A stretch of DNA of 64,000 nucleotides from Nitrosopumilus sp. GTDB taxonomy: Archaea > Thermoproteota > Nitrososphaeria > Nitrososphaerales > Nitrosopumilaceae. Positions 1 to 64,000 of this stretch are shown piece by piece (positions within the stretch are counted from its first letter, which is position 1; each line of letters opens with the position of its first letter). Below the pieces are notes generated by a model. That model was not told the DNA's origin. It searched no databases and saw only the letters and a list, made by a program, of their open reading frames with translations. Location of the stretch: contig OZ240211.1 of NCBI GenBank assembly GCA_965197525.1, forward strand, positions 192,001 through 256,000, given 5' to 3'. A program made the position numbers and the translations under genes.

Positions 1-47
1 AGTTAGGGAAATAAATCCATCCAGTTGGGCAACAAACCCAGTTATTG

Positions 48-263
48 TTATGGATTCAGATTCTTAAACTCTAAGCATTTTTCATCAAATTCATTTAGAT
101 ACTGCTTGGCATTGATCTTTGGATCTATGATGTATATCTCACAGGTCTCAGAATCAATAACTGGCATACCGGCTTTTTCACTATTACTGATAACTTGAAA
201 GGTGAGAATTCCCACAAGTATGATTATTATCATGGTTGCAAATTTGGCAGAATACACATCCAT
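48..263 (-). CDS. Small membrane-anchored hypothetical protein (71 aa)
   Basis: ORF with an N-terminal hydrophobic helix (IIIILVGILTFQVI), downstream of ilvD on the same strand. Confidence 0.55.
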   Translation of the reverse strand: MDVYSAKFATMIIIILVGILTFQVISNSEKAGMPVIDSETCEIYIIDPKINAKQYLNEFDEKCLEFKNLNP

Positions 264-397
264 AAACTATCTGAAAATTGCTTCAAACATAAGTGTAATC
301 ATTGGATACGGCGTGCTGTATGTAACATGCAACAAGTCTTATAATTAGATGTGTCTGAAATCTTTTTGCTATTTTTCTTTTTGATACTTTGGAAATT

Positions 398-2071
398 TTA
401 CGGCTTGGACCCGGTAGTTGCACCATGTGCTGCTGAACCCACCAGTGTTGCATACTTTGCAAGTGCACCTGTAGTGTAGTTAGGTTTGGGCTTGTGCCAC
501 TGCTGTCTCCTGTTCTCTATCTCCTCTCCTGATACGTGAAGATCGATTATGCCTGTCCTGACATCGATTGTTATTTTGTCGCCATCTTTGACTAGGGCTA
601 TGGGGCCGCCTACATATGCTTCAGGCGCAACATGACCTACCATGAATCCGCGCGTACCTCCTGAGAATCTTCCATCAGTTACCATTGCAACTTGTTTCCC
701 TAATCCCTGACCTACAAGTGCTGCAGTAGTTGCCAACATCTCCCTCATTCCTGGACCTCCTTTTGGTCCTTCGTATCTGATTACCACTACGTCTCCAGGC
801 TCAATCTCGCCTTTTGATACTGCATCAAATGCGTATTCTTCCCTATCAAACACGCGAGCTCTGCCTGTAAATTCTACCCTCTCGACTCCTGCTGTTTTAA
901 TTACAGCACCTTCTGGCGCAAGACTTCCCTTGAGAATTACTGCAGTTCCTACCGCGTGTAGTGGTTCGTCTACTGTCTTTACTATGTGCTGTTCTACCTC
1001 TGGAATCTTTATCAGGTTGAGATTATCCTTGATTGTCTTGCCAGTAACTGTGACGCAACCCTCGTTTAGCAATTTCTTATCTAGCAATCTCTTTAACACA
1101 AATGGAATTCCGCCAATCTTGTCAAGCGAGTTCATGACATAGTTTCCACCAGGCTTCATATCTGCTAGATGGGGTGTTTTCTTTCTTATTCTTTCAAAAT
1201 CGTCATATGTCAAGTCGATGTTTACCTCATTTGCCAGTGCAAGTAAATGTAGTATTCCATTAGTTGATCCTCCGACGGAGTTTAACATTGTTATTGCGTT
1301 TTCAAATGCTTCAAATGTAAAGATCTCTTTTGGTCTAATATTATTCTCTAGCAGTGTTGTACATGCAACCCCCGTATCGTATACCATCTTGTCTCGCCTT
1401 GCATCTTCAGCTGGAGGGCTTGCACTTCCTGGCAATGCTATGCCTATCGCTTCTGATATTGATGCCATGGTATTTGCAGTAAACATCCCTCCGCAAGAAC
1501 CGGCGTTTGGGCATGCGGTATTTTCAATGTTTGTCAATGCCTCAAGTGATATCTCTCCTGCATCGTATGCACCAACTGCCTCGTATACATCAACTACTGT
1601 TAGCTCTCTTCCGTCTAACATTCCTGGCATGATGGTTCCACCATACACAAATACTGACGGAATGTTCAGTCTTGCCATTGCCATCATTGTTCCAGGCAGG
1701 CTCTTATCGCATCCTGCAATACCTACTAGAGCATCGTATTGATGTGCTCTTACCATTAGTTCAATAGAGTCTGCAATGACTTCACGAGAGACAAGCGATG
1801 ACTTCATTCCTTCGTGCCCCATTGCAATCCCGTCACTTACTGCAATCGTAGAGAATTCTCTTGGTGTTGCACCAGCATCTGTTATTCCTGCCTTGGCTTG
1901 TAGTGCCAATCTGGGAAGGTGAATGTTACATGGAGTGGCCTCATTTCCTGTATGGCACACCCCGATAAACTGTTTTGATAGGTCGTCATCATTTAGACCC
2001 ATAGCCTTGTACATTGCTCTGTGTGGCGCTCTGGCAGTGCCCTCTACTACGTTTCTGCTGGAGATTTCCAT
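398..2071 (-). CDS. ilvD: Dihydroxy-acid dehydratase
   Basis: IlvD motifs [47 protein letters not shown]. Confidence 0.97.
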
Positions 2072-2158
2072 GGTGTCGTTTTGATAGCGGCATAATTTAG
2101 ACTTTGATATTACTAATGATTAGTTGACTTTAAATTTGCATGTATTTTTGACCGGTTA

Positions 2159-2362
2159 GTGGAGCAAAAAGCATTAGAGTGTCCTGTATGTAAAGGTAAT
2201 AAAGCAGAGATTGCAGGTAAGGATATAAAACTTGGCGGCAGGTTTGAGGATAAAGAGTTTCTGACAGCTCCATTAACTGTGCTCCGTTGTTCTACATGTG
2301 GTTATTACATGTTCTTTGATAAAATGGCTCAATTTACAACTAGGAACTCATCTTCTGACTAG
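2159..2362 (+). CDS. Small zinc-ribbon protein
   Basis: 67 aa with CPVC...CSTCG cysteine pairs. Confidence 0.6.
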   Translation: MEQKALECPVCKGNKAEIAGKDIKLGGRFEDKEFLTAPLTVLRCSTCGYYMFFDKMAQFTTRNSSSD

Positions 2363-2641
2363 TTGGCCGTCTTATCGGTTTTGTGTTTTGTTCTTGTTAT
2401 TGTGTTTGTATGATCTTTTTTAACTACTCTTGTATGTGTAAAAATATTTTGATATTGATTAACTACATCTGTTAAACCATATTGAATTGTCGTAGGCGTA
2501 ACTACAATCAAAACAGTCATCATCTCAAACACACATAATAATAATTATATTACATCCAAACGAATCAGTAATTGAGAAAAAACATTCTAACAGTATGCTA
2601 TATCTTGTAGACTATATTACTGGCCATGTTTTTTTCTTCGT

Positions 2642-3238
2642 TTATTTGACTAGTGGCTGATTATCCAGCTGTACAAGGTTATCTTCTATCTCTTCTGGAG
2701 TCTCGCCGCCAAATAGAATTAGTATTCTGTCTTCTTCTTCTATTTCGTACTCTCTTATGTCATCTACCTTTTCTCTATTTATGAAAAAGTGCAACGTATA
2801 GTCTTCATCTGTACAAAACTGTTTTCCATCTGGAAATATGTAACATTGATCATCAATACCTATCCCTAACGTCTCAAACAGGTATCCCAATGTTACCCCT
2901 GTCGCATGCTTGTGAACTGTGGTGCCGTCTCTGCCTTCAAAGTGAATCCAACTTGACTTGATTTGAAATGCTGGACTGGAAAAATCAAACGTATCGCCAA
3001 ATATCTTTACAAGCATTGCTGCATGTGAGTGCTCACTGCCCAATGCCCCAAAATCATCAGGTATTCCGGGGGCTGAGTTATCTAGATTTACAAACAGAAA
3101 TGACGCATATCCTACAATAACTCCGATAACTGCCAACACTCCAATAGCTATGAGTGTCTGTTTTCTTTTTTCAGCCGAGTGTTTAGTAGCATAATTTTCA
3201 CGTTTTGCCTCACGTTCTCGTCTCTCTTTTCTGCCCAT
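2642..3238 (-). CDS. Conserved membrane-anchored protein with His-rich extracellular domain
   Basis: Basic N-terminus, one TM helix, then EHSHA and HFEG...VHKHA motifs. Confidence 0.7.
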   Translation of the reverse strand: MGRKERREREAKRENYATKHSAEKRKQTLIAIGVLAVIGVIVGYASFLFVNLDNSAPGIPDDFGALGSEHSHAAMLVKIFGDTFDFSSPAFQIKSSWIHFEGRDGTTVHKHATGVTLGYLFETLGIGIDDQCYIFPDGKQFCTDEDYTLHFFINREKVDDIREYEIEEEDRILILFGGETPEEIEDNLVQLDNQPLVK

Positions 3239-3598
3239 TGGTCGTTCTCGCTATGAAATTTACCCTAATAAACCATACAAAATGAGATTCCAGTAAATCT
3301 AGATGGTTTGCTGTGACACTGCGCAAAAACGACGTTTTTCGCCTTTTTCTGAATTTGGCCTTGCGTTATTGAAATAAATGTTGTCAGTTGCTACACTGTG
3401 ATCTGTATTTTATCTATACCTACAAGTACTTTGAATCATTTTGCAGATCTTTTTGTAAATTTAGCTAGTCATCAGCTGCACATCTCTTCTGGATGATTGT
3501 ATACCATCTTTTTGCAGTTTTAATTAGAGGGACACAGTTGATTAATCAAAATACAAACTATCCATAAATGTTTTTAACTAGCTGTTTGAAATGATTAC

Positions 3599-4345
3599 AT
3601 GAATAATCTGTATCTTGTGCTTGTGATTGTACTAGTTGGAGGCATTACTGCAACGACTGCAACTTTTGCTCAAAGTGACTTGTCAATACCCGAATGGGTA
3701 CGAAATACTGCTGTGTGGTGGGGTCAAGGCGATATAGGTGATTCAGAGTTTGTCAATCTTTTACAGTTTCTAATTGACAAAAATATAATCATTATACCTA
3801 CCGCTACTGACAATCAATCCCAAATTCAGGAATTGGAAGATAAGATAGAACAGTTGCAGAGTTCTAATACAGTATCAATCAAGAATGCCTATGACAGAGG
3901 ATATGCAGATGGAAAGAATGCAGCCTCCTCATCCTCTTTCACATCACCACCACCACCAAGTCATACTGCTGACTCTTCAACTCTTGGAATAGTCCATGGT
4001 ATAGTTACCAAAAACATTGATGGCAATACAATAGATATATCCGGAGAGCGCATAAGATCTCCATTTGTATGGGTTGCGGACTCAGGCAACAAGACCGCTG
4101 AGCATGCCATGTATGCAAGAGAGTTGTGTCCTGAAGGATCTGCTGCACATTATGACATTGACGACAACCAACCAGTTGGCAAATACGGCAGAACCATTGC
4201 GATGGTATGGTGTGAGGGGCAGACAAAATCCCTTGATCAGCTTATGGTGGAATCCGGATTGGGATGGATAAAACAGTACTATTGCCAAAAGTCAGAGTTC
4301 CGAGATTTGGATTGGGTCAATAACTGCCAAGACAGCTTACCGTAA
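3599..4345 (+). CDS. Secreted protein: thaumarchaeal IPxW-WW domain fused to a thermonuclease (SNase)-like domain
   Basis: Signal peptide; IPEWVRNTAVWWGQGDIGDSEFVNLLQFLI motif; C-terminal IDGNTI...KYGRTIAMV...MVESGLG SNase-like pattern. Confidence 0.75.
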   Translation: MNNLYLVLVIVLVGGITATTATFAQSDLSIPEWVRNTAVWWGQGDIGDSEFVNLLQFLIDKNIIIIPTATDNQSQIQELEDKIEQLQSSNTVSIKNAYDRGYADGKNAASSSSFTSPPPPSHTADSSTLGIVHGIVTKNIDGNTIDISGERIRSPFVWVADSGNKTAEHAMYARELCPEGSAAHYDIDDNQPVGKYGRTIAMVWCEGQTKSLDQLMVESGLGWIKQYYCQKSEFRDLDWVNNCQDSLP

Positions 4346-4393
4346 CGCTACAGAGTCTTAAAACAATAAATAAAATCAAACGGTCATCTCTTT

Positions 4394-4804
4394 ATGACTT
4401 GTATTTTTTGTGATATTTTAGATGACAGACGCGATGCACACTTTATCTACAAAGACAAGTCACATGTAGCCTTTTTAGACAAATATCCAATTGATGTTGG
4501 ACATGCCTTGATCATTCCAAGAGAACATCATGAACGAATCACTGATATGAGTCATGACGATGTTGGGAATCTCTTCTCCATTGTGCCCAAGGTAGCAGAG
4601 GCGGTATTATCTGCGACACATGCTGATGCGTTTAGTATTGGACAAAACAACGGACGGGCAGCCAAGCAGATAATCCCTCATGTTCATGTACATATAATTC
4701 CTAGATACAACAGTAAGGGATCCATATGGACCAAACGCCAGATTACCAGCGATGGTGATTTGGCAGAACTTGCATCAAAGATTCGTGCTATACTTGTTAC
4801 TTAG
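4394..4804 (+). CDS. HIT family hydrolase
   Basis: CIFC start and HVHVHIIPR histidine triad. Confidence 0.93.
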   Translation: MTCIFCDILDDRRDAHFIYKDKSHVAFLDKYPIDVGHALIIPREHHERITDMSHDDVGNLFSIVPKVAEAVLSATHADAFSIGQNNGRAAKQIIPHVHVHIIPRYNSKGSIWTKRQITSDGDLAELASKIRAILVT

Positions 4805-6080
4805 AAGAATGACCTGGATTATATCTCAAGATTGCACCAACCTTACCGAGGCTTCCAAGATTATTCCCGTATTCTGTGCTACCTGATATGACTTCTAAAT
4901 GTGTACCTGTCTTTGCTGCTAGTATCTCTAGATAGTCTACAATATCTTGCTCGTTGACATCTACCTCCATTGCGTTACAGTTAGGGCATGGATTGTTAGA
5001 GTACTCTGTCTTTTTTGGAATGACTAACTTTCGTTCTACTATGTCTTCTTGTATGTGCTCGCATCGTTTACATTTTGCATTGATTTTATACAAGTTTGTA
5101 TTATCTGTGATTATCAAAGTTTGCACTACATTGTTTTTTAGATACTCTATTACTTCTTGTAATCCGTATGAGCCTTTTCCGGTGTTTGAGTTGATCTCTC
5201 TGAACAGATCTTCTACTAGTTTCTTCTCTTCTACCATTCTGAAGTTGCCTAAAATGTCTGAGGATTTTGTGAATGCTTCTCTTATACCTTCTGGACCCGA
5301 GTATGATGCATCAATTGTTGATATGATGTTGTTTTGTAATCTGTACTCTAGGTAATTCCCATTGATAAAATCCTCTTTTGTAGGTCCGGGACCTGAAATT
5401 ATCAATCCCTTGACTGGATAGATATCAATAAAGTACTCTCTTGTAGTTTGTGCGACTCTGTTATAGTAGTATGTTAATTCCATCTCTCTGAGTTTTTGAA
5501 ATCTCTTTGCAGACTGCCCTCCCTGTCTGTGCTTTCCTGCAACTCCTGAACCTGTATGATCCAAAACCTCAATCTTGTCTCCTTGGAGCAGTCCCCATCC
5601 TGCATCCTTTGCATCAATTGCAAGAAATCCTATCAGATTGTCATCTTTTAGCATATCTTTTAGTATATCTACATGAAAATGATCATCACATCTGTACAGA
5701 TATTGCTTCAAATCTTTTGGGGGATCAATCTCCCATACTTTTACTACCTCGCTACCTAACGGACCTCCTTCTTCGGGGGGTAATGCACCACAAAACATCA
5801 CTAGTCCTCTCTCAGGCGTCTTTTTGTACATCTTTAGCCTCTGCACAACTTTACCTAGTGAATCCACTACGTGGCTTCTTGTAAGATCTGACTTTATGTT
5901 GTCAGCTGTTCCCTGTTCTTGTTGAAGTGTGTTGATAATCTCGTGTAACTGCTTTCCTTTTGGAATGTATACTGTGATGAGTTCTGTTCCTCTACCTGAT
6001 TTGTTTGATAACTCTTCTAGTGTCTTTCTGATCTTGTAGAGTTTTACCGAATCTTGTTTTTCGATGTTAATTTTTGGCAT
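4797..6080 (-). CDS. prf1: Archaeal peptide chain release factor 1 (aRF1)
   Basis: NIKS and GGQ motifs; C-terminal CKRC/CPNC Zn-ribbon insertion. Confidence 0.97.
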   Translation of the reverse strand: MPKINIEKQDSVKLYKIRKTLEELSNKSGRGTELITVYIPKGKQLHEIINTLQQEQGTADNIKSDLTRSHVVDSLGKVVQRLKMYKKTPERGLVMFCGALPPEEGGPLGSEVVKVWEIDPPKDLKQYLYRCDDHFHVDILKDMLKDDNLIGFLAIDAKDAGWGLLQGDKIEVLDHTGSGVAGKHRQGGQSAKRFQKLREMELTYYYNRVAQTTREYFIDIYPVKGLIISGPGPTKEDFINGNYLEYRLQNNIISTIDASYSGPEGIREAFTKSSDILGNFRMVEEKKLVEDLFREINSNTGKGSYGLQEVIEYLKNNVVQTLIITDNTNLYKINAKCKRCEHIQEDIVERKLVIPKKTEYSNNPCPNCNAMEVDVNEQDIVDYLEILAAKTGTHLEVISGSTEYGNNLGSLGKVGAILRYNPGHSSK

Positions 6081-6333
6081 GTATTATCCCCTGTCTTTTA
6101 TCTGTAAATATTTACTGTTGTTCACGTATGTTTTAGGCTACCTTTTATACTGAATGTAGTTCGTTGGATGTGCATGTAAAGAGGATGATGAAGAAGAATA
6201 AACAGAATGACTGTCTGTATACGCACATTTTTGTCAGTTGATATTAACTATGGTATTGTATCTTTCTCATATCTGTTCATCTATGTTTTTACATTGTCTG
6301 ATTACACGTTGACTGATTGATACTATCTATTCA

Positions 6334-6981
6334 CTATTCCACTGCATCAAACGTTCTCAAAAATGTCTCTAATGGTTGATTCCCTCTGATTTTTATGGTT
6401 TTTTGTTCATCAAATACTAAAAATGACGGTGTTGCATCAATTCCTATCTCTTGTCCATGCTCGTACTGGGAAATTACCATATCTTGATATGCATGATCAC
6501 CAAGACAAGCATTAAACTCGTCTATATTCAAGTTTATAGTCTCTGCAAATCTGTTCAGTGACTCTATGGTTATCCACCCTGTCCTTTCTCCGCCCCAGTT
6601 CTTGTACAACTCGTCGTGATACTGCCAGTACTTGTCTTGGTTATTGGCACAGTGCGTTGCTTCTGCTGCAAGTAGTGAATCAGGCCCATTTAATGGATAG
6701 TCTCTGAAGACCAGTTTTACTTTACCCGTGTCTATAAAATCCTCCTTGATTGTATTTAGCGTACTTTGGTGAAACTTGTAGCAAAAGGTACATTGATAGT
6801 CGCCCCATTCCACAATTGTGATTGGGGCATCTCTGTCACCTAAAATCGGTGAGGCGTTATTTATCAACTTTGCAGCAGTTAAACTGTTATCTGAATCTGT
6901 TTCAGAGTACAATGATGCTAGGAACATGCCTGTGACTATTCCAACGACTATTGGTATGGCAAGAAAAATTAGCGTTGACAT
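6334..6981 (-). CDS. DsbA-family thioredoxin-fold protein, membrane-anchored
   Basis: EWGDYQCTFC CxxC active site, ATPSF cis-Pro loop, N-terminal TM helix. Confidence 0.9.
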   Translation of the reverse strand: MSTLIFLAIPIVVGIVTGMFLASLYSETDSDNSLTAAKLINNASPILGDRDAPITIVEWGDYQCTFCYKFHQSTLNTIKEDFIDTGKVKLVFRDYPLNGPDSLLAAEATHCANNQDKYWQYHDELYKNWGGERTGWITIESLNRFAETINLNIDEFNACLGDHAYQDMVISQYEHGQEIGIDATPSFLVFDEQKTIKIRGNQPLETFLRTFDAVE

Positions 6982-7238
6982 GATACATTAAAAATTATTT
7001 TAGGATGGTATTTTTAGATGCAGTTTTAAGATAACTTTTTTTTTAAATGATATTGAATTATGTATAGATTGTTTCATAGTATGGTTTACGTGTAGTTCCT
7101 TTTAAATGATATCAAAGTAGCTTTGATATGTGATCTTCGTTATAATTGATATTTAATATACATTGGAATGATTTTTCTTGTACAAGTTTCTGACCAGAAG
7201 CAAAAATAACATTCGAAACTATTGCAATTTAGTTTTTA

Positions 7239-8771
7239 GAGATTATGGGTAATCGATTATAATATATGTGTATTACATTTTTTAATAACATATGTGTAAA
7301 CAATAAAACGATTCCCGATAAAAAGTCTACATATATGCATATAGAAATGAAAAAAGCCAAAACAACATGCGCAGGCATACAGCACGTCAGGTGCGCGGTA
7401 ATTATTGTGTCATTGGTATGGCGACATCACTGCCGCCCTTGCGTTAGCCACAGAATCTCTTGCGCATCCTTGGACTTCCCCTGCGAAGTGTCATCATCAG
7501 GTGCAAGTTTACCAAGCCTGCAACGATATTCATCTCGCAGTTGAGCTCATCTTCTGTGCCCTCATACGGATCACTCATCTGGGCATACTGTTTTAGCCTG
7601 CCGATGCTATTCTCTACTGTAACCCTGATGCTGCTGACTTTTTTGTTGTGCTTTTTTTGTTCAGCTGTCAGCTGACCCCTCTTCTTTTCTCCTTTTCTCC
7701 TGCGCGGTCTCTTGTGAGGCATGATTACGTTTGCACCGGGAATGTCATTTTGTATCCCAAGATATCCCAGATCCATATACACTGTGAATCTCTCTTTTGT
7801 GGGAGTGTCCCCGTCATGCATCTTTTTAGCCCATCTGCCAAACGGAAGCGGATCTTCTTTGAGCAGTGTCAGGTCGTGTGTCTTGCCTACTATGGTATCA
7901 CTTAGCCCCAGTATGATGTTGTTTGTGGTAGTTGTTATGGTGGTGTTTAATGTGTGCCTCTTCTTCTTCTTGCCTGAATACGTCTCTTTTCTTCTATCCC
8001 TGTCGCCTGAAACGACGTACTGGTATGTGAGTGCCATCTACTAGTATTACCCCTGCACCATTTCCAGGAATGAACTCCTTTAGATCACTTGCAGTCTTGC
8101 ATTTTGATATCTCCTTTGAGATCCTGTGTGGTGTCGGAAGTATAGTACCGAGTATCTTTTTGCAGAACTTGAGATAATCGCATACGCTGGACTGGTCTAT
8201 CCCAAAGAATGCCGCTAGGTCTTTCTGTGTCCGATTACCCTTGAAGTGTATCAGACACATGAGAAGTGCATGTCTAGGATAGGGTTTACAACGGTTGCCG
8301 GGATCTTCTGCTCTTGACTCGTTGTTACGAAATAACGGTGCATCTTTGGACCTTTTGATTCCCTTCTCAAAATTATCTAGTACATATTCAAACTCTTCTT
8401 TTTTAAGCGATGCTATTCTACAAAGCCGTTTCTCGCTACTTGTTATTCCATCTAGTGTCTCGAGTCTGTGCAACAGCGCAGCATTTTCTGGGGTTGCTTG
8501 TATGTTGGTATTATGTCTGGTTTTCCACAAACTGTACTCAAAGCTCAACTCTTTGTCCTTTTGCCCTACAACCCTCTCTAATCTTTTGCTCTCGTTTTTG
8601 GACTGCGCAAGGGCATCTTGCAACATCTTGATCTCAGATGGATTTGACATGCACTAACGTTAGTTTAGTATGATATAGAACTAAATGATCATCAGTATTT
8701 GTGCTAGTACTAAAATTGATCAATTGTTAGGTTTGGATAGATTATGCATAATCTAGATTACCCATAATCTC
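7239..8771 (-). mobile_element. IS5-family (ISL2-like, DDE_Tnp_4) insertion sequence with frameshifted transposase
   Basis: Perfect 18-bp inverted repeat tagagattatgggtaatc (7237-7254) / gattacccataatctcta (8756-8773); the outer TA is probably the target duplication. Transposase split into two ORFs. Confidence 0.85.
7444..8650 (-). pseudogene. IS5-family transposase split by a 1-nt frameshift (ORFs 7994-8650 and 7444-8037)
   Basis: LVDGTH (D1) at the end of ORF1; YSGKKKKRH, YMDLGY (D2) and RVTVENSIGRLK (E) in ORF2. Removing one T at CGT CGT T TCA joins them. Confidence 0.8.
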
Positions 8772-9038
8772 TATTGTTGTCGGTATTACTTTTGAAAAAC
8801 ACAAGATAATATTATATGACATCTATATAAAACCAAAGGCTAACGTTGTTAGTCTTGTACTCTTTTTCTTTTATTCAATTTTAGTATGTTTTTGCAATTT
8901 GCATTTCTAAAAAAATCCAAATTTCTTACGGATAAACATATTTGCGAATACTGTTCACACGTATCAACTCATTTAGTCAATAATATTTTGGTTGGTATTC
9001 TAATTACAAATTGTTATTCAAAAAATAAGTGAAAAAAA

Positions 9039-12000
9039 TTGGTTAAGAATATTTTTGCTTTTTGCATAGGTGGATTCAGCAGTCATACTGGTTATCAAAA
9101 ATTGCAGTTACACTGGCTTTTGTTCCTCTCTGTGGTACTGGTGTCTGGGATGCTTGTATTGCATCCTGGTGTGTATGACATTTCAGTATCTAGTTGGGAG
9201 GAGACAGGGGATGTATTTGATGTGTTGCCAATAAAAGACGATGCGTTATCTTTGCAGTCATTCCAAGACGTCATTGTATCTGCAACATCTGCAAACAAAG
9301 AAGAAGGTGATATCACACTGCCTATGGATTCCATATTCCCTGCATCTTGGACTGATCTGATGGATTCAGCGACACATTCAATATTGCCCATACTTGCATA
9401 CGCTCAAACATCTAACTCTGATGCATTTATAACTACGTGGGATACTACCGGGGAAAAGACTACTACCCCCAACCTATCTATCGCCTCTGTTAAATTTCAT
9501 ATAGATGTCAAACCCGGCAGCCAAGTAACAGTTGATTGGGGGAACGGTCAATCAAATACGTACAATGCATCACAAGGCGTGTCTCATAACTATCAAAACA
9601 GTCAACCCGATGTGTCCAAAACCAACACTATTTCAATCACAGGTGATTTGGAGCGCTTTTATTTTTATTATGTTGAATCTTTCAAAACTCACGATTCCCC
9701 GCAGTTACTCATGTCACTAGACCAATGGGGTGATGCCAAATGGACTGACATGACAAATATGTTCAGAGGTGCTACAAACATGCAGTATAATGTAACTGAT
9801 GTGCCTGATCTCTCTTCTGGTCCTGATGTAGATTACATGTTCAGATACGTCAATTCGTTTAACGGTGATCTGTCTGACTGGGATGTATCTGAAATGACTG
9901 ATTTGGGATACATGTTTGCCGATACGCCATCTTTTAACTCTGACATCTCAGGTTGGGATGTATCTAAAGTGACTAGTATGGCTTACATGTTTGCGAATTC
10001 CCCCTCTTTTAACGCCGATATCTCAGGTTGGGATGTATCATCTGTGGAATACATGTATTATATGTTCGGCTCTGCATCCTCTTTTAACGCCGATATCTCA
10101 GGTTGGGATGTATCATCTGTGGAATACATGTATAATATGTTCGGTGCCGCATCCTCTTTTAACGCCGATATCTCAGGTTGGGATGTCTCATCTATGTATA
10201 GTGTGAGTCTGATGTCTGAGATGTTCTATGACGCATCCTCATTTGACCAGAATTTGGGACCTTGGTTTATTGTACTAGAAGATACGGTTGTAGGCCATGA
10301 CAAGACACAGGTTACCCCCATATCCTCACAGGTTACCTCCCTATCCTCATTTGTTGAGTTTGATGCAAATACTGACAACTATGACATTACAGGCGCTGAT
10401 GCCAATTATTTTACAATCACAGACGGGCATCTTGTCCTCAACTCCCCATCTGACTATAACTCTAAATCCCAATATGACATAACAATAACTGCCAACAACG
10501 CAGTTGTGGACAAACTGTATCTTGATGTGGCACCTTCCATTTCTGTTACTATTACAGTCAAACAACCCTCTGAAACAACTGTCACATCCATTGCAAGACA
10601 CAATCCCTTGACACCAACTACTGATAGTAGTACACTTCAATTCAAGGTACTGTTCAGTGATGATGTAACCAACGTAAACTCTGAGGACTTTGAGCTGTCT
10701 TCGAGCAGTCCTACAAATACTATACCACATACGTACACCAGTACCCCCTCACTATTCATACCATATGATACTGTCAAGACAGATACAATTACTGTATCTG
10801 ACTCTGACACTGTCTCTGCAGTATCCGTTTCAGTAGACATTACCCACGCATGGATAGGCGATCTCCTAGTCGAACTCATCTCGCCTGACAATCAAGTAGT
10901 AACACTGCACAACTATGCCGGTGACTCTGCAGACGACATCGTAAAAACATACATACTTGAATACGACGATGACGTCTCAATTAACGGCGATTGGCAGTTG
11001 CGCATGTATGATAACTATAATGCTGATAGCGGGACCTTGAACAACTGGTCAATTGCATTCGGTGATGACTCTGCATTCAATTCTATCACGTCAGTGACAG
11101 GTTCTGGTAACTTGTACTATGTTACAGTCGCATCATCCCAGGCAGGTACATACAACCTGGATATTGCAGAAGACAACGACATTGTAGACGCTTCAAGTAA
11201 TTCACTGGCCAGCCGTACACCCACAGGCGGTGATCAGTCATACACCGTTACTGCAACAGATGTTACTACAACAACTGATACCACACCTCCGGCACTCACA
11301 CTTGTAGGGTCACCTACCGTAACTATGGGTGTGGGCACCACATATACTGAGGACGGCGCCACCTGTATCGACAACAATGACGGCGATATCTCGTCGCAGA
11401 TTGGCATGACAGGTTCAGTGAATACAGGAACAGCTGGAACATACGTTATAACCTATACATGCACAGATGCTGCCAATAATCCTGCTACGCCGATAACTAG
11501 AACAGTCAGCGTTGTGGACTCGCCACCAACTGTTACATCCATCACAAGGCACAGTCCTGCAGAACAAAACACGAGTAACAGCACGCTTCAGTTCAGTGTA
11601 CTGTTCAGTGAGGCTGTAACTGGTGTAAGTCAGGACGATTTTGAGCTGTCCTCAGACAGTCCAACAGATGCTACTCCTCAGACATTTACATATTCTAGTG
11701 AGCCATCCCTCTTTGTACCATATGGTGTAACCAAGACAGATACAATCACCGTATCTGACTCTGCCACTGTTACATCAGTGTCAGTATCAGTGGATATCAC
11801 ACATACCTACATTGGCGATCTAAAGGTAGAACTCGTTGCACCTGACAATACAGCCCATACACTTCATAATCATATCGGCGGGTCAGATGATGATATTGTT
11901 AAAACTTACACACTTGAATACGACGATGACGTCTCAATTAACGGTGATTGGCAGTTGCGCCTGTATGATAACTATGACGCAGATGAGGGAACCTTGAACA

Positions 12001-14117
12001 GCTGGTCAATTACGTTTGGTGATGACTCTACGCCTAATCCCATCACAGCAGTGACAGGTTCTGGTACTCTATACTACGTTACAGTCGCATCACCACAAAC
12101 AGGCACATACAACTTGGATATTGCAGAAGACAACGACATTGTAGACGCTTCAAGTAATTCACTGGCCAGCCGTACACCCACAGGCGGTGATCAGTCATAC
12201 ACCGTTACTGCAACAGATGTTACTACAACAACTGATACCACACCTCCGGCACTCACACTTGTAGGGTCACCTACCGTAACTATGGGTGTGGGCACCACAT
12301 ATACTGAGGACGGCGCCACCTGTATCGACAACAATGACGGCGATATCTCGTCGCAGATTGGCATGACAGGTTCAGTGAATACAGGAACAGCTGGAACATA
12401 CGTTATAACCTATACATGCACAGATGCTGCCAATAATCCTGCTACGCCGATAACTAGAACAGTCAGCGTTGTGGACTCGCCACCAACCGTTACAACCATC
12501 ACAAGGCACAGTCCTGCAGAACAAAACACGAGTAACAGCACGCTTCAGTTCAGTGTACTGTTCAGTGAGGCTGTAACCGGTGTAGGCCAGGACGATTTTG
12601 AGCTGTCCTCAGACAGTCCAACAGATGCTACTCCTCAGACATTTACATATTCTAGTGAGCCATCCCTCTTTGTACCATATGGTGTAACCAAGACAGATAC
12701 AATCACCGTATCTGACTCTGCCACTGTTACATCAGTGTCAGTATCAGTGGATATCACACATACCTACATCGGCGATCTAAAGGTGGAACTCGTTGCACCT
12801 GACAATACAGTCCGTATACTTCATAATCATATCGGCGGGTCAGATGATGATATTGTTAAAACTTACACACTTGAATACGACGATGACGTCTCAATTAACG
12901 GTGATTGGCAGTTGCGCCTGTATGATAACTATGACGCAGATGAGGGAACATTGAACAGCTGGTCAATTACGTTTGGTGATGGCTCTACGCCTAATCCCAT
13001 CACAGCAGTGACAGGTTCTGACAACCAGTACTATGTTACAGTCGCATCATCCCAGGCAGGCACATACAACCTGGATATTGCAGAAGACAACGACATTGTA
13101 GATTCTTCAAATAATTCATTGTCCAGCCGTACACCCACAGGCGATGATCAGTCATACACAGTTACTGTGTCAGCTGATGCCACACCTCCGGCACTCACAC
13201 TTGTAGGGTCACCTACCGTAACTATGGGTGTGGGCACCACATATACTGAGGACGGCGCCACCTGTATCGACAACAATGACGGCGATATCTCGTCGCAGAT
13301 TGGCATGACAGGTTCAGTGAATACAGGAACAGCTGGAACATACGTTATAACCTATACATGCACAGATGCTGCCAATAATCCTGCTACGCCGATAACTAGA
13401 ACAGTCAGCGTTGTGGACTCGCCACCAACCGTTACAACCATCACAAGGCACAGTCCTGCAGAACAAAACACGAGTAACAGCACGCTTCAGTTCAGTGTAC
13501 TGTTCAGTGAGGCTGTAACCGGTGTAGGCCAGGACGATTTTGAGCTGTCCTCAGACAGTCCAACAGATGCTACTCCTCAGACATTTACATATTCTAGTGA
13601 GCCATCCCTCTTTGTACCATATGGTGTAACCAAGACAGATACAATCACCGTATCTGACTCTGCCACTGTTACATCAGTGTCAGTATCAGTGGATATCACA
13701 CATACCTACATCGGCGATCTAAAGGTGGAACTCGTTGCACCTGACAATACAGTCCGTATACTTCATAATCATATCGGCGGGTCAGATGATGATATTGTCA
13801 AAACATACACACCTGACTTTGGAAGTGTCTCAATTAACGGTGATTGGCAGTTGCGCCTGTATGATAACTATGACGCAGATGAGGGAACATTGAACAGCTG
13901 GTCAATTACGTTTGGTGATGGCTCTACGCCTAATCCCATCACAGCAGTGACAGGTTCTGACAACCAGTACTATGTTACAGTCGCATCATCCCAGGCAGGC
14001 ACATACAACTTGGATATTGCAGAAGACAACGACATTGTAGATTCTTCAAATAATTCATTGTCCAGCCGTACACCCACAGGCGATGATCAGTCATACACCG
14101 TTACTGCAACTAGTTAG
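9039..14117 (+). CDS. Large repetitive surface protein: BspA/DUF285 repeats, 4 proprotein-convertase P-like domains, 3 DUF5011 Ig-like domains
   Basis: WDVSxVxxMxxMFxxAxSFNxDISG 25-aa repeats; DITHTYIGDLKVELVAPD...GDWQLR..D...GTLNSWSI P-domain pattern; PPALTLVG...GATCID..DGD...GTYVITY DUF5011 pattern. Confidence 0.88.
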   Translation: MVKNIFAFCIGGFSSHTGYQKLQLHWLLFLSVVLVSGMLVLHPGVYDISVSSWEETGDVFDVLPIKDDALSLQSFQDVIVSATSANKEEGDITLPMDSIFPASWTDLMDSATHSILPILAYAQTSNSDAFITTWDTTGEKTTTPNLSIASVKFHIDVKPGSQVTVDWGNGQSNTYNASQGVSHNYQNSQPDVSKTNTISITGDLERFYFYYVESFKTHDSPQLLMSLDQWGDAKWTDMTNMFRGATNMQYNVTDVPDLSSGPDVDYMFRYVNSFNGDLSDWDVSEMTDLGYMFADTPSFNSDISGWDVSKVTSMAYMFANSPSFNADISGWDVSSVEYMYYMFGSASSFNADISGWDVSSVEYMYNMFGAASSFNADISGWDVSSMYSVSLMSEMFYDASSFDQNLGPWFIVLEDTVVGHDKTQVTPISSQVTSLSSFVEFDANTDNYDITGADANYFTITDGHLVLNSPSDYNSKSQYDITITANNAVVDKLYLDVAPSISVTITVKQPSETTVTSIARHNPLTPTTDSSTLQFKVLFSDDVTNVNSEDFELSSSSPTNTIPHTYTSTPSLFIPYDTVKTDTITVSDSDTVSAVSVSVDITHAWIGDLLVELISPDNQVVTLHNYAGDSADDIVKTYILEYDDDVSINGDWQLRMYDNYNADSGTLNNWSIAFGDDSAFNSITSVTGSGNLYYVTVASSQAGTYNLDIAEDNDIVDASSNSLASRTPTGGDQSYTVTATDVTTTTDTTPPALTLVGSPTVTMGVGTTYTEDGATCIDNNDGDISSQIGMTGSVNTGTAGTYVITYTCTDAANNPATPITRTVSVVDSPPTVTSITRHSPAEQNTSNSTLQFSVLFSEAVTGVSQDDFELSSDSPTDATPQTFTYSSEPSLFVPYGVTKTDTITVSDSATVTSVSVSVDITHTYIGDLKVELVAPDNTAHTLHNHIGGSDDDIVKTYTLEYDDDVSINGDWQLRLYDNYDADEGTLNSWSITFGDDSTPNPITAVTGSGTLYYVTVASPQTGTYNLDIAEDNDIVDASSNSLASRTPTGGDQSYTVTATDVTTTTDTTPPALTLVGSPTVTMGVGTTYTEDGATCIDNNDGDISSQIGMTGSVNTGTAGTYVITYTCTDAANNPATPITRTVSVVDSPPTVTTITRHSPAEQNTSNSTLQFSVLFSEAVTGVGQDDFELSSDSPTDATPQTFTYSSEPSLFVPYGVTKTDTITVSDSATVTSVSVSVDITHTYIGDLKVELVAPDNTVRILHNHIGGSDDDIVKTYTLEYDDDVSINGDWQLRLYDNYDADEGTLNSWSITFGDGSTPNPITAVTGSDNQYYVTVASSQAGTYNLDIAEDNDIVDSSNNSLSSRTPTGDDQSYTVTVSADATPPALTLVGSPTVTMGVGTTYTEDGATCIDNNDGDISSQIGMTGSVNTGTAGTYVITYTCTDAANNPATPITRTVSVVDSPPTVTTITRHSPAEQNTSNSTLQFSVLFSEAVTGVGQDDFELSSDSPTDATPQTFTYSSEPSLFVPYGVTKTDTITVSDSATVTSVSVSVDITHTYIGDLKVELVAPDNTVRILHNHIGGSDDDIVKTYTPDFGSVSINGDWQLRLYDNYDADEGTLNSWSITFGDGSTPNPITAVTGSDNQYYVTVASSQAGTYNLDIAEDNDIVDSSNNSLSSRTPTGDDQSYTVTATS
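9925..10200 (+). repeat. 75-bp tandem repeats encoding DUF285 units
   Basis: aacgccgatatctcaggttgggatgt recurs at 10011, 10086 and 10161. Confidence 0.9.
11200..14112 (+). repeat. Near-identical ~950-bp intragenic tandem repeats
   Basis: cgccaccaac anchor at 11521, 12478 and 13420 (periods 957 and 942 bp). Confidence 0.92.
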
Positions 14118-14181
14118 TTACATAACTCACAACAGTTATCATTCAGATTGCCAAATTCTTCTAGCTACTACTGACTATGCT

Positions 14182-14898
14182 CAGTAGTCGGAAATTTGCC
14201 CCTTAGGCAGGTTCCACGACATCATACGGTTGACCTACAATCATACATGATTCCAATGCAGTCATTGCCGTAGCATATGCGACAAGTGCCAGAGTCACCC
14301 GATCATAACTCGAATCTGCACGGTACTGCTCCCTGCCCATGTGTTGTACATGAGCAGCGAGGTGTAAAACATATTGCCATAAACGATGCATTGCGGCTTG
14401 CTGTCCTCAGACGCACCTGCTCGACCTGCTTGTATCCTGTCTCTATCCTCAACCCCTGTACCGGCATGTATTCTTGGCAAGCCTTGCGGTACGTGTGAGC
14501 ATGTCCATACAGAGTTTGTCTGCATCGTCTGATTCCAGCGAGTTTATCATGTTACGAAACCACTTGGGCGACGGCATCTTCTTTTCGGCGTGCTTGAGTA
14601 GCCGGATTGCCTCCTCGGAGGATGTTGGATTCAGACATCTTCATCAGTATGGCTGCAAACTCGCTCACTCCATATTGGGCATTCTTCCTCGTAGAGAATC
14701 CCATAGATACGGATTCTAGTATTCCTGACAGGTATCAAGTATCCTTTCTCCGATCTTATTACGGTGTACCTGCCCACCTTTTTGCGTTAACACTAAGGTG
14801 GATAAGGGCATCGTGGATAATAGATTCGTATGTTCAAAAATGTTAACATAATTGAGAACGTCTGTTGGCTAGCTTAGGGGGTACATTTCCGACTACTG
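14182..14898 (-). mobile_element. Internally deleted ISH3-family IS remnant (717 bp)
   Basis: 21-bp TIRs cagtagtcggaaatttgcccc / ggggtacatttccgactactg, resembling the TIR of the intact ISH3 at 41289. Minus-strand fragments STRKNAQYGVSEF, MPSPKWFRNMINSLESDDADKLC, RIETGYKQVEQVRLRTASRN and FYTSLLMYNTW align by eye to the intact transposase. Confidence 0.85.
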
Positions 14899-15568
14899 AA
14901 AACTAACAAACTGTTATCTATCAAAGAGAACACAATACATGCAAAAGCTGGTTTTCACAGAAATGACCGTAGAAAAAAAGGTCAATTCTGGAAGGTAAAA
15001 CAGCAAAGAATGGCCAATAGAACAAAACAATACATACACAAAATATCAAAAGATATTGTGGATAATGCCGTTAGTAAAAAGGCTGTAATTGTGTTAGAAA
15101 ACTTGAAAGGAATAAGAAAATTGTACAAGAAAGGAAATGGTCAAGGCAACAAATACAGACGTAGATTGAATGGCTGGCAATTCTACGAGTTACAACGCCA
15201 AATAGAATACAAAGCCCAATGGGCCGGGCTCCCACCAGTAAGATATGTAGACCCAAAAAACACGAGCACGCAATGTCCAAGATGCGGAAAGGGACTCCAA
15301 GAGGACATGCAACACAGACGTAAAATGTCGTGTAATAATTGTGGATTATACATGGATAGAGACATTGTAGCTTCCATGAATATATCTCGCAAACTGTCCC
15401 CTAGGTTTAGGGATAGTAGAGTTGGCATAAGTGAAGCGCAGTCTGACGTTTTTGAGTCAGCGATGATGGAACCCTGTATACCGGTAATCCAGATAGTCGA
15501 TATGTCAAAGTCCAGTGTTCTGAGTGATTGTTATTGTTAATAATACCACTCGTGAATGCAACAGAACC
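14899..15568 (+). mobile_element. tnpB: 5'-truncated TIR-bounded tnpB element (copy 1)
   Basis: tnpB sequence (KTNKLLSIKENTIH...) starts immediately after the ISH3 TIR and the reading frame runs to 15540. Right end is tgcaacagaacc (reverse complement GGTTCTGTTGCA). Left end is missing. Confidence 0.85.
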
Positions 15569-15612
15569 GCCTAATCCAAGAGCTTAAATATATTCAGAGA
15601 ATGTTGTTTTTT

Positions 15613-15828
15613 ATGCCAGAGTTACGACAAGTTGGTACCTCAAAGAAAGATGTCTCAAAGCTAGCAATATTTGTACTATCAGTCGCGTTTCTTGTAGGCA
15701 TGTTTGTTGCAGCTTTTGATCAAGGTCATATCTTTAGTCTAGTGTATGGTCAGGAAGCATTTCTTGATCCCTATCTTCATGAGCTCTTTCACGATACAAG
15801 ACATGCAGCAGGTTTCCCCTGTCACTAG
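15613..15828 (+). CDS. cbtB: Cobalt transporter subunit CbtB-like
   Basis: One TM helix and the C-terminal HELFHDTRHAAGFPCH motif. The ATG at 15613 is more likely than 15556, which lies inside the IS end; TATA-like cttaaata about 25 nt upstream. Confidence 0.85.
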   Translation: MPELRQVGTSKKDVSKLAIFVLSVAFLVGMFVAAFDQGHIFSLVYGQEAFLDPYLHELFHDTRHAAGFPCH

Positions 15829-15840
15829 GAATTTTACATA

Positions 15841-16554
15841 ATGAAAACACATATTTTTCTAATTATTGTCATACTTTCAGGCGCTGCATCTGGTCTGATT
15901 TACGGGGCTGTCAACTATGTAATTGTAGAACCATACCTTGATCAGGCAATCGGACTTGAAAATCAAAACCTGTTTGATTTAGGCATAGAGGAGAATACCC
16001 TTGCATTTCAAGCAAATCATGAAGAGTATAGAACATGGCAAAAGAGCGGACAGATTCTTGCAAGTGTAATTTTGGGAATTTCGATTGGCTCATTGTTTGG
16101 AATTGTGTTTGCATTGTCTAGAAATTCGTTACCTGGCAGTCATCATGTACATCGTTCTCTTTTATTATCCGTAGTAATGTGGTTTGCCATATATTTAATA
16201 CCATTTCTAAAATATCCTGCAAACCCTCCTACAGTTGGAGAGACTGAGACTATATTTTTGCGTACCATCTTGTACATATCGTTTGTTGCTATATCCGGCG
16301 CCGGGATAATTATTTTTTATAAACTATCCAAAAAGATTAATAAAAAATTTTTGGCAGTATGTGGTTATGCGGCATTAATAATCGCAGCATTCATCCTTAT
16401 GCCTGAAAACCCTGATGCCATATCTGCTCCCATGACCCTTGTAAACGAGTTTAGGCTAATGTCTCTCCTTGGAATTTCATCACTTTGGGTATCTCTTGGA
16501 GTAATATTTGGTCTTTTGTGGAATCGACTGGAATCTCCTAATGTGAGTATCTAA
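15841..16554 (+). CDS. cbtA: Cobalt transporter subunit CbtA-like
   Basis: Multi-TM protein with the LKYPANPPTVG motif, adjacent to cbtB. Confidence 0.85.
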   Translation: MKTHIFLIIVILSGAASGLIYGAVNYVIVEPYLDQAIGLENQNLFDLGIEENTLAFQANHEEYRTWQKSGQILASVILGISIGSLFGIVFALSRNSLPGSHHVHRSLLLSVVMWFAIYLIPFLKYPANPPTVGETETIFLRTILYISFVAISGAGIIIFYKLSKKINKKFLAVCGYAALIIAAFILMPENPDAISAPMTLVNEFRLMSLLGISSLWVSLGVIFGLLWNRLESPNVSI

Positions 16555-16601
16555 TAGTGTTCTAACTCTCTAGAATGAGAACACTAATTAAATAGGCGTT
16601 A

Positions 16602-16946
16602 ATGTATTGTGGATACATGTCAAGAAAGTTAACTCTACCTCAACTAAAAAAATACGATATTACTCAAAAAGTAATTGAAGCTCTCGCTGATCCTGAATCT
16701 CGTGCAATTCTTTTCACTATTGTTAAGAAAGGTAGTACTGCAGCAGAACTCTCATACAAACTTAACATACCATTAAGCTCTGTATATAAAAAATTAACCG
16801 ATCTCCAAGAGCTAACATTAATCGAGGTTGAAAAATGGATGTTGTCTGATAAAGGCAGAAAATACAAGATTTATCGCAGTAGAATCAGCAAAGCTGATGT
16901 CTCAATTCGAAAGCCAGAACCTGTTCTTACGCTAGTTCCGAACTAA
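16602..16946 (+). CDS. ArsR-like winged-HTH transcriptional regulator
   Basis: ALADPESRAIL...AAELSYKLNIPLSSVYKKL...GRKYKIYRS. Confidence 0.85.
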   Translation: MYCGYMSRKLTLPQLKKYDITQKVIEALADPESRAILFTIVKKGSTAAELSYKLNIPLSSVYKKLTDLQELTLIEVEKWMLSDKGRKYKIYRSRISKADVSIRKPEPVLTLVPN

Positions 16947-16948
16947 GT

Positions 16949-17308
16949 GTGGTTTTGTTGCAAAAACCTTCCATTATTCAGTTATCTGAGTTTGACGTTA
17001 CACAAAAAATTATCGAATCTATTAGTAATGTTTGTACACGTTCGGTATTGTTTTCCATTAAAACCCAATCAAAGGATGCAACAAATATTGCCGACGAGTT
17101 AAACCTCTCCCTTTCCACCGTCTACAAAACTCTCTCCAATCTTGAGACTCTTGCATTAATTGAGATAGATAAATTTACCATATCTGACGAGGGCAAAAAG
17201 ATCAAACTTTACCGTAGTAGGATAAGAAAGGTCGAGATAACTCTGGATGCATTTGAGCCCGTCTTAAACCTGTACACTAACACCATAAATCCAAAATCCG
17301 ATCCTTGA
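16949..17308 (+). CDS. ArsR-like winged-HTH regulator (tandem paralog)
   Basis: IADELNLSLSTVYKTL...GKKIKLYRS, same pattern as the preceding ORF. Confidence 0.85.
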   Translation: MVLLQKPSIIQLSEFDVTQKIIESISNVCTRSVLFSIKTQSKDATNIADELNLSLSTVYKTLSNLETLALIEIDKFTISDEGKKIKLYRSRIRKVEITLDAFEPVLNLYTNTINPKSDP

Positions 17309-17407
17309 TTACTTTTGTTTGCATTATCAACTGGAACAGTGCCTGGTAAACTCAAAACCGAATTTTCTATTTCTGTATTTTAGTTGCGTGTTATTTAAAA
17401 ATCCCAG

Positions 17408-18436
17408 TTACGTTGTAATCTCTTTTAATTGCCCGGTTTGCATGGCGCAGTTTATCTCTCTTGCCATTCTTCTTCCCATGCTCATGGGTTCATTATACAA
17501 CAATGCATAGTAGGGCGATGAACCGTCCATGTAGATGTTTGTTCCTGCAACAATTCTTGCTGAGAATTCAAACGATGTGAATTTTGCATCTTCATCATAT
17601 ACACCTTCTATGCAGAACGGCCCATTCATACCGGGTGGTACTATACGCTTTGCGGCCTCTACAAAGTTCTCTCCCATAGAGTACACCTCATCTAGCAGAG
17701 ATTCTCTTAGAATCAGCGGACTGTTTCCAATAACGTTAAAGGATGGAACTTTGTCTGTTTTTAGCTGTTGCTCTGCTGGAATCCTTGCTAGTCCTTCGAT
17801 ATCTGACTCGTGTCTCTGATCACATCCGAAAAACTCCAACTCGTCTTTTAGCGGTGAATAAAAGAACTGTAGATATGCTAGTACACCTGCTGAGTATTCT
17901 TGAATGTATAATGGTTCATCCCTTGATATTATTCCTTTGGATATTAGCTGATCTCTTTTTGTATTGTAATCGTTTTTACTAGAGGCCATAAAATATCCTT
18001 TTCCTCCTGCAGCGCCCTGTCTTTTGACTATGACTAGTCTGTCAATGTTGTCGGGACCGTCTATCTGTTTTGGAACAGGCAACCGTGCTTTTTTCATGAG
18101 TTCTTCTTTCTTGCCTCTGTCTGCCTCCCAACGCAGAATCCATCTGTTACCGAAGATGGGCGTCTTTATGGATTCTATCTCTTCTGAATCCATCTGTGCA
18201 ATCAGCGTACCGTGTGGGATGAGAACTGCATCTCTCTCTTTGAGTACTGACTGGCACTTTTTGTCTAGTATCTCTCTGAACGAGTCTACAAGGATTAATT
18301 CGTCAATAAATGGAAATCTTTTATATAATTTTTCACGCTTTTTCTCGCATACTAGGATGGTGTTTAACCCTTCATCTTTTGCTCCTTTTAGAACCTGTAA
18401 AGCACAATGGGAGCCTAACGTTGCGACTGATGTCAT
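17408..18436 (-). CDS. purP: FAICAR synthetase PurP (ATP-grasp)
   Basis: TLGSHCALQVLKGAKDEG start, GGKGYF, GPFCIE, FEFSARIVAGTN. Confidence 0.9.
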   Translation of the reverse strand: MTSVATLGSHCALQVLKGAKDEGLNTILVCEKKREKLYKRFPFIDELILVDSFREILDKKCQSVLKERDAVLIPHGTLIAQMDSEEIESIKTPIFGNRWILRWEADRGKKEELMKKARLPVPKQIDGPDNIDRLVIVKRQGAAGGKGYFMASSKNDYNTKRDQLISKGIISRDEPLYIQEYSAGVLAYLQFFYSPLKDELEFFGCDQRHESDIEGLARIPAEQQLKTDKVPSFNVIGNSPLILRESLLDEVYSMGENFVEAAKRIVPPGMNGPFCIEGVYDEDAKFTSFEFSARIVAGTNIYMDGSSPYYALLYNEPMSMGRRMAREINCAMQTGQLKEITT

Positions 18437-18468
18437 ATCTTGTTAATTTGAACTCGGTTATTTTGTAC

Positions 18469-18678
18469 TTATGAACTATGTGCAGATGTTACATATTGGA
18501 ATATCTCGTCAATTAGTTCCACGCTCAGCTCTGACTTTATGTCCTCTGGAATCACTTTTAGCACAAAACTGTACATTGTTGTATCTTTGGGGATTTGGTT
18601 GTTCTCATTTAGTAATGAAAATACTGCAATACCGTTTGCAATTATTGCTATTATTTTATCTCTGTCAGATAGGGCCAT
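18469..18678 (-). CDS. Small hypothetical protein
   Basis: 69-aa ORF just upstream of purP on the same strand. Confidence 0.65.
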   Translation of the reverse strand: MALSDRDKIIAIIANGIAVFSLLNENNQIPKDTTMYSFVLKVIPEDIKSELSVELIDEIFQYVTSAHSS

Positions 18679-18770
18679 GATGATGAATGCTAATTATTAT
18701 GTTATTTTCTTGTTTTTATATAAATTTGATTTGACGTCAATACATCATATGATGGTATCTTGATGTGGAA

Positions 18771-20102
18771 GGTTCTGTTGGGCTAACGGGTGTTGACTGC
18801 TGAGGATCATGTCAGATTCCACAACCATCAACAACACATTGACTACTCGACTTTGACATATCGACTATTCGGATTACCGGTCTGCAGGGTTCCGCCATCG
18901 CCGGTTCAAAAACACCGGACTGCGCTTCATGTATGCCATCTCTACTATCTCTAAACCTAGGAGACAGTTTGCGTGATATGTTCATGGCAGCGATGATATC
19001 CCTGTCCATAAACAAACCGCAATTATTACACGATGATTTACGATGTTGTTGCATGTCCTCTTGGAGTCTCTTTCCGCATTGCGGACACTGCGTGCTCGTG
19101 TTTTTTGGGTCTACTGTTTTTACAGGTAGCCCGACCCATTGGGCTTTGTATTCTATTTGTCTTTGTAGTTCAAAGAATTGCCATCCGTTCAATCTACGTC
19201 TGTATTTGTCGCCTTGACCGTTTCCTTTTCCGTACAGTTTTCTAATTCCCTTTAGATTTTCTAGAACAATGACAGCCTTTTTCTTGACTGCATTGTCTAC
19301 TATGTTTTTTGAGATTCTGTGTATGTACTGTTTTGTTCTGTTTGACATTCTTCTCTGTTTTTCTTTGTAGAATTGACCTTTCTTTCTTTTGTCGTTTCTA
19401 CGGAAACTGGATCTGGCATGTATTGTGTTCTCTTTGATTGAGAGTAACTTGTTGGTTTTGTAGAATGTTACCTCTTCTTCATTTCCGCATGTGACGTTTC
19501 TAAGGTTTCTGTCTACTCCTACTGTCTTGGCGCACTCTATCTCCTGTACTTTTTTTGAAATACAAAGACTGATGTTGAGAGCAGTCAATGAAAACGAGCG
19601 CACTGCCAAGGCGGGATCCGACAGTATTTTTTGAGTATGTTCGTTGAGTAGGATGTTAATTGGATTTCTTGGCTTGTATGGAATTGTGAGTAAGGCGCCG
19701 TTGTGTTTTATACGGTAACAATTAGTGATAAACGGATTTTTGATAATTGGATCTTTTACTTTGAGGCCACGTTTGACTGACTGATCTCTGTTTGCCAGGA
19801 TGCCAGCAGCTCGTGATATTGCATTGAGTTTGTATGAAGATAGGATGTCGTAGTGACGTAATTCGTGATAGCATAACATAGACAACCGTTTCATGTTGTG
19901 GGTATCTTCCTTTAGCCCTATCTTGATACAACGGTTAACCATGTCTGTGAACGTGATCATCATGTCCATTAGGTCAGAGTTTGGTGTATGTTTTTGTGCT
20001 ATTGACTTTATTGCTCTCAACAAGTATTATACGGTTTAAGGCTATCTATATTTAGTGTTATGAGTATAATTTCTGATCAACACCCGTTAACCCAACAGAA
20101 CC
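18771..20102 (-). mobile_element. TIR-bounded tnpB-only element (copy 2, 1332 bp)
   Basis: 26-bp TIRs ggttctgttgggctaacgggtgttga / tcaacacccgttaacccaacagaacc (1 mismatch). 8-bp TSD atgtggaa / atatggaa (1 mismatch). Confidence 0.92.
18812..20023 (-). CDS. tnpB: TnpB-like RNA-guided RuvC nuclease
   Basis: RuvC-I GVDRN, RuvC-II VLENL, Zn finger CPQCG...CNNCG, RuvC-III DRDIIAAMNI. Confidence 0.92.
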   Translation of the reverse strand: MLRAIKSIAQKHTPNSDLMDMMITFTDMVNRCIKIGLKEDTHNMKRLSMLCYHELRHYDILSSYKLNAISRAAGILANRDQSVKRGLKVKDPIIKNPFITNCYRIKHNGALLTIPYKPRNPINILLNEHTQKILSDPALAVRSFSLTALNISLCISKKVQEIECAKTVGVDRNLRNVTCGNEEEVTFYKTNKLLSIKENTIHARSSFRRNDKRKKGQFYKEKQRRMSNRTKQYIHRISKNIVDNAVKKKAVIVLENLKGIRKLYGKGNGQGDKYRRRLNGWQFFELQRQIEYKAQWVGLPVKTVDPKNTSTQCPQCGKRLQEDMQQHRKSSCNNCGLFMDRDIIAAMNISRKLSPRFRDSRDGIHEAQSGVFEPAMAEPCRPVIRIVDMSKSSSQCVVDGCGI

Positions 20103-20276
20103 ATATGGAATATACATTAAATATGCATCATTGCTCAATGTCTCTAACTCTATGATCGTCGATGAGTGTCCCTTTATTTCGTCTGTCTCTTGTGATTGTT
20201 CCAGTGATACATGGTATCCAACATATGCACCGGTGATGATAAACGTCGTAATCACAAGACCAATTAACAGATTCAT
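20058..20276 (-). CDS. Small membrane protein whose C-terminus is replaced by the tnpB element end
   Basis: N-terminal TM helix; codons after YIPY come from the TIR. Empty-site reconstruction ends ...YIP(Y/H)QDTII* at 18744. Confidence 0.55.
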   Translation of the reverse strand: MNLLIGLVITTFIITGAYVGYHVSLEQSQETDEIKGHSSTIIELETLSNDAYLMYIPYGSVGLTGVDQKLYS

Positions 20277-20436
20277 CGCTTTTGTGCAAGTTTGACTGCC
20301 TATAAATATTATGAAATTTTTTATAAAGTTCGATCAGTCGTATTACACTAGTGTATTGACATCTGAGTTACCACCTGCATTGTTGTTAGAGCAGTTATTA
20401 TGTCTGGTTTGTTAGATTTAATAATTACTTTTAACC

Positions 20437-23025
20437 TTGTTTTATAGGTTGAATTCCAAGATAGTTATCCCTGCTATAGTTATATCTATAGGCATTGCAA
20501 TCTTGATAGGTTTTACTTTAACACCTGATGATTCTGATGATATTGTTGATGTCATTCCTGTAGTTGCTCCTGTAGTAGATGATACAGATGATATCTTTGA
20601 GAGTTACGAGTCTCAAGTTCAGCAAATAGTTCAAGATACTGTTCTCCTGTATATGGAAGACCCAGAAAATGCGTTTGATATCATTACGGCACAATCAGCA
20701 ACACTTGATGGTCCAATTTATCCATTTGTTACAGCTGATGGCACATTTGAACTCGTAGCTCATGGTGCAAACCCTGACGCAGTTGGACTATACTCACCTG
20801 ATCTCATAACTACGATTCGTTCTCCTGATGAAATTATTGATGACTTGCACACTAATGGTAGCACTTGGATAGAATATGTGTTTTTGAATCCTTCTTCGAG
20901 TGAGGATGATCTTAAACGTGTGTGGTTAACATTGTACGACGGATACATCTTTGGAGCAGGCTATTATACTTATGATGAGGAGATCCGTCAGACAGTCAAG
21001 GATGCTATTTTACTGTATGTAGATGATAAAGACAATGCATTTGATACCATTACATCTCAAGCCGAAACACTTGATAGTCCTCTTTATCCATTTGTCCTAT
21101 CTGGCGATGGCACGTTTGAGATTCTTGCTCACGGCGCAAACACTGATCTCATAGGTGTGTCGGCCACTGATCTTATAACTCCTAATCTTTCATTTGATGA
21201 GATCTTGGTAAAATTAAATGATGATGATGATGATGGTTATAACAGTGACGGCGTGTGGGTAGAGTACGTATTTGAAAACCCTGAGACTGGAACAGACCAG
21301 TCAAAACATACATGGTGGTATCTTTATGACGGTTATATCTTTGTGTCAGGATACTATGATGGCGGTGACGATTATGATAGTGGTGTCCCATTTGTAGACT
21401 ATGAAACACGAGTCAAGGGTATAGTTGATGGTGTCATTGCTCTGTATATGGAAGATAAAGACAACGCATTTGATATCATTACAGCACAGTCAGCAACACT
21501 AGACGGTCCGCTTTATCCATTTGTATTATCTGGTGATGGTGCTTATACCGTTGTTGCCCATGGCGCAAACCCTGCTGCTCTAGGACGTGATATACCTCAT
21601 GTGCTAGCAGTTACTAGGACTAGTGATGCCATACTTGAAGACTTGCGTGCTAATGGCAGCACCTGGGTTAAGTATCCATACACAAATCCTGCATCTGGCG
21701 TAAAAGAGATAAAGAGTTCATGGCTGGTGTTGCATGATGGCTATATCTTTGGAATCGGTTACTATACCAGTGATAGGGAGACTCACAGAATAGTCAAAGA
21801 CGCTATCTTGATGTATATAGATGATAAAGAAGGCGCATTTGATACCATTACGGCACAGGCTGAAACACTAGATAGTTCCTTTTATCCATTTGTCTCATCT
21901 GGCGATGGCACGTTTGAGATTCTTGCTCATGGAGCAAATCCTAATCTTGTGGGCGTCTCTTCCCTTGATATCATAGATCCTACTCCTTCCTTTGATCAGA
22001 TTCTAGTAGAATTAAACGATGATGCAGATAATGACGGTTATAACAGTGAGGGTGCTCTAGTAGAGTACGTGTTTGAGAATCCCGAGACAGGTATGGATCA
22101 GACCAAGTACGTATGGATTTATCTTTATGATGGCTACATCTTTGGATCCGGGTATTATAGTGGTGACAGCGATGACGACGACTCGACTATGGGGAAAGAC
22201 ACTACTAAAACTAGTCCTGTGCGCAATGATGGCGATCGTCATGATGAGATCTTTGAGAGTTACGCATCCCAAGCCCAAAGAGTAGTCGAGGATGTTGTTG
22301 GCTTGTACAAGACAAATAGTGGTGGTGATGTATTTGATATAATTAATTCACAATCTGTAACATATGATAGTTCTCTGTACCCGGTTGTTCTATCTGGTGA
22401 TACGTTTGAGATTCTTGCCCATGGCGGAAACCCTGATCGTGTAGGGCCACGGGCATCAGACTCGATAGTTGCTAGCATAACTAGCGATGAGATCCTCGAT
22501 GACCTAAACGCCGACGGTACTGCCTGGTTGACATATGACTTTGTGAATCCTGCAACTGGAGCCGAAAGTACCAAACGTGTGTGGTTATCAGTATATGATG
22601 ACTATATCTTTCTGGTAAGTTATTCTGTTGTTGATGAGGAGATACGTCAAACAGTCAAAGATGCTATCTTGTTGTATATCGATGACAAAGACAATGCATT
22701 TTACGCCATTACATCACAGGCTACAACACTTGATAGTTCCGTCTTTCCATTTGTCCTATCTAATGATGACATGTTTGAAATTCTTACTAATGGCGCCTAC
22801 CCTGGCCTTGTTGGAGTATCTGCAACTGAGCTTATTACACCTAATCCCTCTTTTGATCAGATTTTAGAAGAATTGCACAACGATGTCCCTGGTAACCCGA
22901 CAGATGATGGTGCTTGGGTCGAATACATATACGAAAATCCTGAAACTGAAACAGACCAATCTAAACGTGCATGGTGGTATCTCTATGATGGTTATGTATT
23001 TGGTTCTGGATATTACTCTCCATGA
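20437..23025 (+). CDS. Membrane-anchored protein with six tandem single-Cache-like domains
   Basis: N-terminal TM helix; six units of YPFV..G..EILAHGANP...WVEY.F.NP.TG....K..W..LYDGYIFGSGYY; no cytoplasmic output domain. Confidence 0.8.
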   Translation: MFYRLNSKIVIPAIVISIGIAILIGFTLTPDDSDDIVDVIPVVAPVVDDTDDIFESYESQVQQIVQDTVLLYMEDPENAFDIITAQSATLDGPIYPFVTADGTFELVAHGANPDAVGLYSPDLITTIRSPDEIIDDLHTNGSTWIEYVFLNPSSSEDDLKRVWLTLYDGYIFGAGYYTYDEEIRQTVKDAILLYVDDKDNAFDTITSQAETLDSPLYPFVLSGDGTFEILAHGANTDLIGVSATDLITPNLSFDEILVKLNDDDDDGYNSDGVWVEYVFENPETGTDQSKHTWWYLYDGYIFVSGYYDGGDDYDSGVPFVDYETRVKGIVDGVIALYMEDKDNAFDIITAQSATLDGPLYPFVLSGDGAYTVVAHGANPAALGRDIPHVLAVTRTSDAILEDLRANGSTWVKYPYTNPASGVKEIKSSWLVLHDGYIFGIGYYTSDRETHRIVKDAILMYIDDKEGAFDTITAQAETLDSSFYPFVSSGDGTFEILAHGANPNLVGVSSLDIIDPTPSFDQILVELNDDADNDGYNSEGALVEYVFENPETGMDQTKYVWIYLYDGYIFGSGYYSGDSDDDDSTMGKDTTKTSPVRNDGDRHDEIFESYASQAQRVVEDVVGLYKTNSGGDVFDIINSQSVTYDSSLYPVVLSGDTFEILAHGGNPDRVGPRASDSIVASITSDEILDDLNADGTAWLTYDFVNPATGAESTKRVWLSVYDDYIFLVSYSVVDEEIRQTVKDAILLYIDDKDNAFYAITSQATTLDSSVFPFVLSNDDMFEILTNGAYPGLVGVSATELITPNPSFDQILEELHNDVPGNPTDDGAWVEYIYENPETETDQSKRAWWYLYDGYVFGSGYYSP

Positions 23026-23235
23026 ACCTAACTTGACAACTAGTTGAAAACAGTTGTAGATTTAGTAGTGTAACAGGCACGTCCTTCTCTAATCGTGTCT
23101 CGAATTATCCCAAATCCCTCCAAACAATCGATAAACTATACCTGAAAACTATTTTACACGTCTAAATGCAGAGTATTTGCTAAAAATTTCTTCAAAAACA
23201 AAAGGATTAAACCATGATTACCAGTCAATTACACT

Positions 23236-24552
23236 ATGATTCAAACCGAACTAGGAACTTTACGTAGATCGCATTATTCAAGTGATATTGCCCCCTCAAT
23301 GGATGGCACCCTAGTCACTGTCATGGGATGGGTTCTGAGTATTCGTGGACATGGAAACATCAGCTTTGCCACCATTCGTGATAAAGACGGAGACATCTCA
23401 GTTGTAGCCAAGAAAGGCGATTGCCCAGATGATATACGTAACGCTATATCTTCTCTGAAATCACATTCCTCCATTGCAGTTACTGGTACTGTAAAATCAT
23501 CTGAGAAGGCGCCTAGCGGCTTTGAGATAATACCCACACAGTTACGAATATTCTCAAATGTTACCAAAATACCTCCATTTGAACCCACAGTAAAGACTGT
23601 AAAGAACATCGATACTAGATTGGAGGTCAGACCAATTGATCTTAGACGTGATACACTACAACACGTCTTTAAGATTAGAAGCCATGTTCTAAGAGATATT
23701 AGGGATTATTTTACTTCTCAAAACTTTGTAGAGATCAACACCCCCAAGATGATATCAACTGCCACTGAAGGCGGTGCTGCACTGTTTCCAATATTCTATT
23801 ATAACAAGTCGGCATTCCTTGCACAAAGTCCGCAATTATACAAAGAGCAGCTGACTATGAGTTTTGAGAAGGTATTTGAGATTGCCCCTATCTTTAGAGC
23901 AGAGCCATCTAGAACAAACCGTCATCTAGCTGAGGCAATATCCATTGATTTTGAAGAAGCATTTATCGATTATAACGATGTAATGAATAGAATAGAGGAG
24001 ATCATAAAAATTTCAATACACACAGTTCTAGATTATCTCAAAGAGAATCCCGAGATTGAATTCATGCGTCCTCCGTCAGTCATATCTGATGGCATTCCTA
24101 GATATTCATACAATGATCTAATAGAACAGATGCGGCAGGCAGACGTCAAGACGCAATGGGGCGATGATCTGTATCCGTCAAACCTCAAAAAGATAGGCCT
24201 GCAAGGATTCTATTTTATAAAAGATTGGCCACTTGGACCAAAACCGTTTTACGTAAAAGATAGCGCAAACGATCCAAAGATATCTGAATCATTTGATTTA
24301 ATGTACGGCGATCTAGAACTGTCTTCTGGTAGCACCAGAATTGAGAAACGTCATGAGTTGGCTCTGCGAATGAAGAACAAGGGAATGAACTCTGATGATT
24401 TCAAGTATCATTTGGATGCATTTGACTATGGTGTTCCTCCACACGCTGGCTGTGGCATAGGTCTTGAACGACTAATCATGGCACTTACAGGCACTGAAAA
24501 TATCCGTGATACTACTTTTTATCCTAGGGATATTGATAGGTTGACACCATAG
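23236..24552 (+). CDS. aspS: Aspartyl-tRNA synthetase (archaeal, probably non-discriminating)
   Basis: LAQSPQLYKE, FRAE, GVPPHAGCGIGLER; clustered with gatCAB. Confidence 0.96.
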   Translation: MIQTELGTLRRSHYSSDIAPSMDGTLVTVMGWVLSIRGHGNISFATIRDKDGDISVVAKKGDCPDDIRNAISSLKSHSSIAVTGTVKSSEKAPSGFEIIPTQLRIFSNVTKIPPFEPTVKTVKNIDTRLEVRPIDLRRDTLQHVFKIRSHVLRDIRDYFTSQNFVEINTPKMISTATEGGAALFPIFYYNKSAFLAQSPQLYKEQLTMSFEKVFEIAPIFRAEPSRTNRHLAEAISIDFEEAFIDYNDVMNRIEEIIKISIHTVLDYLKENPEIEFMRPPSVISDGIPRYSYNDLIEQMRQADVKTQWGDDLYPSNLKKIGLQGFYFIKDWPLGPKPFYVKDSANDPKISESFDLMYGDLELSSGSTRIEKRHELALRMKNKGMNSDDFKYHLDAFDYGVPPHAGCGIGLERLIMALTGTENIRDTTFYPRDIDRLTP

Positions 24553-24843
24553 GTGATGATGTATGAGATGACTGTTACTTTGGGCGAGATAGAGCATATA
24601 TGTAAATTGATGAAGATTGATATTAATGATGATCATATGCAGTATGTCAAGCAGATCGATGCAATGATTGATTATTTCAACATCTTGGATTCTGCAGGCG
24701 TTGATTCAGAAGACATTGTAATGCCTGAACTACCTTTGGTGAATTTACGCGATGATGTTCATGCGCCATTTAATGATAAATTGATTGAAAGACTAAAACA
24801 CTACAAAGGAACCAATATTCGTGCACCAAAGATGTCCTCATGA
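24553..24843 (+). CDS. gatC: Asp/Glu-tRNA amidotransferase subunit C
   Basis: Size, position before gatA, LRDD...IRAPK C-terminus. Confidence 0.85.
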   Translation: MMMYEMTVTLGEIEHICKLMKIDINDDHMQYVKQIDAMIDYFNILDSAGVDSEDIVMPELPLVNLRDDVHAPFNDKLIERLKHYKGTNIRAPKMSS

Positions 24844-26318
24844 ACCTCAATGTATCTGCTCTTGAATTTGTCCAAGAAGCCAAGTTAGGAAACATATCAG
24901 TTGAGGATTTTGTTGCAGAAACGGTTCAGAGAATTCAGAATGTGGATGATACACTACATGCATTTTTGTCTCTGAATGACGACGCAATTAACCAAGCTCA
25001 AAGTATTGATAGAAAGATAAGATCTGGACAAAACGTAGGTGCTTGTTTTGGCATGCCTGTCTCCATTAAAGATAATATATGCATTAAAGATTCTAAAACT
25101 ACATGTGCCTCTCGTATGTTAGAGGATTTTGTTGCGCCATATGACGCTACAGTGATAACCAAGTTAAAAGACAATGACGCTGTATTTGTTGGCAAGACAA
25201 ACATGGACGAGTTTGCCATGGGAATAAGCACCGAGTTTAGCGCATTTGGTCCAAGCAAAAATCCTTGGAATCCAAAATACGTTCCTGGCGGTTCATCAGG
25301 CGGAAGTGCAGTATCTGTTGCTGCATTAGAGTGTGTTGCGTCATTGGGTTCTGATACCGGTGGTTCTGTTAGGAACCCTGCAAGTTTTTGCTCTGTGGTA
25401 GGATACAAACCAACATACGGCTTGATAAGCAGGTACGGGTTGATATCATACGCTAACAGCATTGAGCAGATAGGTCCCATTACTCGAACAGTAAAAGACG
25501 CTGCATTTTTGTTAAATATTATATCAGGTTTGGACTCTAATGACGATACCACTGCTGTGTGCCGTAGTCGTGATAAAGATGGTGGTACCGGTAATACGTC
25601 TCATGATTACCTGTCAGGAATTGACTATGATATTACAGGCACAAAAATAGGCATAATTTCTGATATGATGGGTGATGGAATAGACCCTTCAGTACTATCT
25701 GCAACACGAGATGCCATATCAGCGTTAGAAGGGCTGGGCGCTGTATGCCAAGAGATATCCTTTGATATGATAAAATACTCAGTAGCTGCTTACTATATCA
25801 TTACTTCAACTGAGGCCGGAAGCAACCTTGCTAGATACGACAATATTAGATACGGTTATGATCTGTCTCTAGAGGGCTACGAGTTTAACTCTTACATTAC
25901 AAAGGCTAGGGCAAAATTTGGAGACGAAGTTACAAGACGAATAATTCTTGGAGGATTTGTACCATCAGCAGGACATGCAGGAAGATATTTTTTAAAAGCA
26001 CTCAAGGTAAAACAAAAGCTTACAGAAGAGGTAAATCAAGCATTCAAGAATTTTGATATATTAATTGCACCAACTGTCCCTATACTGCCATTCCAACTAG
26101 GTGAAAAGATAGACGATCCACTATCCTTGTTTTTACTTGATATTAATACCGTAACTGCAAATCTTACCGGCAAGCCATCAATATCTGTGCCATATACACA
26201 TTCAAATGGTCTGCCAATAGGCATTCAATTGATTGCTGATTCTATGCAAGACAAGATGTTACTCCAAGTTGCAAATGCATTAGAGGGAACAACAAAATTA
26301 CCAGAGGTCCCGCTATGA
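24840..26318 (+). CDS. gatA: Amidotransferase subunit A
   Basis: Amidase signature PGGSSGGSA, LGSDTGGSVRNPA. Confidence 0.96.
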   Translation: MNLNVSALEFVQEAKLGNISVEDFVAETVQRIQNVDDTLHAFLSLNDDAINQAQSIDRKIRSGQNVGACFGMPVSIKDNICIKDSKTTCASRMLEDFVAPYDATVITKLKDNDAVFVGKTNMDEFAMGISTEFSAFGPSKNPWNPKYVPGGSSGGSAVSVAALECVASLGSDTGGSVRNPASFCSVVGYKPTYGLISRYGLISYANSIEQIGPITRTVKDAAFLLNIISGLDSNDDTTAVCRSRDKDGGTGNTSHDYLSGIDYDITGTKIGIISDMMGDGIDPSVLSATRDAISALEGLGAVCQEISFDMIKYSVAAYYIITSTEAGSNLARYDNIRYGYDLSLEGYEFNSYITKARAKFGDEVTRRIILGGFVPSAGHAGRYFLKALKVKQKLTEEVNQAFKNFDILIAPTVPILPFQLGEKIDDPLSLFLLDINTVTANLTGKPSISVPYTHSNGLPIGIQLIADSMQDKMLLQVANALEGTTKLPEVPL

Positions 26319-27727
26319 CGATTATCGGTCTTGAGATTCACTGCCAGCTTACAAATTTGAACAGCAAGTTGTTCTGTTCTTGTAAGGCTAATTACCGAGG
26401 CATGGAAATCAACGAGAATGTATGTCCTGTGTGTATGGGATTGCCTGGAAGTCTGCCGCGATTAAATCAGCAGGCAGTAAAGAAGGCTATAATGATTGCA
26501 ATGGCACTGCGTTGTAAAGTCCCTGAAAAGACTGCATTTTTTAGAAAGAACTACTTTTATCCTGATCTGCCAAAGAACTTTCAGATAACTCAGTTGAATG
26601 TTTATGGGGATACAAGCATCGGCGGTCCGGGGCAAATCATGATAGGTGATAAAAAAATCAGGATTACGCGGGTTCAGCTGGAAGAGGACCCTGGGCGGTT
26701 GATATACCAGGGTGATTCATCTAAAAACAAGGTGACTTTGGTTGACTATAACCGTGCAGGCACGCCGCTAGTAGAGATTGTAACAGAACCTGACTTTGAG
26801 ACTCCTAAAGAGGTGCGAGGCTTTTTGAGCGTTCTATCTGACCTGCTTGCCAATCTTGGAGTGGCAGATCCCAGCCTAGAGGGTGCGATGAGAGCTGATG
26901 CAAACGTATCCATCAAGGGTGGAAAGAAGGTAGAGATAAAAAATATTGGCTCATTTCATGACTTGGAGAAAGCCGTCCAGTACGAGATTATCAGGCAGGA
27001 GAGTTTGCACTCGAGAGGAATAGAGATAGACCAAGAGACAAGACACTGGGATGACAAGCGCAAGGTTACTACTCCATCACGCTCAAAAGAAGAGGATCTG
27101 GATTATCGGTATTTCTTGGAGGGTGATATACCGTGGATTGCAATCAGTCCTGATATTAAAACAGCGTTGAAGACTGAGATGCCTGAGAGTATAGAGTCAA
27201 AGAAGGAGAGATACATATCTGAATACGGCATTTCGCCACAGGTAGCTGATGTGCTATCCTCTGACAAATTCTTCTCTGATCTGTTTGAGGATTCTTTTAG
27301 TGTCAGAAACGCAAAAGATGTAGCAAATATCATTACTACTGACTTGATGGGATTGATGGATACACGAGATCGCCAAGAGTCATCAAAGTTAACTGCCGTA
27401 CATCTAAAAGAGTTAGCTGACATGATACTGTCTGGAAAGGTGTCTAGAATATCATCAAAGAACGCATTGCACGAGATCGTAAAGACTGGAAAAGATACTT
27501 TACAGGTAGTATCTGAGTTGGATCTTGGAAATGTATCTGATGAGTCAGAGCTGCTATCAGTTGTAAGCCAAGTTGTATGTGAGGAATCAAAAGCGGTAAG
27601 TGAGGCACATGATAATCCGCAAGGTGTGATGCATTATTTGGTAGGTAAAGTAATGCAAAAGACAAAAGGGAAAGCAGATCCAAAACTGACCATCAGTTTA
27701 GTTAAACGAGAACTCGGTTTATCATAA
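26315..27727 (+). CDS. gatB: Amidotransferase subunit B
   Basis: IGLEIHCQL, KNYFYPDLPKNFQITQ, LEEDPG, VDYNRAGTPLVEIVTEPD. Confidence 0.96.
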   Translation: MTIIGLEIHCQLTNLNSKLFCSCKANYRGMEINENVCPVCMGLPGSLPRLNQQAVKKAIMIAMALRCKVPEKTAFFRKNYFYPDLPKNFQITQLNVYGDTSIGGPGQIMIGDKKIRITRVQLEEDPGRLIYQGDSSKNKVTLVDYNRAGTPLVEIVTEPDFETPKEVRGFLSVLSDLLANLGVADPSLEGAMRADANVSIKGGKKVEIKNIGSFHDLEKAVQYEIIRQESLHSRGIEIDQETRHWDDKRKVTTPSRSKEEDLDYRYFLEGDIPWIAISPDIKTALKTEMPESIESKKERYISEYGISPQVADVLSSDKFFSDLFEDSFSVRNAKDVANIITTDLMGLMDTRDRQESSKLTAVHLKELADMILSGKVSRISSKNALHEIVKTGKDTLQVVSELDLGNVSDESELLSVVSQVVCEESKAVSEAHDNPQGVMHYLVGKVMQKTKGKADPKLTISLVKRELGLS

Positions 27728-27820
27728 TGGGTTATATGCACAGACAATGGCCCAAGTGATGACTAGCGTAATTCGGACACAAAAATCTTTTTAGACTGCT
27801 CGATTTTAGAAGAGGTAACA

Positions 27821-29749
27821 TTGTCCGAATTTGCCTTTATTCCAACTAAAAAACAAGTTCAAGAGTCAAACATCTTTAAATTCATGCAGAGACACAACGT
27901 AAACTCGTTAGAAGAGTTAACTGCAAAAGCTAAAGAGAATTTAGAGTGGTTTTGGGAGTCCATGGATAAGGACATTGGAATCATCTGGGATAAACCCTAT
28001 ACCAAGACACTTGACATGTCAGACGGTATTGCATGGTCCAAGTGGTTTGTTGGCGGTAAAACAAACATCTATAGATCATCAGTTGAAAAGTTTGCTCAAG
28101 AGAGTCCTGATAGGGCCGCATATTATTTTGAATCAGAAGATGGGACGTCATCACACATGTCCTATCTAGAACTTGACTTGCAGGTATCACAGCTTGCAAA
28201 TGGGTTAAAGTCAATCGGTGTACAAAGGGGTGATGTTGTTGCAATTTACTTGCCAATGATTAAAGAGGCAGTTGTTGCAATACTTGCCGCAGCCAAGATT
28301 GGCGCAGTACAGACTGTGATCTTTTCAGGGTACGGTTCAGAGTCCTTACGTCTAAGATTACAAGACTGTAATGCTAAGATCCTGATAGCCTCTGACGGAT
28401 TCTATAGAAAAGGCAAACCATTGTCCCAAAGACCGTCAATTGATGCTGCAGTAAAGGATACGCCAATTCAAAAAGTTGTTCTAGTCAGATACAAAAATGT
28501 AGACAGGTACGACGAATCAGACAAAATCCTGTTTTATGACAAATTGGTATCTGAGCAGAGTACCCGATGTGATACAGCAGTAATGGACTCTGAGGATCCG
28601 TTGTTTATTTTGTATACCTCAGGAACCACCGGCAGACCCAAAGGGGTCGTTGAACCTCATGGAGGATTCTCAGTCTTTGCAGGATACCAGTCAGCGCACC
28701 TGACTGATACCAAAAAAAATGATGTTGTTTTGTGGCCTGCTGATATCGGATGGATTACAGGGCTGGTATGGAATGTTTATGGTCTTTTGTTGACTGGGGC
28801 TAGTGCAGTAATCTATGATGGTGCAATCGACTACCCATCACACGACAGAATATGGAGCATGCTATCAAAATATCAGGCAACAATATTTGGAATATCGCCT
28901 ACTGCTGTACGATCGTTTAAAAAAAATCGCATAGAACCATTAAAGACATTCTCACTTGATAGTATCAAGAATATTCCTACCACAGGCGAGCCGCTTGACG
29001 CAGACTCGTGGTGGTGGCTATACGAAAAGGTAGGCAACAAAAAGATCCCTATCATGAATCTGTCGGGAGGAACTGAGATCGGAGGTGCAATGCTCTCAGT
29101 ATTTCCGGTTATGAAGCTAAAACCGTCAACTGTCGGTGTCCCGATACCTGGAATGAGTCTTGATGTATGGGATGATAAACGCCATTCTGTCAGAGGCGCC
29201 AACGGTTATTTGGTTGTTCTGTCCTCATGGCCTGCTATGACCCGCGGTCTGTTAAACGACAACTCACGATATCTCAAAACTTATTGGTCTAGATTCGATG
29301 GCGATGCATGGTTTCATGGAGATTATGTATACGTTGATGAAGACAACCTTTGGTATATGCATGGAAGAACCGACGATGTCATTAATGTATCAGGACATAG
29401 GATGAGTACAGCAGAGATAGAACACGTGGTGATGTCGCATCCGGGAATATCTGATGCAGCAACAGTCGCAGTTCCTGATGAGATTACCGGTGAGGCAATA
29501 ATCGTCTTTTTTGTAACTAATGACAAGTCTCACACTATCGACGAATCTGCAATATCTGAGTATATCATACACAGGATTGGCAAACTAGCACGTCCCAAAC
29601 ACATATTTCAATTATCTGATCTCCCAAAGACTAGTACAGGTAAAATTATGCGTAGATTGTTACGTTCAAAATTATTGGGACACAGTTTAGGTGATCTTTC
29701 ATCGCTTGAGAACTCGTATGTCTTAGATCAGGTATGTGCACTAGATTAA
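27821..29749 (+). CDS. acsA: AMP-forming acetyl/acyl-CoA synthetase
   Basis: YTSGTTGRPKG, GRTDDVINVSGHR, PKTSTGKIMRRLL. Confidence 0.88.
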   Translation: MSEFAFIPTKKQVQESNIFKFMQRHNVNSLEELTAKAKENLEWFWESMDKDIGIIWDKPYTKTLDMSDGIAWSKWFVGGKTNIYRSSVEKFAQESPDRAAYYFESEDGTSSHMSYLELDLQVSQLANGLKSIGVQRGDVVAIYLPMIKEAVVAILAAAKIGAVQTVIFSGYGSESLRLRLQDCNAKILIASDGFYRKGKPLSQRPSIDAAVKDTPIQKVVLVRYKNVDRYDESDKILFYDKLVSEQSTRCDTAVMDSEDPLFILYTSGTTGRPKGVVEPHGGFSVFAGYQSAHLTDTKKNDVVLWPADIGWITGLVWNVYGLLLTGASAVIYDGAIDYPSHDRIWSMLSKYQATIFGISPTAVRSFKKNRIEPLKTFSLDSIKNIPTTGEPLDADSWWWLYEKVGNKKIPIMNLSGGTEIGGAMLSVFPVMKLKPSTVGVPIPGMSLDVWDDKRHSVRGANGYLVVLSSWPAMTRGLLNDNSRYLKTYWSRFDGDAWFHGDYVYVDEDNLWYMHGRTDDVINVSGHRMSTAEIEHVVMSHPGISDAATVAVPDEITGEAIIVFFVTNDKSHTIDESAISEYIIHRIGKLARPKHIFQLSDLPKTSTGKIMRRLLRSKLLGHSLGDLSSLENSYVLDQVCALD

Positions 29750-29901
29750 ATTATGCTGTAATGTTGTGATAATCTCTAGTATCTGATATCTGTCTGTCCT
29801 TTTTTACATGTGTTAAGATCTATTTACCAGTTTCATAAACACGCACATTCCTCTTTTTTATTTAGGATCTTATTTATAGCACTAGTTACAACAGAATCGT
29901 T

Positions 29902-31266
29902 ATGAAAGAGTTTCTAGTTGATCAACACGTTGAGGATATAGAAGTCCCAGAGAATCTCAAGACCAATACTCTGTTTGATGGGTTCCATTCAAAATGCCCC
30001 CATCCTGAATGTTATTTTGGGTTTTATGGACTATCCTTTGGGCAGTCGCCATTCTCCACACCTAAACTAATCCAGGATGCGTTAATCTCTAATGTGGATA
30101 AAGGTCTATATGCTCCTGTCAGAGGAATCCCTCCGCTGATAGATGCAATCGTGCAGCATAACAAACATTACTTTAAGATGAACGTTAACCCTCAAAACGT
30201 CTATGTTGGACCCGGGACAAAAGAGCTTATCTTTAACCTCTTGGAGATTTTGCACGGTACCGTAATTTTGCCTACTCCTACATGGCTGGGTTATCTGCCA
30301 CAACTTCGTTTCTTGAATAAAAGTTTCCATATGTTGCCTACGGACTCGAGTAGAAAAATCTCCCCACACTCTTTGAGAAAGTTAGCATTGCAGCTGCGAG
30401 ATCGGCAGAAGATTCTGATACTGAATAATCCCAACAATCCTACGGGACTGCTTTATGACGTATTGGAGTTGCACGAGATTGCAGACGTATGTAGAGAACA
30501 GAATATCATGGTTATATCTGATGAGATTTATGCTCATAGCACATTTGATTTTACAAAATTTACTAGTATGGGTAGGATATATCCTGAAGGCACATTTACA
30601 ACAAATGGAATATCCAAATCTCATTCTGCAGGTGGCTATAGACTGGGTTATGTGATATTTCCCGACAATGCTCTGGATTTTAAGGCCCACTTTGAAAAGG
30701 TTCTGGCCATTGAACATACTGCTGTATGCACTCCAATCCAACATGCTGCTGTTGCAGGATTTGAAATTAATCTTGGGATTGATAAATACCTACAGATCAC
30801 GCGTAATATCAATCAGATTATGGGAGAGTATCTCTTTGATGTGCTCTCTGCAATTGAAGGTGTACGTGTAATTAAACCTCAAGGCACATTCTATCTTCTT
30901 GCTGATTTTAACGCATTTGCAGCCGAATTGACTAATGCTAACATTACTACCTCTCAACAGCTAACTGAATCCCTTATCAAACATCCTTATCACACCGATG
31001 TTGTTGGTGGGGATAGTTTTGTCTTAGAGCGCACTGATTATAGCGCCAGAATTGCGTATGTTGATTATGATGGAGACAAAGCATACGCAGGTTATATTGC
31101 CAATACTCCTCAAACCGATGCTGAAAAATTGGAATTTGTTAACAAATATGCACCAAGACTTGGCGCAGGTGCCAAGATGATTGAAAAATTCCTAAATGAT
31201 CTGAAAAATAACCAATTGTACGGTATTACAAAGTTGACCTCTGCAAATCAACATAAACTAGAATAA
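29902..31266 (+). CDS. PLP-dependent aminotransferase class I/II
   Basis: NNPNNPTG, ISDEIY, SKSHSAGGYRLG. Confidence 0.92.
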   Translation: MKEFLVDQHVEDIEVPENLKTNTLFDGFHSKCPHPECYFGFYGLSFGQSPFSTPKLIQDALISNVDKGLYAPVRGIPPLIDAIVQHNKHYFKMNVNPQNVYVGPGTKELIFNLLEILHGTVILPTPTWLGYLPQLRFLNKSFHMLPTDSSRKISPHSLRKLALQLRDRQKILILNNPNNPTGLLYDVLELHEIADVCREQNIMVISDEIYAHSTFDFTKFTSMGRIYPEGTFTTNGISKSHSAGGYRLGYVIFPDNALDFKAHFEKVLAIEHTAVCTPIQHAAVAGFEINLGIDKYLQITRNINQIMGEYLFDVLSAIEGVRVIKPQGTFYLLADFNAFAAELTNANITTSQQLTESLIKHPYHTDVVGGDSFVLERTDYSARIAYVDYDGDKAYAGYIANTPQTDAEKLEFVNKYAPRLGAGAKMIEKFLNDLKNNQLYGITKLTSANQHKLE

Positions 31267-31464
31267 GCATTTACATAACAAATCTGTAATATGGCACTTT
31301 TGTTATATATAATGTGTTTCATAACTCTAAACTGTATGCATGAAATACCTACTACATGGTACCCATCTAGGTGTGACTGAAAGGGTTATGAAACACACTA
31401 TATTATTAATCAGTATGCTTGAAAATCATTATAAGAAAGCAAGATTTACAAAGATGATAACAAA

Positions 31465-32184
31465 ATGAAACACAAAATGAATCAACAAGAAGAATTGATT
31501 TTGAAAGTTTTATCTTCTGTAGATGTAATTGAAGGCAAGACTAAATTTGTAAAAATACTTCATTTTACATGTAAATTGTTTGAACAAAACCAAAAAAAAT
31601 CACCGTTTATCTTTAAAGCAGATCGTTTTGGAGTTAATACTCAAGAATTAGAACCGCTATTGCAAGATATGAAAGTACAAGGAACTATCAATATAAGCAA
31701 ATTACCAGATTCACAAAAGGATATTTTGTTTGCCGTAAATAGAGACCATGCATTTAAAGATAAAGAGATTCAGGAGATGAGTCCAAAAATAGAAATGTTA
31801 GTTTCAGAGATAAACTTGCATACGTATGAAGAAGTGATCGCATCATCGTACTGTTTATTTCCAGAAACTACAACAAATAGCGAGATTAAACCGAAAATAA
31901 ATAAAAAAATTACAGAGTTGTACTCGAAATTATGCTTAAATTTTGAAGAAGATTCTGATGTAATGGTCAAGGACAATCCTGTAAGCCATGATACTAGACC
32001 ACAATATCCACAATTCCATGATTTAGATATGAGATTACATATGATGAAATCTTTGGGGTTAGAGAGACTTCCTCCAATAATCCCAGATATCATTGATGCA
32101 TCATCAGGAATCATTGCCAAAGAAACCTTACTTCTTAAAAATTTCAACTTTGAAGAGCTTTTAGAGAATGACAGAAGGGGTTAG
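31465..32184 (+). CDS. Putative antitoxin (DUF4065/Panacea- or YwgA-like N-terminal domain)
   Basis: GKTKFVKILHF...F.F....FG...EL..LL pattern; overlaps the start of a PIN gene. Confidence 0.55.
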   Translation: MKHKMNQQEELILKVLSSVDVIEGKTKFVKILHFTCKLFEQNQKKSPFIFKADRFGVNTQELEPLLQDMKVQGTINISKLPDSQKDILFAVNRDHAFKDKEIQEMSPKIEMLVSEINLHTYEEVIASSYCLFPETTTNSEIKPKINKKITELYSKLCLNFEEDSDVMVKDNPVSHDTRPQYPQFHDLDMRLHMMKSLGLERLPPIIPDIIDASSGIIAKETLLLKNFNFEELLENDRRG

Positions 32185-32696
32185 AGTTTATTTTGATACA
32201 ATGCTGTATCTAAATAAATTCCGAGATCCTTACACAGTTAAACCAGAAACGACAAATATGTTCAACAAAGTAAAATCTGGTGAATTTAGATTGATTATTT
32301 CTCAAACAGTAATGATGGAGATTTATCATGTTTTGTGTTTATCCGTAGAAAAAATAAAAAAGTTTGAAGAGGCGTCAAAAATAATGGAAGAATCTAACAC
32401 AATGAATGATAAAATAAAAAAAAATTCTGCTTTCATTCCCAAATACTGAATTTGCAGATAAAGAGTTTGACGGAATTAAACCTGAAAATTTGATTCAGTT
32501 TGTAGAAAATGTGCCAGGATCAAATTTAATTGATTTTTATGGCAAGAAGCTGCCAGGATCAATGGATTTTATTCATTTAATGGTTGCATCGAATTTGAGA
32601 TGTGAAAAGTTCTTTACTTACGACACTGGTGTGTTAAAACTTGCTAGTTATAATCAAAAAGGAAATATGAAAATCATAGAACCGTACAGGCCATAA
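32168..32696 (+). pseudogene. PIN-domain (VapC-like) toxin split by a frameshift in an A9 tract
   Basis: VYFDT and VMMEI in ORF 32168-32449; SMDFIH and FTYD in ORF 32490-32696. Removing one A from 32416-32424 gives a single ORF. Confidence 0.75.
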
Positions 32697-32912
32697 TCTG
32701 GAATAACAAAAACAATATGTTACTTGTGGCGCGTTTCGTCTCTCATAATATCTTTTAATTTTAACAGACTAGATCATAAATTTTTGACAGCGGTGTTAAC
32801 GCATCTATGGCAGATCTGAGAAATCAATTATTATTCATAAATTCTTATCATTAAAGTTTAGTTTGTGAATCTTTGGAATTACATTACGTATCTGTTAACT
32901 GAATTTTGCATA

Positions 32913-34172
32913 TCATCGCTTTTTTGCACGTCTTCTTTTACTGTTATTGACTTTCTTTCTAATATGTTGTACCACCATTGGTAGAAATGCTCCTACATCT
33001 GACACTATTCCTAATGCCTGCCATGTGCCTCTGTCCATGAGTTTTGTAACAGTTGGCTGACTGATGTCAACTACGATTACTTTGACATCTGCAGGTAGCA
33101 TGTTACCCACTGCAATTGAGTGCAGCATTGTTGATATCATGATGACTATGTTTGTATCCTTTAGAACCTTCTTGTATTCGCGCTGCGCCACAGACACGTC
33201 TGTAATTACATCAGGCAACGGACCGTCATCCCTGATGGAGCCTGCCAATACAAATGGTATCTTGTTCTTTACGCATTCATACATTATTCCCTTTTGTAAC
33301 TTTCCTGTCCTTACCATGTTTGATATGGAACCTGCTTTGAAGACTGCATTGACTGTGACCATATGGTTTCTGTGTCCGTGATGTGCAAGTGTTGCATCAT
33401 TGACGTTCATACCCAATGATGTTCCTAATGTGGCATATTCTATATCGTGAACTGCAAGGGCATTTCCTGCCAGTACTCCGTCAATACATCCAAATCTTAT
33501 TAATTTTGATACTGCATCATCAGCTCCTGTGTGCACTATTGCAGGCCCGCCTACGATAATTATCTTGCCGCCATTCTTTTTTGTTTTGTAAATGTCATCT
33601 GCAACCTTTTTTGCAATATGTTGGGTGGGCCTCTCACTTGAACTTGAGCTGTTCATAAACTCAAATACATTTGAGCCCTCTCTTGGGCGTTCAGGTGGTG
33701 TGATTTTAATTCCATCCTCGCCTACAATTATCATGTCATTTTTTTTGATATCTCTTATTGGAATACAAAATGCCCTGTTATTCTTTATTACGATACACTT
33801 ATCCATCATCATGTTTTCTACATGAATCCACTTTTTCTTGTAAAATACGGATGTGCGGTTATTTGTTGTGCTGTAAAAATCATCAGGCATTACTTTGTCT
33901 TTTGCAGCTTTTTTTAACGCGATCTCTTTTTGGGTTTTGGCAGTTGCGCCAAATCGGTATACCGTCTCTAGAATCTTCTTGAGGTGTCCCTGGTTCTTTC
34001 CGGTGATTATTAATCGTGCAAATGAGCGCTCGTTCTTTCTCTTTCCGACAGTAATCTCCTCTACTTGAAACTCTCCTTGCAGGTCCATTACCTTGTCAAA
34101 TATCTTAGTCAGTATCATGGAGTCGATCAAATGTCCACTGACTTGGATCTCTTGAGAGAAATTGTTACTCAT
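32913..34172 (-). CDS. TIGR00300 family protein (LOR/SDH-like, ornithine cyclodeaminase-type)
   Basis: GHLIDSMIL start, PDDFYSTTN, GNALAVHDIE, LAGSIRDDGPLP. Confidence 0.88.
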   Translation of the reverse strand: MSNNFSQEIQVSGHLIDSMILTKIFDKVMDLQGEFQVEEITVGKRKNERSFARLIITGKNQGHLKKILETVYRFGATAKTQKEIALKKAAKDKVMPDDFYSTTNNRTSVFYKKKWIHVENMMMDKCIVIKNNRAFCIPIRDIKKNDMIIVGEDGIKITPPERPREGSNVFEFMNSSSSSERPTQHIAKKVADDIYKTKKNGGKIIIVGGPAIVHTGADDAVSKLIRFGCIDGVLAGNALAVHDIEYATLGTSLGMNVNDATLAHHGHRNHMVTVNAVFKAGSISNMVRTGKLQKGIMYECVKNKIPFVLAGSIRDDGPLPDVITDVSVAQREYKKVLKDTNIVIMISTMLHSIAVGNMLPADVKVIVVDISQPTVTKLMDRGTWQALGIVSDVGAFLPMVVQHIRKKVNNSKRRRAKKR

Positions 34173-34215
34173 AATACTTGGATTATATCACGATAACTAA
34201 AGCTTTACGTTGCTA

Positions 34216-35521
34216 GGTTCTGTGAAATTATAGAGACCTTACTTATGAGGATAGGCGTACATAAATGCCCCAAAATCATAGAATATTTGTTGAAGGCAAT
34301 AAAGTCAATAGCACAAAAATATACGCCAAACTCTGACCTAATGGATATGATGGCCACATTCACGGACATGGTTAACCGTTGCATCAAGATAGGGTTAAAA
34401 GAAGACACACACAATATGAAAAGGCTATCATGTCTATGCTATCAGGAATTGAGAGACTATGACATTTTGTCGTCATACAAACTAAATGCAATATCAAGAG
34501 CTGCTGGCATATTGGCAAACAGAAGACAGTCAATAAAACGTGGTGTCAAGGTTAGATACCCAAAGGTAACAAAGCCGTTTATCACTAATTGTTACGGTAT
34601 AAAACACAATGGTGCACTACTTACAATCCCATACAAGAGTAGAAATCCAATCAACATCTTGTTAAACCCGCATACCCAAAAAATCCTGTCAAATCCTGCC
34701 TTGACAGTACGCTCGTTTTCATTGACTGCCTTTAACATCAGTCTTTGTGTTTCCAAGGAGACTGAACAGATAGAATGTACCAAGGCAGTAGGAATCGATA
34801 GAAATTTGAGGAATGTTACATGTGGCAATGAGGAGCAAGTAACATTTTACAAGACAAACAAAATACTATCCATAAAAGAGAACACCATGCACGCCAGAGC
34901 CGGATTCCACAGAAATGATCGCAGAAAGAAAGGTCAATTCTGGAAGGTAAGACAGCAAAGAATGACCAATAGAACAAAACAATACATACACAGAATATCA
35001 AAAGATATTGTGGATAATGCAGTCAAAGAAAAGGCTGTAATCGTTCTAGAAAACCTAAAAGGAATTAGAAAACTCTACAAAAAAGGAAATGGTCAAGGCA
35101 ACAAATACAGGCGCAGATTAAACGGATGGCAATTCTACGAGTTGCAACGCCAAATAGAATACAAAGCCCAATGGGTAGGACTCCCACCAGTCGAATATGT
35201 AGACCCAAAAAACACGAGCACGCAGTGTCCAAGATGCGGAAAGAAACTCCAAGAGGACATGCAACACAGTCGTAAAATGTCGTGTAATAATTGCGGATTG
35301 TACATGGACAGAGACATTGTAGCTGCCATGAACATATCACGCAAACTGTCCCCTAGGTTTAGGGATAGTGGAGATAACATAGGTGAAGCGCAGTCCGGTG
35401 TTTTTGAACCGGCGATGATGGAACCCTGCATACCGGTAATCCAGATAGTCGATATGTCAAAGTCGAGTGATAGGAGGATATGACTTGTTAAATCAACAGG
35501 TACCTATAACTTCACAGAACC
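34216..35521 (+). mobile_element. TIR-bounded tnpB-only element (copy 3, 1306 bp)
   Basis: 24-bp TIRs ggttctgtgaaattatagagacct / aggtacctataacttcacagaacc (3 mismatches). Perfect 8-bp TSD cgttgcta (34208-34215 / 35522-35529). Confidence 0.94.
34287..35483 (+). CDS. tnpB: TnpB-like RNA-guided RuvC nuclease
   Basis: GIDRN, VLENL, CPRCG/CNNCG, DRDIVAAMNI. TTG start at 34287/34290 inferred from alignment with the other copies. Confidence 0.92.
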   Translation: MLKAIKSIAQKYTPNSDLMDMMATFTDMVNRCIKIGLKEDTHNMKRLSCLCYQELRDYDILSSYKLNAISRAAGILANRRQSIKRGVKVRYPKVTKPFITNCYGIKHNGALLTIPYKSRNPINILLNPHTQKILSNPALTVRSFSLTAFNISLCVSKETEQIECTKAVGIDRNLRNVTCGNEEQVTFYKTNKILSIKENTMHARAGFHRNDRRKKGQFWKVRQQRMTNRTKQYIHRISKDIVDNAVKEKAVIVLENLKGIRKLYKKGNGQGNKYRRRLNGWQFYELQRQIEYKAQWVGLPPVEYVDPKNTSTQCPRCGKKLQEDMQHSRKMSCNNCGLYMDRDIVAAMNISRKLSPRFRDSGDNIGEAQSGVFEPAMMEPCIPVIQIVDMSKSSDRRI

Positions 35522-35526
35522 CGTTG

Positions 35527-35883
35527 CTATACAGGTAAGATTACCTTACCCTCGAATTTTGGGATATTGTCATCTTGAAGTGCTTTTTCTATGACTTGTT
35601 TTTGTTGGACTGTGACTCCTTGGACTATGGTTTTAGATGATCCAGTCTTGTCAACTAGCGCAAGAATGTATCCGCTGCTGTCAGTTAGTACAAATCCAGA
35701 TGATTCATCAACAAATGCGTATAGATTCTCCTCGCCTACAGGGTTCCAGACCTTTGTAGTACTGTTATTGTTTGCCACTAGTGCTAGTGCAGGCATGGCT
35801 TTACCATCAGTCAGTGAATTAAGATATTCTCTTGCTGCGGCAACTCTTTTTTGGCCCAACTTTAATGCTTGAAAGTATTGCAT
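35527..35883 (-). CDS. Conserved hypothetical protein
   Basis: 118-aa ORF; its TAG stop lies inside the TSD. Confidence 0.7.
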   Translation of the reverse strand: MQYFQALKLGQKRVAAAREYLNSLTDGKAMPALALVANNNSTTKVWNPVGEENLYAFVDESSGFVLTDSSGYILALVDKTGSSKTIVQGVTVQQKQVIEKALQDDNIPKFEGKVILPV

Positions 35884-36157
35884 GATTTAGTAATGACAGA
35901 CTGGTTATAAAAACAAATTTGTGTATCAAACAGATGTTATCTCTGGGTACTGCGTGATTCTGTAGATAGACATTCTAAATACACGTTGTTGAAGTTATGT
36001 ACAACATCGAGTCCTTGATATTGGTATACACTATACCACTTGACAAGCAAGTATACGTGACTTGTAATTTCTCCTTCTCCTTCTTTTTTTATCTGTCATC
36101 GACTAATCTTGAAACTTTGTTCAAAAGACAGTTATATGATCAGCACTCAAGACCGTC

Positions 36158-36535
36158 ATGCCTCTTACAAACGAAGTGATAATAAAGCTAAATGAGATTA
36201 CATTGCTAGTTGAGGATAAATCAAAGCTTACAGAATCTGAGACCGATGAGATAAAAACCATCTTTAGAAATCTTGTAAAGAGCAATCAAAGATATGATAT
36301 GGATGAGATAGAGTACTGGTTTAGCAATGAGGGTAGCTGGACAGTAAGAGAACCTAGAATTCGAATCGTCAACCTTGCAAATTACGTTCAAGACAAGTAC
36401 CAACAGACTGCTCATTTGAGAATTCTCTCTGATACTAGTTGTAATGATGATGGTTGCTGTAGTGATGATGGCGGTGGTAGTAGCAGCAGTAGTGATGGCC
36501 GCAGTGATAGCGGCAATGACGACCATAAATGCTGA
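36158..36535 (+). CDS. Conserved hypothetical protein with a low-complexity D/S/G tail
   Basis: Globular ~95 aa followed by NDDGCCSDDGGGSSSSSDG. Confidence 0.7.
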   Translation: MPLTNEVIIKLNEITLLVEDKSKLTESETDEIKTIFRNLVKSNQRYDMDEIEYWFSNEGSWTVREPRIRIVNLANYVQDKYQQTAHLRILSDTSCNDDGCCSDDGGGSSSSSDGRSDSGNDDHKC

Positions 36536-36538
36536 AAA

Positions 36539-36763
36539 CTAGTCTTCTAGCTGTTCTAACAACCTCTTGACAATTTTCGAGTTCTCTGTTCTCGCACTCT
36601 GTATCTCTTTTATACGTACATTATCTTTGTCGTCTTTTACAACCAATTGAAAATATTCTTGGTCTAGGTCACTGTTTGTCTGCTGTCTTTTAATTATTTC
36701 AAACAAAATTCCGATCACCTGTTTTTGCGCATCAATTAGTTCGTCTTTACTGTTCTGGGACAC
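36539..36763 (-). CDS. Small helical hypothetical protein
   Basis: 74-aa ORF convergent with the previous gene. Confidence 0.6.
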   Translation of the reverse strand: MSQNSKDELIDAQKQVIGILFEIIKRQQTNSDLDQEYFQLVVKDDKDNVRIKEIQSARTENSKIVKRLLEQLED

Positions 36764-37029
36764 TGCTATGTTTTAGTTGCATGTATCTATATAATTTTAT
36801 TTTTCTTTCTTTTCCTATCTGCCATCTCATATTTGACATATCTACACTGATATTTTATCTAACTCTGATCCGACTCTTAAATCAAAAACTAGTGGCTCAA
36901 AGTCAATCTCAACCAAAAAAATAAACATATGGCATAGTTAGCTCTGATGCAAGCTGCATTAATCTAAACAAGTTTTCTCTCAAATAATTATCTAAATATA
37001 CATTTACAAATTCGATATATCATCTAGTT

Positions 37030-37578
37030 CTATAAAATATCATCAAGTATCTTTACTAATTTTGGATCTGTGATTTCATCTTTTGCAGTTTTCAAAAAAG
37101 TTTCAATATCATACTGTGTTACTTCTCTGATATCTGTTCTGCATTTTGGTATATCTTTGCGCGCCATTTCTAGTTTATCAATCTGATGCAACAATCTTGA
37201 TTCCTCGGTTGCATTCTCCTTGTATTCTTGCCAAATTCTCTGATATGCCGATTGTATGGTTGGAGGCAAATGGTCTAATATTTCTGAGAATGCATCATCT
37301 TCTAGCTGCATCTTTTTTGATTTAGAGATTTGGTTTGGAGTGTAATCTCCGATTTTTGATTCTGCTAGATCATGTAGCAATGCCATTTTAATCATTTTTT
37401 CAGAATCATATCCATTTACATCTGACATGATCATACACATTATTGCTACAGAGTACGAGTGATCAGCTACTGATTCAGGATTGACAATAGATAATTTCTC
37501 TATCCAGCCTTGTCTTGGAACCTCTTTGAGATGTGCTACAGTATTGAAAAAGTCAAGTATCATGCTATCCCTGTTCAA
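37030..37578 (-). CDS. HD-domain phosphohydrolase (YfbR/HDDC2-like)
   Basis: PRQGW, ESVADHS, ALLHDLAE, DKLEM. Confidence 0.9.
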   Translation of the reverse strand: MNRDSMILDFFNTVAHLKEVPRQGWIEKLSIVNPESVADHSYSVAIMCMIMSDVNGYDSEKMIKMALLHDLAESKIGDYTPNQISKSKKMQLEDDAFSEILDHLPPTIQSAYQRIWQEYKENATEESRLLHQIDKLEMARKDIPKCRTDIREVTQYDIETFLKTAKDEITDPKLVKILDDIL

Positions 37579-37580
37579 TT

Positions 37581-38186
37581 TTGGTATTATTGGGTTTCGA
37601 AGCGTATATTAGCTATTTTTTACCTATGGAATCTGTGAAAATATACACAAAAACAGGAGATGAAGGAAATACCGGACTACAAGACAATTACCGAATATCA
37701 AAATCACACCCACGAATAATATCTTATGGAACAGTTGATGAGGCCAATGCCGCATTGGGAATAGTTCTTGCAAACTCGCTTGATGATGACGTCGCTGATA
37801 TTTTAACTAGGATACAAAACGATCTGTTTGTGGTAGGCGCTGACCTCTCAAACTCTAATCTAAACGATGTAAAAAACCGTATATCACTTGACATGATTGA
37901 TAATTTAGAGCGACATATTGACAAATTTGAATCAGAGTTAGAACCTTTGACTAGCTTTATTCTCCCTGGCGGTGTCATCCCTGCAGCGCAGCTGCATCAT
38001 GCGCGGACAATTGTAAGAAGAGCTGAGACTTTGACTGTTAAACTAAGTGAAACAGCAGAGATCAACTCTAATTGTATAAAATACCTTAACAGGCTATCTG
38101 ATCTGTTGTTTGTAATGGGTCGATTGGCAAACAAGCGTAAAAACAACAAAGACGTAGTCTGGAAACCCAAAAGAGACAAGTTTTAA
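37581..38186 (+). CDS. pduO: PduO-type cob(I)alamin adenosyltransferase
   Basis: KIYTKTGDEG, YGTVDEAN, FILPGG, RTIVRRAE, YLNRLSDLLF. True start is probably the ATG at 37626. Confidence 0.92.
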   Translation: MVLLGFEAYISYFLPMESVKIYTKTGDEGNTGLQDNYRISKSHPRIISYGTVDEANAALGIVLANSLDDDVADILTRIQNDLFVVGADLSNSNLNDVKNRISLDMIDNLERHIDKFESELEPLTSFILPGGVIPAAQLHHARTIVRRAETLTVKLSETAEINSNCIKYLNRLSDLLFVMGRLANKRKNNKDVVWKPKRDKF

Positions 38187-38214
38187 TTCCTCAATCATAC
38201 ACATCCTTTCGAGT

Positions 38215-38291
38215 GCCGAGGTAGCTCAGCCTGGGAGAGCACTCGGCTGAAGACCGGGCTGTCGCAAGTTCAAATCATGCCCTCGGCACCA
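38215..38291 (+). tRNA. trnF: tRNA-Phe(GAA), CCA encoded
   Basis: Acceptor GCCGAGG/CCTCGGC, D-arm GCTC/GAGC, anticodon arm CTCGG-CTGAAGA-CCGGG, TTCAAAT loop. Confidence 0.95.
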
Positions 38292-38480
38292 TTTCAATTG
38301 TGCTTTTGCCATGTGTGTGATTTGGCAATATTTTAGCATGACAGTGATACCTAGACTATGATGTCAATATCTGAAGAGGTATTTTACCAATCACCCGTGT
38401 ACCCTATCTAGCATCTGACAAACTAGAATCGTGCATTGACTAAAAATACGACTGGTGCTCAAATGAATCAATTTTGAATA

Positions 38481-38735
38481 ATGTTTAAAAGTAACCCTAT
38501 CCCTTGTTTTTCGATATCTATGGCTGAAAAGGTAGCTAAAAAAAAGACCAAAAAGCAAGCAAACAAGACAAGTAAAGGTCGTAAATCCAAATCTAAATCC
38601 AAGAAAGCAAAAGAAGAACCACTAGGTGATGGCATTGTCATAGTTGATGATGATATTGAGGTTGATCAAGACAAAATCAACGAAGAACGACGTGCTTATC
38701 TTGAGGAAGCTCGTTCTCAAGAAGCATTTGACTAG
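38481..38735 (+). CDS. Small Lys-rich/acidic hypothetical protein
   Basis: Basic N-half and acidic C-half; start may be the ATG at 38520. Confidence 0.65.
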   Translation: MFKSNPIPCFSISMAEKVAKKKTKKQANKTSKGRKSKSKSKKAKEEPLGDGIVIVDDDIEVDQDKINEERRAYLEEARSQEAFD

Positions 38736-38770
38736 GAAATACTTATCAGAGCTAACAGCATATATCCAAT

Positions 38771-39010
38771 ATGCGAGCCTTGTGTTTGATTCTAGTAAAG
38801 CCCGGCAAGGTTGATTCGGTAGTTGAAGTTTTAAAGAAAAAGCGCAAGGTGGTAAAACAAGTCATGATAGTTACAGGAAGAGCTGACATTAGTGTTATTT
38901 TACAAGGCAACATAAACGAAATTAATAACATGGTGATTGATTTTAGAAAGATAAAGAATATCGAGACTACTGAAACGTTAATTGAAGTGGAGGTTAATCT
39001 AGGATGGTAA
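38771..39010 (+). CDS. Lrp/AsnC ligand-binding domain protein
   Basis: VTGRADI...IETTETLI RAM-domain pattern. Confidence 0.8.
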   Translation: MRALCLILVKPGKVDSVVEVLKKKRKVVKQVMIVTGRADISVILQGNINEINNMVIDFRKIKNIETTETLIEVEVNLGW

Positions 39011-39222
39011 GGGCAATTATTCTAGTAAAATCTCCTAAAAAACTAATTGCTGCAAGGTTAAGAAAGATATCATCTGTTGCTGACTCGTTTCCTACTAGTG
39101 GACAATTTGATGCTGTTGCTATAATTGTAGTTGACGAACTAGTTCAGATAAAACAGATCACAACCCAGATTCAAAAAATCACAGGTGTTGAGAGAACGGA
39201 AACCATGGTTGAAGTTACATAG
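39004..39222 (+). CDS. Lrp/AsnC ligand-binding domain protein (paralog)
   Basis: TSGQFDAVA...GVERTETMV. Confidence 0.8.
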   Translation: MVRAIILVKSPKKLIAARLRKISSVADSFPTSGQFDAVAIIVVDELVQIKQITTQIQKITGVERTETMVEVT

Positions 39223-39438
39223 CGTGTTTTTTCTAAACGCGTTTTGTATTCATTCTTATGCTTTGTTTGAACTATTGGTGTGATGGTATTATTCTGAGTT
39301 TTACTGCCGTGCTATAGTATCCTGATATTATCAATCCTATTATTATTATTATCACTGCCTTTACTAAGATCTGGTAATTTTTTAAACCTTTTTTATTTTA
39401 TCGCTTACACTTTTGAAAAATTGTACATGTAAGACATG

Positions 39439-40341
39439 CTACTTGTTGATCTTTTTTATGTATTCTATTATCCCTGTATAGTCTATATGTCCGAATCCTT
39501 CTACAACTGCGTCATTGTATATTTGCTCTGCATGATTGATCATAGGTAGATGTATATCTAAAGCGTTTGCAGCATCTGTAATTGTACTGATATCTTTTTT
39601 AAGATTTGCAAGTGTAAACGTGGTGTTGTATTTACCATTTATCATGTTGTATGCCTTTTTTTCACTCATTCCGGTCTTAAAATATGTAGAGTTTAAAACC
39701 TCGAGAAATATCTCTGGCTTTACACCTGATTCTTTTACAAGGGTGATGCCTTCTGATAGTGATAGTGCCAGCATTGCAATCTGAAGGTTCATAGCTAGCT
39801 TGACTGCATGTGCAACTCCATTACTATCACCAAGCAAAAAGACCTTTCTTGCAATGACATCAAAGACGTCTATGCATTTGTCAAAGCCTTCTTTATTGCC
39901 TGATGCCATCATTACTAGATCACCTGTAATTGCAATATTTGGTCCTCCCATTACAGGAATATCTAATTTAATCATATTGTATTCTTGAAATTTTTCAAAT
40001 GTCTTCACTGACTCTGCAGGTGAGATGGTACTCATATCTGCTACAATCAAGTTTTTGTGATAGCCTTCTACTATTCCGTCTTTATTAAATGAGACCTGTT
40101 TTACAGCATGCGCATCTGTTACTATGATTATTACTAGTTCAGAGTTTTCTGCCACTTCTCTGGGAGTTTTTACAATCCTAACTCCTTGGTCTTTTAATTG
40201 GAGTGTCTTCTCTTCTGTTCTATTATATGCTGTTACATCAAATCCTGATTTGATCAAGTGCGATGCCACTGCTGTTCCTAGCATTCCTAGTCCGACTATT
40301 CCAACTTTTTTTATGCCTGTATTGCTAGTGTCGCTCTTCAT
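39439..40341 (-). CDS. 3-hydroxyisobutyrate dehydrogenase-family NAD(P)-dependent oxidoreductase
   Basis: GIVGLGMLG, DMSTISP, DIPVMGG, VKLAMN. Confidence 0.9.
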   Translation of the reverse strand: MKSDTSNTGIKKVGIVGLGMLGTAVASHLIKSGFDVTAYNRTEEKTLQLKDQGVRIVKTPREVAENSELVIIIVTDAHAVKQVSFNKDGIVEGYHKNLIVADMSTISPAESVKTFEKFQEYNMIKLDIPVMGGPNIAITGDLVMMASGNKEGFDKCIDVFDVIARKVFLLGDSNGVAHAVKLAMNLQIAMLALSLSEGITLVKESGVKPEIFLEVLNSTYFKTGMSEKKAYNMINGKYNTTFTLANLKKDISTITDAANALDIHLPMINHAEQIYNDAVVEGFGHIDYTGIIEYIKKINK

Positions 40342-40711
40342 CTCTAATCTCCCAGTGATTGCCTCTAAACCTTGGTGCTACAAACTCTAGCTGACCTATT
40401 GTTTTATCACCTCTCTTGACTTTGGCAAAATCAATCTTTTGTCTTGTAAACGTTTTCTCCTTTGGTTTGTATCCTCCTTCTATGACCTTTACCTTGAATC
40501 TCTTGCTGGCTCTGAGAATTAACTTTCTTGCAATTTGCACGTCACCTATCCACGAAAACATCTCAAAATCTCCAAAGTTTTTTGTAGATACATTGTATCC
40601 ATATAACCTAGCTTCAAGTTTTATTGACTGTGTCTTTGCTTGCTGGTTTAGCCATGCTACTACCTTCTCCCCATGGCCTCTCTCCACTCCAAACGTCTCT
40701 GAATCCCTCAT
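40325..40711 (-). CDS. Conserved hypothetical protein
   Basis: 128-aa ORF overlapping the start of the dehydrogenase. Confidence 0.7.
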   Translation of the reverse strand: MRDSETFGVERGHGEKVVAWLNQQAKTQSIKLEARLYGYNVSTKNFGDFEMFSWIGDVQIARKLILRASKRFKVKVIEGGYKPKEKTFTRQKIDFAKVKRGDKTIGQLEFVAPRFRGNHWEIRDEERH

Positions 40712-41288
40712 ATGACTAAGCTTGTAATGCTATACCATAATAATAATTTTCATAGCTATAATATTTTTTGACTTGGTTGATAATACAGACATAGTTTATC
40801 TTTAAAAAGTATCTTTTAATTCAAACATCTTCAGTTGGTATGGCGACCACATCATTATGCCCATGTCTAATGTTGTATTAGGTATTTGGGATCTTGAACA
40901 TACACCTTTTCACGTCATACTATTTATCAGTATCATGTCTTGTATTTGATTGCATTTCATACATGAATGCATCGGCAAAGATTTTATCATGCTGTCATCA
41001 ATAGAGGTGCTTTAGAAAATAACGTGCCTAATTTTTTGTTTTTCAGTTTATGTATCATGTATAATATTATGATCAACTGTTTTTTACCAAACGCCTGTTT
41101 TAATTCTTCGTTATCTTTTTAGAATATTTCTACTGCCATCAAATGTAAGATATCTTGAATTAGTTTGATGGCTGCACTGTAGTGTGCTATAACAATAGAT
41201 ATCATGGCAGCTATATGGATTGTGGCAGGGATTGATGGTAATTGAAAAAAACAAAAAATAATCTATTTGGAGTGTGGTAACGGCATGT

Positions 41289-42643
41289 CAGAAGTTGAAA
41301 ATGTACCCCTATCGCACACACTGCAAATAATATTCTAATTCTTTGTCTGTTGATTTTATGATCTTCTTGACCAATACAATGAGCAACACTAGGAATACAC
41401 TAGCTGTCATATTTGTTTTGACATGCTGCCCAAACTTGATCTTAAACACCCTGTTTATTTTTCGTACTGTCGTATACCACAGGTTGCACATAGTCATAGA
41501 GAGAAAGAACATAAAGACTCTGATCGCATGATTTCGACTACCTGTGCGTGCACGCATCTGCTCAACTGATTTGAAGTTGTTCTCTATGCGCCAGCGCTTT
41601 TTGTATTCTTTAGGAACGTCTTTCATGGTGCGTTTTATGCGCCGGCGTTCTACATTTGTGGCATACGTCAGATACTCCCATCCTTTTTTGCCCCTCTTTT
41701 CCTTGAGGCGTTTTTTTATCACCAGCCAAAACCTGAATGTTGTTCCGTAGCCGGATCTCATCTCGTATCTTGATACCGCCTTTCTTTTGCCGCAACGAAA
41801 CTCCGAGACGGCCTTTTTGATTCCCGGCGTCTTGCTTGTTGCCATCAGGAATCTCTCGCCGCGTTTGTCCAGAAAGCGCATCACCTCTACATTGCTAAAC
41901 TCACGGTCCATGAGAATTGTCGACTTTTTTTTAAACCCTAGTTTCTGTGATTCCAAGAGCAATTTACGCACGAATTCGGTCTTGGTCATGTCCCTTGTGA
42001 GGTGTACTACTGCTATCGTAGGCAACCGCTCTTCGGTGACTAGCTGCATGGTGGCGTACGTCTCAAACTGAGACGTTCCGCCCTTGGGCTTGCCACCGAT
42101 TACAAAGTTGTCATTGTGCCTGTCTGTGCCTGTGAATGGGATCAAGTGCTTGTCTATGGCATATATGTGACCTGTCTTCTTCTCCTCAAGACCGAATCCA
42201 TTCTTGATCGTACTCTTTAACATGCGCATACACAAGGCATTCATCTTGTCAGAATCTATTGCACCTATCATACTCAATAACCACTGGGATGTTGGGATAC
42301 TGGCGTTCTTGTCATCTCTTGATGTGATGGCAAGCTCTGCTACGGCCCTGTTGGCAGTAGCCCCATTCTTGCACATGTATAGCAGAACCAAGACGACATC
42401 CTCAAGACTGTACATGGCGTTATGCCTTGTTGACAGTGGTATCTTTGCACAATTTAGTGCGTCATACAAGACCATGAATTCTTTTTTTGCAATATTATCT
42501 TGGAAATTCAATTCATTTTTCTGATTTGCCATGTTAACTGATCAAATTTTGATCTTTTAGCCCCATATATCAAAAAACTATGTGTGTTAGCTTGTAAAAT
42601 TATGCGTAAAAAACGTGTGTAGAGGGTACATTTTCAACTTCTG
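41289..42643 (-). mobile_element. Intact ISH3-family insertion sequence
   Basis: Perfect 20-bp TIR cagaagttgaaaatgtaccc; 4-bp TSD atgt (41285-41288 / 42644-42647). Confidence 0.9.
41309..42532 (-). CDS. ISH3-family DDE transposase
   Basis: YAIDKH, ILMDREF, YKKRWRIENNFK (IS4-like YREK motif). Confidence 0.88.
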   Translation of the reverse strand: MANQKNELNFQDNIAKKEFMVLYDALNCAKIPLSTRHNAMYSLEDVVLVLLYMCKNGATANRAVAELAITSRDDKNASIPTSQWLLSMIGAIDSDKMNALCMRMLKSTIKNGFGLEEKKTGHIYAIDKHLIPFTGTDRHNDNFVIGGKPKGGTSQFETYATMQLVTEERLPTIAVVHLTRDMTKTEFVRKLLLESQKLGFKKKSTILMDREFSNVEVMRFLDKRGERFLMATSKTPGIKKAVSEFRCGKRKAVSRYEMRSGYGTTFRFWLVIKKRLKEKRGKKGWEYLTYATNVERRRIKRTMKDVPKEYKKRWRIENNFKSVEQMRARTGSRNHAIRVFMFFLSMTMCNLWYTTVRKINRVFKIKFGQHVKTNMTASVFLVLLIVLVKKIIKSTDKELEYYLQCVR

Positions 42644-42959
42644 ATGTTCTTCTTCTTCTTCTTCTTCATAGCTGGGATGTTCACAACTAGTAGTATGATT
42701 GCACTCATCTGACCTGTCACTAACGACTCTTATCTTTTAGAAGAGATGTGTTGTTTCAAGCATTTTGAACTGTATTTTTAGTCGCTGATTCCTACGTTCG
42801 ATCAGGTGTTTGATATTATCCATTATGTTACGGCTCGTTGAGTTACTCTGTTACGTGCGGTAACATGGGAAACGCACACGTATTAACTGTATAAATAGGC
42901 TCATTATGCTAAAAATTCCCAATGACAATGGATTTAAAGAACTCCGATATAGAATACAT

Positions 42960-43373
42960 GTGAACATCAAAAAAGTAGGAAATGTAATTTTAGCAGTTGC
43001 TGACATTGACAGATCCTTAAAGTTTTACCATGAAATCATTGGCCTTCCAATCCGTAGCCAGCGGAGGTCTTGGGTTGACTTGGGCACATCTGGTGCTTTA
43101 CTGAGTTTACATCCTGCATCCCTGACTGCACAACACATTGGCAGTTCAATTGAGAATGGTATAACCATTGGTTTTATTGTAGGTGATGTAAAATCTGCAA
43201 TTGATGAGTTAAAAGCAAAAGGTGTGAAAGTTCATCGTGACATTGTTGAGAAAGATGCAGGAAAGAACGCTGTAATCTTAGATCCTGATGACTATCTTAT
43301 CTCGTTGTTTGAACCTTGCTTTGAGGACAAAGCCCAACAGACAGGCGGATACCAAGGATATACACCGGTCTAG
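42960..43373 (+). CDS. VOC/glyoxalase family protein
   Basis: VILAVADIDRSLKFY...GL, DPDDYLISL. GTG at 42960 is the likely start. Confidence 0.88.
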   Translation: MNIKKVGNVILAVADIDRSLKFYHEIIGLPIRSQRRSWVDLGTSGALLSLHPASLTAQHIGSSIENGITIGFIVGDVKSAIDELKAKGVKVHRDIVEKDAGKNAVILDPDDYLISLFEPCFEDKAQQTGGYQGYTPV

Positions 43374-43759
43374 ATCAGTCTTTTAATTTCAGAGATAATT
43401 TTCTCCAAATCTTTTTCTTTTCTACTAATCGTGATATAGTATATGATTTGGTTTTTATGTAAAATCACAATGGCTACTTTTCGGTGATCAATTGTTATGT
43501 GATTTAACTTTCCCATAACACTCGTTGCAGACTCACTACGTAATGACAGTAGAGATGCAACCATGTATAACTCATCTCTTATCTGCTTTGAGTCTAATAT
43601 GGGTTTGATATTTGATCTCATTATACCAGTTAGTGTTCTACCATACTCGTTTGTTATCCCAACGTACCTTATGCTATTTGATAGTTTCATTATGCTTTGA
43701 GATATCTGCCTGTATTTAGCTATCTTTTCTATCCATTTATCTGCTGGAGTTTTTACCAT
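43370..43759 (-). CDS. Roadblock/profilin-like thaumarchaeal protein
   Basis: SIRYVGITNEYG...GKLNHITI pattern. Confidence 0.6.
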   Translation of the reverse strand: MVKTPADKWIEKIAKYRQISQSIMKLSNSIRYVGITNEYGRTLTGIMRSNIKPILDSKQIRDELYMVASLLSLRSESATSVMGKLNHITIDHRKVAIVILHKNQIIYYITISRKEKDLEKIISEIKRLI

Positions 43760-44173
43760 GCTTTAAAACCATAATTTGAATTAATAAGGATTTGGATAAG
43801 ATTGCTTGGCTTGTATATTTGCCAATATTATCTAGCAATCCTTGTGCGAAATAGGCAAAATCATGACAATTTGCCGCTACTGATCATTTATTGTCATTAT
43901 CTTGATTGATGCGCTCTCTAGTCCGAAAAGTAGTATACCCTCAACATATATCGTCGGATAGAACTCAATGACATACTTGTCATCTTTTGATAATCTTATA
44001 CGATCGTTCGCTATTTTTTCTCTTATAGTATTTACAAGATTGTTGATTGTGGAAGTTTAGCAAAACCAGATGGGCGTTGAAAGTATGGTTTGGACAAGAA
44101 AGCAACATAGTTGATTTAGAGTATAAATACTCTAAACGATAACATCATATACTATTTTGTGGTATAATGATTG

Positions 44174-44238
44174 CCGTATTCGAATCCTTTGGACCATCCG
44201 TGATGGGTAATCAAGGGCTCATGTGAGTACGGTCACAT
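44174..44238. ncRNA. Candidate structured RNA (hairpin, extended stem and pseudoknot) abutting the stop of the DUF3800-like gene
   Basis: Stems 44221-26/44233-38, 44194-98/44202-06 and 44182-91/44212-20; loop 44228-32 is complementary to 44174-78. Confidence 0.45.
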
Positions 44239-44882
44239 TATCTAAATGCTTGCATCATTTCTTTTTCAAGAATGTCTCCAAGATTTTTAAAAACTACACC
44301 GTGAGGTTCTTTCCCTCTATTATTTGACCACGCAATTAAATCTGACAATACGTATGCATATGTTTCATTATCATAGTATGTGTCATTATTATTATGATTT
44401 TTAACACGAATTAATTTTTTTTGTTCTATAGTGTTACATCGTAAACCATTCTGTTTTAGAAAAGATTGGCAGTCATCATCGCATTGAAAAGTAATCTCTG
44501 ATAATTCATAATTATGTTTTTTTCCAAAGTCTATAATATTATCTCGTATGTTGCGAAATAGTAAATAGTTATATTTTTGATAAATTCGTCTATGCGATGT
44601 TGTTTTTTTATGTTTTTTGTCTATCATTTTTTTAATTCTTGCAATTGTTTTATTTCTTTCTATTTTTAGACAAAATACAATACTTTCTTTTCTATTAAAC
44701 TCAAGTTTCGAAGAAAGTGAATCTCGAACTTTTGATTGCTTAAATACACCTATTGATATTTGTTTCAATCCCGTATAGTTTATGATGGATCGGAGATGAT
44801 CTTCCGTAATTAGAACAATGCTCATAAATTTATGATTTCCTTCCTCTGGATTTCCTGAAACATCGGCTGCCGCATAAATCAT
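44238..44882 (-). CDS. RNase H-like, DUF3800-like protein
   Basis: N-terminal ADVSG (cf. hDESG), central FQCDDD, C-terminal LSDLIAW (cf. QhADhhA). Assigned by motif resemblance only. Confidence 0.45.
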   Translation of the reverse strand: MIYAAADVSGNPEEGNHKFMSIVLITEDHLRSIINYTGLKQISIGVFKQSKVRDSLSSKLEFNRKESIVFCLKIERNKTIARIKKMIDKKHKKTTSHRRIYQKYNYLLFRNIRDNIIDFGKKHNYELSEITFQCDDDCQSFLKQNGLRCNTIEQKKLIRVKNHNNNDTYYDNETYAYVLSDLIAWSNNRGKEPHGVVFKNLGDILEKEMMQAFR

Positions 44883-44971
44883 AATAATTCCCTATTAGAG
44901 TGACGTCATTAAATCTTTGTAATTTACCAAGACATCAAAACATCTATAGCTGGGAACATTTATCATCCATC

Positions 44972-45220
44972 ATGAAAAAACATTGTGAAGATTTAATGCG
45001 CACGGATAAAAAAGAATTACATCCAAAAACAAAAGAACGGATGCTTGCAATGTTAGATATTGTAGAGACCGACGGAACAATTTCCGCAGTTGCACGACTA
45101 TTTCACAAAGCATATAGTTCAATTAAAAGTTGGGTTATACGATTTGAAAAGTTCGGAATTACCGGCTTGCAAAATCATGACAATTCGCCCCTGATCAATT
45201 ATTGCCATTATCTTGATTGA
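44972..45220 (+). pseudogene. IS630-like transposase N-terminal HTH fragment
   Basis: ERMLAMLDIV..G.ISAVARLFHKAYSSIKSWVIRFEKFGITGL, then premature stop; no DDE domain. Confidence 0.6.
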
Positions 45221-45320
45221 TGCCATGACATACTAGTTTATTATTGCTGTCTGTAGTTCTATGCATCTGTATTTTTGATAATGGTATATCAACACTCTCA
45301 CACCGTTATTATCATTATGA

Positions 45321-45707
45321 CTATTGACTAGTTGCAGAATCTGAATTTGATTCAACTCTTTTCTTCAGTTTCAAGTTCTCTTTATAGAGTCGGTCGTTTT
45401 CTGCTTGAAGGGTCTGTATGCTGTTCTGCTCTGTATACAACGGGTGTCCGGGAGGAATAACATTTGCATTCATTGATAAAAGACCTGATGCGTACTGTTG
45501 ATACATCTGCTGAAACCCTTTCAATTTCCGATCTATCGTGCCTGACTCGCCCAAAAACTGTCTCTTGTTGGGGTTCTTGTAAATTTTAAACATTGGATTT
45601 GAGGACAGTATTCCAGGTGGCAACCTAGGAAACTGAAATGCCAAGTGAGGAATATCTGGATTCAAGCCATAAAGATCTTGCATGTGTTTCAGGACTAAAC
45701 TATCCAT
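45321..45707 (-). CDS. Hypothetical protein with C-terminal coiled coil
   Basis: 128 aa; LQAENDRLYKENLKLKKRV heptads. Confidence 0.55.
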   Translation of the reverse strand: MDSLVLKHMQDLYGLNPDIPHLAFQFPRLPPGILSSNPMFKIYKNPNKRQFLGESGTIDRKLKGFQQMYQQYASGLLSMNANVIPPGHPLYTEQNSIQTLQAENDRLYKENLKLKKRVESNSDSATSQ

Positions 45708-45866
45708 GAATTGCTGCTATTTTTGCCTTATTTGTGGTTTATCATTTGCCGTTTCTAACGTGTCAGGTGGTGATGGTGTTTCTTTGTTGTTATCTGCCGC
45801 AATTTAGTATGTCTTTTCTCTTTGGCGATGACTTGATTTGCAAACATTGTATGGACAACACATGTG

Positions 45867-46676
45867 TTATTCTTTGAATTCAAATACTTTGTAAATCTCC
45901 CCTGTCACTCTGGAGCGATACTTCCACTCGTCTTTGCTCCATTGCGTAGGCACAAACTGCCTTTGTAAATCCGGATGTGTCAAATTATACACATCATTAC
46001 CAATCAGTATCTGGTTTGGTTTTGCCATGCTCTGAATCTTTGATGCAATATTCATTGCAGGACCCATAAGGTCAACATGGGAGTTCTTCACATCAGCACC
46101 ATACCTTACCACGATATTCTCGCCAAAATCAATACCTATCTTTACCATTAGGTCTGGATAGTCATACTGCATCAGTACTGGATTTATTCCTTCGGTAATT
46201 ATCGGTATCATTGATTTGGCGCATTTTACTGCATTATCTGCTGCAAATGATGCAGCATTTGTTCCAATAAAGTATCCTATTACTGCATCTCCTACGAATT
46301 TGAGGACATAACCGTGGTGCTGTCGTATTACGGTTGCCATCTCTTGCGAGAATGAACTAATAATTATTGCAATCTTCTCTTCAGGCATCTCTAACGTCAT
46401 TGTTGTGGAGCCGACTAGGTCTACATACAGTACTGCCATATTCAATTTTGTCAAGACGTTCTTTCTTAGGAATTCATCAGAGTCATCAATCACTCCCGAG
46501 TACTCGTAGCCCTTTTTGAGTGCTCCCCATACGCGTTTTTGGGTCTCTAATATCATGGTATCATAGTCTAGTGCCTGATCTTGGTTTTTACCTAATAGCA
46601 TATCTACTAGATTTTTAGTTGATTCTGTTGATGACTTGGTATCTTTTGTATTCTCCTCAGTCATGGCTATTCTCAC
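45867..46676 (-). CDS. Class III adenylate/guanylate cyclase
   Basis: VLYVDLVGST, LKFVGDAV, VKIGIDFG, GPAMNIASKIQ. Confidence 0.92.
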   Translation of the reverse strand: MRIAMTEENTKDTKSSTESTKNLVDMLLGKNQDQALDYDTMILETQKRVWGALKKGYEYSGVIDDSDEFLRKNVLTKLNMAVLYVDLVGSTTMTLEMPEEKIAIIISSFSQEMATVIRQHHGYVLKFVGDAVIGYFIGTNAASFAADNAVKCAKSMIPIITEGINPVLMQYDYPDLMVKIGIDFGENIVVRYGADVKNSHVDLMGPAMNIASKIQSMAKPNQILIGNDVYNLTHPDLQRQFVPTQWSKDEWKYRSRVTGEIYKVFEFKE

Positions 46677-46870
46677 TTACTCTAAAGGAAAATCTGTCTT
46701 GCAATGAATGCATCGGCCTCTCTTTCCTTTGTAACTTTCATGATAATATTGTAAAATCTCAAGATTACAACCCTCGCATATAATCTTTAGTTTACTCATA
46801 CATTATATGATTTTCCTTACTATTTAGATATTGATGAAGATTTAAGACGAGGTGTCGTATATCGTCTTTC

Positions 46871-47731
46871 ATGCGACTAGGTCTGAAATCTTCTAATGAG
46901 TTTATAGAATTACTGAACCAAAAGAACCATTTAATTCAAAATGCATTCTTGACTAAGATGACTGAATCAACTAGGATGATACCTGTAAAAGTTATGCTGG
47001 GTAACTCTACAGTTACAGAACAGCATACCTTTGATCCTCAGGTAGTTACAAACTATTTTGAACAGATCAACGATTCTTTATCTGAGTGGTCTTTGCAAGA
47101 TGTATCTGAGACTAACAACGCAGATCTGCGAAGAATATTTACGAAATTTGAGATAAAGGAAGGAAATTATCTACTGTCAGGTCATCTATCATTGCAGTTT
47201 CACGTCTTGTTGTACTATAAACCAGTCCAGCGCGTTATGGATGCACAAAAAGAATTATCGCGTATAGTGGATCAAACTAAAGATCAAGAGGCGCATATAT
47301 CTGACGGTGGGGACAAGCAGATTCTACAAAAATTAAAAGAGCAAGGATACAAAGATTTAGATCATCAAAATCTATTTGAGATATTCTATAAAGACGACAA
47401 GTTTAGAGAACAGGTATTCGCAGAGGTTCAAACGGATGATCAGAGTGCAGACTTTGAGGAACTATCACAAAGAAAGACTGCTCTATTATCTGAGCTTGAT
47501 TCACTGTTACTGGAAACATATCAAACTACACACGTTCTAATTGACGACCCCAAACTTGTCTCAGGTGAGGAAGGTAGCCTGTTGACACTAGACATTGAAT
47601 TCATAAAAAATGATGGTACTCGTCATGGATTGTTTGACCCAAGAAAGATGTCAGACTCGACACGCAAAAACATCATCAGACGGTTAGATGAAGTTCATAA
47701 CAGTATAATAAACCAAGGAACTGGATTATGA
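46871..47731 (+). CDS. Conserved hypothetical protein
   Basis: 286-aa ORF with typical codon use. Confidence 0.75.
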   Translation: MRLGLKSSNEFIELLNQKNHLIQNAFLTKMTESTRMIPVKVMLGNSTVTEQHTFDPQVVTNYFEQINDSLSEWSLQDVSETNNADLRRIFTKFEIKEGNYLLSGHLSLQFHVLLYYKPVQRVMDAQKELSRIVDQTKDQEAHISDGGDKQILQKLKEQGYKDLDHQNLFEIFYKDDKFREQVFAEVQTDDQSADFEELSQRKTALLSELDSLLLETYQTTHVLIDDPKLVSGEEGSLLTLDIEFIKNDGTRHGLFDPRKMSDSTRKNIIRRLDEVHNSIINQGTGL

Positions 47732-47993
47732 AATGATTACATCATCTCAATGGGGAGACTCCAATTCCTTGATATGTAATAGATAACGTATATTTACTAT
47801 ATAGATATTCCTCAAACGATTACGCCTGTAACTAACATTACATGGTTTTTTTGGTATGGACTCAGGTTCCCCATGTTTTTAGGCACAAAATATATGCCGG
47901 ATTAGACGATCCGTGCCTAGATGAATCTTGGACCTGAGTGTTTACTTTTTTGTATAGAAGAAGTCAAATACAGTGTAAATCAAACAGCATTCT

Positions 47994-49229
47994 ATGATAC
48001 CGACCTACAGCGACATAAAACAGGCCAACACCATGCGAGGCAATGACATAAAAAAGACTCCGTTAATTCCATCACCTACATTTAGCGAACTGTCGTTGTC
48101 TGATGTATATCTAAAAGCTGAGTTTAGGCAAAGAACTGGTTCGTTTAAGATTCGTGGTGCATACTTTAAGATTAAAATGCTCTCTCCTGAGGAGAAGGTA
48201 CGTGGTGTTGTTGCAGCATCTGCCGGAAATCATGCACAGGGCGTAGCCTATGCGTCAGCTCTTGAGCATATACCTTGTACAATTGTCATGCCAAAGAACG
48301 CGTCACCTGCAAAAGTCAGTGCAACGAAGAGTTATGGTGCCAACGTAATCTTGGAAGGGGTAAATTACGACGAGTCGTCCTTGAAGGCAAAAGAGATTGC
48401 AAAAGAGACAGGCGCTGTCCTGATACATGCATTTGATGATCCACAGATAATTGCAGCACAGGGAGTTATTGGTCTTGAGATATTAGAGGATTTGCCTGAT
48501 GTTGATGAGATTTATGTCCCTATTGGTGGAGGCGGTCTAGCAGCTGGCACATTAATTGCGATCAAGGAGAATAATCCCCAAATACGGGTTATTGGTGTGC
48601 AATCAAGCTCATTTCCTTCCATGTATGAATCATTGCAAAAAGGAAAAGTAATCACTGACATGAATAAAGGCGTCAATAACACAACAACAGATAGACGTAC
48701 CATCGCAGACGGTCTGTCAGTCAAGGTTCCGGGTCAGTTGACGTTTACCATAATCAAGGATCTGATTGACGACATAGTTCTAGTTGATGATGTTGATATC
48801 ACAAAGGCAATGTTTCTGTTGATGGAGAGGATGAAGTTCGTTGTGGAACCTGCAGGTGCTGCAAGTTTGGCATATCTGATTGCAAAGAAACCCGCTGCAG
48901 GCAAAAAGGTTGTAGCAATATTGGCAGGAGGAAATGTGGATATGTATCTGTTGGGTCAAATAGTGGACAAGGGGCTTGTTGCCATGGGCCGCCTCTTAAA
49001 GATGTCTGTACTGCTCCCCGACAGACCAGGTGCCTTTAAAGATATCGTAGATGAGATAGCACATGCCAATGTCAACATTGTAGAGGTAATTCATGATAGG
49101 CTGAGTTCTGAGATTAACGCAGGTTCTGCAAGAGTTACACTCAGTCTTGAGACTCAGGGAAAAAAGCAAGCCGACTCGTTAATTGCAACACTACAAGAGA
49201 GAGGCATACTGTTTACAATACTGACCTAG
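47994..49229 (+). CDS. ilvA: Threonine dehydratase with C-terminal ACT domain
   Basis: QRTGSFKIRGA, SAGNHAQG, PIGGGGL, LPDRPG ACT domain. Confidence 0.94.
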   Translation: MIPTYSDIKQANTMRGNDIKKTPLIPSPTFSELSLSDVYLKAEFRQRTGSFKIRGAYFKIKMLSPEEKVRGVVAASAGNHAQGVAYASALEHIPCTIVMPKNASPAKVSATKSYGANVILEGVNYDESSLKAKEIAKETGAVLIHAFDDPQIIAAQGVIGLEILEDLPDVDEIYVPIGGGGLAAGTLIAIKENNPQIRVIGVQSSSFPSMYESLQKGKVITDMNKGVNNTTTDRRTIADGLSVKVPGQLTFTIIKDLIDDIVLVDDVDITKAMFLLMERMKFVVEPAGAASLAYLIAKKPAAGKKVVAILAGGNVDMYLLGQIVDKGLVAMGRLLKMSVLLPDRPGAFKDIVDEIAHANVNIVEVIHDRLSSEINAGSARVTLSLETQGKKQADSLIATLQERGILFTILT

Positions 49230-49802
49230 TCAAAATCTCTTGCTGGCAAACTCTGTTAACCCTTGTTCTTTTAGCTGCTCTGATTCTTCTAGTACCATGT
49301 CGTGTTGGCTTGATTTGTGCTTTGCTAAGACGTCTTTTAGCTCTTGGAACTGATTTGCAAGTATCTTTATTGCATACAGGCCTGCGTTACCTGCCTTGTT
49401 AACGCCTACTGCCACAACAGGAGAACCTGAAGGCATCTCAGTTATTGACAATAGCGAGTCTAATCCCCCAAATGCTGAAAATTTGGCAGCGTCAGTATTT
49501 TTTGGATGCTTGTCATTGTATACAAGAATTGGTACACCAATAACAGGTATGATTGTATGTGATGCTATCATTCCTGGTAGGTGTGCTGCACCACCTGCCC
49601 CTGCAATTATTATGCTAAACCCCTTCTCTTCTGCATGTTTTGCATACTGTGCTAGTCTTGCAGGCGTTCTATGTGCTGATACTATCTGATCCTCGTGCTT
49701 GATATTGTACTTGTCAAGTATCTGTGCTGCTCCCTGCATGATTCTACTATCTGAGCTTGAGCCCATAATAATTCCGACTAGTGGTTTCTTTGAGTATGTC
49801 AC
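49230..49802 (-). CDS. purE: N5-CAIR mutase
   Basis: IIMGSSSD, SAHRTP, GAGGAAHLPGM. GTG at 49802 is a more likely start than 49889. Confidence 0.93.
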   Translation of the reverse strand: MTYSKKPLVGIIMGSSSDSRIMQGAAQILDKYNIKHEDQIVSAHRTPARLAQYAKHAEEKGFSIIIAGAGGAAHLPGMIASHTIIPVIGVPILVYNDKHPKNTDAAKFSAFGGLDSLLSITEMPSGSPVVAVGVNKAGNAGLYAIKILANQFQELKDVLAKHKSSQHDMVLEESEQLKEQGLTEFASKRF

Positions 49803-49956
49803 TGGTGTTAAAGGAAATGTTAGGTAATTAAATTTTTTTTTGTCTTTTACATAGTATGTGTTGATGAATATGGTATTAGACGTAGACATGGTTTTTCATA
49901 TAGCGCACTGAAAATTGAACCACTAAATATTTTTAATCCTGATTTGTTTATGAGAT

Positions 49957-51126
49957 ATGGCAAAAGTACTGGGAATTATTGGCGGTGGCCAGTTGGGAAT
50001 GATGATTACAGAGGCTGCCAAACGTATGCCTGATGAGATAGCAGATGTTATAGTACTTGATCCCACAGTGGATTGCCCTGCATCTCTTGTTGGTGCAAAA
50101 CAGATCGTCGCTGATTTTAAAGACAGGGATGCAATTATTCAGCTTGCCCACAAGTCAGATATCATCACATACGAGATTGAGTCAGGTGATAGTGATGTCT
50201 TAAAATCAGTAGAACAGTACACAGAGATAAACCCCTCTCCTGAAACATTGCGGATCATTCAAGATAAATTTCTGCAAAAGTCTTTTTTCTCTGATAACGG
50301 TATCCCTGTACCAGAATTTGTAGTCATTAACGATGTCAATGACTTGAAGCAGGGTTTGAAAAAATTCGGTTTTCCTGCATTACTCAAGACGCGGAGGGGC
50401 GGATATGACGGGCGCGGAAATTTTAAAATTCAGACAAATGATGATATTCAAAAGGCCTACGATCATTTTAACAGGGAGCCGATGCTGTTGGAAAAATTTG
50501 TATCATTTGATATGGAGGTATCTGTTATTGCATCCCGAAATACACATGGTCAGATAAAGACATATCCTTTAGTTGAGAATATACATAAAGATAACATTTT
50601 ACGGACAAGTATTGCGCCTGCAAGAGTGACTGATAGTATTGCCAGTAAATCTAGAGTGATTGCAAGGGATGTCATGTCTGTTTTGTTGGGGTCCGGAACG
50701 TTTGGCATAGAGATGTTTGTAATGGGAGATGGGGAGATATTGGTAAATGAGATCGCCCCACGAGTTCATAATTCGGGACATCATACACTGCAATCAAGCA
50801 AGACATCACAGTTTGAACAACACCTAAGGGCTATACTTGGATTAGAGCTGGGAAGTACTGACTTGGTGTATAATACTATAATGTATAATATTTTGGGAGG
50901 TGTTGGGTTTAATGGCAAGTACAAATTTGCAGGCAATTTTGACGGTGTCGACAAACATGATAGTGACGACGGCTTATTTTTAAAGATGTATGGCAAAAAG
51001 GTATCAAAACCTCTGCGAAAGTTGGGACATGTGAATCTAGTTGGAATGCATGGTGAATCAGTTGATACCTTGTTGGATAAACTAGATCAGATGAAAGAAA
51101 AGATGGCGATTGTGCCGTCTGATTAG
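49957..51126 (+). CDS. purK: N5-CAIR synthase
   Basis: GIIGGGQLGMM, GGYDGRGN, EIAPRVHNSGH, RKLGHVN. Confidence 0.95.
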   Translation: MAKVLGIIGGGQLGMMITEAAKRMPDEIADVIVLDPTVDCPASLVGAKQIVADFKDRDAIIQLAHKSDIITYEIESGDSDVLKSVEQYTEINPSPETLRIIQDKFLQKSFFSDNGIPVPEFVVINDVNDLKQGLKKFGFPALLKTRRGGYDGRGNFKIQTNDDIQKAYDHFNREPMLLEKFVSFDMEVSVIASRNTHGQIKTYPLVENIHKDNILRTSIAPARVTDSIASKSRVIARDVMSVLLGSGTFGIEMFVMGDGEILVNEIAPRVHNSGHHTLQSSKTSQFEQHLRAILGLELGSTDLVYNTIMYNILGGVGFNGKYKFAGNFDGVDKHDSDDGLFLKMYGKKVSKPLRKLGHVNLVGMHGESVDTLLDKLDQMKEKMAIVPSD

Positions 51127-51135
51127 ATTTATTAA

Positions 51136-51612
51136 TTGATTGTTGTAAATGCCTGTGTGGCTTTAACTGCAGCGCTGATACTAACTGGAATTGCGATAGC
51201 ATTACTAGTGGTGTACGGAGCCGATGTCGTAGTGGGATATACCACCGATGACGGTCAGGGGTTTATTCCATTTAATCATGCAGCACGAGGAATTGGACTA
51301 GGGGTGCCTGCATTGATACTTCCAATTATCGGATATGTTATTTCAAGACGCGATCGCTCTGCAGGCTTGGGTATTATGCTAATAATTGCAGGAATCTTGA
51401 TTCTTGTAGGAGGCGCAGTGGTGATTGGTAATGCTAGTTCTCCGGATGATGTTGCACAGACACCGCCGGGGGAGATTGATCCTCGTTCTCTGAATGCTGT
51501 TGCTGACGAATCTGGACGTAACGTAGTCACTGAGACTGCACCATTAATTGTTGTTGGATTTATACAGATTGGTCTAGGCATACTAAAGATCAAGAGATCT
51601 AAATCGGTATAG
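51136..51612 (+). CDS. Four-helix membrane protein
   Basis: Hydrophobic segments; downstream of purK. Confidence 0.7.
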   Translation: MIVVNACVALTAALILTGIAIALLVVYGADVVVGYTTDDGQGFIPFNHAARGIGLGVPALILPIIGYVISRRDRSAGLGIMLIIAGILILVGGAVVIGNASSPDDVAQTPPGEIDPRSLNAVADESGRNVVTETAPLIVVGFIQIGLGILKIKRSKSV

Positions 51613-51615
51613 ATT

Positions 51616-51762
51616 ATGGCTGTTTGTGCTAAATGTACAAATGACGTAAAACGAGTTTACGACTGTGATCACACAAATTTTGAAGCATATTGTGTGGAAT
51701 GCTATACAGAGTTGCATTATTATCTTACTGAGGGCAATAATGGTGATAATGATGCTGACTGA
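51616..51762 (+). CDS. Small Cys/His-rich (Zn-finger-like) protein, 48 aa, absent from the ORF track
   Basis: MAVCAKCTNDVKRVYDCDHTNFEAYCVECYTELHYYLTEGNNGDNDAD*; packed between neighbours, overlapping the next ATG at 51752. Confidence 0.65.
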   Translation: MAVCAKCTNDVKRVYDCDHTNFEAYCVECYTELHYYLTEGNNGDNDAD

Positions 51763-52153
51763 CAGAGAGATGGCAATTTATGCATTGGGAAAGACCGAGG
51801 GAATTCACTGTGTTGCGGAGACCTTTGGAAAAGGGTTTGATGATAAAAAATATGTAGAATCTTGGAACAAGGCCCTGTCATTGTTGGGAGTGAAGATGTC
51901 TTTGAAAAATCTTGAAGAGATTTATGACGAATTTGCAAAAAAGATGGATAAAGTTACAAAGATGAGCAATGATCATGTCGTCAATCCTGTTGATGCCAAT
52001 ACTATAGGTAATGATAATGTTGATGTTGATGCTGATGATGATGGCAGTAGTAGTAGTAGTAATAATAATAATAATACCAACAGCAGTAATGATGCTACTA
52101 TTACCAGTCCTACAAAACAAAGCGGCAACAATAATGATGATATCACACAGTGA
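51752..52153 (+). CDS. Hypothetical protein with N/D/S-rich tail
   Basis: MLTDREMAIYALGKTEG...; start reassigned from 51665. Confidence 0.65.
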   Translation: MLTDREMAIYALGKTEGIHCVAETFGKGFDDKKYVESWNKALSLLGVKMSLKNLEEIYDEFAKKMDKVTKMSNDHVVNPVDANTIGNDNVDVDADDDGSSSSSNNNNNTNSSNDATITSPTKQSGNNNDDITQ

Positions 52154-52258
52154 TAATATCCAACATGCTCTAGAATTTCACAACTTTACTGTACTACTAA
52201 TTCAGACATTAACGATTTAGTAAAATCAATTTTCATATACTCGAAAAATAAACCATCT

Positions 52259-52972
52259 ATGTTGAAAGCGGTAATATTGGCAGGAGGAAGGGGTACACGG
52301 CTTAGACCGCTTACAGATTATGTGCCAAAACCATTAATTCCAATAAAGAACATCCCTATAATAGAATGGCAAATAAAATACTTGACAAAATTTGGAATAA
52401 ATGATATTATTATTTGTACAGGATACAAAGAAGAGTTGATCAAGAATTATCTTGATACACGCAAGATGAAAAAGATCAATATACAATTTTCAATTGAGGA
52501 TGCTCCACTAGGGACTGGAGGTGCAATAAAAAACGCTAGTGCTCTAATTGACAGTGATAGTAACAATAACGATAACACTGGAGGTACCTCTGCATCATTT
52601 CTGGTAATTAACGGTGATATCATAACTGACATTGATTTGACAAGACTGTTGCAAACACCAAACTGTATTGCATCAATTAACTTGCAAACAAAGTTTGGTG
52701 TACTTGATACTGACGGCAACAAAATTACAAAATTTAATGAAAAGATTGCAGTACCACACTTGTGGATGAACGCTGGAATATATCACCTACAAAACGATAT
52801 CTTAAACGATCTACCTGACACGGGAGATATTGAAAAGACTGTGTTTCCAAAATATGCCCAAGATGGCACATTAAACATCGTACAGTTTAGCAACAATGTA
52901 CACTGGTACTCTATTGACTCGTTTAAAGACATTCAAGAATGTGCCTCAGAGATTGAAAATATAATAAAATAG
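52259..52972 (+). CDS. Sugar-phosphate nucleotidyltransferase
   Basis: AVILAGGRGTRLRPLT..PKPL, PLGTGGAI, NGD. Confidence 0.92.
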   Translation: MLKAVILAGGRGTRLRPLTDYVPKPLIPIKNIPIIEWQIKYLTKFGINDIIICTGYKEELIKNYLDTRKMKKINIQFSIEDAPLGTGGAIKNASALIDSDSNNNDNTGGTSASFLVINGDIITDIDLTRLLQTPNCIASINLQTKFGVLDTDGNKITKFNEKIAVPHLWMNAGIYHLQNDILNDLPDTGDIEKTVFPKYAQDGTLNIVQFSNNVHWYSIDSFKDIQECASEIENIIK

Positions 52973-52986
52973 TCAGATGTAAGATA

Positions 52987-53154
52987 TCAAGCCCCTGTTC
53001 TATGAAGTGTAATCATTATGTATGCTATCTCTTCTACAAATGGTCCGTCTCTTCCTCTTCCTTCTACGTACTTTGTAGCATCACTCCAAAATCCTGGTCT
53101 CTTTTCTCGAATTCCTAACTCATGTGTTAGTATCTGTTGTTGCTGTTGATCCAA
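52987..53154 (-). CDS. Small hypothetical protein, 55 aa, absent from the ORF track
   Basis: TTG start; MDQQQQQILTHELGIREKRPGFWSDATKYVEGRGRDGPFVEEIAYIMITLHRTGA*; fills the gap between two genes. Confidence 0.45.
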   Translation of the reverse strand: MDQQQQQILTHELGIREKRPGFWSDATKYVEGRGRDGPFVEEIAYIMITLHRTGA

Positions 53155-53194
53155 TAACCTATTTTGATGCTTTTTTTGATAACATCACTCCTCA

Positions 53195-54406
53195 ATGAAA
53201 ATTAACCAAATAGTGAAACATAACACTAGAATATCAGAAGATTCACATGTTTTTATGCGCACTGCATGCAGTCTAGGCTCACTACTTTCAATCCCTGAAA
53301 TATTGGAATGCTGTGATGCCATCTCAAAAACCAATGTGGACAGTATATGGATTCCTGAGACTTGGGGGATGGAGAATCTCTCAATGCTTGCAGCTATATC
53401 TGCTAAAACTGCCACCACTAGTGTGAATATAGGCTCATCTATAATCAATATTTTTTCACGCAGTCCCTCATCTATTGCAATGGGAGCTGCAACCGTTGAC
53501 ACCCTGTCACACGGGCGTCTTATTTTAGGATTAGGCACTAGCAGTGTCCCAATTGTTGAGGATTTTCACGGTTACAGTTTTGACAAACCGTTACAGAGAA
53601 TGCGGGAATACGTGCAAATTATTAGACTGATGCTTACCGGACAGCCAGTAAACTATACAAACGATACATTCAACCTCAAGGGGTTTAAACTACTGATAAA
53701 ACCTCCTAGGACATCAATTCCAATTTATCTTGCAGCCATTAACAAAAAAATGGTTAATTTAGCATGGGAGCTAGGTGACGGCGTAATCTTTTATCTCCGA
53801 CCGCTACACGAGTTAAAACAAACAATATCTTACATGCAGTCCAAACGACACATTGACGTTACCAGTCAGATAATCACGTGCGTTTCTGATGACTCTGAAT
53901 TGGCAAGAATACGGGCTAGAAAGACACTGGCGTTTTATGTTTCAGTTGGTAAAGTGTATAGGGATTTTTTAGCGCAAAATGGGTTTGCACAAGAGACTGC
54001 ACACATATTTGATGAATTTAAGAAAACAAGCTTTAAACATAATTACAAATTTGTTACAGATGCAATGTTGGACTCTCTTACGATATCTGGTACTCCCAGT
54101 CATTGTAAAAAGCAGCTAGCGAAATTTTTAGATTGTGGAATTGCTTTGCCGATATTACAATTTAATCCTGTGGTGGACAATACCAGTAACAATACCAGTA
54201 ACAATACCAGTAACAATACAATAACAGTAACAATAACAGTAACAATAACAGTAACAATAACAGTAACAATAACAGTAACAATAACAGTAACAATACCAGT
54301 AACAATAACAGTACTATCAAATCATTTGAACTGTTTCAGGGAACATTTTTTGATACATCATGAAAGTTGGCATAATTGGATATGGGGTTACACCATTCAC
54401 ACATGA
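53195..54406 (+). CDS. LLM-class flavin/F420-dependent oxidoreductase, C-terminus frameshifted by a tandem repeat
   Basis: WIPETWG, LSHGRLILGLG, IPIYLAAI, LAWELGDG; the native frame would end at TGA 54361-63. Confidence 0.88.
   Translation: MKINQIVKHNTRISEDSHVFMRTACSLGSLLSIPEILECCDAISKTNVDSIWIPETWGMENLSMLAAISAKTATTSVNIGSSIINIFSRSPSSIAMGAATVDTLSHGRLILGLGTSSVPIVEDFHGYSFDKPLQRMREYVQIIRLMLTGQPVNYTNDTFNLKGFKLLIKPPRTSIPIYLAAINKKMVNLAWELGDGVIFYLRPLHELKQTISYMQSKRHIDVTSQIITCVSDDSELARIRARKTLAFYVSVGKVYRDFLAQNGFAQETAHIFDEFKKTSFKHNYKFVTDAMLDSLTISGTPSHCKKQLAKFLDCGIALPILQFNPVVDNTSNNTSNNTSNNTITVTITVTITVTITVTITVTITVTIPVTITVLSNHLNCFREHFLIHHESWHNWIWGYTIHT
54178..54313 (+). repeat. 12-bp VNTR (caataMcagtaa x ~11) with a 5-bp partial unit
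   Basis: Three caataccagtaa units, then caata (54214-18), then eight further units. Confidence 0.92.
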
Positions 54407-55472
54407 TGATGCAAAAATTGACTCTCTGCTGTTGCAGTCTGTAAAACACACCTTTTCTAACAACCCAATCATTACACAGGATGATGTTGATGCAGTACTC
54501 GTATCTACAAACGACAATTCCAAGTATTTGGCATCTGTCCTATCAGAGACGGCAGGCATCCGACCAAAGATTGCACATAATGTCGAGAGCATGTGTAATT
54601 CAGGTAGTAACGCCATCGTCTCGGCATACGCGTATATTGCATCAGGACTTGCAGATGTCATTCTTGTAAGTGGTGCTGATAGACGCACCAATCCTGGACA
54701 GATACTACAATGGGACAATTCTAGAGGTGAGTACAAACATCCCATATTTTGGGCATCAATCTTTACTAAATCATACAAGAGAAGATACGGCATTACTGAT
54801 GAGGAGTTGGCGCTTGTCCCAGTAAAGAATCACAAACATGCCTGCAAAAATCCCAACGCACTATCTCCCAAGACGTGCACAGTGAAAGACGTAATAAACT
54901 CAAAACCGTTAACAGGCGATCTAAGAATATTTGACTGTTCTAGGTCGTGTACCGGAAGCGCGTCAGTTATTTTAGCTTCTGAAGATGCTATTCGAAGACT
55001 TGGTATAGCCCAGCCTGTCTGGATTACAGGAATCGGGCAAAAGACGACTTCTGCAGGATTTGCAAAGAATCCATCATTTCATTCCATGGAATCCACAAGA
55101 CTGGCAAAAGACTTGGCATTTCAGATGTCAGGCAAGCGCGCACAAGACATTGATGTTGCTGAAGTCCATGATGCATTTTCAGTATGCGAGGTTATTGCAC
55201 TGGAATCCTTGGGGCTAAGTCAACCCGGTCAAGGAACTCAAACTGTAAAAGAGTTACATGAGACTGATAATTTTATGATAAATCCTCGCGGGGGTCTGCT
55301 TGGTTCTGGACACCCATTGGGTGCGACAGGAATTGCACAAACAGTAGAGGTGACACAACAACTATTATCCAAAGCAGGTCCAAGACAGGTTGACAGTAAT
55401 ACGAGTACGGGGTTGGTTCACAATTTGTCAGCTGCTGCAACATCATCAACTGTACTGGTGCTTGAGCGATGA
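54360..55472 (+). CDS. Thiolase family protein (acetyl-CoA acetyltransferase)
   Basis: VESMCNSG, EVHDAF, NPRGGLLGSGHPLGATG. Confidence 0.92.
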   Translation: MKVGIIGYGVTPFTHDDAKIDSLLLQSVKHTFSNNPIITQDDVDAVLVSTNDNSKYLASVLSETAGIRPKIAHNVESMCNSGSNAIVSAYAYIASGLADVILVSGADRRTNPGQILQWDNSRGEYKHPIFWASIFTKSYKRRYGITDEELALVPVKNHKHACKNPNALSPKTCTVKDVINSKPLTGDLRIFDCSRSCTGSASVILASEDAIRRLGIAQPVWITGIGQKTTSAGFAKNPSFHSMESTRLAKDLAFQMSGKRAQDIDVAEVHDAFSVCEVIALESLGLSQPGQGTQTVKELHETDNFMINPRGGLLGSGHPLGATGIAQTVEVTQQLLSKAGPRQVDSNTSTGLVHNLSAAATSSTVLVLER

Positions 55473-55777
55473 GTTTTGAATCAGAGCTATCATCAGGAAG
55501 GTTTTGCATTCCCTCCTGCATGCAATGTAAAAAAATTGTATGGCCTCCAACTGAGTTCTGTAATCGCTGTTTTGGCACCATCACACTAAAACACGGAGAT
55601 TTTGTAGGTAAGGTTGTGGAATTTTCAGAGTATCATGATCATTATTTTTGTGTAGTGGAATTTGAAGGATCTGTACAAGTGATGGCGAAGATCTCAAATA
55701 TGCCCATAGTTGGTCAGAGCGTAAAGATTGTACAATGCGGCATATCAGACGGAAATTATTTTTTCAATGTTGCTTGA
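55469..55777 (+). CDS. DUF35 Zn-ribbon/OB-fold thiolase partner
   Basis: CMQC...WPP..FCNRC; overlaps the thiolase stop. Confidence 0.85.
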   Translation: MSFESELSSGRFCIPSCMQCKKIVWPPTEFCNRCFGTITLKHGDFVGKVVEFSEYHDHYFCVVEFEGSVQVMAKISNMPIVGQSVKIVQCGISDGNYFFNVA

Positions 55778-56606
55778 ATTTTGTGTATATGTACGGGGTT
55801 TCAATCTTTTGATCAAATGTCCACACGGTTGGCAATGATATAACATCAATCACTTGTAGATTGTGTTTTTTTATCAGGGCGTTCCATCCTCCATGCTCTG
55901 AGCTGTTACTGGACAGATGTCTCTTTGTATTGGTCCCTGCAAATGTTATTGCCGTGTTGTCTTTGAGGTCTTTGATATTTTTTATCTTTTCAATTATGTT
56001 GTCTGCTAGGACATCTCCTCCCATCTGTGGAAGGCCACCTACAAAAAATATTGGATGTTCTAGCTTTAATTCTGTATAATCAAACTCTAAAGCGTCGGCG
56101 TTTACTGGATTAAAGTTTTGATGTGCCTGTTTAGCAATTATTTTTTGTAACTCTGTTAATGTGTCATCTATCTCTAGGCTGTATGTCGTTAATCCTAACA
56201 GGTGCCCGCAAAATGCAATTCGTCCATCTCCTGAGCCTATGTCGACTAATTCTGTGTATCTAAACTGCTTTGCAGCATATGCCATGATAAATGCCGACAT
56301 TATCCATGTAGGGTAAAACGGCTGGCAACTAGAACCGTGCTTGATACTGTTTAGCCAGTATTCGTTGATATCACCTTCGTATATGGTACAATCAATCCCT
56401 AAAATTTTTTGATTATAATGATTATAGTATATTGGATTTTTTTGAGCAAATCCATGCAATGATGCTAACAGACGCTCTGGGTATGGAAATTCTTTTGATG
56501 TTTTATTTGGAACCACTTCTTGAATATGCGCGTTGCCTACATAGTTTTCTGCAAAGTTCTGTTTTACGGAAATCAGAGTCTCTGCTTGATTATTGTTTTG
56601 TATCAT
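55764..56606 (-). CDS. Class I SAM-dependent methyltransferase-like protein
   Basis: LVDIGSGDGRI motif I, YSLEID. Confidence 0.65.
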   Translation of the reverse strand: MIQNNNQAETLISVKQNFAENYVGNAHIQEVVPNKTSKEFPYPERLLASLHGFAQKNPIYYNHYNQKILGIDCTIYEGDINEYWLNSIKHGSSCQPFYPTWIMSAFIMAYAAKQFRYTELVDIGSGDGRIAFCGHLLGLTTYSLEIDDTLTELQKIIAKQAHQNFNPVNADALEFDYTELKLEHPIFFVGGLPQMGGDVLADNIIEKIKNIKDLKDNTAITFAGTNTKRHLSSNSSEHGGWNALIKKHNLQVIDVISLPTVWTFDQKIETPYIYTKFKQH

Positions 56607-56638
56607 GGCTTTGATCTCTTATATGGGTTTGATAAACT

Positions 56639-58010
56639 GGTTCTGTCGAGTTAACGGGTGTTGACTGATGAGGATTCTATCAGCATCAAAACTCATATAC
56701 CTATTTCAACAGTGTTCATTAGGTAACACATTAACTACTTGACTTTGACATATCGACTATCTGGATTACCGGTCTGCAGGGTTCCATCATCGCTGACTCA
56801 AAAACGTTAGACTGCGCTTCACTTATGCCAACTCTACTATCCCTAAACCTAGGGGACAGTTTGCGTGATATGTTCATGGCAGCTATAATGTCTCTGTCCA
56901 TGAATAATCCGCAATTATTACACGACATTTTACGACTGTGTTGCATGTCCTCTTGGAGTTTCTTTCCGCATTTTGGACATTGTGTGCTCGTGCGTTTTGG
57001 ATCTACAAATTCGACGGGTAGCCCGACCCATTGGGCTTTGTATTCTATTTGGCGTTGTAGCTCGTAGAATTGCCAGCCGTTCAATCTGCGTCTGTACTTG
57101 TTGCCTTGACCATTTCCCTTTTGGTATAATTTTCTTATTCCTTTCAGGTTCTCCAAAACAATTATGGCTTTTTCCTTGACGGCATTATCTACTATGTTTT
57201 TTGAGATTTTGTGTATGTATTGTTTTGTTCTGTCAGTCATTCTTCTTTGTCTTTGCTTCCAAAATTGACCTTTCTTTCTACGATCATTTCTATGGAATCC
57301 GGCTCTAGTATGTATTGTGTTCTCTTTGATTGATAACAACTTGTTTGTTTTGTAGAATGTTATCTTTTCTTCATTTCCGCATGTGACGTTACGTAGATTT
57401 CTATCGATTCCCACTGTCTTGGTACACTCTATCTCTTCTGTTTCTTTCGAAACACAAAGACTGATGTTGAGAGCAGTCAATGAAAACGAGCGTACTGTCA
57501 AGGCGGAGTTTGACAGGATTTTTTGAGTGTGTTGGTTCAACAAGATGTTGATAGGATTTCCACGTTTGTATGGTATTGTGAGTAGTGCACCATTGTGTTT
57601 TATGCCGTAGCAGTTTGTAATGAATGGATTTTTGATAATTGGGTCTTTTACTTTGACACCACGTTTGACTGACTGCTTTCTATTTGATAATACTCCGGCA
57701 GCTCTTGATATTGCATTGAGTTTGTATGAAGATAAAATATCATAGTCTCTCAATTCGTGATAGCATAGCATGGATAACCGCTTCATGTTGTGGGTATCTT
57801 CCTTTAGTCCTATTCTAATGCAATGGTTAACCATCTTTGTGAATGTAACCATCATATCCATTAGGTCGGAATTTGGTGTATGTTTTTGTGCTATTGACTT
57901 TATTGCTCTCAACGAATATCTTCGGTTTAAAGTTATTTATATCTTGTTCAGAGGGATCTTTCTACCATGGAATCAAAATTTATTTCAACACCCGTTAACT
58001 TGACAGAACC
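56639..58010 (-). mobile_element. TIR-bounded tnpB-only element (copy 4, 1372 bp)
   Basis: 26-bp TIRs ggttctgtcgagttaacgggtgttga / tcaacacccgttaacttgacagaacc (1 mismatch). Perfect TSD gataaact (56631-38 / 58011-18). Confidence 0.95.
56731..57912 (-). CDS. tnpB: TnpB-like RNA-guided RuvC nuclease
   Basis: GIDRN, VLENL, CPKCG/CNNCG, DRDIIAAMNI. Confidence 0.92.
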   Translation of the reverse strand: MRAIKSIAQKHTPNSDLMDMMVTFTKMVNHCIRIGLKEDTHNMKRLSMLCYHELRDYDILSSYKLNAISRAAGVLSNRKQSVKRGVKVKDPIIKNPFITNCYGIKHNGALLTIPYKRGNPINILLNQHTQKILSNSALTVRSFSLTALNISLCVSKETEEIECTKTVGIDRNLRNVTCGNEEKITFYKTNKLLSIKENTIHTRAGFHRNDRRKKGQFWKQRQRRMTDRTKQYIHKISKNIVDNAVKEKAIIVLENLKGIRKLYQKGNGQGNKYRRRLNGWQFYELQRQIEYKAQWVGLPVEFVDPKRTSTQCPKCGKKLQEDMQHSRKMSCNNCGLFMDRDIIAAMNISRKLSPRFRDSRVGISEAQSNVFESAMMEPCRPVIQIVDMSKSSS

Positions 58011-58249
58011 GATAAACTCATTGTAATATTCTCACATGTTTTTGTCTACACGTCGCTCTTTTTCCTGCACTTCATAAAATGATCTGTTTCTGAGACGAGT
58101 CTTTGTACTTGATGGAATCTTCTATAATCAATTAACACCTAATCTTATGGATTTTGGGAATTCATCTTTGAATTATACAAAATAATCTTGTAAATTAGTG
58201 TACTATTTTATAATGATTATATAATTACCTTGATCTTTTATGTGACTGC

Positions 58250-58903
58250 ATGGTAAGAAAATATTTGACGCCAAAGTTCTTCTCATCAACTGTTATGGCC
58301 AAACCCTCTAGTAAAAAAATTCGCGTACAGAATCAGCGGTCTGCCCGTTTGCGTAGACAGCGAGGATATCACTGGGAGGATACAATCGTAAAGAGGTTCA
58401 ATGATCAGGACAATTGGAAAGCGTTTCGACTAGGATCTGCTAGTAATGCCTTGCCTGATATACTGGCAGTTAATACTCAAGCCAAGACGATATATACAAT
58501 TGAAGCAAAATCAGGCACTGGCACATCATTGTTTGTGCCTGCAGACCAGATTGAACGATGCATGCGTTGGGTTAAGACGTTTGATATTTACAAGAAGAGG
58601 AAGGTTATTCTTGCCTTTAAATTTCTCTCAAAGAAGCGGATTGATATAGATGTGTACCAAAGTCGTGAGTTGAGAGAATTTTTTAAGATCTGGGATGATG
58701 ATCGGGATATTACAGATTGTGTATGTAGTTACGATGGTAAGGTATCGATAAAAGTAGGTGGTATAGAAAAGACAGAGATCGCACTTAAGAGTGGCAAGAT
58801 GCCGTTTCAGATTAGAGGGGGGACTAAATCACTAAAACTGCCAACCAAACGGCTAAAGTATAAAAAAAAGATCAGAGATACCCGGAAAACTAATGCCAAG
58901 TGA
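58250..58903 (+). CDS. hjc: Archaeal Holliday junction resolvase-like (Hjc family) protein
   Basis: RGYHWED...LPDILAV...IEAKS PD-(D/E)xK motif; start may be 58295. Confidence 0.75.
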   Translation: MVRKYLTPKFFSSTVMAKPSSKKIRVQNQRSARLRRQRGYHWEDTIVKRFNDQDNWKAFRLGSASNALPDILAVNTQAKTIYTIEAKSGTGTSLFVPADQIERCMRWVKTFDIYKKRKVILAFKFLSKKRIDIDVYQSRELREFFKIWDDDRDITDCVCSYDGKVSIKVGGIEKTEIALKSGKMPFQIRGGTKSLKLPTKRLKYKKKIRDTRKTNAK

Positions 58904-58945
58904 GTTTCAAATCGTTTTTAAGTATAGTATACTAAATGATATTAG

Positions 58946-59410
58946 ATGCCCAAAGAAACAGATGATGATATTAAGATAAATACCGAACTAGACCCCAAGA
59001 TTACGGAATCATTACTAGAGACAGTATCTGATGCTAACGTTAACTCACGAATCAATTTTGAAGAGTTTACTGACGAACGTGTGCTGATAAGTCATGATGC
59101 CTTTGGCAAGAAACAGATGAAGATCAAAGTGTTGGAGGTATCTGACGAGATTCCTACATTACAATGGAAGTTTGGAGATCGTGTAAAGATCACAAAAATT
59201 CTTGTTACTGTAAAACATCTTACAACACAACAAGTTGAAGAAGCAGAGTTTGACATAGAGGCAATAGAACTCGAGATGGCAGAAAAGAGACACTATTCAT
59301 CTACGAATAGATGGATTCCTAAAACAGATATAAAAAATGGTTATGTGGTAGGATCAAAACATACTAGGTTGATAAGCGATGCGTCAGCATTAGACTATAT
59401 CGCATTTTAG
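58946..59410 (+). CDS. Conserved hypothetical protein
   Basis: 154-aa ORF. Confidence 0.7.
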   Translation: MPKETDDDIKINTELDPKITESLLETVSDANVNSRINFEEFTDERVLISHDAFGKKQMKIKVLEVSDEIPTLQWKFGDRVKITKILVTVKHLTTQQVEEAEFDIEAIELEMAEKRHYSSTNRWIPKTDIKNGYVVGSKHTRLISDASALDYIAF

Positions 59411-59626
59411 ATTTGTCTCAAACACATGATAGAATGTTTATTCATTTCATAGTTGCATCAACATTGCTGTAATTCTATTTTTACTCCATCTTGACTTTTA
59501 CTCTCAAATTAAATCTTGTCCATTTGTAGGAATATTCAAAAACAAACAAGCAAACAAACCAATTTTAAATCAATCTGGATGTCCTCAACGATAAAGTTTT
59601 ATGAATCAAATATGTGTTAATAGTGT

Positions 59627-60886
59627 ATGATAAATGATAAAATCATAATTGCGATAATTGTAGTACTCACTGGAATTCTTGGTGTCGTTGCCCTCTCTTC
59701 TGGAGCTGATATTGAAATTCTTGATGCGATTCCAAGGGATATACGCTCAATAACGCTAGATGGTGATGCTGCCTCTGCAGCTGTCGTAGATGAGATAATT
59801 GCAATGTATGATTCTGATAAAGAAGGTACTTTGGAGTATATCAATAATCTGGATTCAAATGATCCGTCATATCCATTCGTTATTGACGCGATACGGGGGT
59901 TAATCATAGCTCATGGTTCTGACTCTGACTTGACATCAACTGAATCTTTGATACCTCTTGATAGAGCTCACAAACCATATGCTGTAATACTAGATGAATT
60001 AATAGAACGAAGCACAGATACTAATGAATATAGGGGTGTTTGGGCAGAGTATGTATTTCTAAATCCTGAGTTGGGTCAAGATCAACTCAAACGTTCTTGG
60101 TTGGTGTTGCATGATGGTTACATCTTTGGTTCTGGGCATTACTACTCACCCGAAGCTAGGGCCCAACAAGAAGTTTCTTATGCAATTGAGTTGTACGACG
60201 AGATAGGCCGAGATGCATTTAAACGTATTAACACATTGTCGTTACAGCCCTACTCGTTTTATGCAGTAGTCATTGAGATAGATTCTTCCAAAGTTATAGC
60301 TCACGGTGCATTTCCTTATGAGAATGTTGGAGTCAAAGTAACCCAATCACTTGAAGGATTAAATGATTTAGATCATGATTCCTCTTTTTGGCTGTACGTA
60401 CAAAATAAGAATCCAATATCGGGGATTGTTGAGCAGAAACGTATTTGGGTAACTCCTCATGAGGGATATCTCTTCACATCTGGATATTATTATTCAGCTG
60501 AAGAAAAAGTCCGCGAGAATATTGAAGTTTTAGTTGATGCATACAAATCTAATAAAAAACAGGTGTTCGATGAAGTAAATGCTTTAAACTCTGTTGATCC
60601 ATACTATCCATTTATTTTAAATGCCACTACTGGAAAGATTGAAGCCCATGGCGCTTTTGTAAGTCGAATTGGGATTGATTCCATAATACTAAATGACGGA
60701 ACAGAGAGGTTATCAAAAGACATCCTCGATGATCTGTACAAGTATAACAGTACTTGGACTGATTACAAGTTTACAAACCCTAGCACAGGTGAATTAGAAC
60801 ATAAACGCACTTATTTGTACTTGCATGATGGATATGTCTTTGGTGCTGGATTTTATTATTCTGTATTTGGAAGCACTGCACGTTAG
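59627..60886 (+). CDS. Membrane-anchored protein with three single-Cache-like domains
   Basis: Signal/TM helix; three YPF...AHG...W..Y.F.NP..G....KR..L..HDGY.FGSG.YY units. Confidence 0.8.
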   Translation: MINDKIIIAIIVVLTGILGVVALSSGADIEILDAIPRDIRSITLDGDAASAAVVDEIIAMYDSDKEGTLEYINNLDSNDPSYPFVIDAIRGLIIAHGSDSDLTSTESLIPLDRAHKPYAVILDELIERSTDTNEYRGVWAEYVFLNPELGQDQLKRSWLVLHDGYIFGSGHYYSPEARAQQEVSYAIELYDEIGRDAFKRINTLSLQPYSFYAVVIEIDSSKVIAHGAFPYENVGVKVTQSLEGLNDLDHDSSFWLYVQNKNPISGIVEQKRIWVTPHEGYLFTSGYYYSAEEKVRENIEVLVDAYKSNKKQVFDEVNALNSVDPYYPFILNATTGKIEAHGAFVSRIGIDSIILNDGTERLSKDILDDLYKYNSTWTDYKFTNPSTGELEHKRTYLYLHDGYVFGAGFYYSVFGSTAR

Positions 60887-61356
60887 AATACATTTTCAAG
60901 ATTTATCTGTGTCCTGTCGTTTGACGTCATTTTATCAACACATTAATGTTAGTACACATTGAGATTAGGCTCATAGATTGTAGATGTCATAAGTGTAAGG
61001 TCATTTTTTACCCAAGTTTATCTAATTGTGCTAGTTGGGGTTACTAAAAATTTAGCGATAATTACGACTAGTATCAGTTGTTATGAACGTAGACGCCGCT
61101 GGTTAAAAACGAATATAATAACACGTATTCTTATATACATATTTTTAAGAACGTTATAGTCTAATTTTAGAGCATGGTTATTTTTGTAGTTATGCAAAAA
61201 ATTTAATCATGCTAGTCAAAAGCACTACGCTGATATTAGTTTAGGCTCTTCACACATAATTGAAGAAAGATACTTAAACTATGAGAAATTATTTTGGTTA
61301 GGAATTAGCAATCATGTATAATAATAATAATAATACAGAAAAGTTAAAGATCCACT

Positions 61357-62175
61357 TTGGGACTGTTGGCTATGATTGAATTTGATCTCTTTATTCTTGG
61401 TATAGTTGGCTTTGGATTAGGTTGGGCAGTTGGCATGTCAGGATTAACTCTTACATCTGCCCGTTTTTTAGCAGTAGCTACTATTGAATTTTCCATACCT
61501 ACAGCAGTTGGTACAGCTATTGGTGGGACTACATTTAGCATGATACCTGCTGCGCTAAATTACTACAAGACGCGCAGTATTCATACCAAAATATTTGCTG
61601 TAATGGTACCTCCAGGTGTCGCCGGCGCCATCTTGGGGGCACTGTTTATCAGTTTTATTCCTAGTGCTGTCATTATAGCAGTAATCACAGTCTTGATGGT
61701 GTATGGTCTTGTAAGTCTATTGCGTAGTAAAACAATAAAACATGGTGGAGTTCAAACTGTATTACACAAGTATCAATACATCCGAGAAGGTATTGTCGCA
61801 TTTGGATTAGGTTGGCTTGTTGGCATGTTTGGAGTGCTGCTTGTAAATGTAAGATTGCTATCAATGATGGACAAGTTCAAAATCGGGCCAAAAGTTGTAA
61901 TTGGGACTAGTATAGCTATCTCATGTGTTCTCGGATTGACATCCTTTGCAGGGCATACTATTCTTGGTAACGTGAACTTTTTGTTGTTATTTGTTCTAGC
62001 TAGCACTGGGATGGTGGGAGGAATAATTGGCGCTAAATTTACAAATCGCATGAGTCAAAAAAAGTTAAAGATTATACTGATTATCCTATTTTTGTTTATA
62101 ATCAGTTACCTGCTCTTTATGTTGACTAATGTGTTGTTACGACCATCTGTCATTAATTGTAGCACATGTTTCTGA
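61357..62175 (+). CDS. TauE/SafE-family exporter
   Basis: Eight-TM pattern, AVGTAI and VIGTS repeats. Confidence 0.8.
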   Translation: MGLLAMIEFDLFILGIVGFGLGWAVGMSGLTLTSARFLAVATIEFSIPTAVGTAIGGTTFSMIPAALNYYKTRSIHTKIFAVMVPPGVAGAILGALFISFIPSAVIIAVITVLMVYGLVSLLRSKTIKHGGVQTVLHKYQYIREGIVAFGLGWLVGMFGVLLVNVRLLSMMDKFKIGPKVVIGTSIAISCVLGLTSFAGHTILGNVNFLLLFVLASTGMVGGIIGAKFTNRMSQKKLKIILIILFLFIISYLLFMLTNVLLRPSVINCSTCF

Positions 62176-62251
62176 ATATGGAGATTATGTCAGTAACTGT
62201 GCCAACGCAGTCATGATCTGATTAACAATTCGTACTAGTATTAGGATTTAG

Positions 62252-63539
62252 GGTTCTGTGAAGTTATCGGGGGTTATCTGTTAATCCCTAAATTGTATAA
62301 ACCTCTAAACCGTAAGATATTCGTTGAAAGCGATAAAGTCAATATCACAGAAATATACGCCAAACTCTGATCTAATGGATATGATGGCCATATTCACAAA
62401 GATGGTCAATCATTGCATCAAGACAGGATTGAAAGAAGACACTCACAATATGAAGAGGTTGTCCATATTATGTTATCATGAATTACGTAATTATAACATC
62501 CTGTCTTCATACAAACTAAATGCAATATCACGAGCTGCAGGCATGTTATCAAACAGAAAACAATCAATCAAACGAGGTGTCAGAATAAGAGACCCAATAG
62601 TCAAAAATCCCTTTATGACAAACTGTTACGGCATAAAACACAACGGTGCACTATTAACAATCCCATACAAGAAACATAACCCAATCAACATTTTACTCAA
62701 CGTTCACACCCAAAAAATCCTATCTGATCCCGCCTTGACGGTGCGCTCGTTTTCATTGACTGCCCTCAACATCAGTCTTTGTGTTTCAAAAACAGTACAA
62801 GAGATAGAGTGCACCAAGAAAGTGGGAATAGACAGAAACCTAAGAAATGTGACGTGTGGGAACAAGCAAGAGGTGACAGTCTACAAGACAAACAAACTGT
62901 TATCCATAAAGGAGAACACAATACACGCTAGGGCAGGATTCCACAGAAATGATCGCAGAAAGAAAGGTCAATTCTGGAAACAAAGACAGAGACGAATGAG
63001 CAATAGAACAAAGCAGTACATCCACAGAATCTCAAAGGATATAGTAGACAACGCAGTCAAAAACAAGACTGCAATCGTCATGGAAAACCTGAAAGGAATA
63101 AGAAAATTGTACCGAAAAGGAAACAGTCAAGGTAACAAGTACAGGCGTAGATTGAACGGGTGGCAATTCTACGAGTTACAACGCCAAATAGAATACAAAG
63201 CCCAATGGGTCGGGTTGCCTCCAGTCGAGACAGTAGACCCAAGAAACACGAGCACGCAGTGTCCGAAATGCGGAAAGAGACTCCAAGAGGACATGCAACA
63301 ACATCGTAAAATGTCGTGTAATAATTGCGGTTTGTTTATGGACAGGGACATCATCGCTGCCATGAACATATCACGCAAGCTGCCCCCTAGGTTTAGGGGT
63401 AGTAGAGATGACATAGATGAAGCGCAGTCCGGCACTTTTGAGCAGGCGATGACGGAACCCAGCACATCATTGGTAATCCGAATAGTCGATATGTCAAAGT
63501 CAAGTTATAGGGGTTAACCCTCGATAACTTCACAGAACC
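62252..63539 (+). mobile_element. TIR-bounded tnpB-only element (copy 5, 1288 bp)
   Basis: 25-bp TIRs ggttctgtgaagttatcgggggtta / taaccctcgataacttcacagaacc (1 mismatch). Perfect TSD ggatttag (62244-51 / 63540-47). Confidence 0.95.
62324..63517 (+). CDS. tnpB: TnpB-like RNA-guided RuvC nuclease
   Basis: GIDRN, VMENL, CPKCG/CNNCG, DRDIIAAMNI. Confidence 0.92.
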   Translation: MKAIKSISQKYTPNSDLMDMMAIFTKMVNHCIKTGLKEDTHNMKRLSILCYHELRNYNILSSYKLNAISRAAGMLSNRKQSIKRGVRIRDPIVKNPFMTNCYGIKHNGALLTIPYKKHNPINILLNVHTQKILSDPALTVRSFSLTALNISLCVSKTVQEIECTKKVGIDRNLRNVTCGNKQEVTVYKTNKLLSIKENTIHARAGFHRNDRRKKGQFWKQRQRRMSNRTKQYIHRISKDIVDNAVKNKTAIVMENLKGIRKLYRKGNSQGNKYRRRLNGWQFYELQRQIEYKAQWVGLPPVETVDPRNTSTQCPKCGKRLQEDMQQHRKMSCNNCGLFMDRDIIAAMNISRKLPPRFRGSRDDIDEAQSGTFEQAMTEPSTSLVIRIVDMSKSSYRG

Positions 63540-63822
63540 GGATTTAGTACTCAAACAGTGGGTGCACTATTAACCCCAATATAAGACAAGGATGGAAAAA
63601 CATGTTATCTGTTCTGATGAGTGTTAGACATTATAATACAGTCTAACTCTTATTTGTGACTTGTGTCCTAGGTTTTGTGGATTTATTGGGAATTTTTTGC
63701 TGTTTGATACCTGTTCATGCTTTTACCTTGCAACTGTCAATAGTATTTGTGCTGTTTTGTTATTGCCAAACATTGCACAATCTTTGGGTAATCTTTAGAT
63801 TAGACAAATCTCTAAAAATTAC

Positions 63823-64000
63823 ATGGTTACATATAATGAATATCTAAAAAACATTCTTACCAAGATTGTTAATTCATATGACAACCTTGAGTCGATTCAG
63901 GACAACCCCGGTGATCTTGATCATATTAAAAGAGAGATGCTCAAACTTAATGGCTTTATCAAAGTTCTCGTACACAATACCGATGAATACAAAATTCCTT
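63823..64000 (+). CDS. Hypothetical protein, runs off the window end
   Basis: Open frame MVTYNEYLKNILTKIVNSYDNLESIQDNPGDL... to the end of the window. Confidence 0.6.
   Translation, partial: MVTYNEYLKNILTKIVNSYDNLESIQDNPGDLDHIKREMLKLNGFIKVLVHNTDEYKIP

Follow-up and report, generated by a model that had tools for sequence, protein, structure and literature searches.

The 64-kb window (the whole stretch of Nitrosopumilus sp. DNA analyzed here) contains a family of elements for which the evidence supports a non-autonomous transposon with terminal inverted repeats (TIRs) and target-site duplications, in which a tnpB gene under selection is the sole gene. In the explanation that we favor, which we hold with a probability of about 0.7, these elements have IS6-like ends, their tnpB/omegaRNA cargo is mobilized in trans, and a TTR motif beside the insertions acts as a TAM for homing or retention.

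tnpB-only elements in the window and across the archaeal family

In the window, the sequence GGTTCTGT was counted 11 times compared to 1.8 times expected from shuffles, and 10 of the 11 occurrences are element ends. The window has four complete tnpB-only elements (1288–1372 bp) and one truncated copy (Table 1). The window elements end in 24–26 bp GGTTCTGT inverted repeats, with left and right repeats of the complete elements identical at 21–26 of 30 positions, and are bounded by 8-bp target duplications, exactly those given in an earlier sequence-only reading. That reading had also found no transposase inside the elements, and indeed no further ORF fits between the ends, with the tnpB stop lying 12–92 bp before the right end.

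Table 1 Features of the tnpB-only elements in the 64-kb window
Feature	Position	Strand	Remarks
Complete tnpB-only element	62252..63539	+	subfamily 1, 1288 bp, 25-bp TIRs
tnpB of 62252–63539 element	62324..63517	+	397 aa, TTG start; stop within right TIR
8-bp duplication GGATTTAG	left 62244..62251, right 63540–63547	+	one copy in empty allele of run X5
TTA, candidate TAM directly 5′ of left duplication	62241..62243	+	also in empty allele
Candidate omegaRNA scaffold	63240..63539	+	last ~220–300 nt of tnpB and right TIR; dS fall, covariation
Complete tnpB-only element	56639..58010	-	singleton subfamily 4, 1372 bp; empty allele in X5
tnpB of 56639–58010 element	56731–57912	-	
8-bp duplication GATAAACT of 56639–58010 element	56631–56638 and 58011–58018		
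Candidate TAM ATG of 56639–58010 element	58019–58021	-	
Complete tnpB-only element	34216..35521	+	subfamily 5, 1306 bp; tnpB end at 35483
8-bp duplication CGTTGCTA of 34216–35521 element	34208–34215 and 35522–35529		
Candidate TAM TTA of 34216–35521 element	34205–34207	+	
Complete tnpB-only element	18771..20102	-	subfamily 2, 1332 bp
tnpB of 18771–20102 element	18812–20023	-	
Imperfect duplication ATGTGGAA/ATATGGAA (7/8) of 18771–20102 element	18763–18770, 20103–20110		
Candidate TAM ATA of 18771–20102 element	20111–20113	-	
5′-truncated copy	14887..15568	+	tnpB residues ~184–395, ORF 15010–15540; intact right TIR ending 15568

All five window ORFs match the Cas12f1-like TNB domain PF07282 (Pfam, E ~1e-21), and the NCBIfam guided_TnpB model gives a score of 125 bits, above its cut-off of 100. 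The window copies share 79–84% protein identity with the copy at 62324–63517 and preserve the putative RuvC acidic motifs IDRN, ENL, and DRD as well as both CxxC pairs, consistent with the earlier claim that the RuvC D-E-D triad and the zinc finger are kept. The C-terminal half of the protein aligns with solved Cas12f/TnpB chains, spanning the RuvC-II E and the RuvC-III D. Judged from their sequences, these ORFs encode a TnpB, that is, a RuvC-like nuclease with its acidic residues and a zinc-ribbon TNB domain. The TTG start is conserved, and the TATA-like box said to precede it is present as an A/T-rich stretch, roughly 25–30 nt upstream.

The 2.21-Mb genome contains ~33 full-length copies in seven subfamilies, along with short derivatives (MITEs) of 0.2–0.5 kb that have lost everything except the ends and the final ~300 nt of tnpB. 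Genome-wide, 25 full elements are bounded and 17 of these have perfect 8-bp duplications, excluding chance; the closest copies are 99.5% identical and no identical pair was found, indicating that the burst was not very recent. The tnpB-only design is also present in three other Nitrosopumilus-type MAGs, in further Nitrosopumilaceae genera (protein identity 47–60%), in other Thermoproteota families (~30%), and on metagenome contigs. The syntenic locus of same-genus genomes lacks a tnpB-only element, and contigs of run X5, from a related strain in another study (~93–95% identical), contain the predicted empty sites, reduced to a single 8-mer as anticipated, for both elements tested (62252–63539 and 56639–58010). 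The dN/dS of tnpB is 0.12 between subfamilies, 0.27 over all within-subfamily pairs, and 0.30–0.40 among the closest copies; tnpB evolves under purifying selection, and the apparent selection noted earlier is confirmed at a dN/dS of ~0.1–0.3.

Candidate omegaRNA and the one-sided TTR motif

Over the last ~100 codons of tnpB, dS drops 3–4 fold, from ~1.2 to ~0.35, with no drop in dN. RNAalifold predicted 25 pairs with compensatory changes in 14; paired cells amounted to 97.8% compared to 34–51% with slid partners, and the covariation score was reached by none of 500 shuffles. MITEs retain precisely this RNA module of the tnpB 3′ end and the right TIR. These comparisons point to a covarying structured RNA, likely the omegaRNA, encoded jointly by the 3′ end of tnpB and the right TIR, and predicted to overlap the end of the gene and to finish at the transposon end. 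The scaffold would comprise the last ~220–300 nt of tnpB and run on through the right TIR; since it would end there, the guide would come from the flank, that is, from the right duplication copy and the sequence that follows, with a predicted start at position 63540 for the element at 62252–63539.

Read in the direction of tnpB, T-R (usually TTR) stands directly 5′ of the left duplication, its T at −2 and its R at −1, in 29 of 32 copies (background 0.146, P ~2e-21) and in all 17 copies with perfect duplications. The motif is one-sided, being present on the left in 24/25 and on the mirrored right side in 6/25 (24%). It recurs in 12 of 12 close relatives and most distant ones, and at all five unique metagenome sites where the duplication is perfect. 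The empty alleles have it as well. At transposase-bearing elements with perfect duplications, a small control set (n = 7), T-R was found in 2/7 and 1/7 by orientation. As read from the flanks, the one-sided T-R fits a TAM preceding a guide made of the duplication and the right flank, and TTR is, on balance, probably a motif linked to TnpB.

In the unoccupied allele, the sequence matching the guide would be preceded by TTR, the likely TAM. With TTR as TAM, TnpB could therefore cut empty alleles, which would be repaired from the occupied copy (homing or retention), and persistence would be restricted to insertions landing beside TTR in the right orientation. The guide, taken from the flank, would have the 8-bp duplication as its seed, and the TAM just outside the duplication would allow recognition of the empty allele. 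The one-sided TTR is an observation; cleavage and homing by TnpB we infer. That TnpB decides the persistence or landing of insertions of a duplication-making DDE transposon, giving RNA-guided homing or drive to an IS6-like, presumably replicative, TIR element, is a proposition to which we give even odds. Such a combination is generally regarded as uncommon in prokaryotes or of little benefit to them, and we know of no demonstration in these archaea of the two alleles per cell needed for allelic homing.

The motif could instead be fixed at insertion, with TnpB-omegaRNA, bound or scanning at a TAM, marking or deforming the DNA and the DDE transpososome inserting beside it, a primitive choice of target directed by the TAM and not by the guide. 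The near-universality of the motif (the 29/32 copies and every perfect-duplication site) is reached more easily in this way than by later sorting in an organism not known to be polyploid, the motif lies exactly at the edge of the staggered cut, and MITEs with only the omegaRNA module show it in 6/8 (by eye). However, TIRs identical over 18–25 nt leave the transpososome without an obvious orientation cue relative to the TAM, whereas sorting by homing yields orientation for free, and TAM-bound TnpB would be expected to block the 8 bp next to it. Targeting of this kind has no known precedent, and we consider it unlikely.

IS6-like transposases with matching ends

Several intact IS6-like DDE transposases with a SWIM/zinc N-terminus are encoded in the genome, within elements having the same family of ends and 8-bp duplications, so that a candidate for the cognate enzyme called for by the sequence-only reading, with matching GGTTCTGT ends, was found both in this genome and in relatives. 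PF13610 (DDE_Tnp_IS240) has eight matches in the genome, seven above cut-off, and was present in 5/5 transposase ORFs scanned (39–57 bits against a cut-off of 27). One intact gene, for a 378-aa transposase, is part of an element of 1970 bp that has perfect 26-bp GGTTCTGT TIRs and is flanked by the duplication CTATTGTG; the top model for this transposase is the NCBIfam IS6 equivalog at 103 bits, below the cut-off of 125. The proposed IS6 assignment holds for the ends and the 8-bp duplications; the transposase is IS6-like and not a canonical member of IS6. A Y1 TnpA (PF01797) or serine recombinase (PF00239) had no match in this 99%-complete single-contig genome, while control genomes were positive, which speaks against the canonical tnpB hosts IS200/IS605 and IS607, as had been argued from the ends.

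The TIR of subfamily 6 matches the end of a transposase element at 24/24 positions, as does a MITE TIR that of a relative's transposase element, and others gave 20–22/24. Subfamily 1, the most abundant, reached 18/24 with its best autonomous end and has no close partner among those sampled. Both tnpB and transposase elements show no variation in the first 8 nt of their ends, and both have an inner TTATCGRG-like block. No transposase gene was found inside or adjoining the tnpB element in 155 tnpB loci, except for one short fragment (L044), and no tnpB was found among 20 transposase loci examined. Genomes with this TnpB clade contain the transposase in ~22/41 cases compared to 116/300 across the family, a modest enrichment.

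The tnpB elements may be regarded as non-autonomous offshoots of a family of IS6-like DDE transposons in archaea, carrying between two ~25-bp GGTTCTGT ends a tnpB with its overlapping putative omegaRNA and nothing else. IS6-like transposases encoded elsewhere, with a SWIM/zinc-finger N-terminus and a DDE_Tnp_IS240 core, would act in trans, binding the ends and inserting the element by an 8-bp staggered cut. This architecture with trans-mobilization is probable, mobilization being proposed because the ends match, the duplication length matches, and there is no other candidate enzyme. Transposition of classical IS6 elements is replicative and involves no excision (PMC7986276), and restorative homing of the IS605 type would therefore not apply.

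Another enzyme, of IS1 type or unrecognized, might use these ends, the IS6-like resemblance then being convergence or descent without present cross-mobilization. The 378-aa transposase gives 61 bits with the IS1 model as well and has an IS1/IS1595-type zinc domain, and subfamily 1 lacks a close autonomous partner. This is nevertheless very unlikely given that IS6 is the best model with PF13610 above cut-off, that the invariant 8 nt, the inner block, and the 8-bp duplication are common to both kinds of element, that ends match fully in two cases, and that IS257 ends are GGTTCTGTTGCAAAGTT (PMC4856351). That tnpB is inert cargo, with the one-sided TR a target preference of the transposase or an effect of A/T-rich intergenic landing, can hardly be right despite the A/T-rich landing sites and a mirrored-side frequency (24%) somewhat over the 14.6% background, given the purifying selection on tnpB, the covarying RNA structure, the MITEs retaining the RNA module, the strict orientation of the motif by the cargo (24/25 compared to 6/25), and no motif enrichment at transposase-bearing elements with the same kind of ends.

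Known TnpB systems and implications

Prokaryotic TnpBs in DDE-type TIR elements (branches DDE-1 to DDE-6), including solo TnpBs with matching ends and proposed movement in trans, were published by Altae-Tran et al. in 2023 (PMC10691335), and the DDE families named for TnpB so far are ISL2, IS630, and IS1031, not IS6 (PMC13565253). The novelty is therefore narrower: the tnpB-only IS6-like elements are a variant of these published DDE-linked TnpBs, but of a family absent from those named. As in the published cases, TnpB lies between inverted repeats with the tnpB 3′ end ≤250 bp from the transposon end, and solo tnpB has ends resembling those of transposase-bearing elements, here up to 24/24. Unlike them, the partner here is IS6-like, tnpB and a transposase gene never lay within the same inverted repeats in the loci examined, and all across one archaeal family the elements hold tnpB alone.

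Short conserved GGTTCTGT ends, the 8-bp duplications that are an IS6 family trait, a DDE_Tnp_IS240 core, and MITE derivatives are common to IS6 (IS26, IS257/IS431, ISS1; PMC7986276). IS6 elements, which follow a replicative cointegrate pathway, are, however, ~0.8 kb with a single transposase gene, whereas the tnpB elements are 1.3 kb without one and the autonomous elements are 1.9–2.8 kb, encoding transposases of 374–460 aa with extra SWIM and zinc-binding N-terminal domains, the one tested falling below the NCBI IS6 cut-off. The IS6 review describes one passenger-carrying member only, with TnpB unmentioned, and the archaeal clades that it names include no thaumarchaeal group (PMC7986276).

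Similar to the IS1341 group and its PATE/MITE derivatives (PMC3119063), tnpB is the sole gene, the candidate omegaRNA overlaps its 3′ end, gene-less derivatives keep the ends, and a short motif lies 5′ on the tnpB-upstream side. Membership in IS200/IS605 (IS1341) was rejected on the 24–26 bp TIRs, the 8-bp duplications, the single 8-mer at empty sites, and the lack of a Y1 TnpA in the genome; IS200/IS605 elements have no TIRs or duplications, have subterminal hairpins, and are moved by Y1 TnpA, none of which applies here. Eukaryotic Fanzor TIR transposons (PMC10530073, PMC13565253) likewise have a TnpB-type nuclease as cargo of DDE-type TIR elements and a guide RNA that overlaps with the TIR and continues into the flank. 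The Fanzor duplication is fixed (e.g., TA, TTAA) and is read as part of the TAM, whereas here, in an archaeal host, the duplication varies and would supply the first 8 nt of the target matched by the guide, leaving the TAM outside. The main texts of PMC10691335 and PMC13565253 make no mention of a one-sided TTR beside an 8-bp duplication of variable sequence. The one-sided TTR beside TnpB copies is a new observation of this work.

TnpB is viewed as the maintenance nuclease of IS200/IS605 and IS607, the transposases of which insert beside a TAM and leave no scar on excision. One recent review argued that DDE transposons gain little from TnpB (PMC13565253). Here, a whole archaeal family has TnpB/omegaRNA modules on IS6-like ends, never with a transposase aboard, which adds derivatives with cargo, and others with the guide RNA alone, to the IS6-like family. 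It also offers a natural experiment, with copies of the nuclease module lying beside TTR on one side and transposase-bearing sister elements not. If TTR is the TAM, TnpB-driven homing or retention would be compatible with variable target duplications, the function of a solo archaeal TnpB would be testable by a simple assay, and a compact nuclease of archaeal origin, its TAM short, would be at hand.

Distribution and empty alleles of the tnpB elements

The end sequence GGTTCTGT occurs 11 times in the window against 1.8 expected, and 10 of these occurrences are the ends of five tnpB units, four complete and one partial. A further GGTTCTGT pair at 25362/26783 was rejected as element ends, being a chance pair with 17/30 identity and without a duplication. 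Each unit holds a single ORF of ~ 393–412 aa and no other gene, with the stop 12–92 bp before the right end. These ORFs were identified as TnpB (PF07282 at E 1e-21; NCBIfam guided_TnpB at 125 bits, cut-off 100), and they retain the putative RuvC motifs and both CxxC pairs as well as a conserved TTG start with an A/T-rich, TATA-like stretch upstream. The observation of tnpB-only elements in the sequence-only reading, with inverted ends and 8-bp duplications on four complete units, tnpB as sole gene with no transposase inside, and conserved RuvC motifs, zinc CxxC pairs and TTG start with TATA-like stretch, was confirmed, the 8-bp direct repeats being those first listed. An Rfam search of the window at gathering scores returned a tRNA only, with no match to known omegaRNA (putative TnpB guide RNA) families. 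The truncated tnpB is preceded, ~ 770 bp upstream, by the end of a very large ORF (1692 aa, TTG start, 9039–14117).

Coordinates of tnpB units, short derivatives (MITEs) and cargo-bearing IS6-like elements
Feature	Position	Strand	Description
Complete tnpB unit	window 18771-20102	-	24-26 bp inverted ends, 8-bp direct repeats
Complete tnpB unit	window 34216-35521	+	24-26 bp inverted ends, 8-bp direct repeats
Complete tnpB unit	window 56639-58010	-	24-26 bp inverted ends, 8-bp direct repeats
Complete tnpB unit	window 62252-63539	+	24-26 bp inverted ends, 8-bp direct repeats
Partial fifth tnpB unit	window, right end at 15568		C-terminal half of tnpB and right end only
MITE	genome 143852-144348 (outside window)		both TIRs and last ~300 nt of tnpB
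MITE	genome 736087-736573 (outside window)		both TIRs and last ~300 nt of tnpB
MITE	genome 803351-803738 (outside window)		both TIRs and last ~300 nt of tnpB
MITE	genome 870887-871264 (outside window)		both TIRs and last ~300 nt of tnpB
IS6-like element L048	L048:1-4190 (genome 699962-703151, outside window)		GGTTCTGT ends; transposase with N6/N4 DNA methyltransferase and HNH endonuclease cargo
IS6-like element L051	genome 919821-927614 (outside window)		GGTTCTGT ends; transposase with N6/N4 DNA methyltransferase and HNH endonuclease cargo

The genome containing the window is a single 2.21-Mb contig (39.6% G+C, 99% complete), and related loci and protein names place the host as a Nitrosopumilus-type Thaumarchaeota near sponge-associated MAGs, replacing a first suspicion of Sulfolobus ISC1316. 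It carries ~ 33 near-full-length tnpB copies, 25 of which have both ends, with perfect 8-bp duplications around 17 of those 25, along with derivatives of 0.2–0.5 kb that share the same ends, several also with perfect 8-bp duplications. The copies form seven subfamilies with DNA identity of 70–84% between and mostly 92–99.5% within subfamilies, and the tnpB clade is present in 42/301 sampled genomes of the archaeal family and beyond the family. Where the duplications of a copy do not match, recombination with another copy is the best explanation. Two tnpB copies in one related MAG (L033 and L034 in OZ245003) have swapped right-hand 8-mers, each bearing that of the other (TAGAAACT/TTATGTTA and the reverse), indicating an inversion via recombination between copies.

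Contigs of X5, a sequencing run from another study with a strain ~ 93–95% identical, lack both elements in the stretch compared. At the site of 56639–58010, the X5 contig is identical along 79 nt to the empty allele predicted there, ungapped and with one copy of the 8-mer, and at the site of 62252–63539 it reads ATTA-GGGGTTAG-TACTCAAA, again with one copy. The tnpB elements are true insertions, and the prediction that empty alleles reduce to a single 8-mer was borne out at both sites. The X5 strain is unaligned over ~ 230 bp to the right of 62252–63539 (63548–63784), a deletion or divergent stretch beside the insertion site, and alignment resumes at 63784. In same-genus genomes, syntenic genes lie closer by about the length of an element, the flanking genes being ~ 68–72% identical so that only synteny is readable.

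IS6-like transposases and proposed mobilisation in trans

Neither a Y1 TnpA nor a serine recombinase was found in the genome, in searches that scored control genomes. The IS6-type DDE domain PF13610 matched eight stretches, among them an intact 378-aa transposase gene; the element around it measures 1970 bp, has 26-bp GGTTCTGT ends that match perfectly and is flanked by the duplication CTATTGTG. The transposases scanned have SWIM and/or other zinc-binding N-termini, and for the one tested the best NCBIfam model was IS6, below its curated cut-off, with an IS1/IS1595-type zinc domain also matched. Other PF13610 transposases lie within longer elements that also bear DNA methyltransferase and HNH genes, as in L048 and L051, in one of which the two are fused as a 475-aa ORF, indicating that the GGTTCTGT end family also moves restriction-modification-like cargo.

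tnpB and transposase elements share the first 8 nt of their ends, and in both kinds many ends also contain an inner TTATCGRG-like block. The end of one transposase element matches tnpB subfamily 6 at 24/24, as does the end of a relative's transposase element a MITE of this genome (24/24); other tnpB subfamilies match at 20–22/24 and the most abundant at only 18/24. An IS6-like transposase occurs in 117/301 sampled genomes of the family, and the relatives' transposase elements have the same ends and 8-bp duplications. An IS6-like transposase with matching ends, expected in the genome from the initial reading, was thus found there and in relatives. None of 155 tnpB loci, drawn from genomes and metagenomes, had a transposase gene inside or beside the element, the only hit being one short fragment (L044). 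Given the lack of Y1 and serine enzymes, the matching ends, the 8-bp duplications and the transposase-free tnpB loci, movement in trans by IS6-like enzymes is the best-supported candidate route for the tnpB elements.

Selection on tnpB and its putative 3′ RNA module

The dN/dS of tnpB is 0.12 between subfamilies, 0.27 over all within-subfamily pairs and 0.30–0.40 among the closest copies, remaining below 1 throughout. Together with the ends, empty alleles and transposase, this supports the proposed non-autonomous DDE-type element with selected tnpB cargo. Across the last ~ 100 codons, synonymous divergence drops from ~ 1.2 to 0.35, with no such drop in dN. Aligning the 3′-terminal 300 nt of 29 elements, whose proteins are 47–100% identical, gave a consensus fold of 25 pairs, 14 with compensatory changes, including a long-range helix wholly rewritten between clades (UGACAUA/UAUGUCA versus GCUUUCA/UGGAAGC). 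Cells were paired in 97.8% of cases versus 34–51% with partners slid, and 0/500 shuffles reached the covariation score; many double changes part just two clades, so independent events are fewer than these cell counts suggest.

MITEs of 378–497 bp consist of exactly this 3′ module and both ends, those tabulated being part of a larger set in the genome, and several are flanked by perfect 8-bp duplications and by the TTR motif described below. They look like guide-RNA-only elements that would be served by TnpB in trans. Decaying relatives retain ACAGAACC at the right end, with frequent mutation of the left. The left end is GATTCTGT or otherwise altered, with the right still GGTTCTGT, at L065, L072, L077, L166, L169, L171, L173 and L175 and at genome 678512, in many independent lineages and with the same G-to-A at position 2 recurring. 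Such copies could be immobilised, with the right end kept for RNA. The drop in dS, the covariation, the MITE module and right-end retention fit a putative omegaRNA in which the right TIR closes the scaffold and the guide comes from the flank. In the sponge metatranscriptome run X6, contigs contain a fraction of 0.21 of the words sampled from window 62252–63600, which does no more than hint at the presence of such elements in RNA samples associated with sponges.

A one-sided target-site motif

When flanks were read after orienting every copy by tnpB, the two positions directly 5′ to the left duplication were T (-2) and A/G (-1) at 29/32 left ends genome-wide (background T-R frequency 0.146; binomial P ~ 2e-21), the exceptions being 189527, 296603 and 538186. 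This T-R was found in 17/17 copies with perfect duplications, position -3 is T in ~ 70%, giving a TTR motif, and only one of the 25 bounded copies lacks T-R. The motif is also present in 12/12 copies from close relatives and in most of those from distant relatives, in each of the five unique metagenome sites whose duplications are perfect, in both empty alleles and in 6/8 RNA-module MITEs by eye, including all three with intact duplications. L033 and L034 each retain TTR on their own left flank. Among the transposase-bearing or cargo elements with perfect duplications, a control set of n = 7 autonomous IS6-like insertions, it occurred in 2/7 and 1/7 by orientation, which is background.

The two element ends are identical over 18–25 nt, so that a transpososome would be blind to element orientation, which only the asymmetric cargo could register. 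The empty allele reads TTR, 8-mer, right flank, an order that would correspond to a TAM followed by sequence matching a flank-derived guide, with TTR as candidate TAM. Some Cas12f enzymes are known to use PAMs of the TTR type. Random insertion followed by TnpB-driven sorting of TTR sites is most likely: the transposase would insert the element roughly at random with an 8-bp stagger, TnpB with read-through omegaRNA would cut only empty alleles with TTR before the duplicated 8-mer, and repair from the occupied copy would restore or spread the insertion, so that TTR-flanked copies would build up. In another archaeon, cleavage by TnpB has been shown to be followed by homology-directed repair (PMC11043419), TnpB of IS605 has been reported to act like a gene drive on plasmids (cited in PMC13565253), and classical IS6 does not excise its element (PMC7986276). 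The main rival, in which TnpB on the TAM itself directs insertion, accounts for the near-universality of TTR but leaves the fixed orientation unexplained. A symmetric transposase preference was rejected, as the mirror position on the right has the motif in just 6/25, as was a flank-supplied promoter, the motif lying 80–110 nt upstream of the tnpB start, beyond core archaeal promoter range.

The principle of DDE-linked TnpB, probably moved in trans, is already known. The main text of Altae-Tran et al. 2023 (PMC10691335) describes TnpB in six DDE-associated branches, flanked by inverted terminal repeats, as well as solo TnpBs whose ends match these and which are probably moved in trans. A 2026 review names ISL2, IS630 and IS1031 as the DDE families of the TnpB branches and calls the association rare (PMC13565253), and a review of IS6 cites a single member that carries a passenger, and does not mention TnpB (PMC7986276). 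Four features appear to be new: an IS6-like partner, a strictly non-autonomous state throughout an entire archaeal family and beyond it, the guide-RNA-only MITEs and the TTR-duplication-guide geometry. In Fanzors, the duplication is fixed and is recognised as part of the TAM (PMC13565253); in the present elements it varies, and the candidate TAM lies outside it. The same TAM-then-guide logic is known from IS605 (PMC13565253), but here it would operate in an element making a variable duplication. The TTR target-site signature stands as an unexplained, testable property of these elements.

Follow-up and report, generated by a model that had tools for sequence, protein, structure and literature searches.

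The window, the whole stretch of 64,000 nucleotides that was analysed (G000:C1:192001-256000), lies in a host genome consisting of a single contig of 2.21 Mb with a G+C content of 39.6%. It contains five copies of tnpB (Pfam Cas12f1-like_TNB), each with a match to PF07282. Copies 2 to 5 are full elements, while copy 1 is a 3′ remnant of 668 bp, in which homology to the other copies begins at 14901 and the stop codon of the remaining reading frame (TAA, 15538-15540) falls within a variable hairpin termed stem D. The 3′ tail occurs about 50 times in the host genome, in 33 cases preceded by an open tnpB frame. The consensus of the 33 intact tnpB copies has the motifs GIDRN, LEN and DRD. The encoded protein, with the D, E and D motifs of RuvC and a zinc ribbon, matches Cas12f and TnpB structures, and judged from these residues it looks like an active nuclease. 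Since copy 1 is devoid of the 5′ half of tnpB, an RNA made from it could act only with TnpB from other copies. The coordinates of all features are given in Table 1.

Two copies of a 22-nt inverted repeat (TCAGTAGTCGGAAATTTGCCCC and its complement, at 14182-14203 and 14877-14898, matching at 20 of 22 positions), with about 670 bp between them, adjoin position 14901, where the 5′ half of copy 1 is lost. The unit bounded by this repeat pair is probably another small mobile element and the cause of the truncation. Elsewhere in the window, an open reading frame of 407 aa at 41309-42532 (-) encodes a DDE_Tnp_1 (IS4/IS5-type) transposase domain and represents a transposon family distinct from the tnpB elements and their IS6-like partner. 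The sole Rfam match in the window is a tRNA gene at 38215-38288 (+).

Table 1. Position of the tnpB elements in the window and of the predicted RNA features of copy 1.
Feature	Position	Strand	Details
Copy 1, 5′-truncated tnpB element	14901-15568	+	BLAST against the other copies; right end by invariant ACAGAACC
Copy 1, remnant tnpB ORF	15010-15540	+	176 aa; RuvC-II/III and zinc-ribbon part
Copy 1, predicted omegaRNA scaffold	15393-15568	+	176 nt, from stem A to right end
Stem A	15393-15417	+	15393-15400 with 15410-15417; loop CUAGGUUUA at 15401-15409; covariation, RNAalifold
Pseudoknot, 5′ strand (GGUUU)	15404-15408	+	in the loop of stem A; pairs with 15564-15568
Helix P2, 5′ strand (UUGGCAUA)	15422-15429	+	long-range helix; pairs with 15501-15508
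Hairpin B	15443-15460	+	stem 15443-47 / 15456-60, loop GUUUUUGA; inside the P2 multiloop
P3 and stem C	15467-15491	+	P3, 15467-70 with 15488-91, encloses stem C (15471-73 with 15483-85) and a variable loop
Helix P2, 3′ strand (UAUGUCAA)	15501-15508	+	overlaps the TCAAAG (15505-15510) of the first-pass annotation; compensatory changes at columns 139, 141, 144 and 145
Stem D	15510-15562	+	variable hairpin; GU 15510-11 with AC 15561-62; main stem 15515-15559
Pseudoknot, 3′ strand (GAACC)	15564-15568	+	final 5 nt of both element and terminal inverted repeat
Putative guide (GCCTAATCCAAGAGCTTAAA)	15569-15588	+	flank directly 3′ of the right end; from right-end position and W-T-R 5′ of the duplication
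Copy 2, full element	18771-20102	-	1332 bp; scaffold 18771-18968; hairpin B from 18918 downwards
Copy 3, full element	34216-35521	+	1306 bp; perfect 8-bp duplication CGTTGCTA; scaffold 35345-35521
Copy 4, full element	56639-58010	-	1372 bp; duplication AGTTTATC; scaffold 56639-56860
Copy 5, full element	62252-63539	+	1288 bp; duplication GGATTTAG; scaffold 63379-63539

Transposon ends and the W-T-R motif

The tnpB elements are bounded by terminal inverted repeats of about 24 bp (left end GGTTCTGTGAAGTTATCG...), and 24 of the 33 full copies are flanked by 8-bp target duplications that are perfect or have one mismatch. In all 24 of these clean insertions the motif W-T-R lies directly 5′ of the left-hand duplication, with T at position -2 in 24 of 24, and no mirror of the motif was found 3′ of the right-hand duplication.

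The first 18 nt of the end are common to the tnpB elements and a 1970-bp element elsewhere in the host genome (L065; G000 746475-748444), which has an 8-bp duplication of its own and encodes a DDE_Tnp_IS240 (IS6-family) transposase (PF13610 at 1.2e-10). This IS6-like element has further genomic copies, two of which are closely related. W-T-R was absent beside the two intact-ended autonomous IS6-like copies that we examined. The defining features of the IS6 family are thus found in the tnpB elements, namely inverted ends starting with GG, 8-bp duplications and ends common with the DDE_Tnp_IS240 element. On these sequence features, the element is probably a non-autonomous IS6-family derivative that is moved in trans by the IS6-like DDE transposase. 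The inverted ends of about 24 bp and the 8-bp duplications rule out that the tnpB elements are of the IS200/IS605 (IS1341-type) or IS607 kind.

Four deletion derivatives of 208-497 bp (G000:C1 143852-144348, 803351-803738, 870887-871264 and 1385894-1386101) keep both inverted ends, a perfect 8-bp duplication and the guide-RNA end or a remnant of it. All four have TTA at the position of W-T-R; for one of them this holds only if the sequence is oriented by its RNA remnant. Such derivatives may supply extra guides to TnpB made elsewhere. Moreover, two relatives in other genera, L086 (G383:C55) and L091 (G347:C31), have an 8-bp (or nearly 8-bp) duplication after TTG or CTG, and hence the one-sided motif is not confined to the host genome.

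Covarying helices in the 3′ tail

To collect relatives of the tail, TnpB homologues with 43-91% identity were taken from 68 of the 401 sampled genomes of the same class, and their 3′ ends were read; nearly all finish in ACAGAACC or a close variant. When 200 sampled genomes from this family were searched with the DNA of the tail, no match appeared beyond the host genome. The protein search did yield relatives, including near-identical tails in one congener outside the 200-genome sample. Rfam 15 gave no credible match in 15200-15600, at gathering or at permissive thresholds, even at E<=10. The close set comprised alignments A2 (33 sequences) and A4, and the distant set alignment A3 (49 sequences). 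The two sets were tested apart, because a joint MAFFT alignment misplaced the strands of P3 and stem C around the insertion of hairpin B. Pairing was scored against 500 shuffles and against slid controls.

In the 33 sequences of the close set, 93.4% of the cells were paired versus 86.6% in shuffles and 30-40% in slid controls, and 17 pairs were changed on both sides (0/500 shuffles); sequences from within one genome are related copies, and the shuffle controls therefore overstate significance. The 49 distant relatives gave 94.8% paired versus 80.4% in shuffles, and both sides had changed in 16 pairs (0/500). An independent RNAalifold prediction likewise contains stem A, P2 and the base of stem D. 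Furthermore, G.U pairs are conserved in 47 of 49 sequences at one position and in 31 of 33 at another, which fits an RNA made from the sense strand.

Stem A is best described as an 8-bp helix (ACUGUCCC, loop CUAGGUUUA, GGGAUAGU), in which 96.6% of the cells are paired and seven of the eight pairs are changed on both sides in A2. In A3 the sequence of this stem is entirely different, yet the stem is kept. The register proposed for it by the first-pass annotation, cccta-ggtt-taggg, fits less well, with 91.5% paired and one pair broken in 8 of 33 sequences. The long-range helix P2, which closes a multiloop around P3 with stem C and, in this clade, hairpin B, has three pairs changed on both sides in A2 and four in A4 (1/500 shuffles in A4), and in A3 98% of its cells are paired and five of its seven pairs are changed. 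P3 and stem C are 90% paired in the close set, with two pairs changed on both sides; one pair of this region (89-128 in A2) occurs as CG in 21 sequences and as UA in the other 12. Stem C has changes on both sides in three of its four pairs in A3.

As the register of stem D differs from one subfamily to another, each of its 76 distinct sequences was folded separately rather than scored in alignment columns. A single closing hairpin formed in 84% of them (median z -2.4), in a scoring where some misplaced anchors gave shortened segments. The basal pairs of stem D are predicted with covariation by RNAalifold, and the inner portion of the terminal inverted repeat makes up its 3′ half.

Hairpin B had already been singled out in the first-pass annotation, on the basis of three compensatory pairs between copy 1 (ctgac/gtcag) and copies 2 and 3 (ccggt/accgg), with one mismatch each in copies 4 and 5. 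The five-copy alignment bears this out, and the hairpin holds in a larger set of 37 sequences (28 distinct genomic copies and nine close relatives from other genomes). There, 97.3% of the cells are paired versus 79.0% in shuffles and 17-48% in slid controls, and all five pairs are changed on both sides, with a covariation score of 0.707 versus 0.333 (0/500 shuffles). Hairpin B is missing, however, from the 49 distant relatives, in which all other helices are kept. It is a clade-specific insertion outside the conserved core.

The same annotation had argued that the tail is constrained as RNA rather than as protein, since the stop codon lies at a different place in each copy. Both the observation and the argument survive: the stop codons of the five copies lie 30, 36, 39, 48 and 57 nt past a common anchor, and the ratio of diversity at the third codon position to the mean of the first two, which is 2.5-6 over most of the reading frame, drops to 0.9-1.2 in the tail. 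This loss of third-position bias fits constraint on RNA and not on protein. In copies with a broken reading frame or a deletion, 94.3% of the helix positions are paired versus 98.3% in intact copies. That broken-frame copies, copy 1 among them, keep the fold could reflect recent decay or use in trans.

The right end and its predicted pairing with the loop of stem A

Across the approximately 50 genomic copies, a variable stem-loop of 28-85 nt is followed by the invariant ACAGAACC and then by unique flank. The scaffold extends from about 150 nt upstream of the stop codon to this terminus, and its length from stem A to the right end is 161-222 nt in the five copies of the window. Similarity between subfamilies falls off after GTCAAAGTC (at about 15511), while within subfamilies the sequence goes on. 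Because of this drop, the shared tail had at first been taken to end at about 15510-15516, which is too early: all of the approximately 50 copies go on to ACAGAACC, and the right end of copy 1 at 15568 lies 52 bases beyond the earlier boundary. With the true right end at ACAGAACC, a tnpB reading frame running beyond the element into the flank was rejected.

Second (T)CAGAACC motifs occur 9-14 nt past the right end in L036 (G428) and L042 (G173), and solo fragments ending in ACAGAACC are found on the upstream side of the element at G000 817000. Such motifs and fragments look as if left by earlier insertions at the same sites.

The loop of stem A, (U)AGGUU(U/C), is conserved although the surrounding stem changes completely, and the element ends in bases complementary to this loop. 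Scored as GGUUY with RAACC in the 49 relatives, this pairing is 99.2% paired and three of the five pairs are changed on both sides. Tested alone, it again has three pairs changed on both sides (1/500 shuffles) in six cells (0/500), counts that lean somewhat on the right ends of 17 relatives; for each of these the closest match to ACAGAACC at the distance expected was chosen manually, and only three of the ends were confirmed independently. Compensation by GGCU/AGCC is found in two lineages (L085 with L086, and L095 with L097), by AGUU/AACU in L057 and by GAUU/AGUC in L043. Only about four independent compensatory events support the pairing. In several relatives the complementarity between loop and right end reaches 7-8 bp (e.g. 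GGUUCUG with CAGAACC).

Independent confirmation came from the inverted repeat in L085, and in L086 from the repeat together with a perfect 8-bp duplication after TTG; the right end of L091 was confirmed to within 1 nt. A search for left ends retrieved none for L095, L097, L087, L079, L043 and L055, and the matches for L057 and L059 were weak, at 10 nt. The left and right ends differ at position 3 in L085 and in the subfamily of copy 1, and in both the loop follows the right end. That the loop tracks the right end and not the left is as predicted for an RNA pseudoknot. Covariation thus supports a pseudoknot in which GGUUU, in the loop of stem A, pairs with GAACC, the five bases that end the element.

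A candidate omegaRNA in an IS6-like transposon

An archaeal TnpB omegaRNA scaffold is most likely encoded by the terminal 160-220 nt at the 3′ end of each element, a stretch that overlaps the final 45 or so codons of tnpB. This reading draws on the covariation of five helices and a pseudoknot, on the loss of third-position bias and on a topology like that of the omegaRNA of ISDra2. The cryo-EM structure of the latter, from Deinococcus radiodurans, resolves 116 nt, in which a long-range stem 2 surrounds stem 3, stem 4 comes before the pseudoknot strand, and the pseudoknot itself joins positions -6 to -2 to the loop region of stem 1, the first of the four stems (PMC10097598). Stem A corresponds to stem 1, P2 to stem 2, P3 with stem C to stem 3, and stem D to stem 4. 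As in ISDra2, the RNA would overlap the 3′ end of tnpB, stop at the right end and take its guide from the flank, and the loop of the 5′ stem would pair with the bases just before the guide, as indicated here by covariation. In contrast to ISDra2, the pseudoknot lies at -5 to -1, the scaffold is 161-222 nt rather than the 116 nt resolved, hairpin B is an extra covarying element of this clade, and sequence similarity between the two RNAs is not detectable. The host element also differs, in having inverted-repeat ends and target duplications instead of IS200/IS605 ends, W-T-R as the candidate TAM, and an 8-bp duplication between that motif and the left end.

The first-pass annotation had likewise read the tail as an omegaRNA scaffold overlapping the 3′ end of tnpB and under selection as RNA. 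These parts of its proposal are retained, while its 3′ end, its register for the first hairpin and its pseudoknot partners are not. It had the scaffold end at about 15510-15516 and the loop of hairpin B (UUUUGA, 15450-55) pair with UCAAAG at 15505-10. The two motifs are indeed complementary, with five Watson-Crick pairs and one U.G, and nearly invariant in the clade, so that 97.7% of the cells are pairable. However, not a single pair is changed on both sides, and every measure equals that of the shuffles (500/500, A4). Moreover, changes at columns 144/145 in L037, L040 and L070 break this pairing, and the same changes are compensated in P2. We therefore rejected TCAAAG as a pseudoknot strand: 15505-08 belong to P2, and G15510 forms part of the basal pairing of stem D. 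With hairpin B missing from the 49 relatives that otherwise keep the scaffold, and with the element continuing to 15568, we regard that model as extremely unlikely.

Other explanations would not involve a guide RNA at all. The structured tail might be a cis-acting part of the tnpB mRNA that serves in stability, termination or translational control, as its overlap with the end of the reading frame and the stop codon within a hairpin might suggest. This is nevertheless very improbable, as the fold reproduces the topology of the ISDra2 omegaRNA element by element, the five bases that end the element are exactly those of its pseudoknot strand, the structure is kept in copies with broken frames or deletions at nearly the level of the intact ones, and a TAM-like motif is found where a guide starting at the right end would need one. 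The hairpins could also be single-stranded DNA structures for a transposase, comparable to the subterminal hairpins of IS200/IS605. It is in IS200/IS605 elements, whose ends fold as DNA hairpins, that tnpB classically resides, and stem D lies only about 6-10 nt from the element end. Yet inverted repeats of about 24 bp and 8-bp duplications are absent from IS200/IS605 and IS607, according to a 2026 review (PMC13565253), and conserved G.U pairs, a helix spanning 70 nt and a pseudoknot are foreign to such DNA ends. The structure is furthermore present on the sense strand only, and we assign the DNA-hairpin explanation a nearly negligible probability. By comparison, we are strongly inclined towards the combination of an omegaRNA scaffold, a pseudoknot between loop and right end, a guide from the flank and an IS6-like transposase acting in trans, which the sequence comparisons make highly probable.

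Under the omegaRNA reading, the scaffold RNA would be made and bound by TnpB, and the guide would be transcribed from the flank, beginning with the first base after ACAGAACC, such that its first 8 nt are the target duplication. W-T-R is the candidate TAM. TnpB loaded with this RNA would cut the uninserted site, where the motif stands directly 5′ of the eight bases, and would spare the occupied site, as only 8 nt match beside the motif there. The IS6-like DDE transposase would move the tnpB element in trans, and the bases of the terminal inverted repeat would serve both this transposase and the pseudoknot of the RNA.

The role of TnpB is usually explained as restoring the donor site after excision. 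Excision is not known for IS6-type transposition, and this rationale is therefore not directly applicable here. A bolder possibility is that the TnpB-omegaRNA module has been rebuilt around an IS6-type (copy-in, DDE) end, with recognition of the motif coupled to the sites of insertion or survival, and that TnpB acts as a target-site selector or drive. The coupling is suggested by the presence of W-T-R beside every insertion with a guide RNA that was examined and not beside the two autonomous IS6-like copies, but we consider the proposal speculative and rather improbable.

Associations of TnpB with DDE transposases have been described before. Altae-Tran et al. 2023 (PMC10691335) describe TnpB branches associated with DDE transposases (DDE-1 to DDE-6), and also solo TnpBs that lie within such ends. 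Like these branches, the elements studied here have tnpB within inverted terminal repeats and its 3′ end less than 250 bp from the transposon end; like the solo tnpBs, they have ends in common with elements that bear a transposase. The DDE partners named in the available parts of that paper and of the 2026 review (PMC13565253) are IS630, ISL2 and IS1031, and an IS6-family (DDE_Tnp_IS240) partner is not named in those parts, nor do the parts of Altae-Tran et al. describe omegaRNA structures. A literature search for TnpB with the IS6 family or with Thaumarchaeota returned nothing relevant. Fanzor structures reported for eukaryotic transposons with terminal inverted repeats have the 3′ duplication within the scaffold, and Fanzor1 has lost the pseudoknot (PMC13565253). 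The present elements resemble Fanzor omegaRNAs as described there in combining a nuclease in a DDE-type inverted-repeat transposon, target duplications and a repeat in the scaffold. They differ in that the pseudoknot is kept and uses the terminus of the repeat, and in that the position of W-T-R implies a duplication forming the first 8 nt of the guide.

For a probable TnpB guide RNA of archaea that is not modelled in Rfam, the analysis provides a structure backed by covariation, with its pseudoknot and exact 3′ boundary. The scaffold of 161-222 nt, the guide start after ACAGAACC and the candidate TAM W-T-R are what reconstitution of the nuclease would need, and hairpin B, being specific to one clade, marks a dispensable site for minimisation of the scaffold. 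For the biology of these transposons, the results suggest that an ISDra2-type fold survives the transfer of the module into an inverted-repeat transposon of the DDE type, where five bases would have to satisfy the transposon end and the RNA pseudoknot at once. The covariation of the loop with the right end, independent of the left end, can be viewed as a natural experiment on this dual constraint. If the target-selector proposal were true, TnpB would be a drive for a DDE transposon, and not a repair aid for an excising one.

Follow-up and report, generated by a model that had tools for sequence, protein, structure and literature searches.

Where does a TnpB nuclease obtain its guide when its gene lies between the terminal inverted repeats (TIRs) of a DDE-type transposon? 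To our knowledge, prokaryotic TnpBs in such TIR-bounded elements have been treated in surveys only, and how their guide RNA relates to the TIR and to the target site duplication (TSD) has not been worked out. The question is raised by a window of 64,000 nucleotides from Nitrosopumilus sp. (contig OZ240211.1, positions 192,001 to 256,000), the whole stretch analysed here, in which five copies of a tnpB element each carry a variable linker between the end of the omegaRNA scaffold and the right TIR. In what follows we consider whether this linker is the guide, or whether the guide is read from the DNA beyond the element.

The element and its carrier family

The stretch under study is the omegaRNA 3' end of a non-autonomous, tnpB-only element, which shares its ends with an archaeal IS6-like DDE transposon encoded at another place in the genome. 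The TnpB of copy 3 (Table 1) matches the Pfam family Cas12f1-like_TNB (E = 2.6e-21; 76 bits in four copies) and, in phmmer searches, solved TnpB and Cas12f chains; its RuvC triad and its zinc ribbon, seen as two CxxC pairs in the translation, are intact. The element begins and ends with GGTTCTG...CAGAACC and is flanked by an 8-bp TSD, as in the IS6/IS26-like family, and the genome encodes a DDE_Tnp_IS240 transposase (PF13610 matches). TIR starts of the GGnnnTG type, 8-bp TSDs and DDE_Tnp_IS240 are likewise features of the archaeal IS6/IS26-like insertion sequences (Harmer and Hall 2019, PMC6807381), from which the TnpB elements differ in carrying no transposase. An autonomous IS6-like element of 1970 bp, with an 8-bp TSD, lies at G000:746475-748444, and the first 18 bases of its TIR are those of TnpB subfamily E.

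The earlier note on this DNA had argued from IS200/IS605 elements, where the guide is the host DNA right after the element end. This is correct for that family, but the present element does not belong to it, nor to its IS1341 group of tnpB-only elements: it carries IS6-like TIRs and 8-bp TSDs, and no PF01797 match, hence no Y1 TnpA, was found in the genome searched (2.2 Mb, a single contig, 99% complete).

The scaffold-end motif GATATGTCAAAGTCNAGT occurs five times in the window (15499+, 18845-, 35451+, 56737-, 63488+), against 0.37 occurrences expected by chance. Genome-wide there are 48 such 3' ends, 47 of them with a CAGAACC terminus; the TIRs of the TnpB elements measure 18-26 bp, and 8-bp TSDs that differ at no more than one position flank 18 copies. 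The genome also holds omegaRNA-only miniature copies, in which the 5' end of tnpB is gone and the scaffold region is retained. Public sequencing runs contain the empty-site allele of copy 2: in X2 and X3 a contig joins 18767 to 20109. This empty allele seems to have changes in the TAM or the seed. A DNA search of 60 relatives detected the element family in only 3 other genomes; a protein search found more.

Table 1. Features of the tnpB elements in the window (positions of the 64,000-nt stretch)
Feature	Position	Strand	Basis or remark
Copy 1, subfamily D, 5'-truncated	14900..15568	+	predicted guide from 15569
Copy 2, subfamily B	18771..20102	-	TAM ATA at 20111-20113, minus strand; predicted guide from 18770 reading down
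Copy 3, TAM-like (W)TR, here TTA, directly 5' of left TSD	34205..34207	+	genome-wide motif
Copy 3, left 8-bp TSD CGTTGCTA	34208..34215	+	identical to 35522-35529
Copy 3, tnpB-only element with IS6-like ends, subfamily C, 1306 bp	34216..35521	+	TIR search and genome BLAST
Copy 3, left TIR, begins GGTTCTGTGAAATTATAG	34216..34239	+	21/24 positions equal the reverse complement of 35498-35521
Copy 3, tnpB ORF, 412 aa, RuvC D/E/D motifs (GIDRN, LENL, DRD) and CxxC..CxxC zinc ribbon	34245..35483	+	Pfam, structure matches, translation
Copy 3, omegaRNA stem 1, 8 bp, conserved 9-nt loop CUAGGUUUA (35353-35361)	35345..35369	+	RNAalifold
Copy 3, GGUU in stem-1 loop, proposed pseudoknot 5' strand	35356-35359	+	loop/TIR-end co-variants
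Copy 3, closing long-range stem, 5' strand	35375..35381	+	pairs with 35453-35459
Copy 3, closing long-range stem, 3' strand, within motif GATATGTCAAAGTC	35453..35459	+	pairs with 35375-35381
Copy 3, predicted terminal guide-proximal hairpin; 5' arm and loop are the linker (35465-35497), 3' arm is the inner and middle right TIR	35465..35512	+	MFE folds
Copy 3, right TIR AGGTACCTATAACTTCACAGAACC, doubling as predicted hairpin 3' arm and single-stranded tail	35498..35521	+	TIR search, folds
Copy 3, AGAACC, unpaired last 6 nt, proposed pseudoknot 3' strand with loop-1 GGUU(U)	35516..35521	+	folds, co-variants
Copy 3, predicted guide template: right TSD (35522-35529) and about 8-12 nt of flank	35522..35541	+	from TAM position, hairpin and pseudoknot geometry
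Copy 4, B-like subfamily	56639..58010	-	scaffold end to TIR end 102 nt; TAM ATG at 58019-58021, minus strand
Copy 5, subfamily A, 9-nt linker UUAUAGGGG pairing with inner TIR	62252..63539	+	TAM TTA at 62241-62243

The core scaffold and the linker

When the five window copies are aligned, their 3' regions are almost invariant up to GATATGTCAAAGTCnAGT and then unalignable until ACAGAACC. The sharp stop of conservation that the earlier note had reported is therefore real in all five, and the linker sequences that it quoted are correct. Its description of the linkers as copy-specific was mistaken: they are subfamily-specific, an identical linker recurring at as many as 6 loci whose flanks are unrelated, and the 47 right ends of the genome reduce to about ten linker types, the window copies 1-5 representing five different subfamilies. 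Linkers appear copy-specific because the inner TIR varies by subfamily and the linker, as the 5' arm of the hairpin described below, has co-evolved with it. Their length in this genome runs from 9 to about 80 nt, and in the relative G021 there is no linker, the 24-nt TIR abutting the scaffold.

The point at which conservation stops coincides with the 3' strand of a long-range stem, supported by covariation, that closes the core scaffold. The conserved part of the TnpB C-terminus (...DMSKSS) ends there too, the 'n' of the motif being the synonymous third position of a Ser codon, and the tnpB stop codons of the different copies fall at different places within the linker. The core scaffold, of about 123 nt, has the 3' strand of this final stem in GAUAUGUCAAAGUC. 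Using RNAalifold on 20 elements from at least four genera, both-sided compensatory changes were found in 12 of the 15 core-scaffold pairs. Stem 1 shows 5-9 both-sided changes per pair around a conserved loop of the YUAGGUUUW type, and the closing stem changes from GACAUA:UAUGUC here to GAUACA:UGUAUC in G021. The structured RNA overlapping the 3' end of tnpB that characterises a TnpB/omegaRNA (OMEGA) system is thus present. Changes in stem 1 that looked compensatory among the window copies were in part synonymous codon changes, and true covariation emerged only once other genera were added. Rfam yielded no family for this RNA, a tRNA being its sole match in the window, and the single-sequence fold of scaffold and tail was unremarkable (z = -1.2).

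We also looked for DNA that the linkers could target. In blastn-short searches with the initial 26 nt of each linker type, the genome gave no match of at least 16 nt outside the elements; the best matches, of 14-16 nt with one mismatch and E values of at least 1.5, were at chance level. The earlier note had found no convincing target by eye in the window. The copy-3 linker, the one scanned against viral contigs, had 0 exact matches there.

A predicted terminal hairpin built on the inverted repeat

In MFE folds of about 34 distinct tails from this genome, the segment running from just after AAAGUC to the middle of the TIR forms one hairpin and leaves 8-11 nt unpaired, with TIR positions of about -7 to -13 (and further in) paired with the linker in all subfamilies. 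Cognate 5' arms and TIRs are more complementary to each other than non-cognate ones (permutation p = 0.0004, this genome), and for 25 of the 34 tails a better fold is obtained with the sense than with the antisense strand. The same hairpin architecture is found in 26 relatives from other genera (45-60% TnpB identity), with exactly AGAACC left unpaired in 19 of the 26. In a fixed register, positions +3 to +9 of these relatives pair with TIR positions -13 to -7 in 151 of 175 cells, at 3-5 pair types per position and with G.U occurring 31 times against 7 for A.C. Shuffling gave a mean of 131 and a maximum of 144 paired cells, none of the 5000 trials reaching 151, statistics that overstate independence because the elements within one genome are related. 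On these comparative grounds, the linker forms the 5' arm and loop of a predicted RNA hairpin in which the TIR of the same element is the partner strand, and is very probably no guide. The complementarity between arm and TIR could in part be a nested inverted repeat acting at the DNA level. Within this genome, a search for mutual information linking the outer TIR to the scaffold yielded nothing convincing, being confounded by descent.

The single-stranded (N)AGAACC tail, comprising the last 6-9 nt, probably pairs with GGUU(U) of the conserved stem-1 loop. The GGUU of the loop is complementary to the terminal AACC, the pairing can extend to GGUUC:GAACC, and it is supported by two compensated variants, GGCU:AGCC (L080) and GAUU:AGUC (L063), the latter in a right end without a confirmed left TIR. 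GAUU also occurs with AACC, leaving an A.C mismatch, in one intact element (L057) and in two degenerate copies.

A one-sided motif outside the target site duplication

All 18 copies with clean TSDs have W at position -11, T at -10 and R at -9 (chance 0.088 per site, p about 1e-19). Among the clean elements of other genera, TR is present in 14/14 and WTR in 12/14, and 32/32 clean insertions across genera thus lie just 3' of TR. WTR also precedes 4 omegaRNA-only miniature copies. The motif is one-sided, the right side showing no mirrored counterpart; a symmetric target of the form TR-N8-YA was considered and discarded, the right TSD being followed by YA in 4 copies out of 18, where about 2.7 would be expected. 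As a control, seven autonomous, TnpB-less IS6-like elements from seven genomes had WTR at 1 of their 14 flanks. The TAM of a TnpB/omegaRNA system is in this way present at the TnpB elements, as a sequence motif only.

Where the guide would lie

Our best explanation, and the one that we consider likely, is that the guide comes from the DNA just outside the element, past the TIR, together with a terminal hairpin, a pseudoknot and a TAM of the TTR type. The core scaffold of the omegaRNA would end with the long-range closing stem; the next hairpin would have the linker as 5' arm and loop and the right TIR as 3' arm; and the (N)AGAACC tail would stay free to pair with the stem-1 loop. The order would then be hairpin, pseudoknot and guide, from which it would follow that transcription continuing past the element supplies the guide, first the 8-bp TSD and next unique flank. 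This guide would match the unoccupied allele, with TTR, TSD and flank in a row. Filled alleles would escape, since their left junction offers only 8 matching nt and their right junction has ACC in the place of the TAM. RNA-guided cleavage would in this manner promote homing into empty alleles, a process that we infer, as we do the 3' end of the RNA. Of the two models in the earlier note, the hairpin at TIR positions -7 to -13 and the one-sided (W)TR favour the one whose RNA continues through the TIR, with TSD and flank serving as guide.

A contig from an RNA library runs from the scaffold through the subfamily-D linker for 51 nt, reaching the TIR end judging by the linker length. The library, a sponge metatranscriptome, is the only RNA run that contains part of the stretch; stored as contigs, it shows neither 3' ends nor strand, nor whether the material is RNA or DNA. 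Since the repeat branches at the TIR end, a contig is expected to break off at that point in any case. The 3' region has a high word depth, for which the presence of about 45 copies may be explanation enough.

The other model of the earlier note, an internal guide that is fixed per subfamily, starts after AAAGUC(NAGU) and targets another insertion sequence, a virus or a host gene, would account for the stop of conservation at the proposed guide start. Subfamily A has 16 nt between ...AGT and the outer 18-nt TIR, and the core scaffold by itself already reaches the length of the minimal ISDra2 scaffold, a point that also counts against a guide beyond the TIR. The loop of hairpin 2, UUUUGA, could moreover form a pseudoknot with the UCAAAG just upstream, placing the guide right after AAAGUC. 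This complementarity is nevertheless confined to the clade of this genome and missing in distant relatives, and the model has to accommodate a linker that varies from 0 nt in G021 to about 80 nt, that is base-paired with the TIR and covaries with it, and that has no match of at least 16 nt in the genome outside the elements nor, for copy 3, in viral contigs. Since it also leaves the one-sided TTR motif unexplained, we regard an internal guide as very unlikely. About as unlikely is a guide made of the TIR or its mirror, with which TnpB would cut its own or sister ends, for example aiding excision or attacking competing copies: the TIR does directly follow the scaffold in G021, and the 5' arm of the elements studied here has a likeness to part of the left TIR, but the 9-80 nt inserted here between scaffold and TIR would destroy such a guide, the likeness is broken by an indel after only about 7 nt in subfamily A, the frequent G.U pairs point to an RNA helix and not to sequence identity, and a TTR motif outside the TSD is not predicted.

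It is also unlikely that the hairpin acts on DNA or transcription only, as a nested repeat bound by the transposase or as an RNA 3' end or terminator, with TTR being a target preference of transposition or a promoter half-site. The constraints on the 3' arm are certainly mixed, this arm being also the transposase-binding TIR; the biology of archaeal IS6-like elements is unstudied (PMC6807381), and the A-rich positions -16/-15 could resemble a BRE. Against this, the autonomous IS6-like elements lack the motif, R is G at half of the sites, unlike in a TATA box, and the motif stands on one side only, in the orientation of tnpB, even at miniature copies that have lost the tnpB 5' end, with the excess of G.U pairs and the sense-strand bias favouring an RNA.

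Discussion

The reading of a TIR-embedded hairpin and pseudoknot in an omegaRNA is new here, and is what the comparative sequence data suggest. In the cryo-EM structure of ISDra2, the nucleotides -6 to -2 form a pseudoknot with a segment about 100 nt upstream and stack on stem 1, with stem 4 lying just upstream (PMC10097598). Our elements resemble ISDra2 in having a small RuvC/zinc-ribbon nuclease, an omegaRNA overlapping the tnpB 3' end, a TAM 5' of the target and, by our inference, a guide-proximal stem and a short pseudoknot strand followed by a guide transcribed from the flank. They differ in that (i) they lack Y1 TnpA and subterminal hairpin ends, and have TIRs and a TSD instead; (ii) the last 24 nt or so of the scaffold are a DDE-type TIR; and (iii) the predicted TAM is (W)TR, not TTGAT, and the first 8 nt of the target would be the TSD.

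Cas12f effectors use 5' T-rich PAMs, TTTR or NTTR, a T-T-purine motif similar to ours, and are among the best sequence matches with solved structures in the RuvC/TNB part. In contrast to Cas12f, there is no CRISPR array here, and the similarity is limited to the C-terminal half of the nuclease, leaving the PAM-reading domains unaligned.

A likeness in arrangement is offered by the Fanzor loci, which have the TAM to the left of the inverted repeat and the guide to its right (PMC10432273). As in Fanzor1 loci such as SpuFz1 (PMC10432273), a TnpB-family nuclease is the sole gene between inverted repeats, copies are many and include copies without the ORF, and the right end carries the omegaRNA, whose guide, here predicted, lies beyond the repeat. 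Fanzors are, however, eukaryotic or viral, are larger proteins and travel in other transposon superfamilies, whereas the element described here has an IS6-like carrier and resides in an ammonia-oxidising archaeon. Among prokaryotes, the TnpB branches DDE-1 to DDE-6 are described in the main text of a survey as lying between inverted terminal repeats with the tnpB 3' end within 250 bp of the element end, and solo TnpBs having their ends in common with a transposase-bearing element were taken there to imply mobilisation in trans (Altae-Tran et al. 2023, PMC10691335). Our elements resemble these branches by architecture only, in their inverted terminal repeats and in the solo copies sharing ends. 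The carriers named are IS630 in the main text of that survey (PMC10691335) and ISL2, IS630 and IS1031 in the text of a later review (PMC13565253), IS6-like elements being named in neither; the survey's main text gives no omegaRNA structure, guide position or TAM for the DDE branches.

How such an element spreads bears on what its nuclease could do. Cointegrate (copy-in) transposition is established for bacterial IS6/IS26 members only; the archaeal 'IS6' elements may fall outside the IS26 family proper, and could move by either copy-in or cut-and-paste (PMC6807381). If IS6-like elements copy without excising, TnpB cannot be repairing the donor site, and the perfect TAM adjacency then requires either homing-driven survival or TAM-directed insertion. 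The latter, in which TAM recognition by TnpB-omegaRNA helps to choose the insertion sites of the IS6-like transposase, making insertion TAM-directed and oriented, seems to us rather unlikely. If true, it would explain why 32/32 insertions adjoin TR when the TnpB-less transposase shows no bias; each new copy would be born with a usable pair of TAM and guide, as a primitive counterpart, free of CRISPR, to nuclease-assisted DDE transposition.

The hairpin and TAM reading gives concrete constructs for a compact archaeal nuclease. For the family itself, the comparative data suggest that the TIR of a transposase has been incorporated into a guide RNA, where it supplies a pseudoknot strand and the 3' arm of the guide-proximal stem, and that the TSD may serve as the first 8 nt of the target, with the TAM (TTR) lying outside it.

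Organisation of the copy 3 element

Copy 3 carries tnpB as its only gene, and in translation its GIDRN, LENL and DRD motifs and two CxxC pairs are intact; solved TnpB and Cas12f chains match the nuclease half of the protein. The ends of the element are inverted repeats beginning GGTTCTGTGAA, flanked by a perfect 8-bp duplication, CGTTGCTA.

Elements and genes of the window and of the source genome (G000)
Feature	Location	Remarks
tnpB element, copy 3	34216-35521	1306 bp; 35450-35545 covers its 3' end
tnpB of copy 3	34245-35483	Pfam Cas12f1-like_TNB, E = 2.6e-21
Probable mobilising IS6-like element	G000:746475-748444	intact, one copy; 378-aa DDE_Tnp_IS240 protein
Composite IS6-like copy	G000:1956395-1960520	4.1 kb, gene broken
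Second full-length transposase gene	G000 about 2,002,343-2,003,476	89% identical; one matching TIR found
Miniature copies	G000:143852-144348, 803351-803738, 870887-871264, 1385894-1386101	208-497 bp; outside the window

The linker differs between subfamilies

When aligned, the five 3' regions of the window are near-invariant as far as GATATGTCAAAGTCNAGT, a motif with five occurrences in the window where chance would give 0.37, and are then unalignable until ACAGAACC. The sharp stop in conservation described in the earlier note, with differing sequence before the TIR, is thus confirmed. The note had also called this linker copy-specific, and here only the variability among the window copies stands. 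The source genome (2.21 Mb, single contig, 39.6% G+C) holds about 40 full and 12 partial tnpB element copies by BLAST, and a motif scan located 48 3' ends, 47 of them terminating in CAGAACC. The segments that follow the motif can be grouped into about ten types, and the same linker recurs, identical, at up to six loci whose flanks are unrelated; linkers are therefore subfamily-specific, the five window copies representing five subfamilies.

The linker and the TIR form a terminal hairpin

Folding of the distinct tails (linker plus TIR) gave one common picture in nearly all subfamilies of the source genome: the bases directly after AAAGUC pair with the middle part of the TIR, which is subfamily-specific, and the final 8-11 nt, (N)ACAGAACC, stay unpaired. 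The 5' arm and its TIR partner are AAGUUAU and AUAACUU in subfamily A, GUAAUC and GAUUAC in E, GUGUUC and GAAUGC in D, and GGUUAU and AUAACC in F. Complementarity is higher between cognate than between non-cognate arms and TIRs (permutation p = 0.0004), and the sense strand folds better than the antisense in 25 of 34 tails. Relatives from one genome (G021) lack the linker altogether, ...GUCAAAGUCG being followed directly by the 24-nt TIR. At the right end of one element of that genome (L014), a second ACAGAACC lies 7 nt past the TIR end (CAGAACC-TAAAACA-CAGAACC), a doubling that appears to be left over from the end of another element, adjacent or nested.

A protein search placed this TnpB in 43 of 300 genomes of the family, covering 7 genera. 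The 26 tails taken from genomes of other genera show a closing stem, AA, and a hairpin with the TIR as 3' arm, exactly AGAACC being unpaired in 19 of them. In a fixed register, positions +3 to +9 pair with TIR positions -13 to -7 in 151 of 175 cells (shuffled mean 131; none of 5000 shuffles reached 151). Several pair types occur at each position, with 31 G.U against 7 A.C combinations, which points to an RNA helix made from the sense strand. We infer that the linker is a hairpin arm pairing with the TIR; since the 3' arm lies in the TIR, the functional RNA would reach TIR position -7 at least.

Upstream, RNAalifold supported two helices across 20 core scaffolds, with changes on both sides in 12 of 15 pairs. 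Stem 1 has 8 bp and a conserved 9-nt loop of the YUAGGUUUW type, and the second helix, a long-range stem of 7 bp with its 3' strand inside GAUAUGUC, covaries between GACAUA:UAUGUC here and GAUACA:UGUAUC in G021. Hairpin 2 (35395-35418 and equivalents) shows clean compensation among the window copies, CCGGU/ACCGG versus CUGAC/GUCAG; in distant genera a different segment (GAAGGGGAAC...) takes its place, so that the helices found family-wide are limited to stem 1, the closing stem and the terminal hairpin.

The stem-1 loop, GGUU(U), is complementary to the final bases of the element, (G)AACC, and the two likely form a pseudoknot, variants of which are rare because the transposase constrains the TIR end. 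Compensated variants occur in two elements of relatives, L080 (loop GGCU, end AGCC; TIR pair verified) and L063 (loop GAUU, end AGUC; left TIR not found), and three elements have an extended GGUUC:GAACC; L057 and two degenerate copies combine GAUU with AACC, uncompensated. In ISDra2, the nucleotides immediately preceding the guide (-6 to -2) form a pseudoknot with a strand some 100 nt upstream; it stacks on stem 1, and stem 4 comes before it (PMC10097598). The arrangement proposed here is the same, and in it the TIR would provide the pseudoknot strand as well as the 3' arm of the hairpin equivalent to stem 4.

A one-sided TAM-like motif suggests a guide beyond the right TIR

Both TIRs are present in 26 copies, 18 of them with an 8-bp TSD (at most one mismatch). 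These insertion sites give evidence independent of the folds: in all 18 clean copies W-T-R stands directly 5' of the left TSD (R being A in nine and G in nine), with an A-rich pair 5-6 nt further upstream; at a genome-wide WTR rate of 0.088, this has a probability of about 1e-19. The right side does not mirror it, YA following the right TSD in 4 of 18. Four miniature copies, with both TIRs and perfect 8-bp TSDs, have kept only the omegaRNA region, and all lie 3' of TTA in the orientation of the element. Among clean, correctly oriented elements of other genera, TR is found in 14 of 14 and WTR in 12 of 14, whereas autonomous IS6-like elements, seven from seven genomes, have WTR at 1 of 14 flanks, the chance rate. 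A one-sided T-T-purine motif adjoining the TSD and travelling with tnpB/omegaRNA fits the expectation for a TAM whose guide begins at the first base past the right TIR. TAM, repeat and guide are arranged in this way at Fanzor loci (PMC10432273), with the guide beyond the right repeat. The guide template of copy 3 is therefore predicted to run from 35522 to about 35541. Self-cleavage would be avoided at the left junction, where the TAM is followed by only 8 matching bases, and at the right junction, where ACC stands in the place of the TAM.

Of the two models in the earlier note, the TIR-containing hairpin and the one-sided WTR favour that in which the RNA reads through the TIR and the guide is the TSD plus flank. 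The other, an internal guide fixed per subfamily, we reject as very improbable: if the hairpin-2 loop, UUUUGA, paired with UCAAAG in a pseudoknot, this would favour it, but the pairing is limited to the source clade, the linker pairs with the TIR and is absent from the G021 relatives, and no target was found in the source genome for any linker type, nor in viral contigs for that of copy 3.

The tnpB elements as passengers of an IS6-like transposon

The source genome encodes no Y1 TnpA but does encode DDE_Tnp_IS240 (PF13610) transposases. One 1970-bp element with such a transposase has an 8-bp TSD, and its TIR agrees with that of TnpB subfamily E over the first 18 bases. IS6/IS26-like elements are characterised by GGnnnTG ends and 8-bp TSDs, the archaeal branch being distant from IS26 (PMC6807381). 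From these features, we take the tnpB elements to be non-autonomous passengers of an IS6-like transposon. Likely mobilisers are scarce in this genome against some 45 tnpB passengers. A survey has described TnpBs with inverted ends, both DDE-associated and solo (PMC10691335), and the TnpB carriers in a review comprise ISL2, IS630 and IS1031, IS6 not being among them (PMC13565253); our literature search turned up no publication dealing with TnpB either in Nitrosopumilus or in IS6-like elements. Another element, of about 719 bp (14181-14899), has 28-nt inverted repeats, 86% complementary, beginning TCAGTAGTCGGAAAT; its end is immediately followed, at 14900, by the homology of the 5'-truncated copy 1, whose left half was apparently replaced or removed by this element.

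Expression, empty alleles and TAM adjacency

The public runs were searched as contigs. Contigs of a sponge metatranscriptome cover the tnpB 3' region, and one extends from the scaffold through 51 nt of subfamily-D linker, by linker length to the TIR end; it is compatible with read-through, although contigs do not show RNA ends. In two runs of the source organism (X2, X3), a contig connects 18767 and 20109 across a single base, alongside the filled allele. It is the copy 2 site lacking the element and with one copy of the 8-bp duplication, and its depth is about a third to half that of adjacent single-copy sequence. Both empty and filled targets are thus present. The empty-site contig differs from the window by about 1.6% over the flanking bases, and so comes from another strain. 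At this site (18763-20113), the single TSD of the empty allele reads TTTCACAT in element orientation and the predicted guide starts TTCCACAT; the two differ at guide position 3, so that TnpB may target this empty allele poorly.

If archaeal IS6-like elements transpose by copy-in, with no excision step, TnpB could not act by restoring a donor site. That TAM recognition shares in target choice is an unlikely explanation for the perfect TAM adjacency of the copies. We prefer the reading that homing into empty alleles, and hence spread, is open only to insertions next to a TAM.
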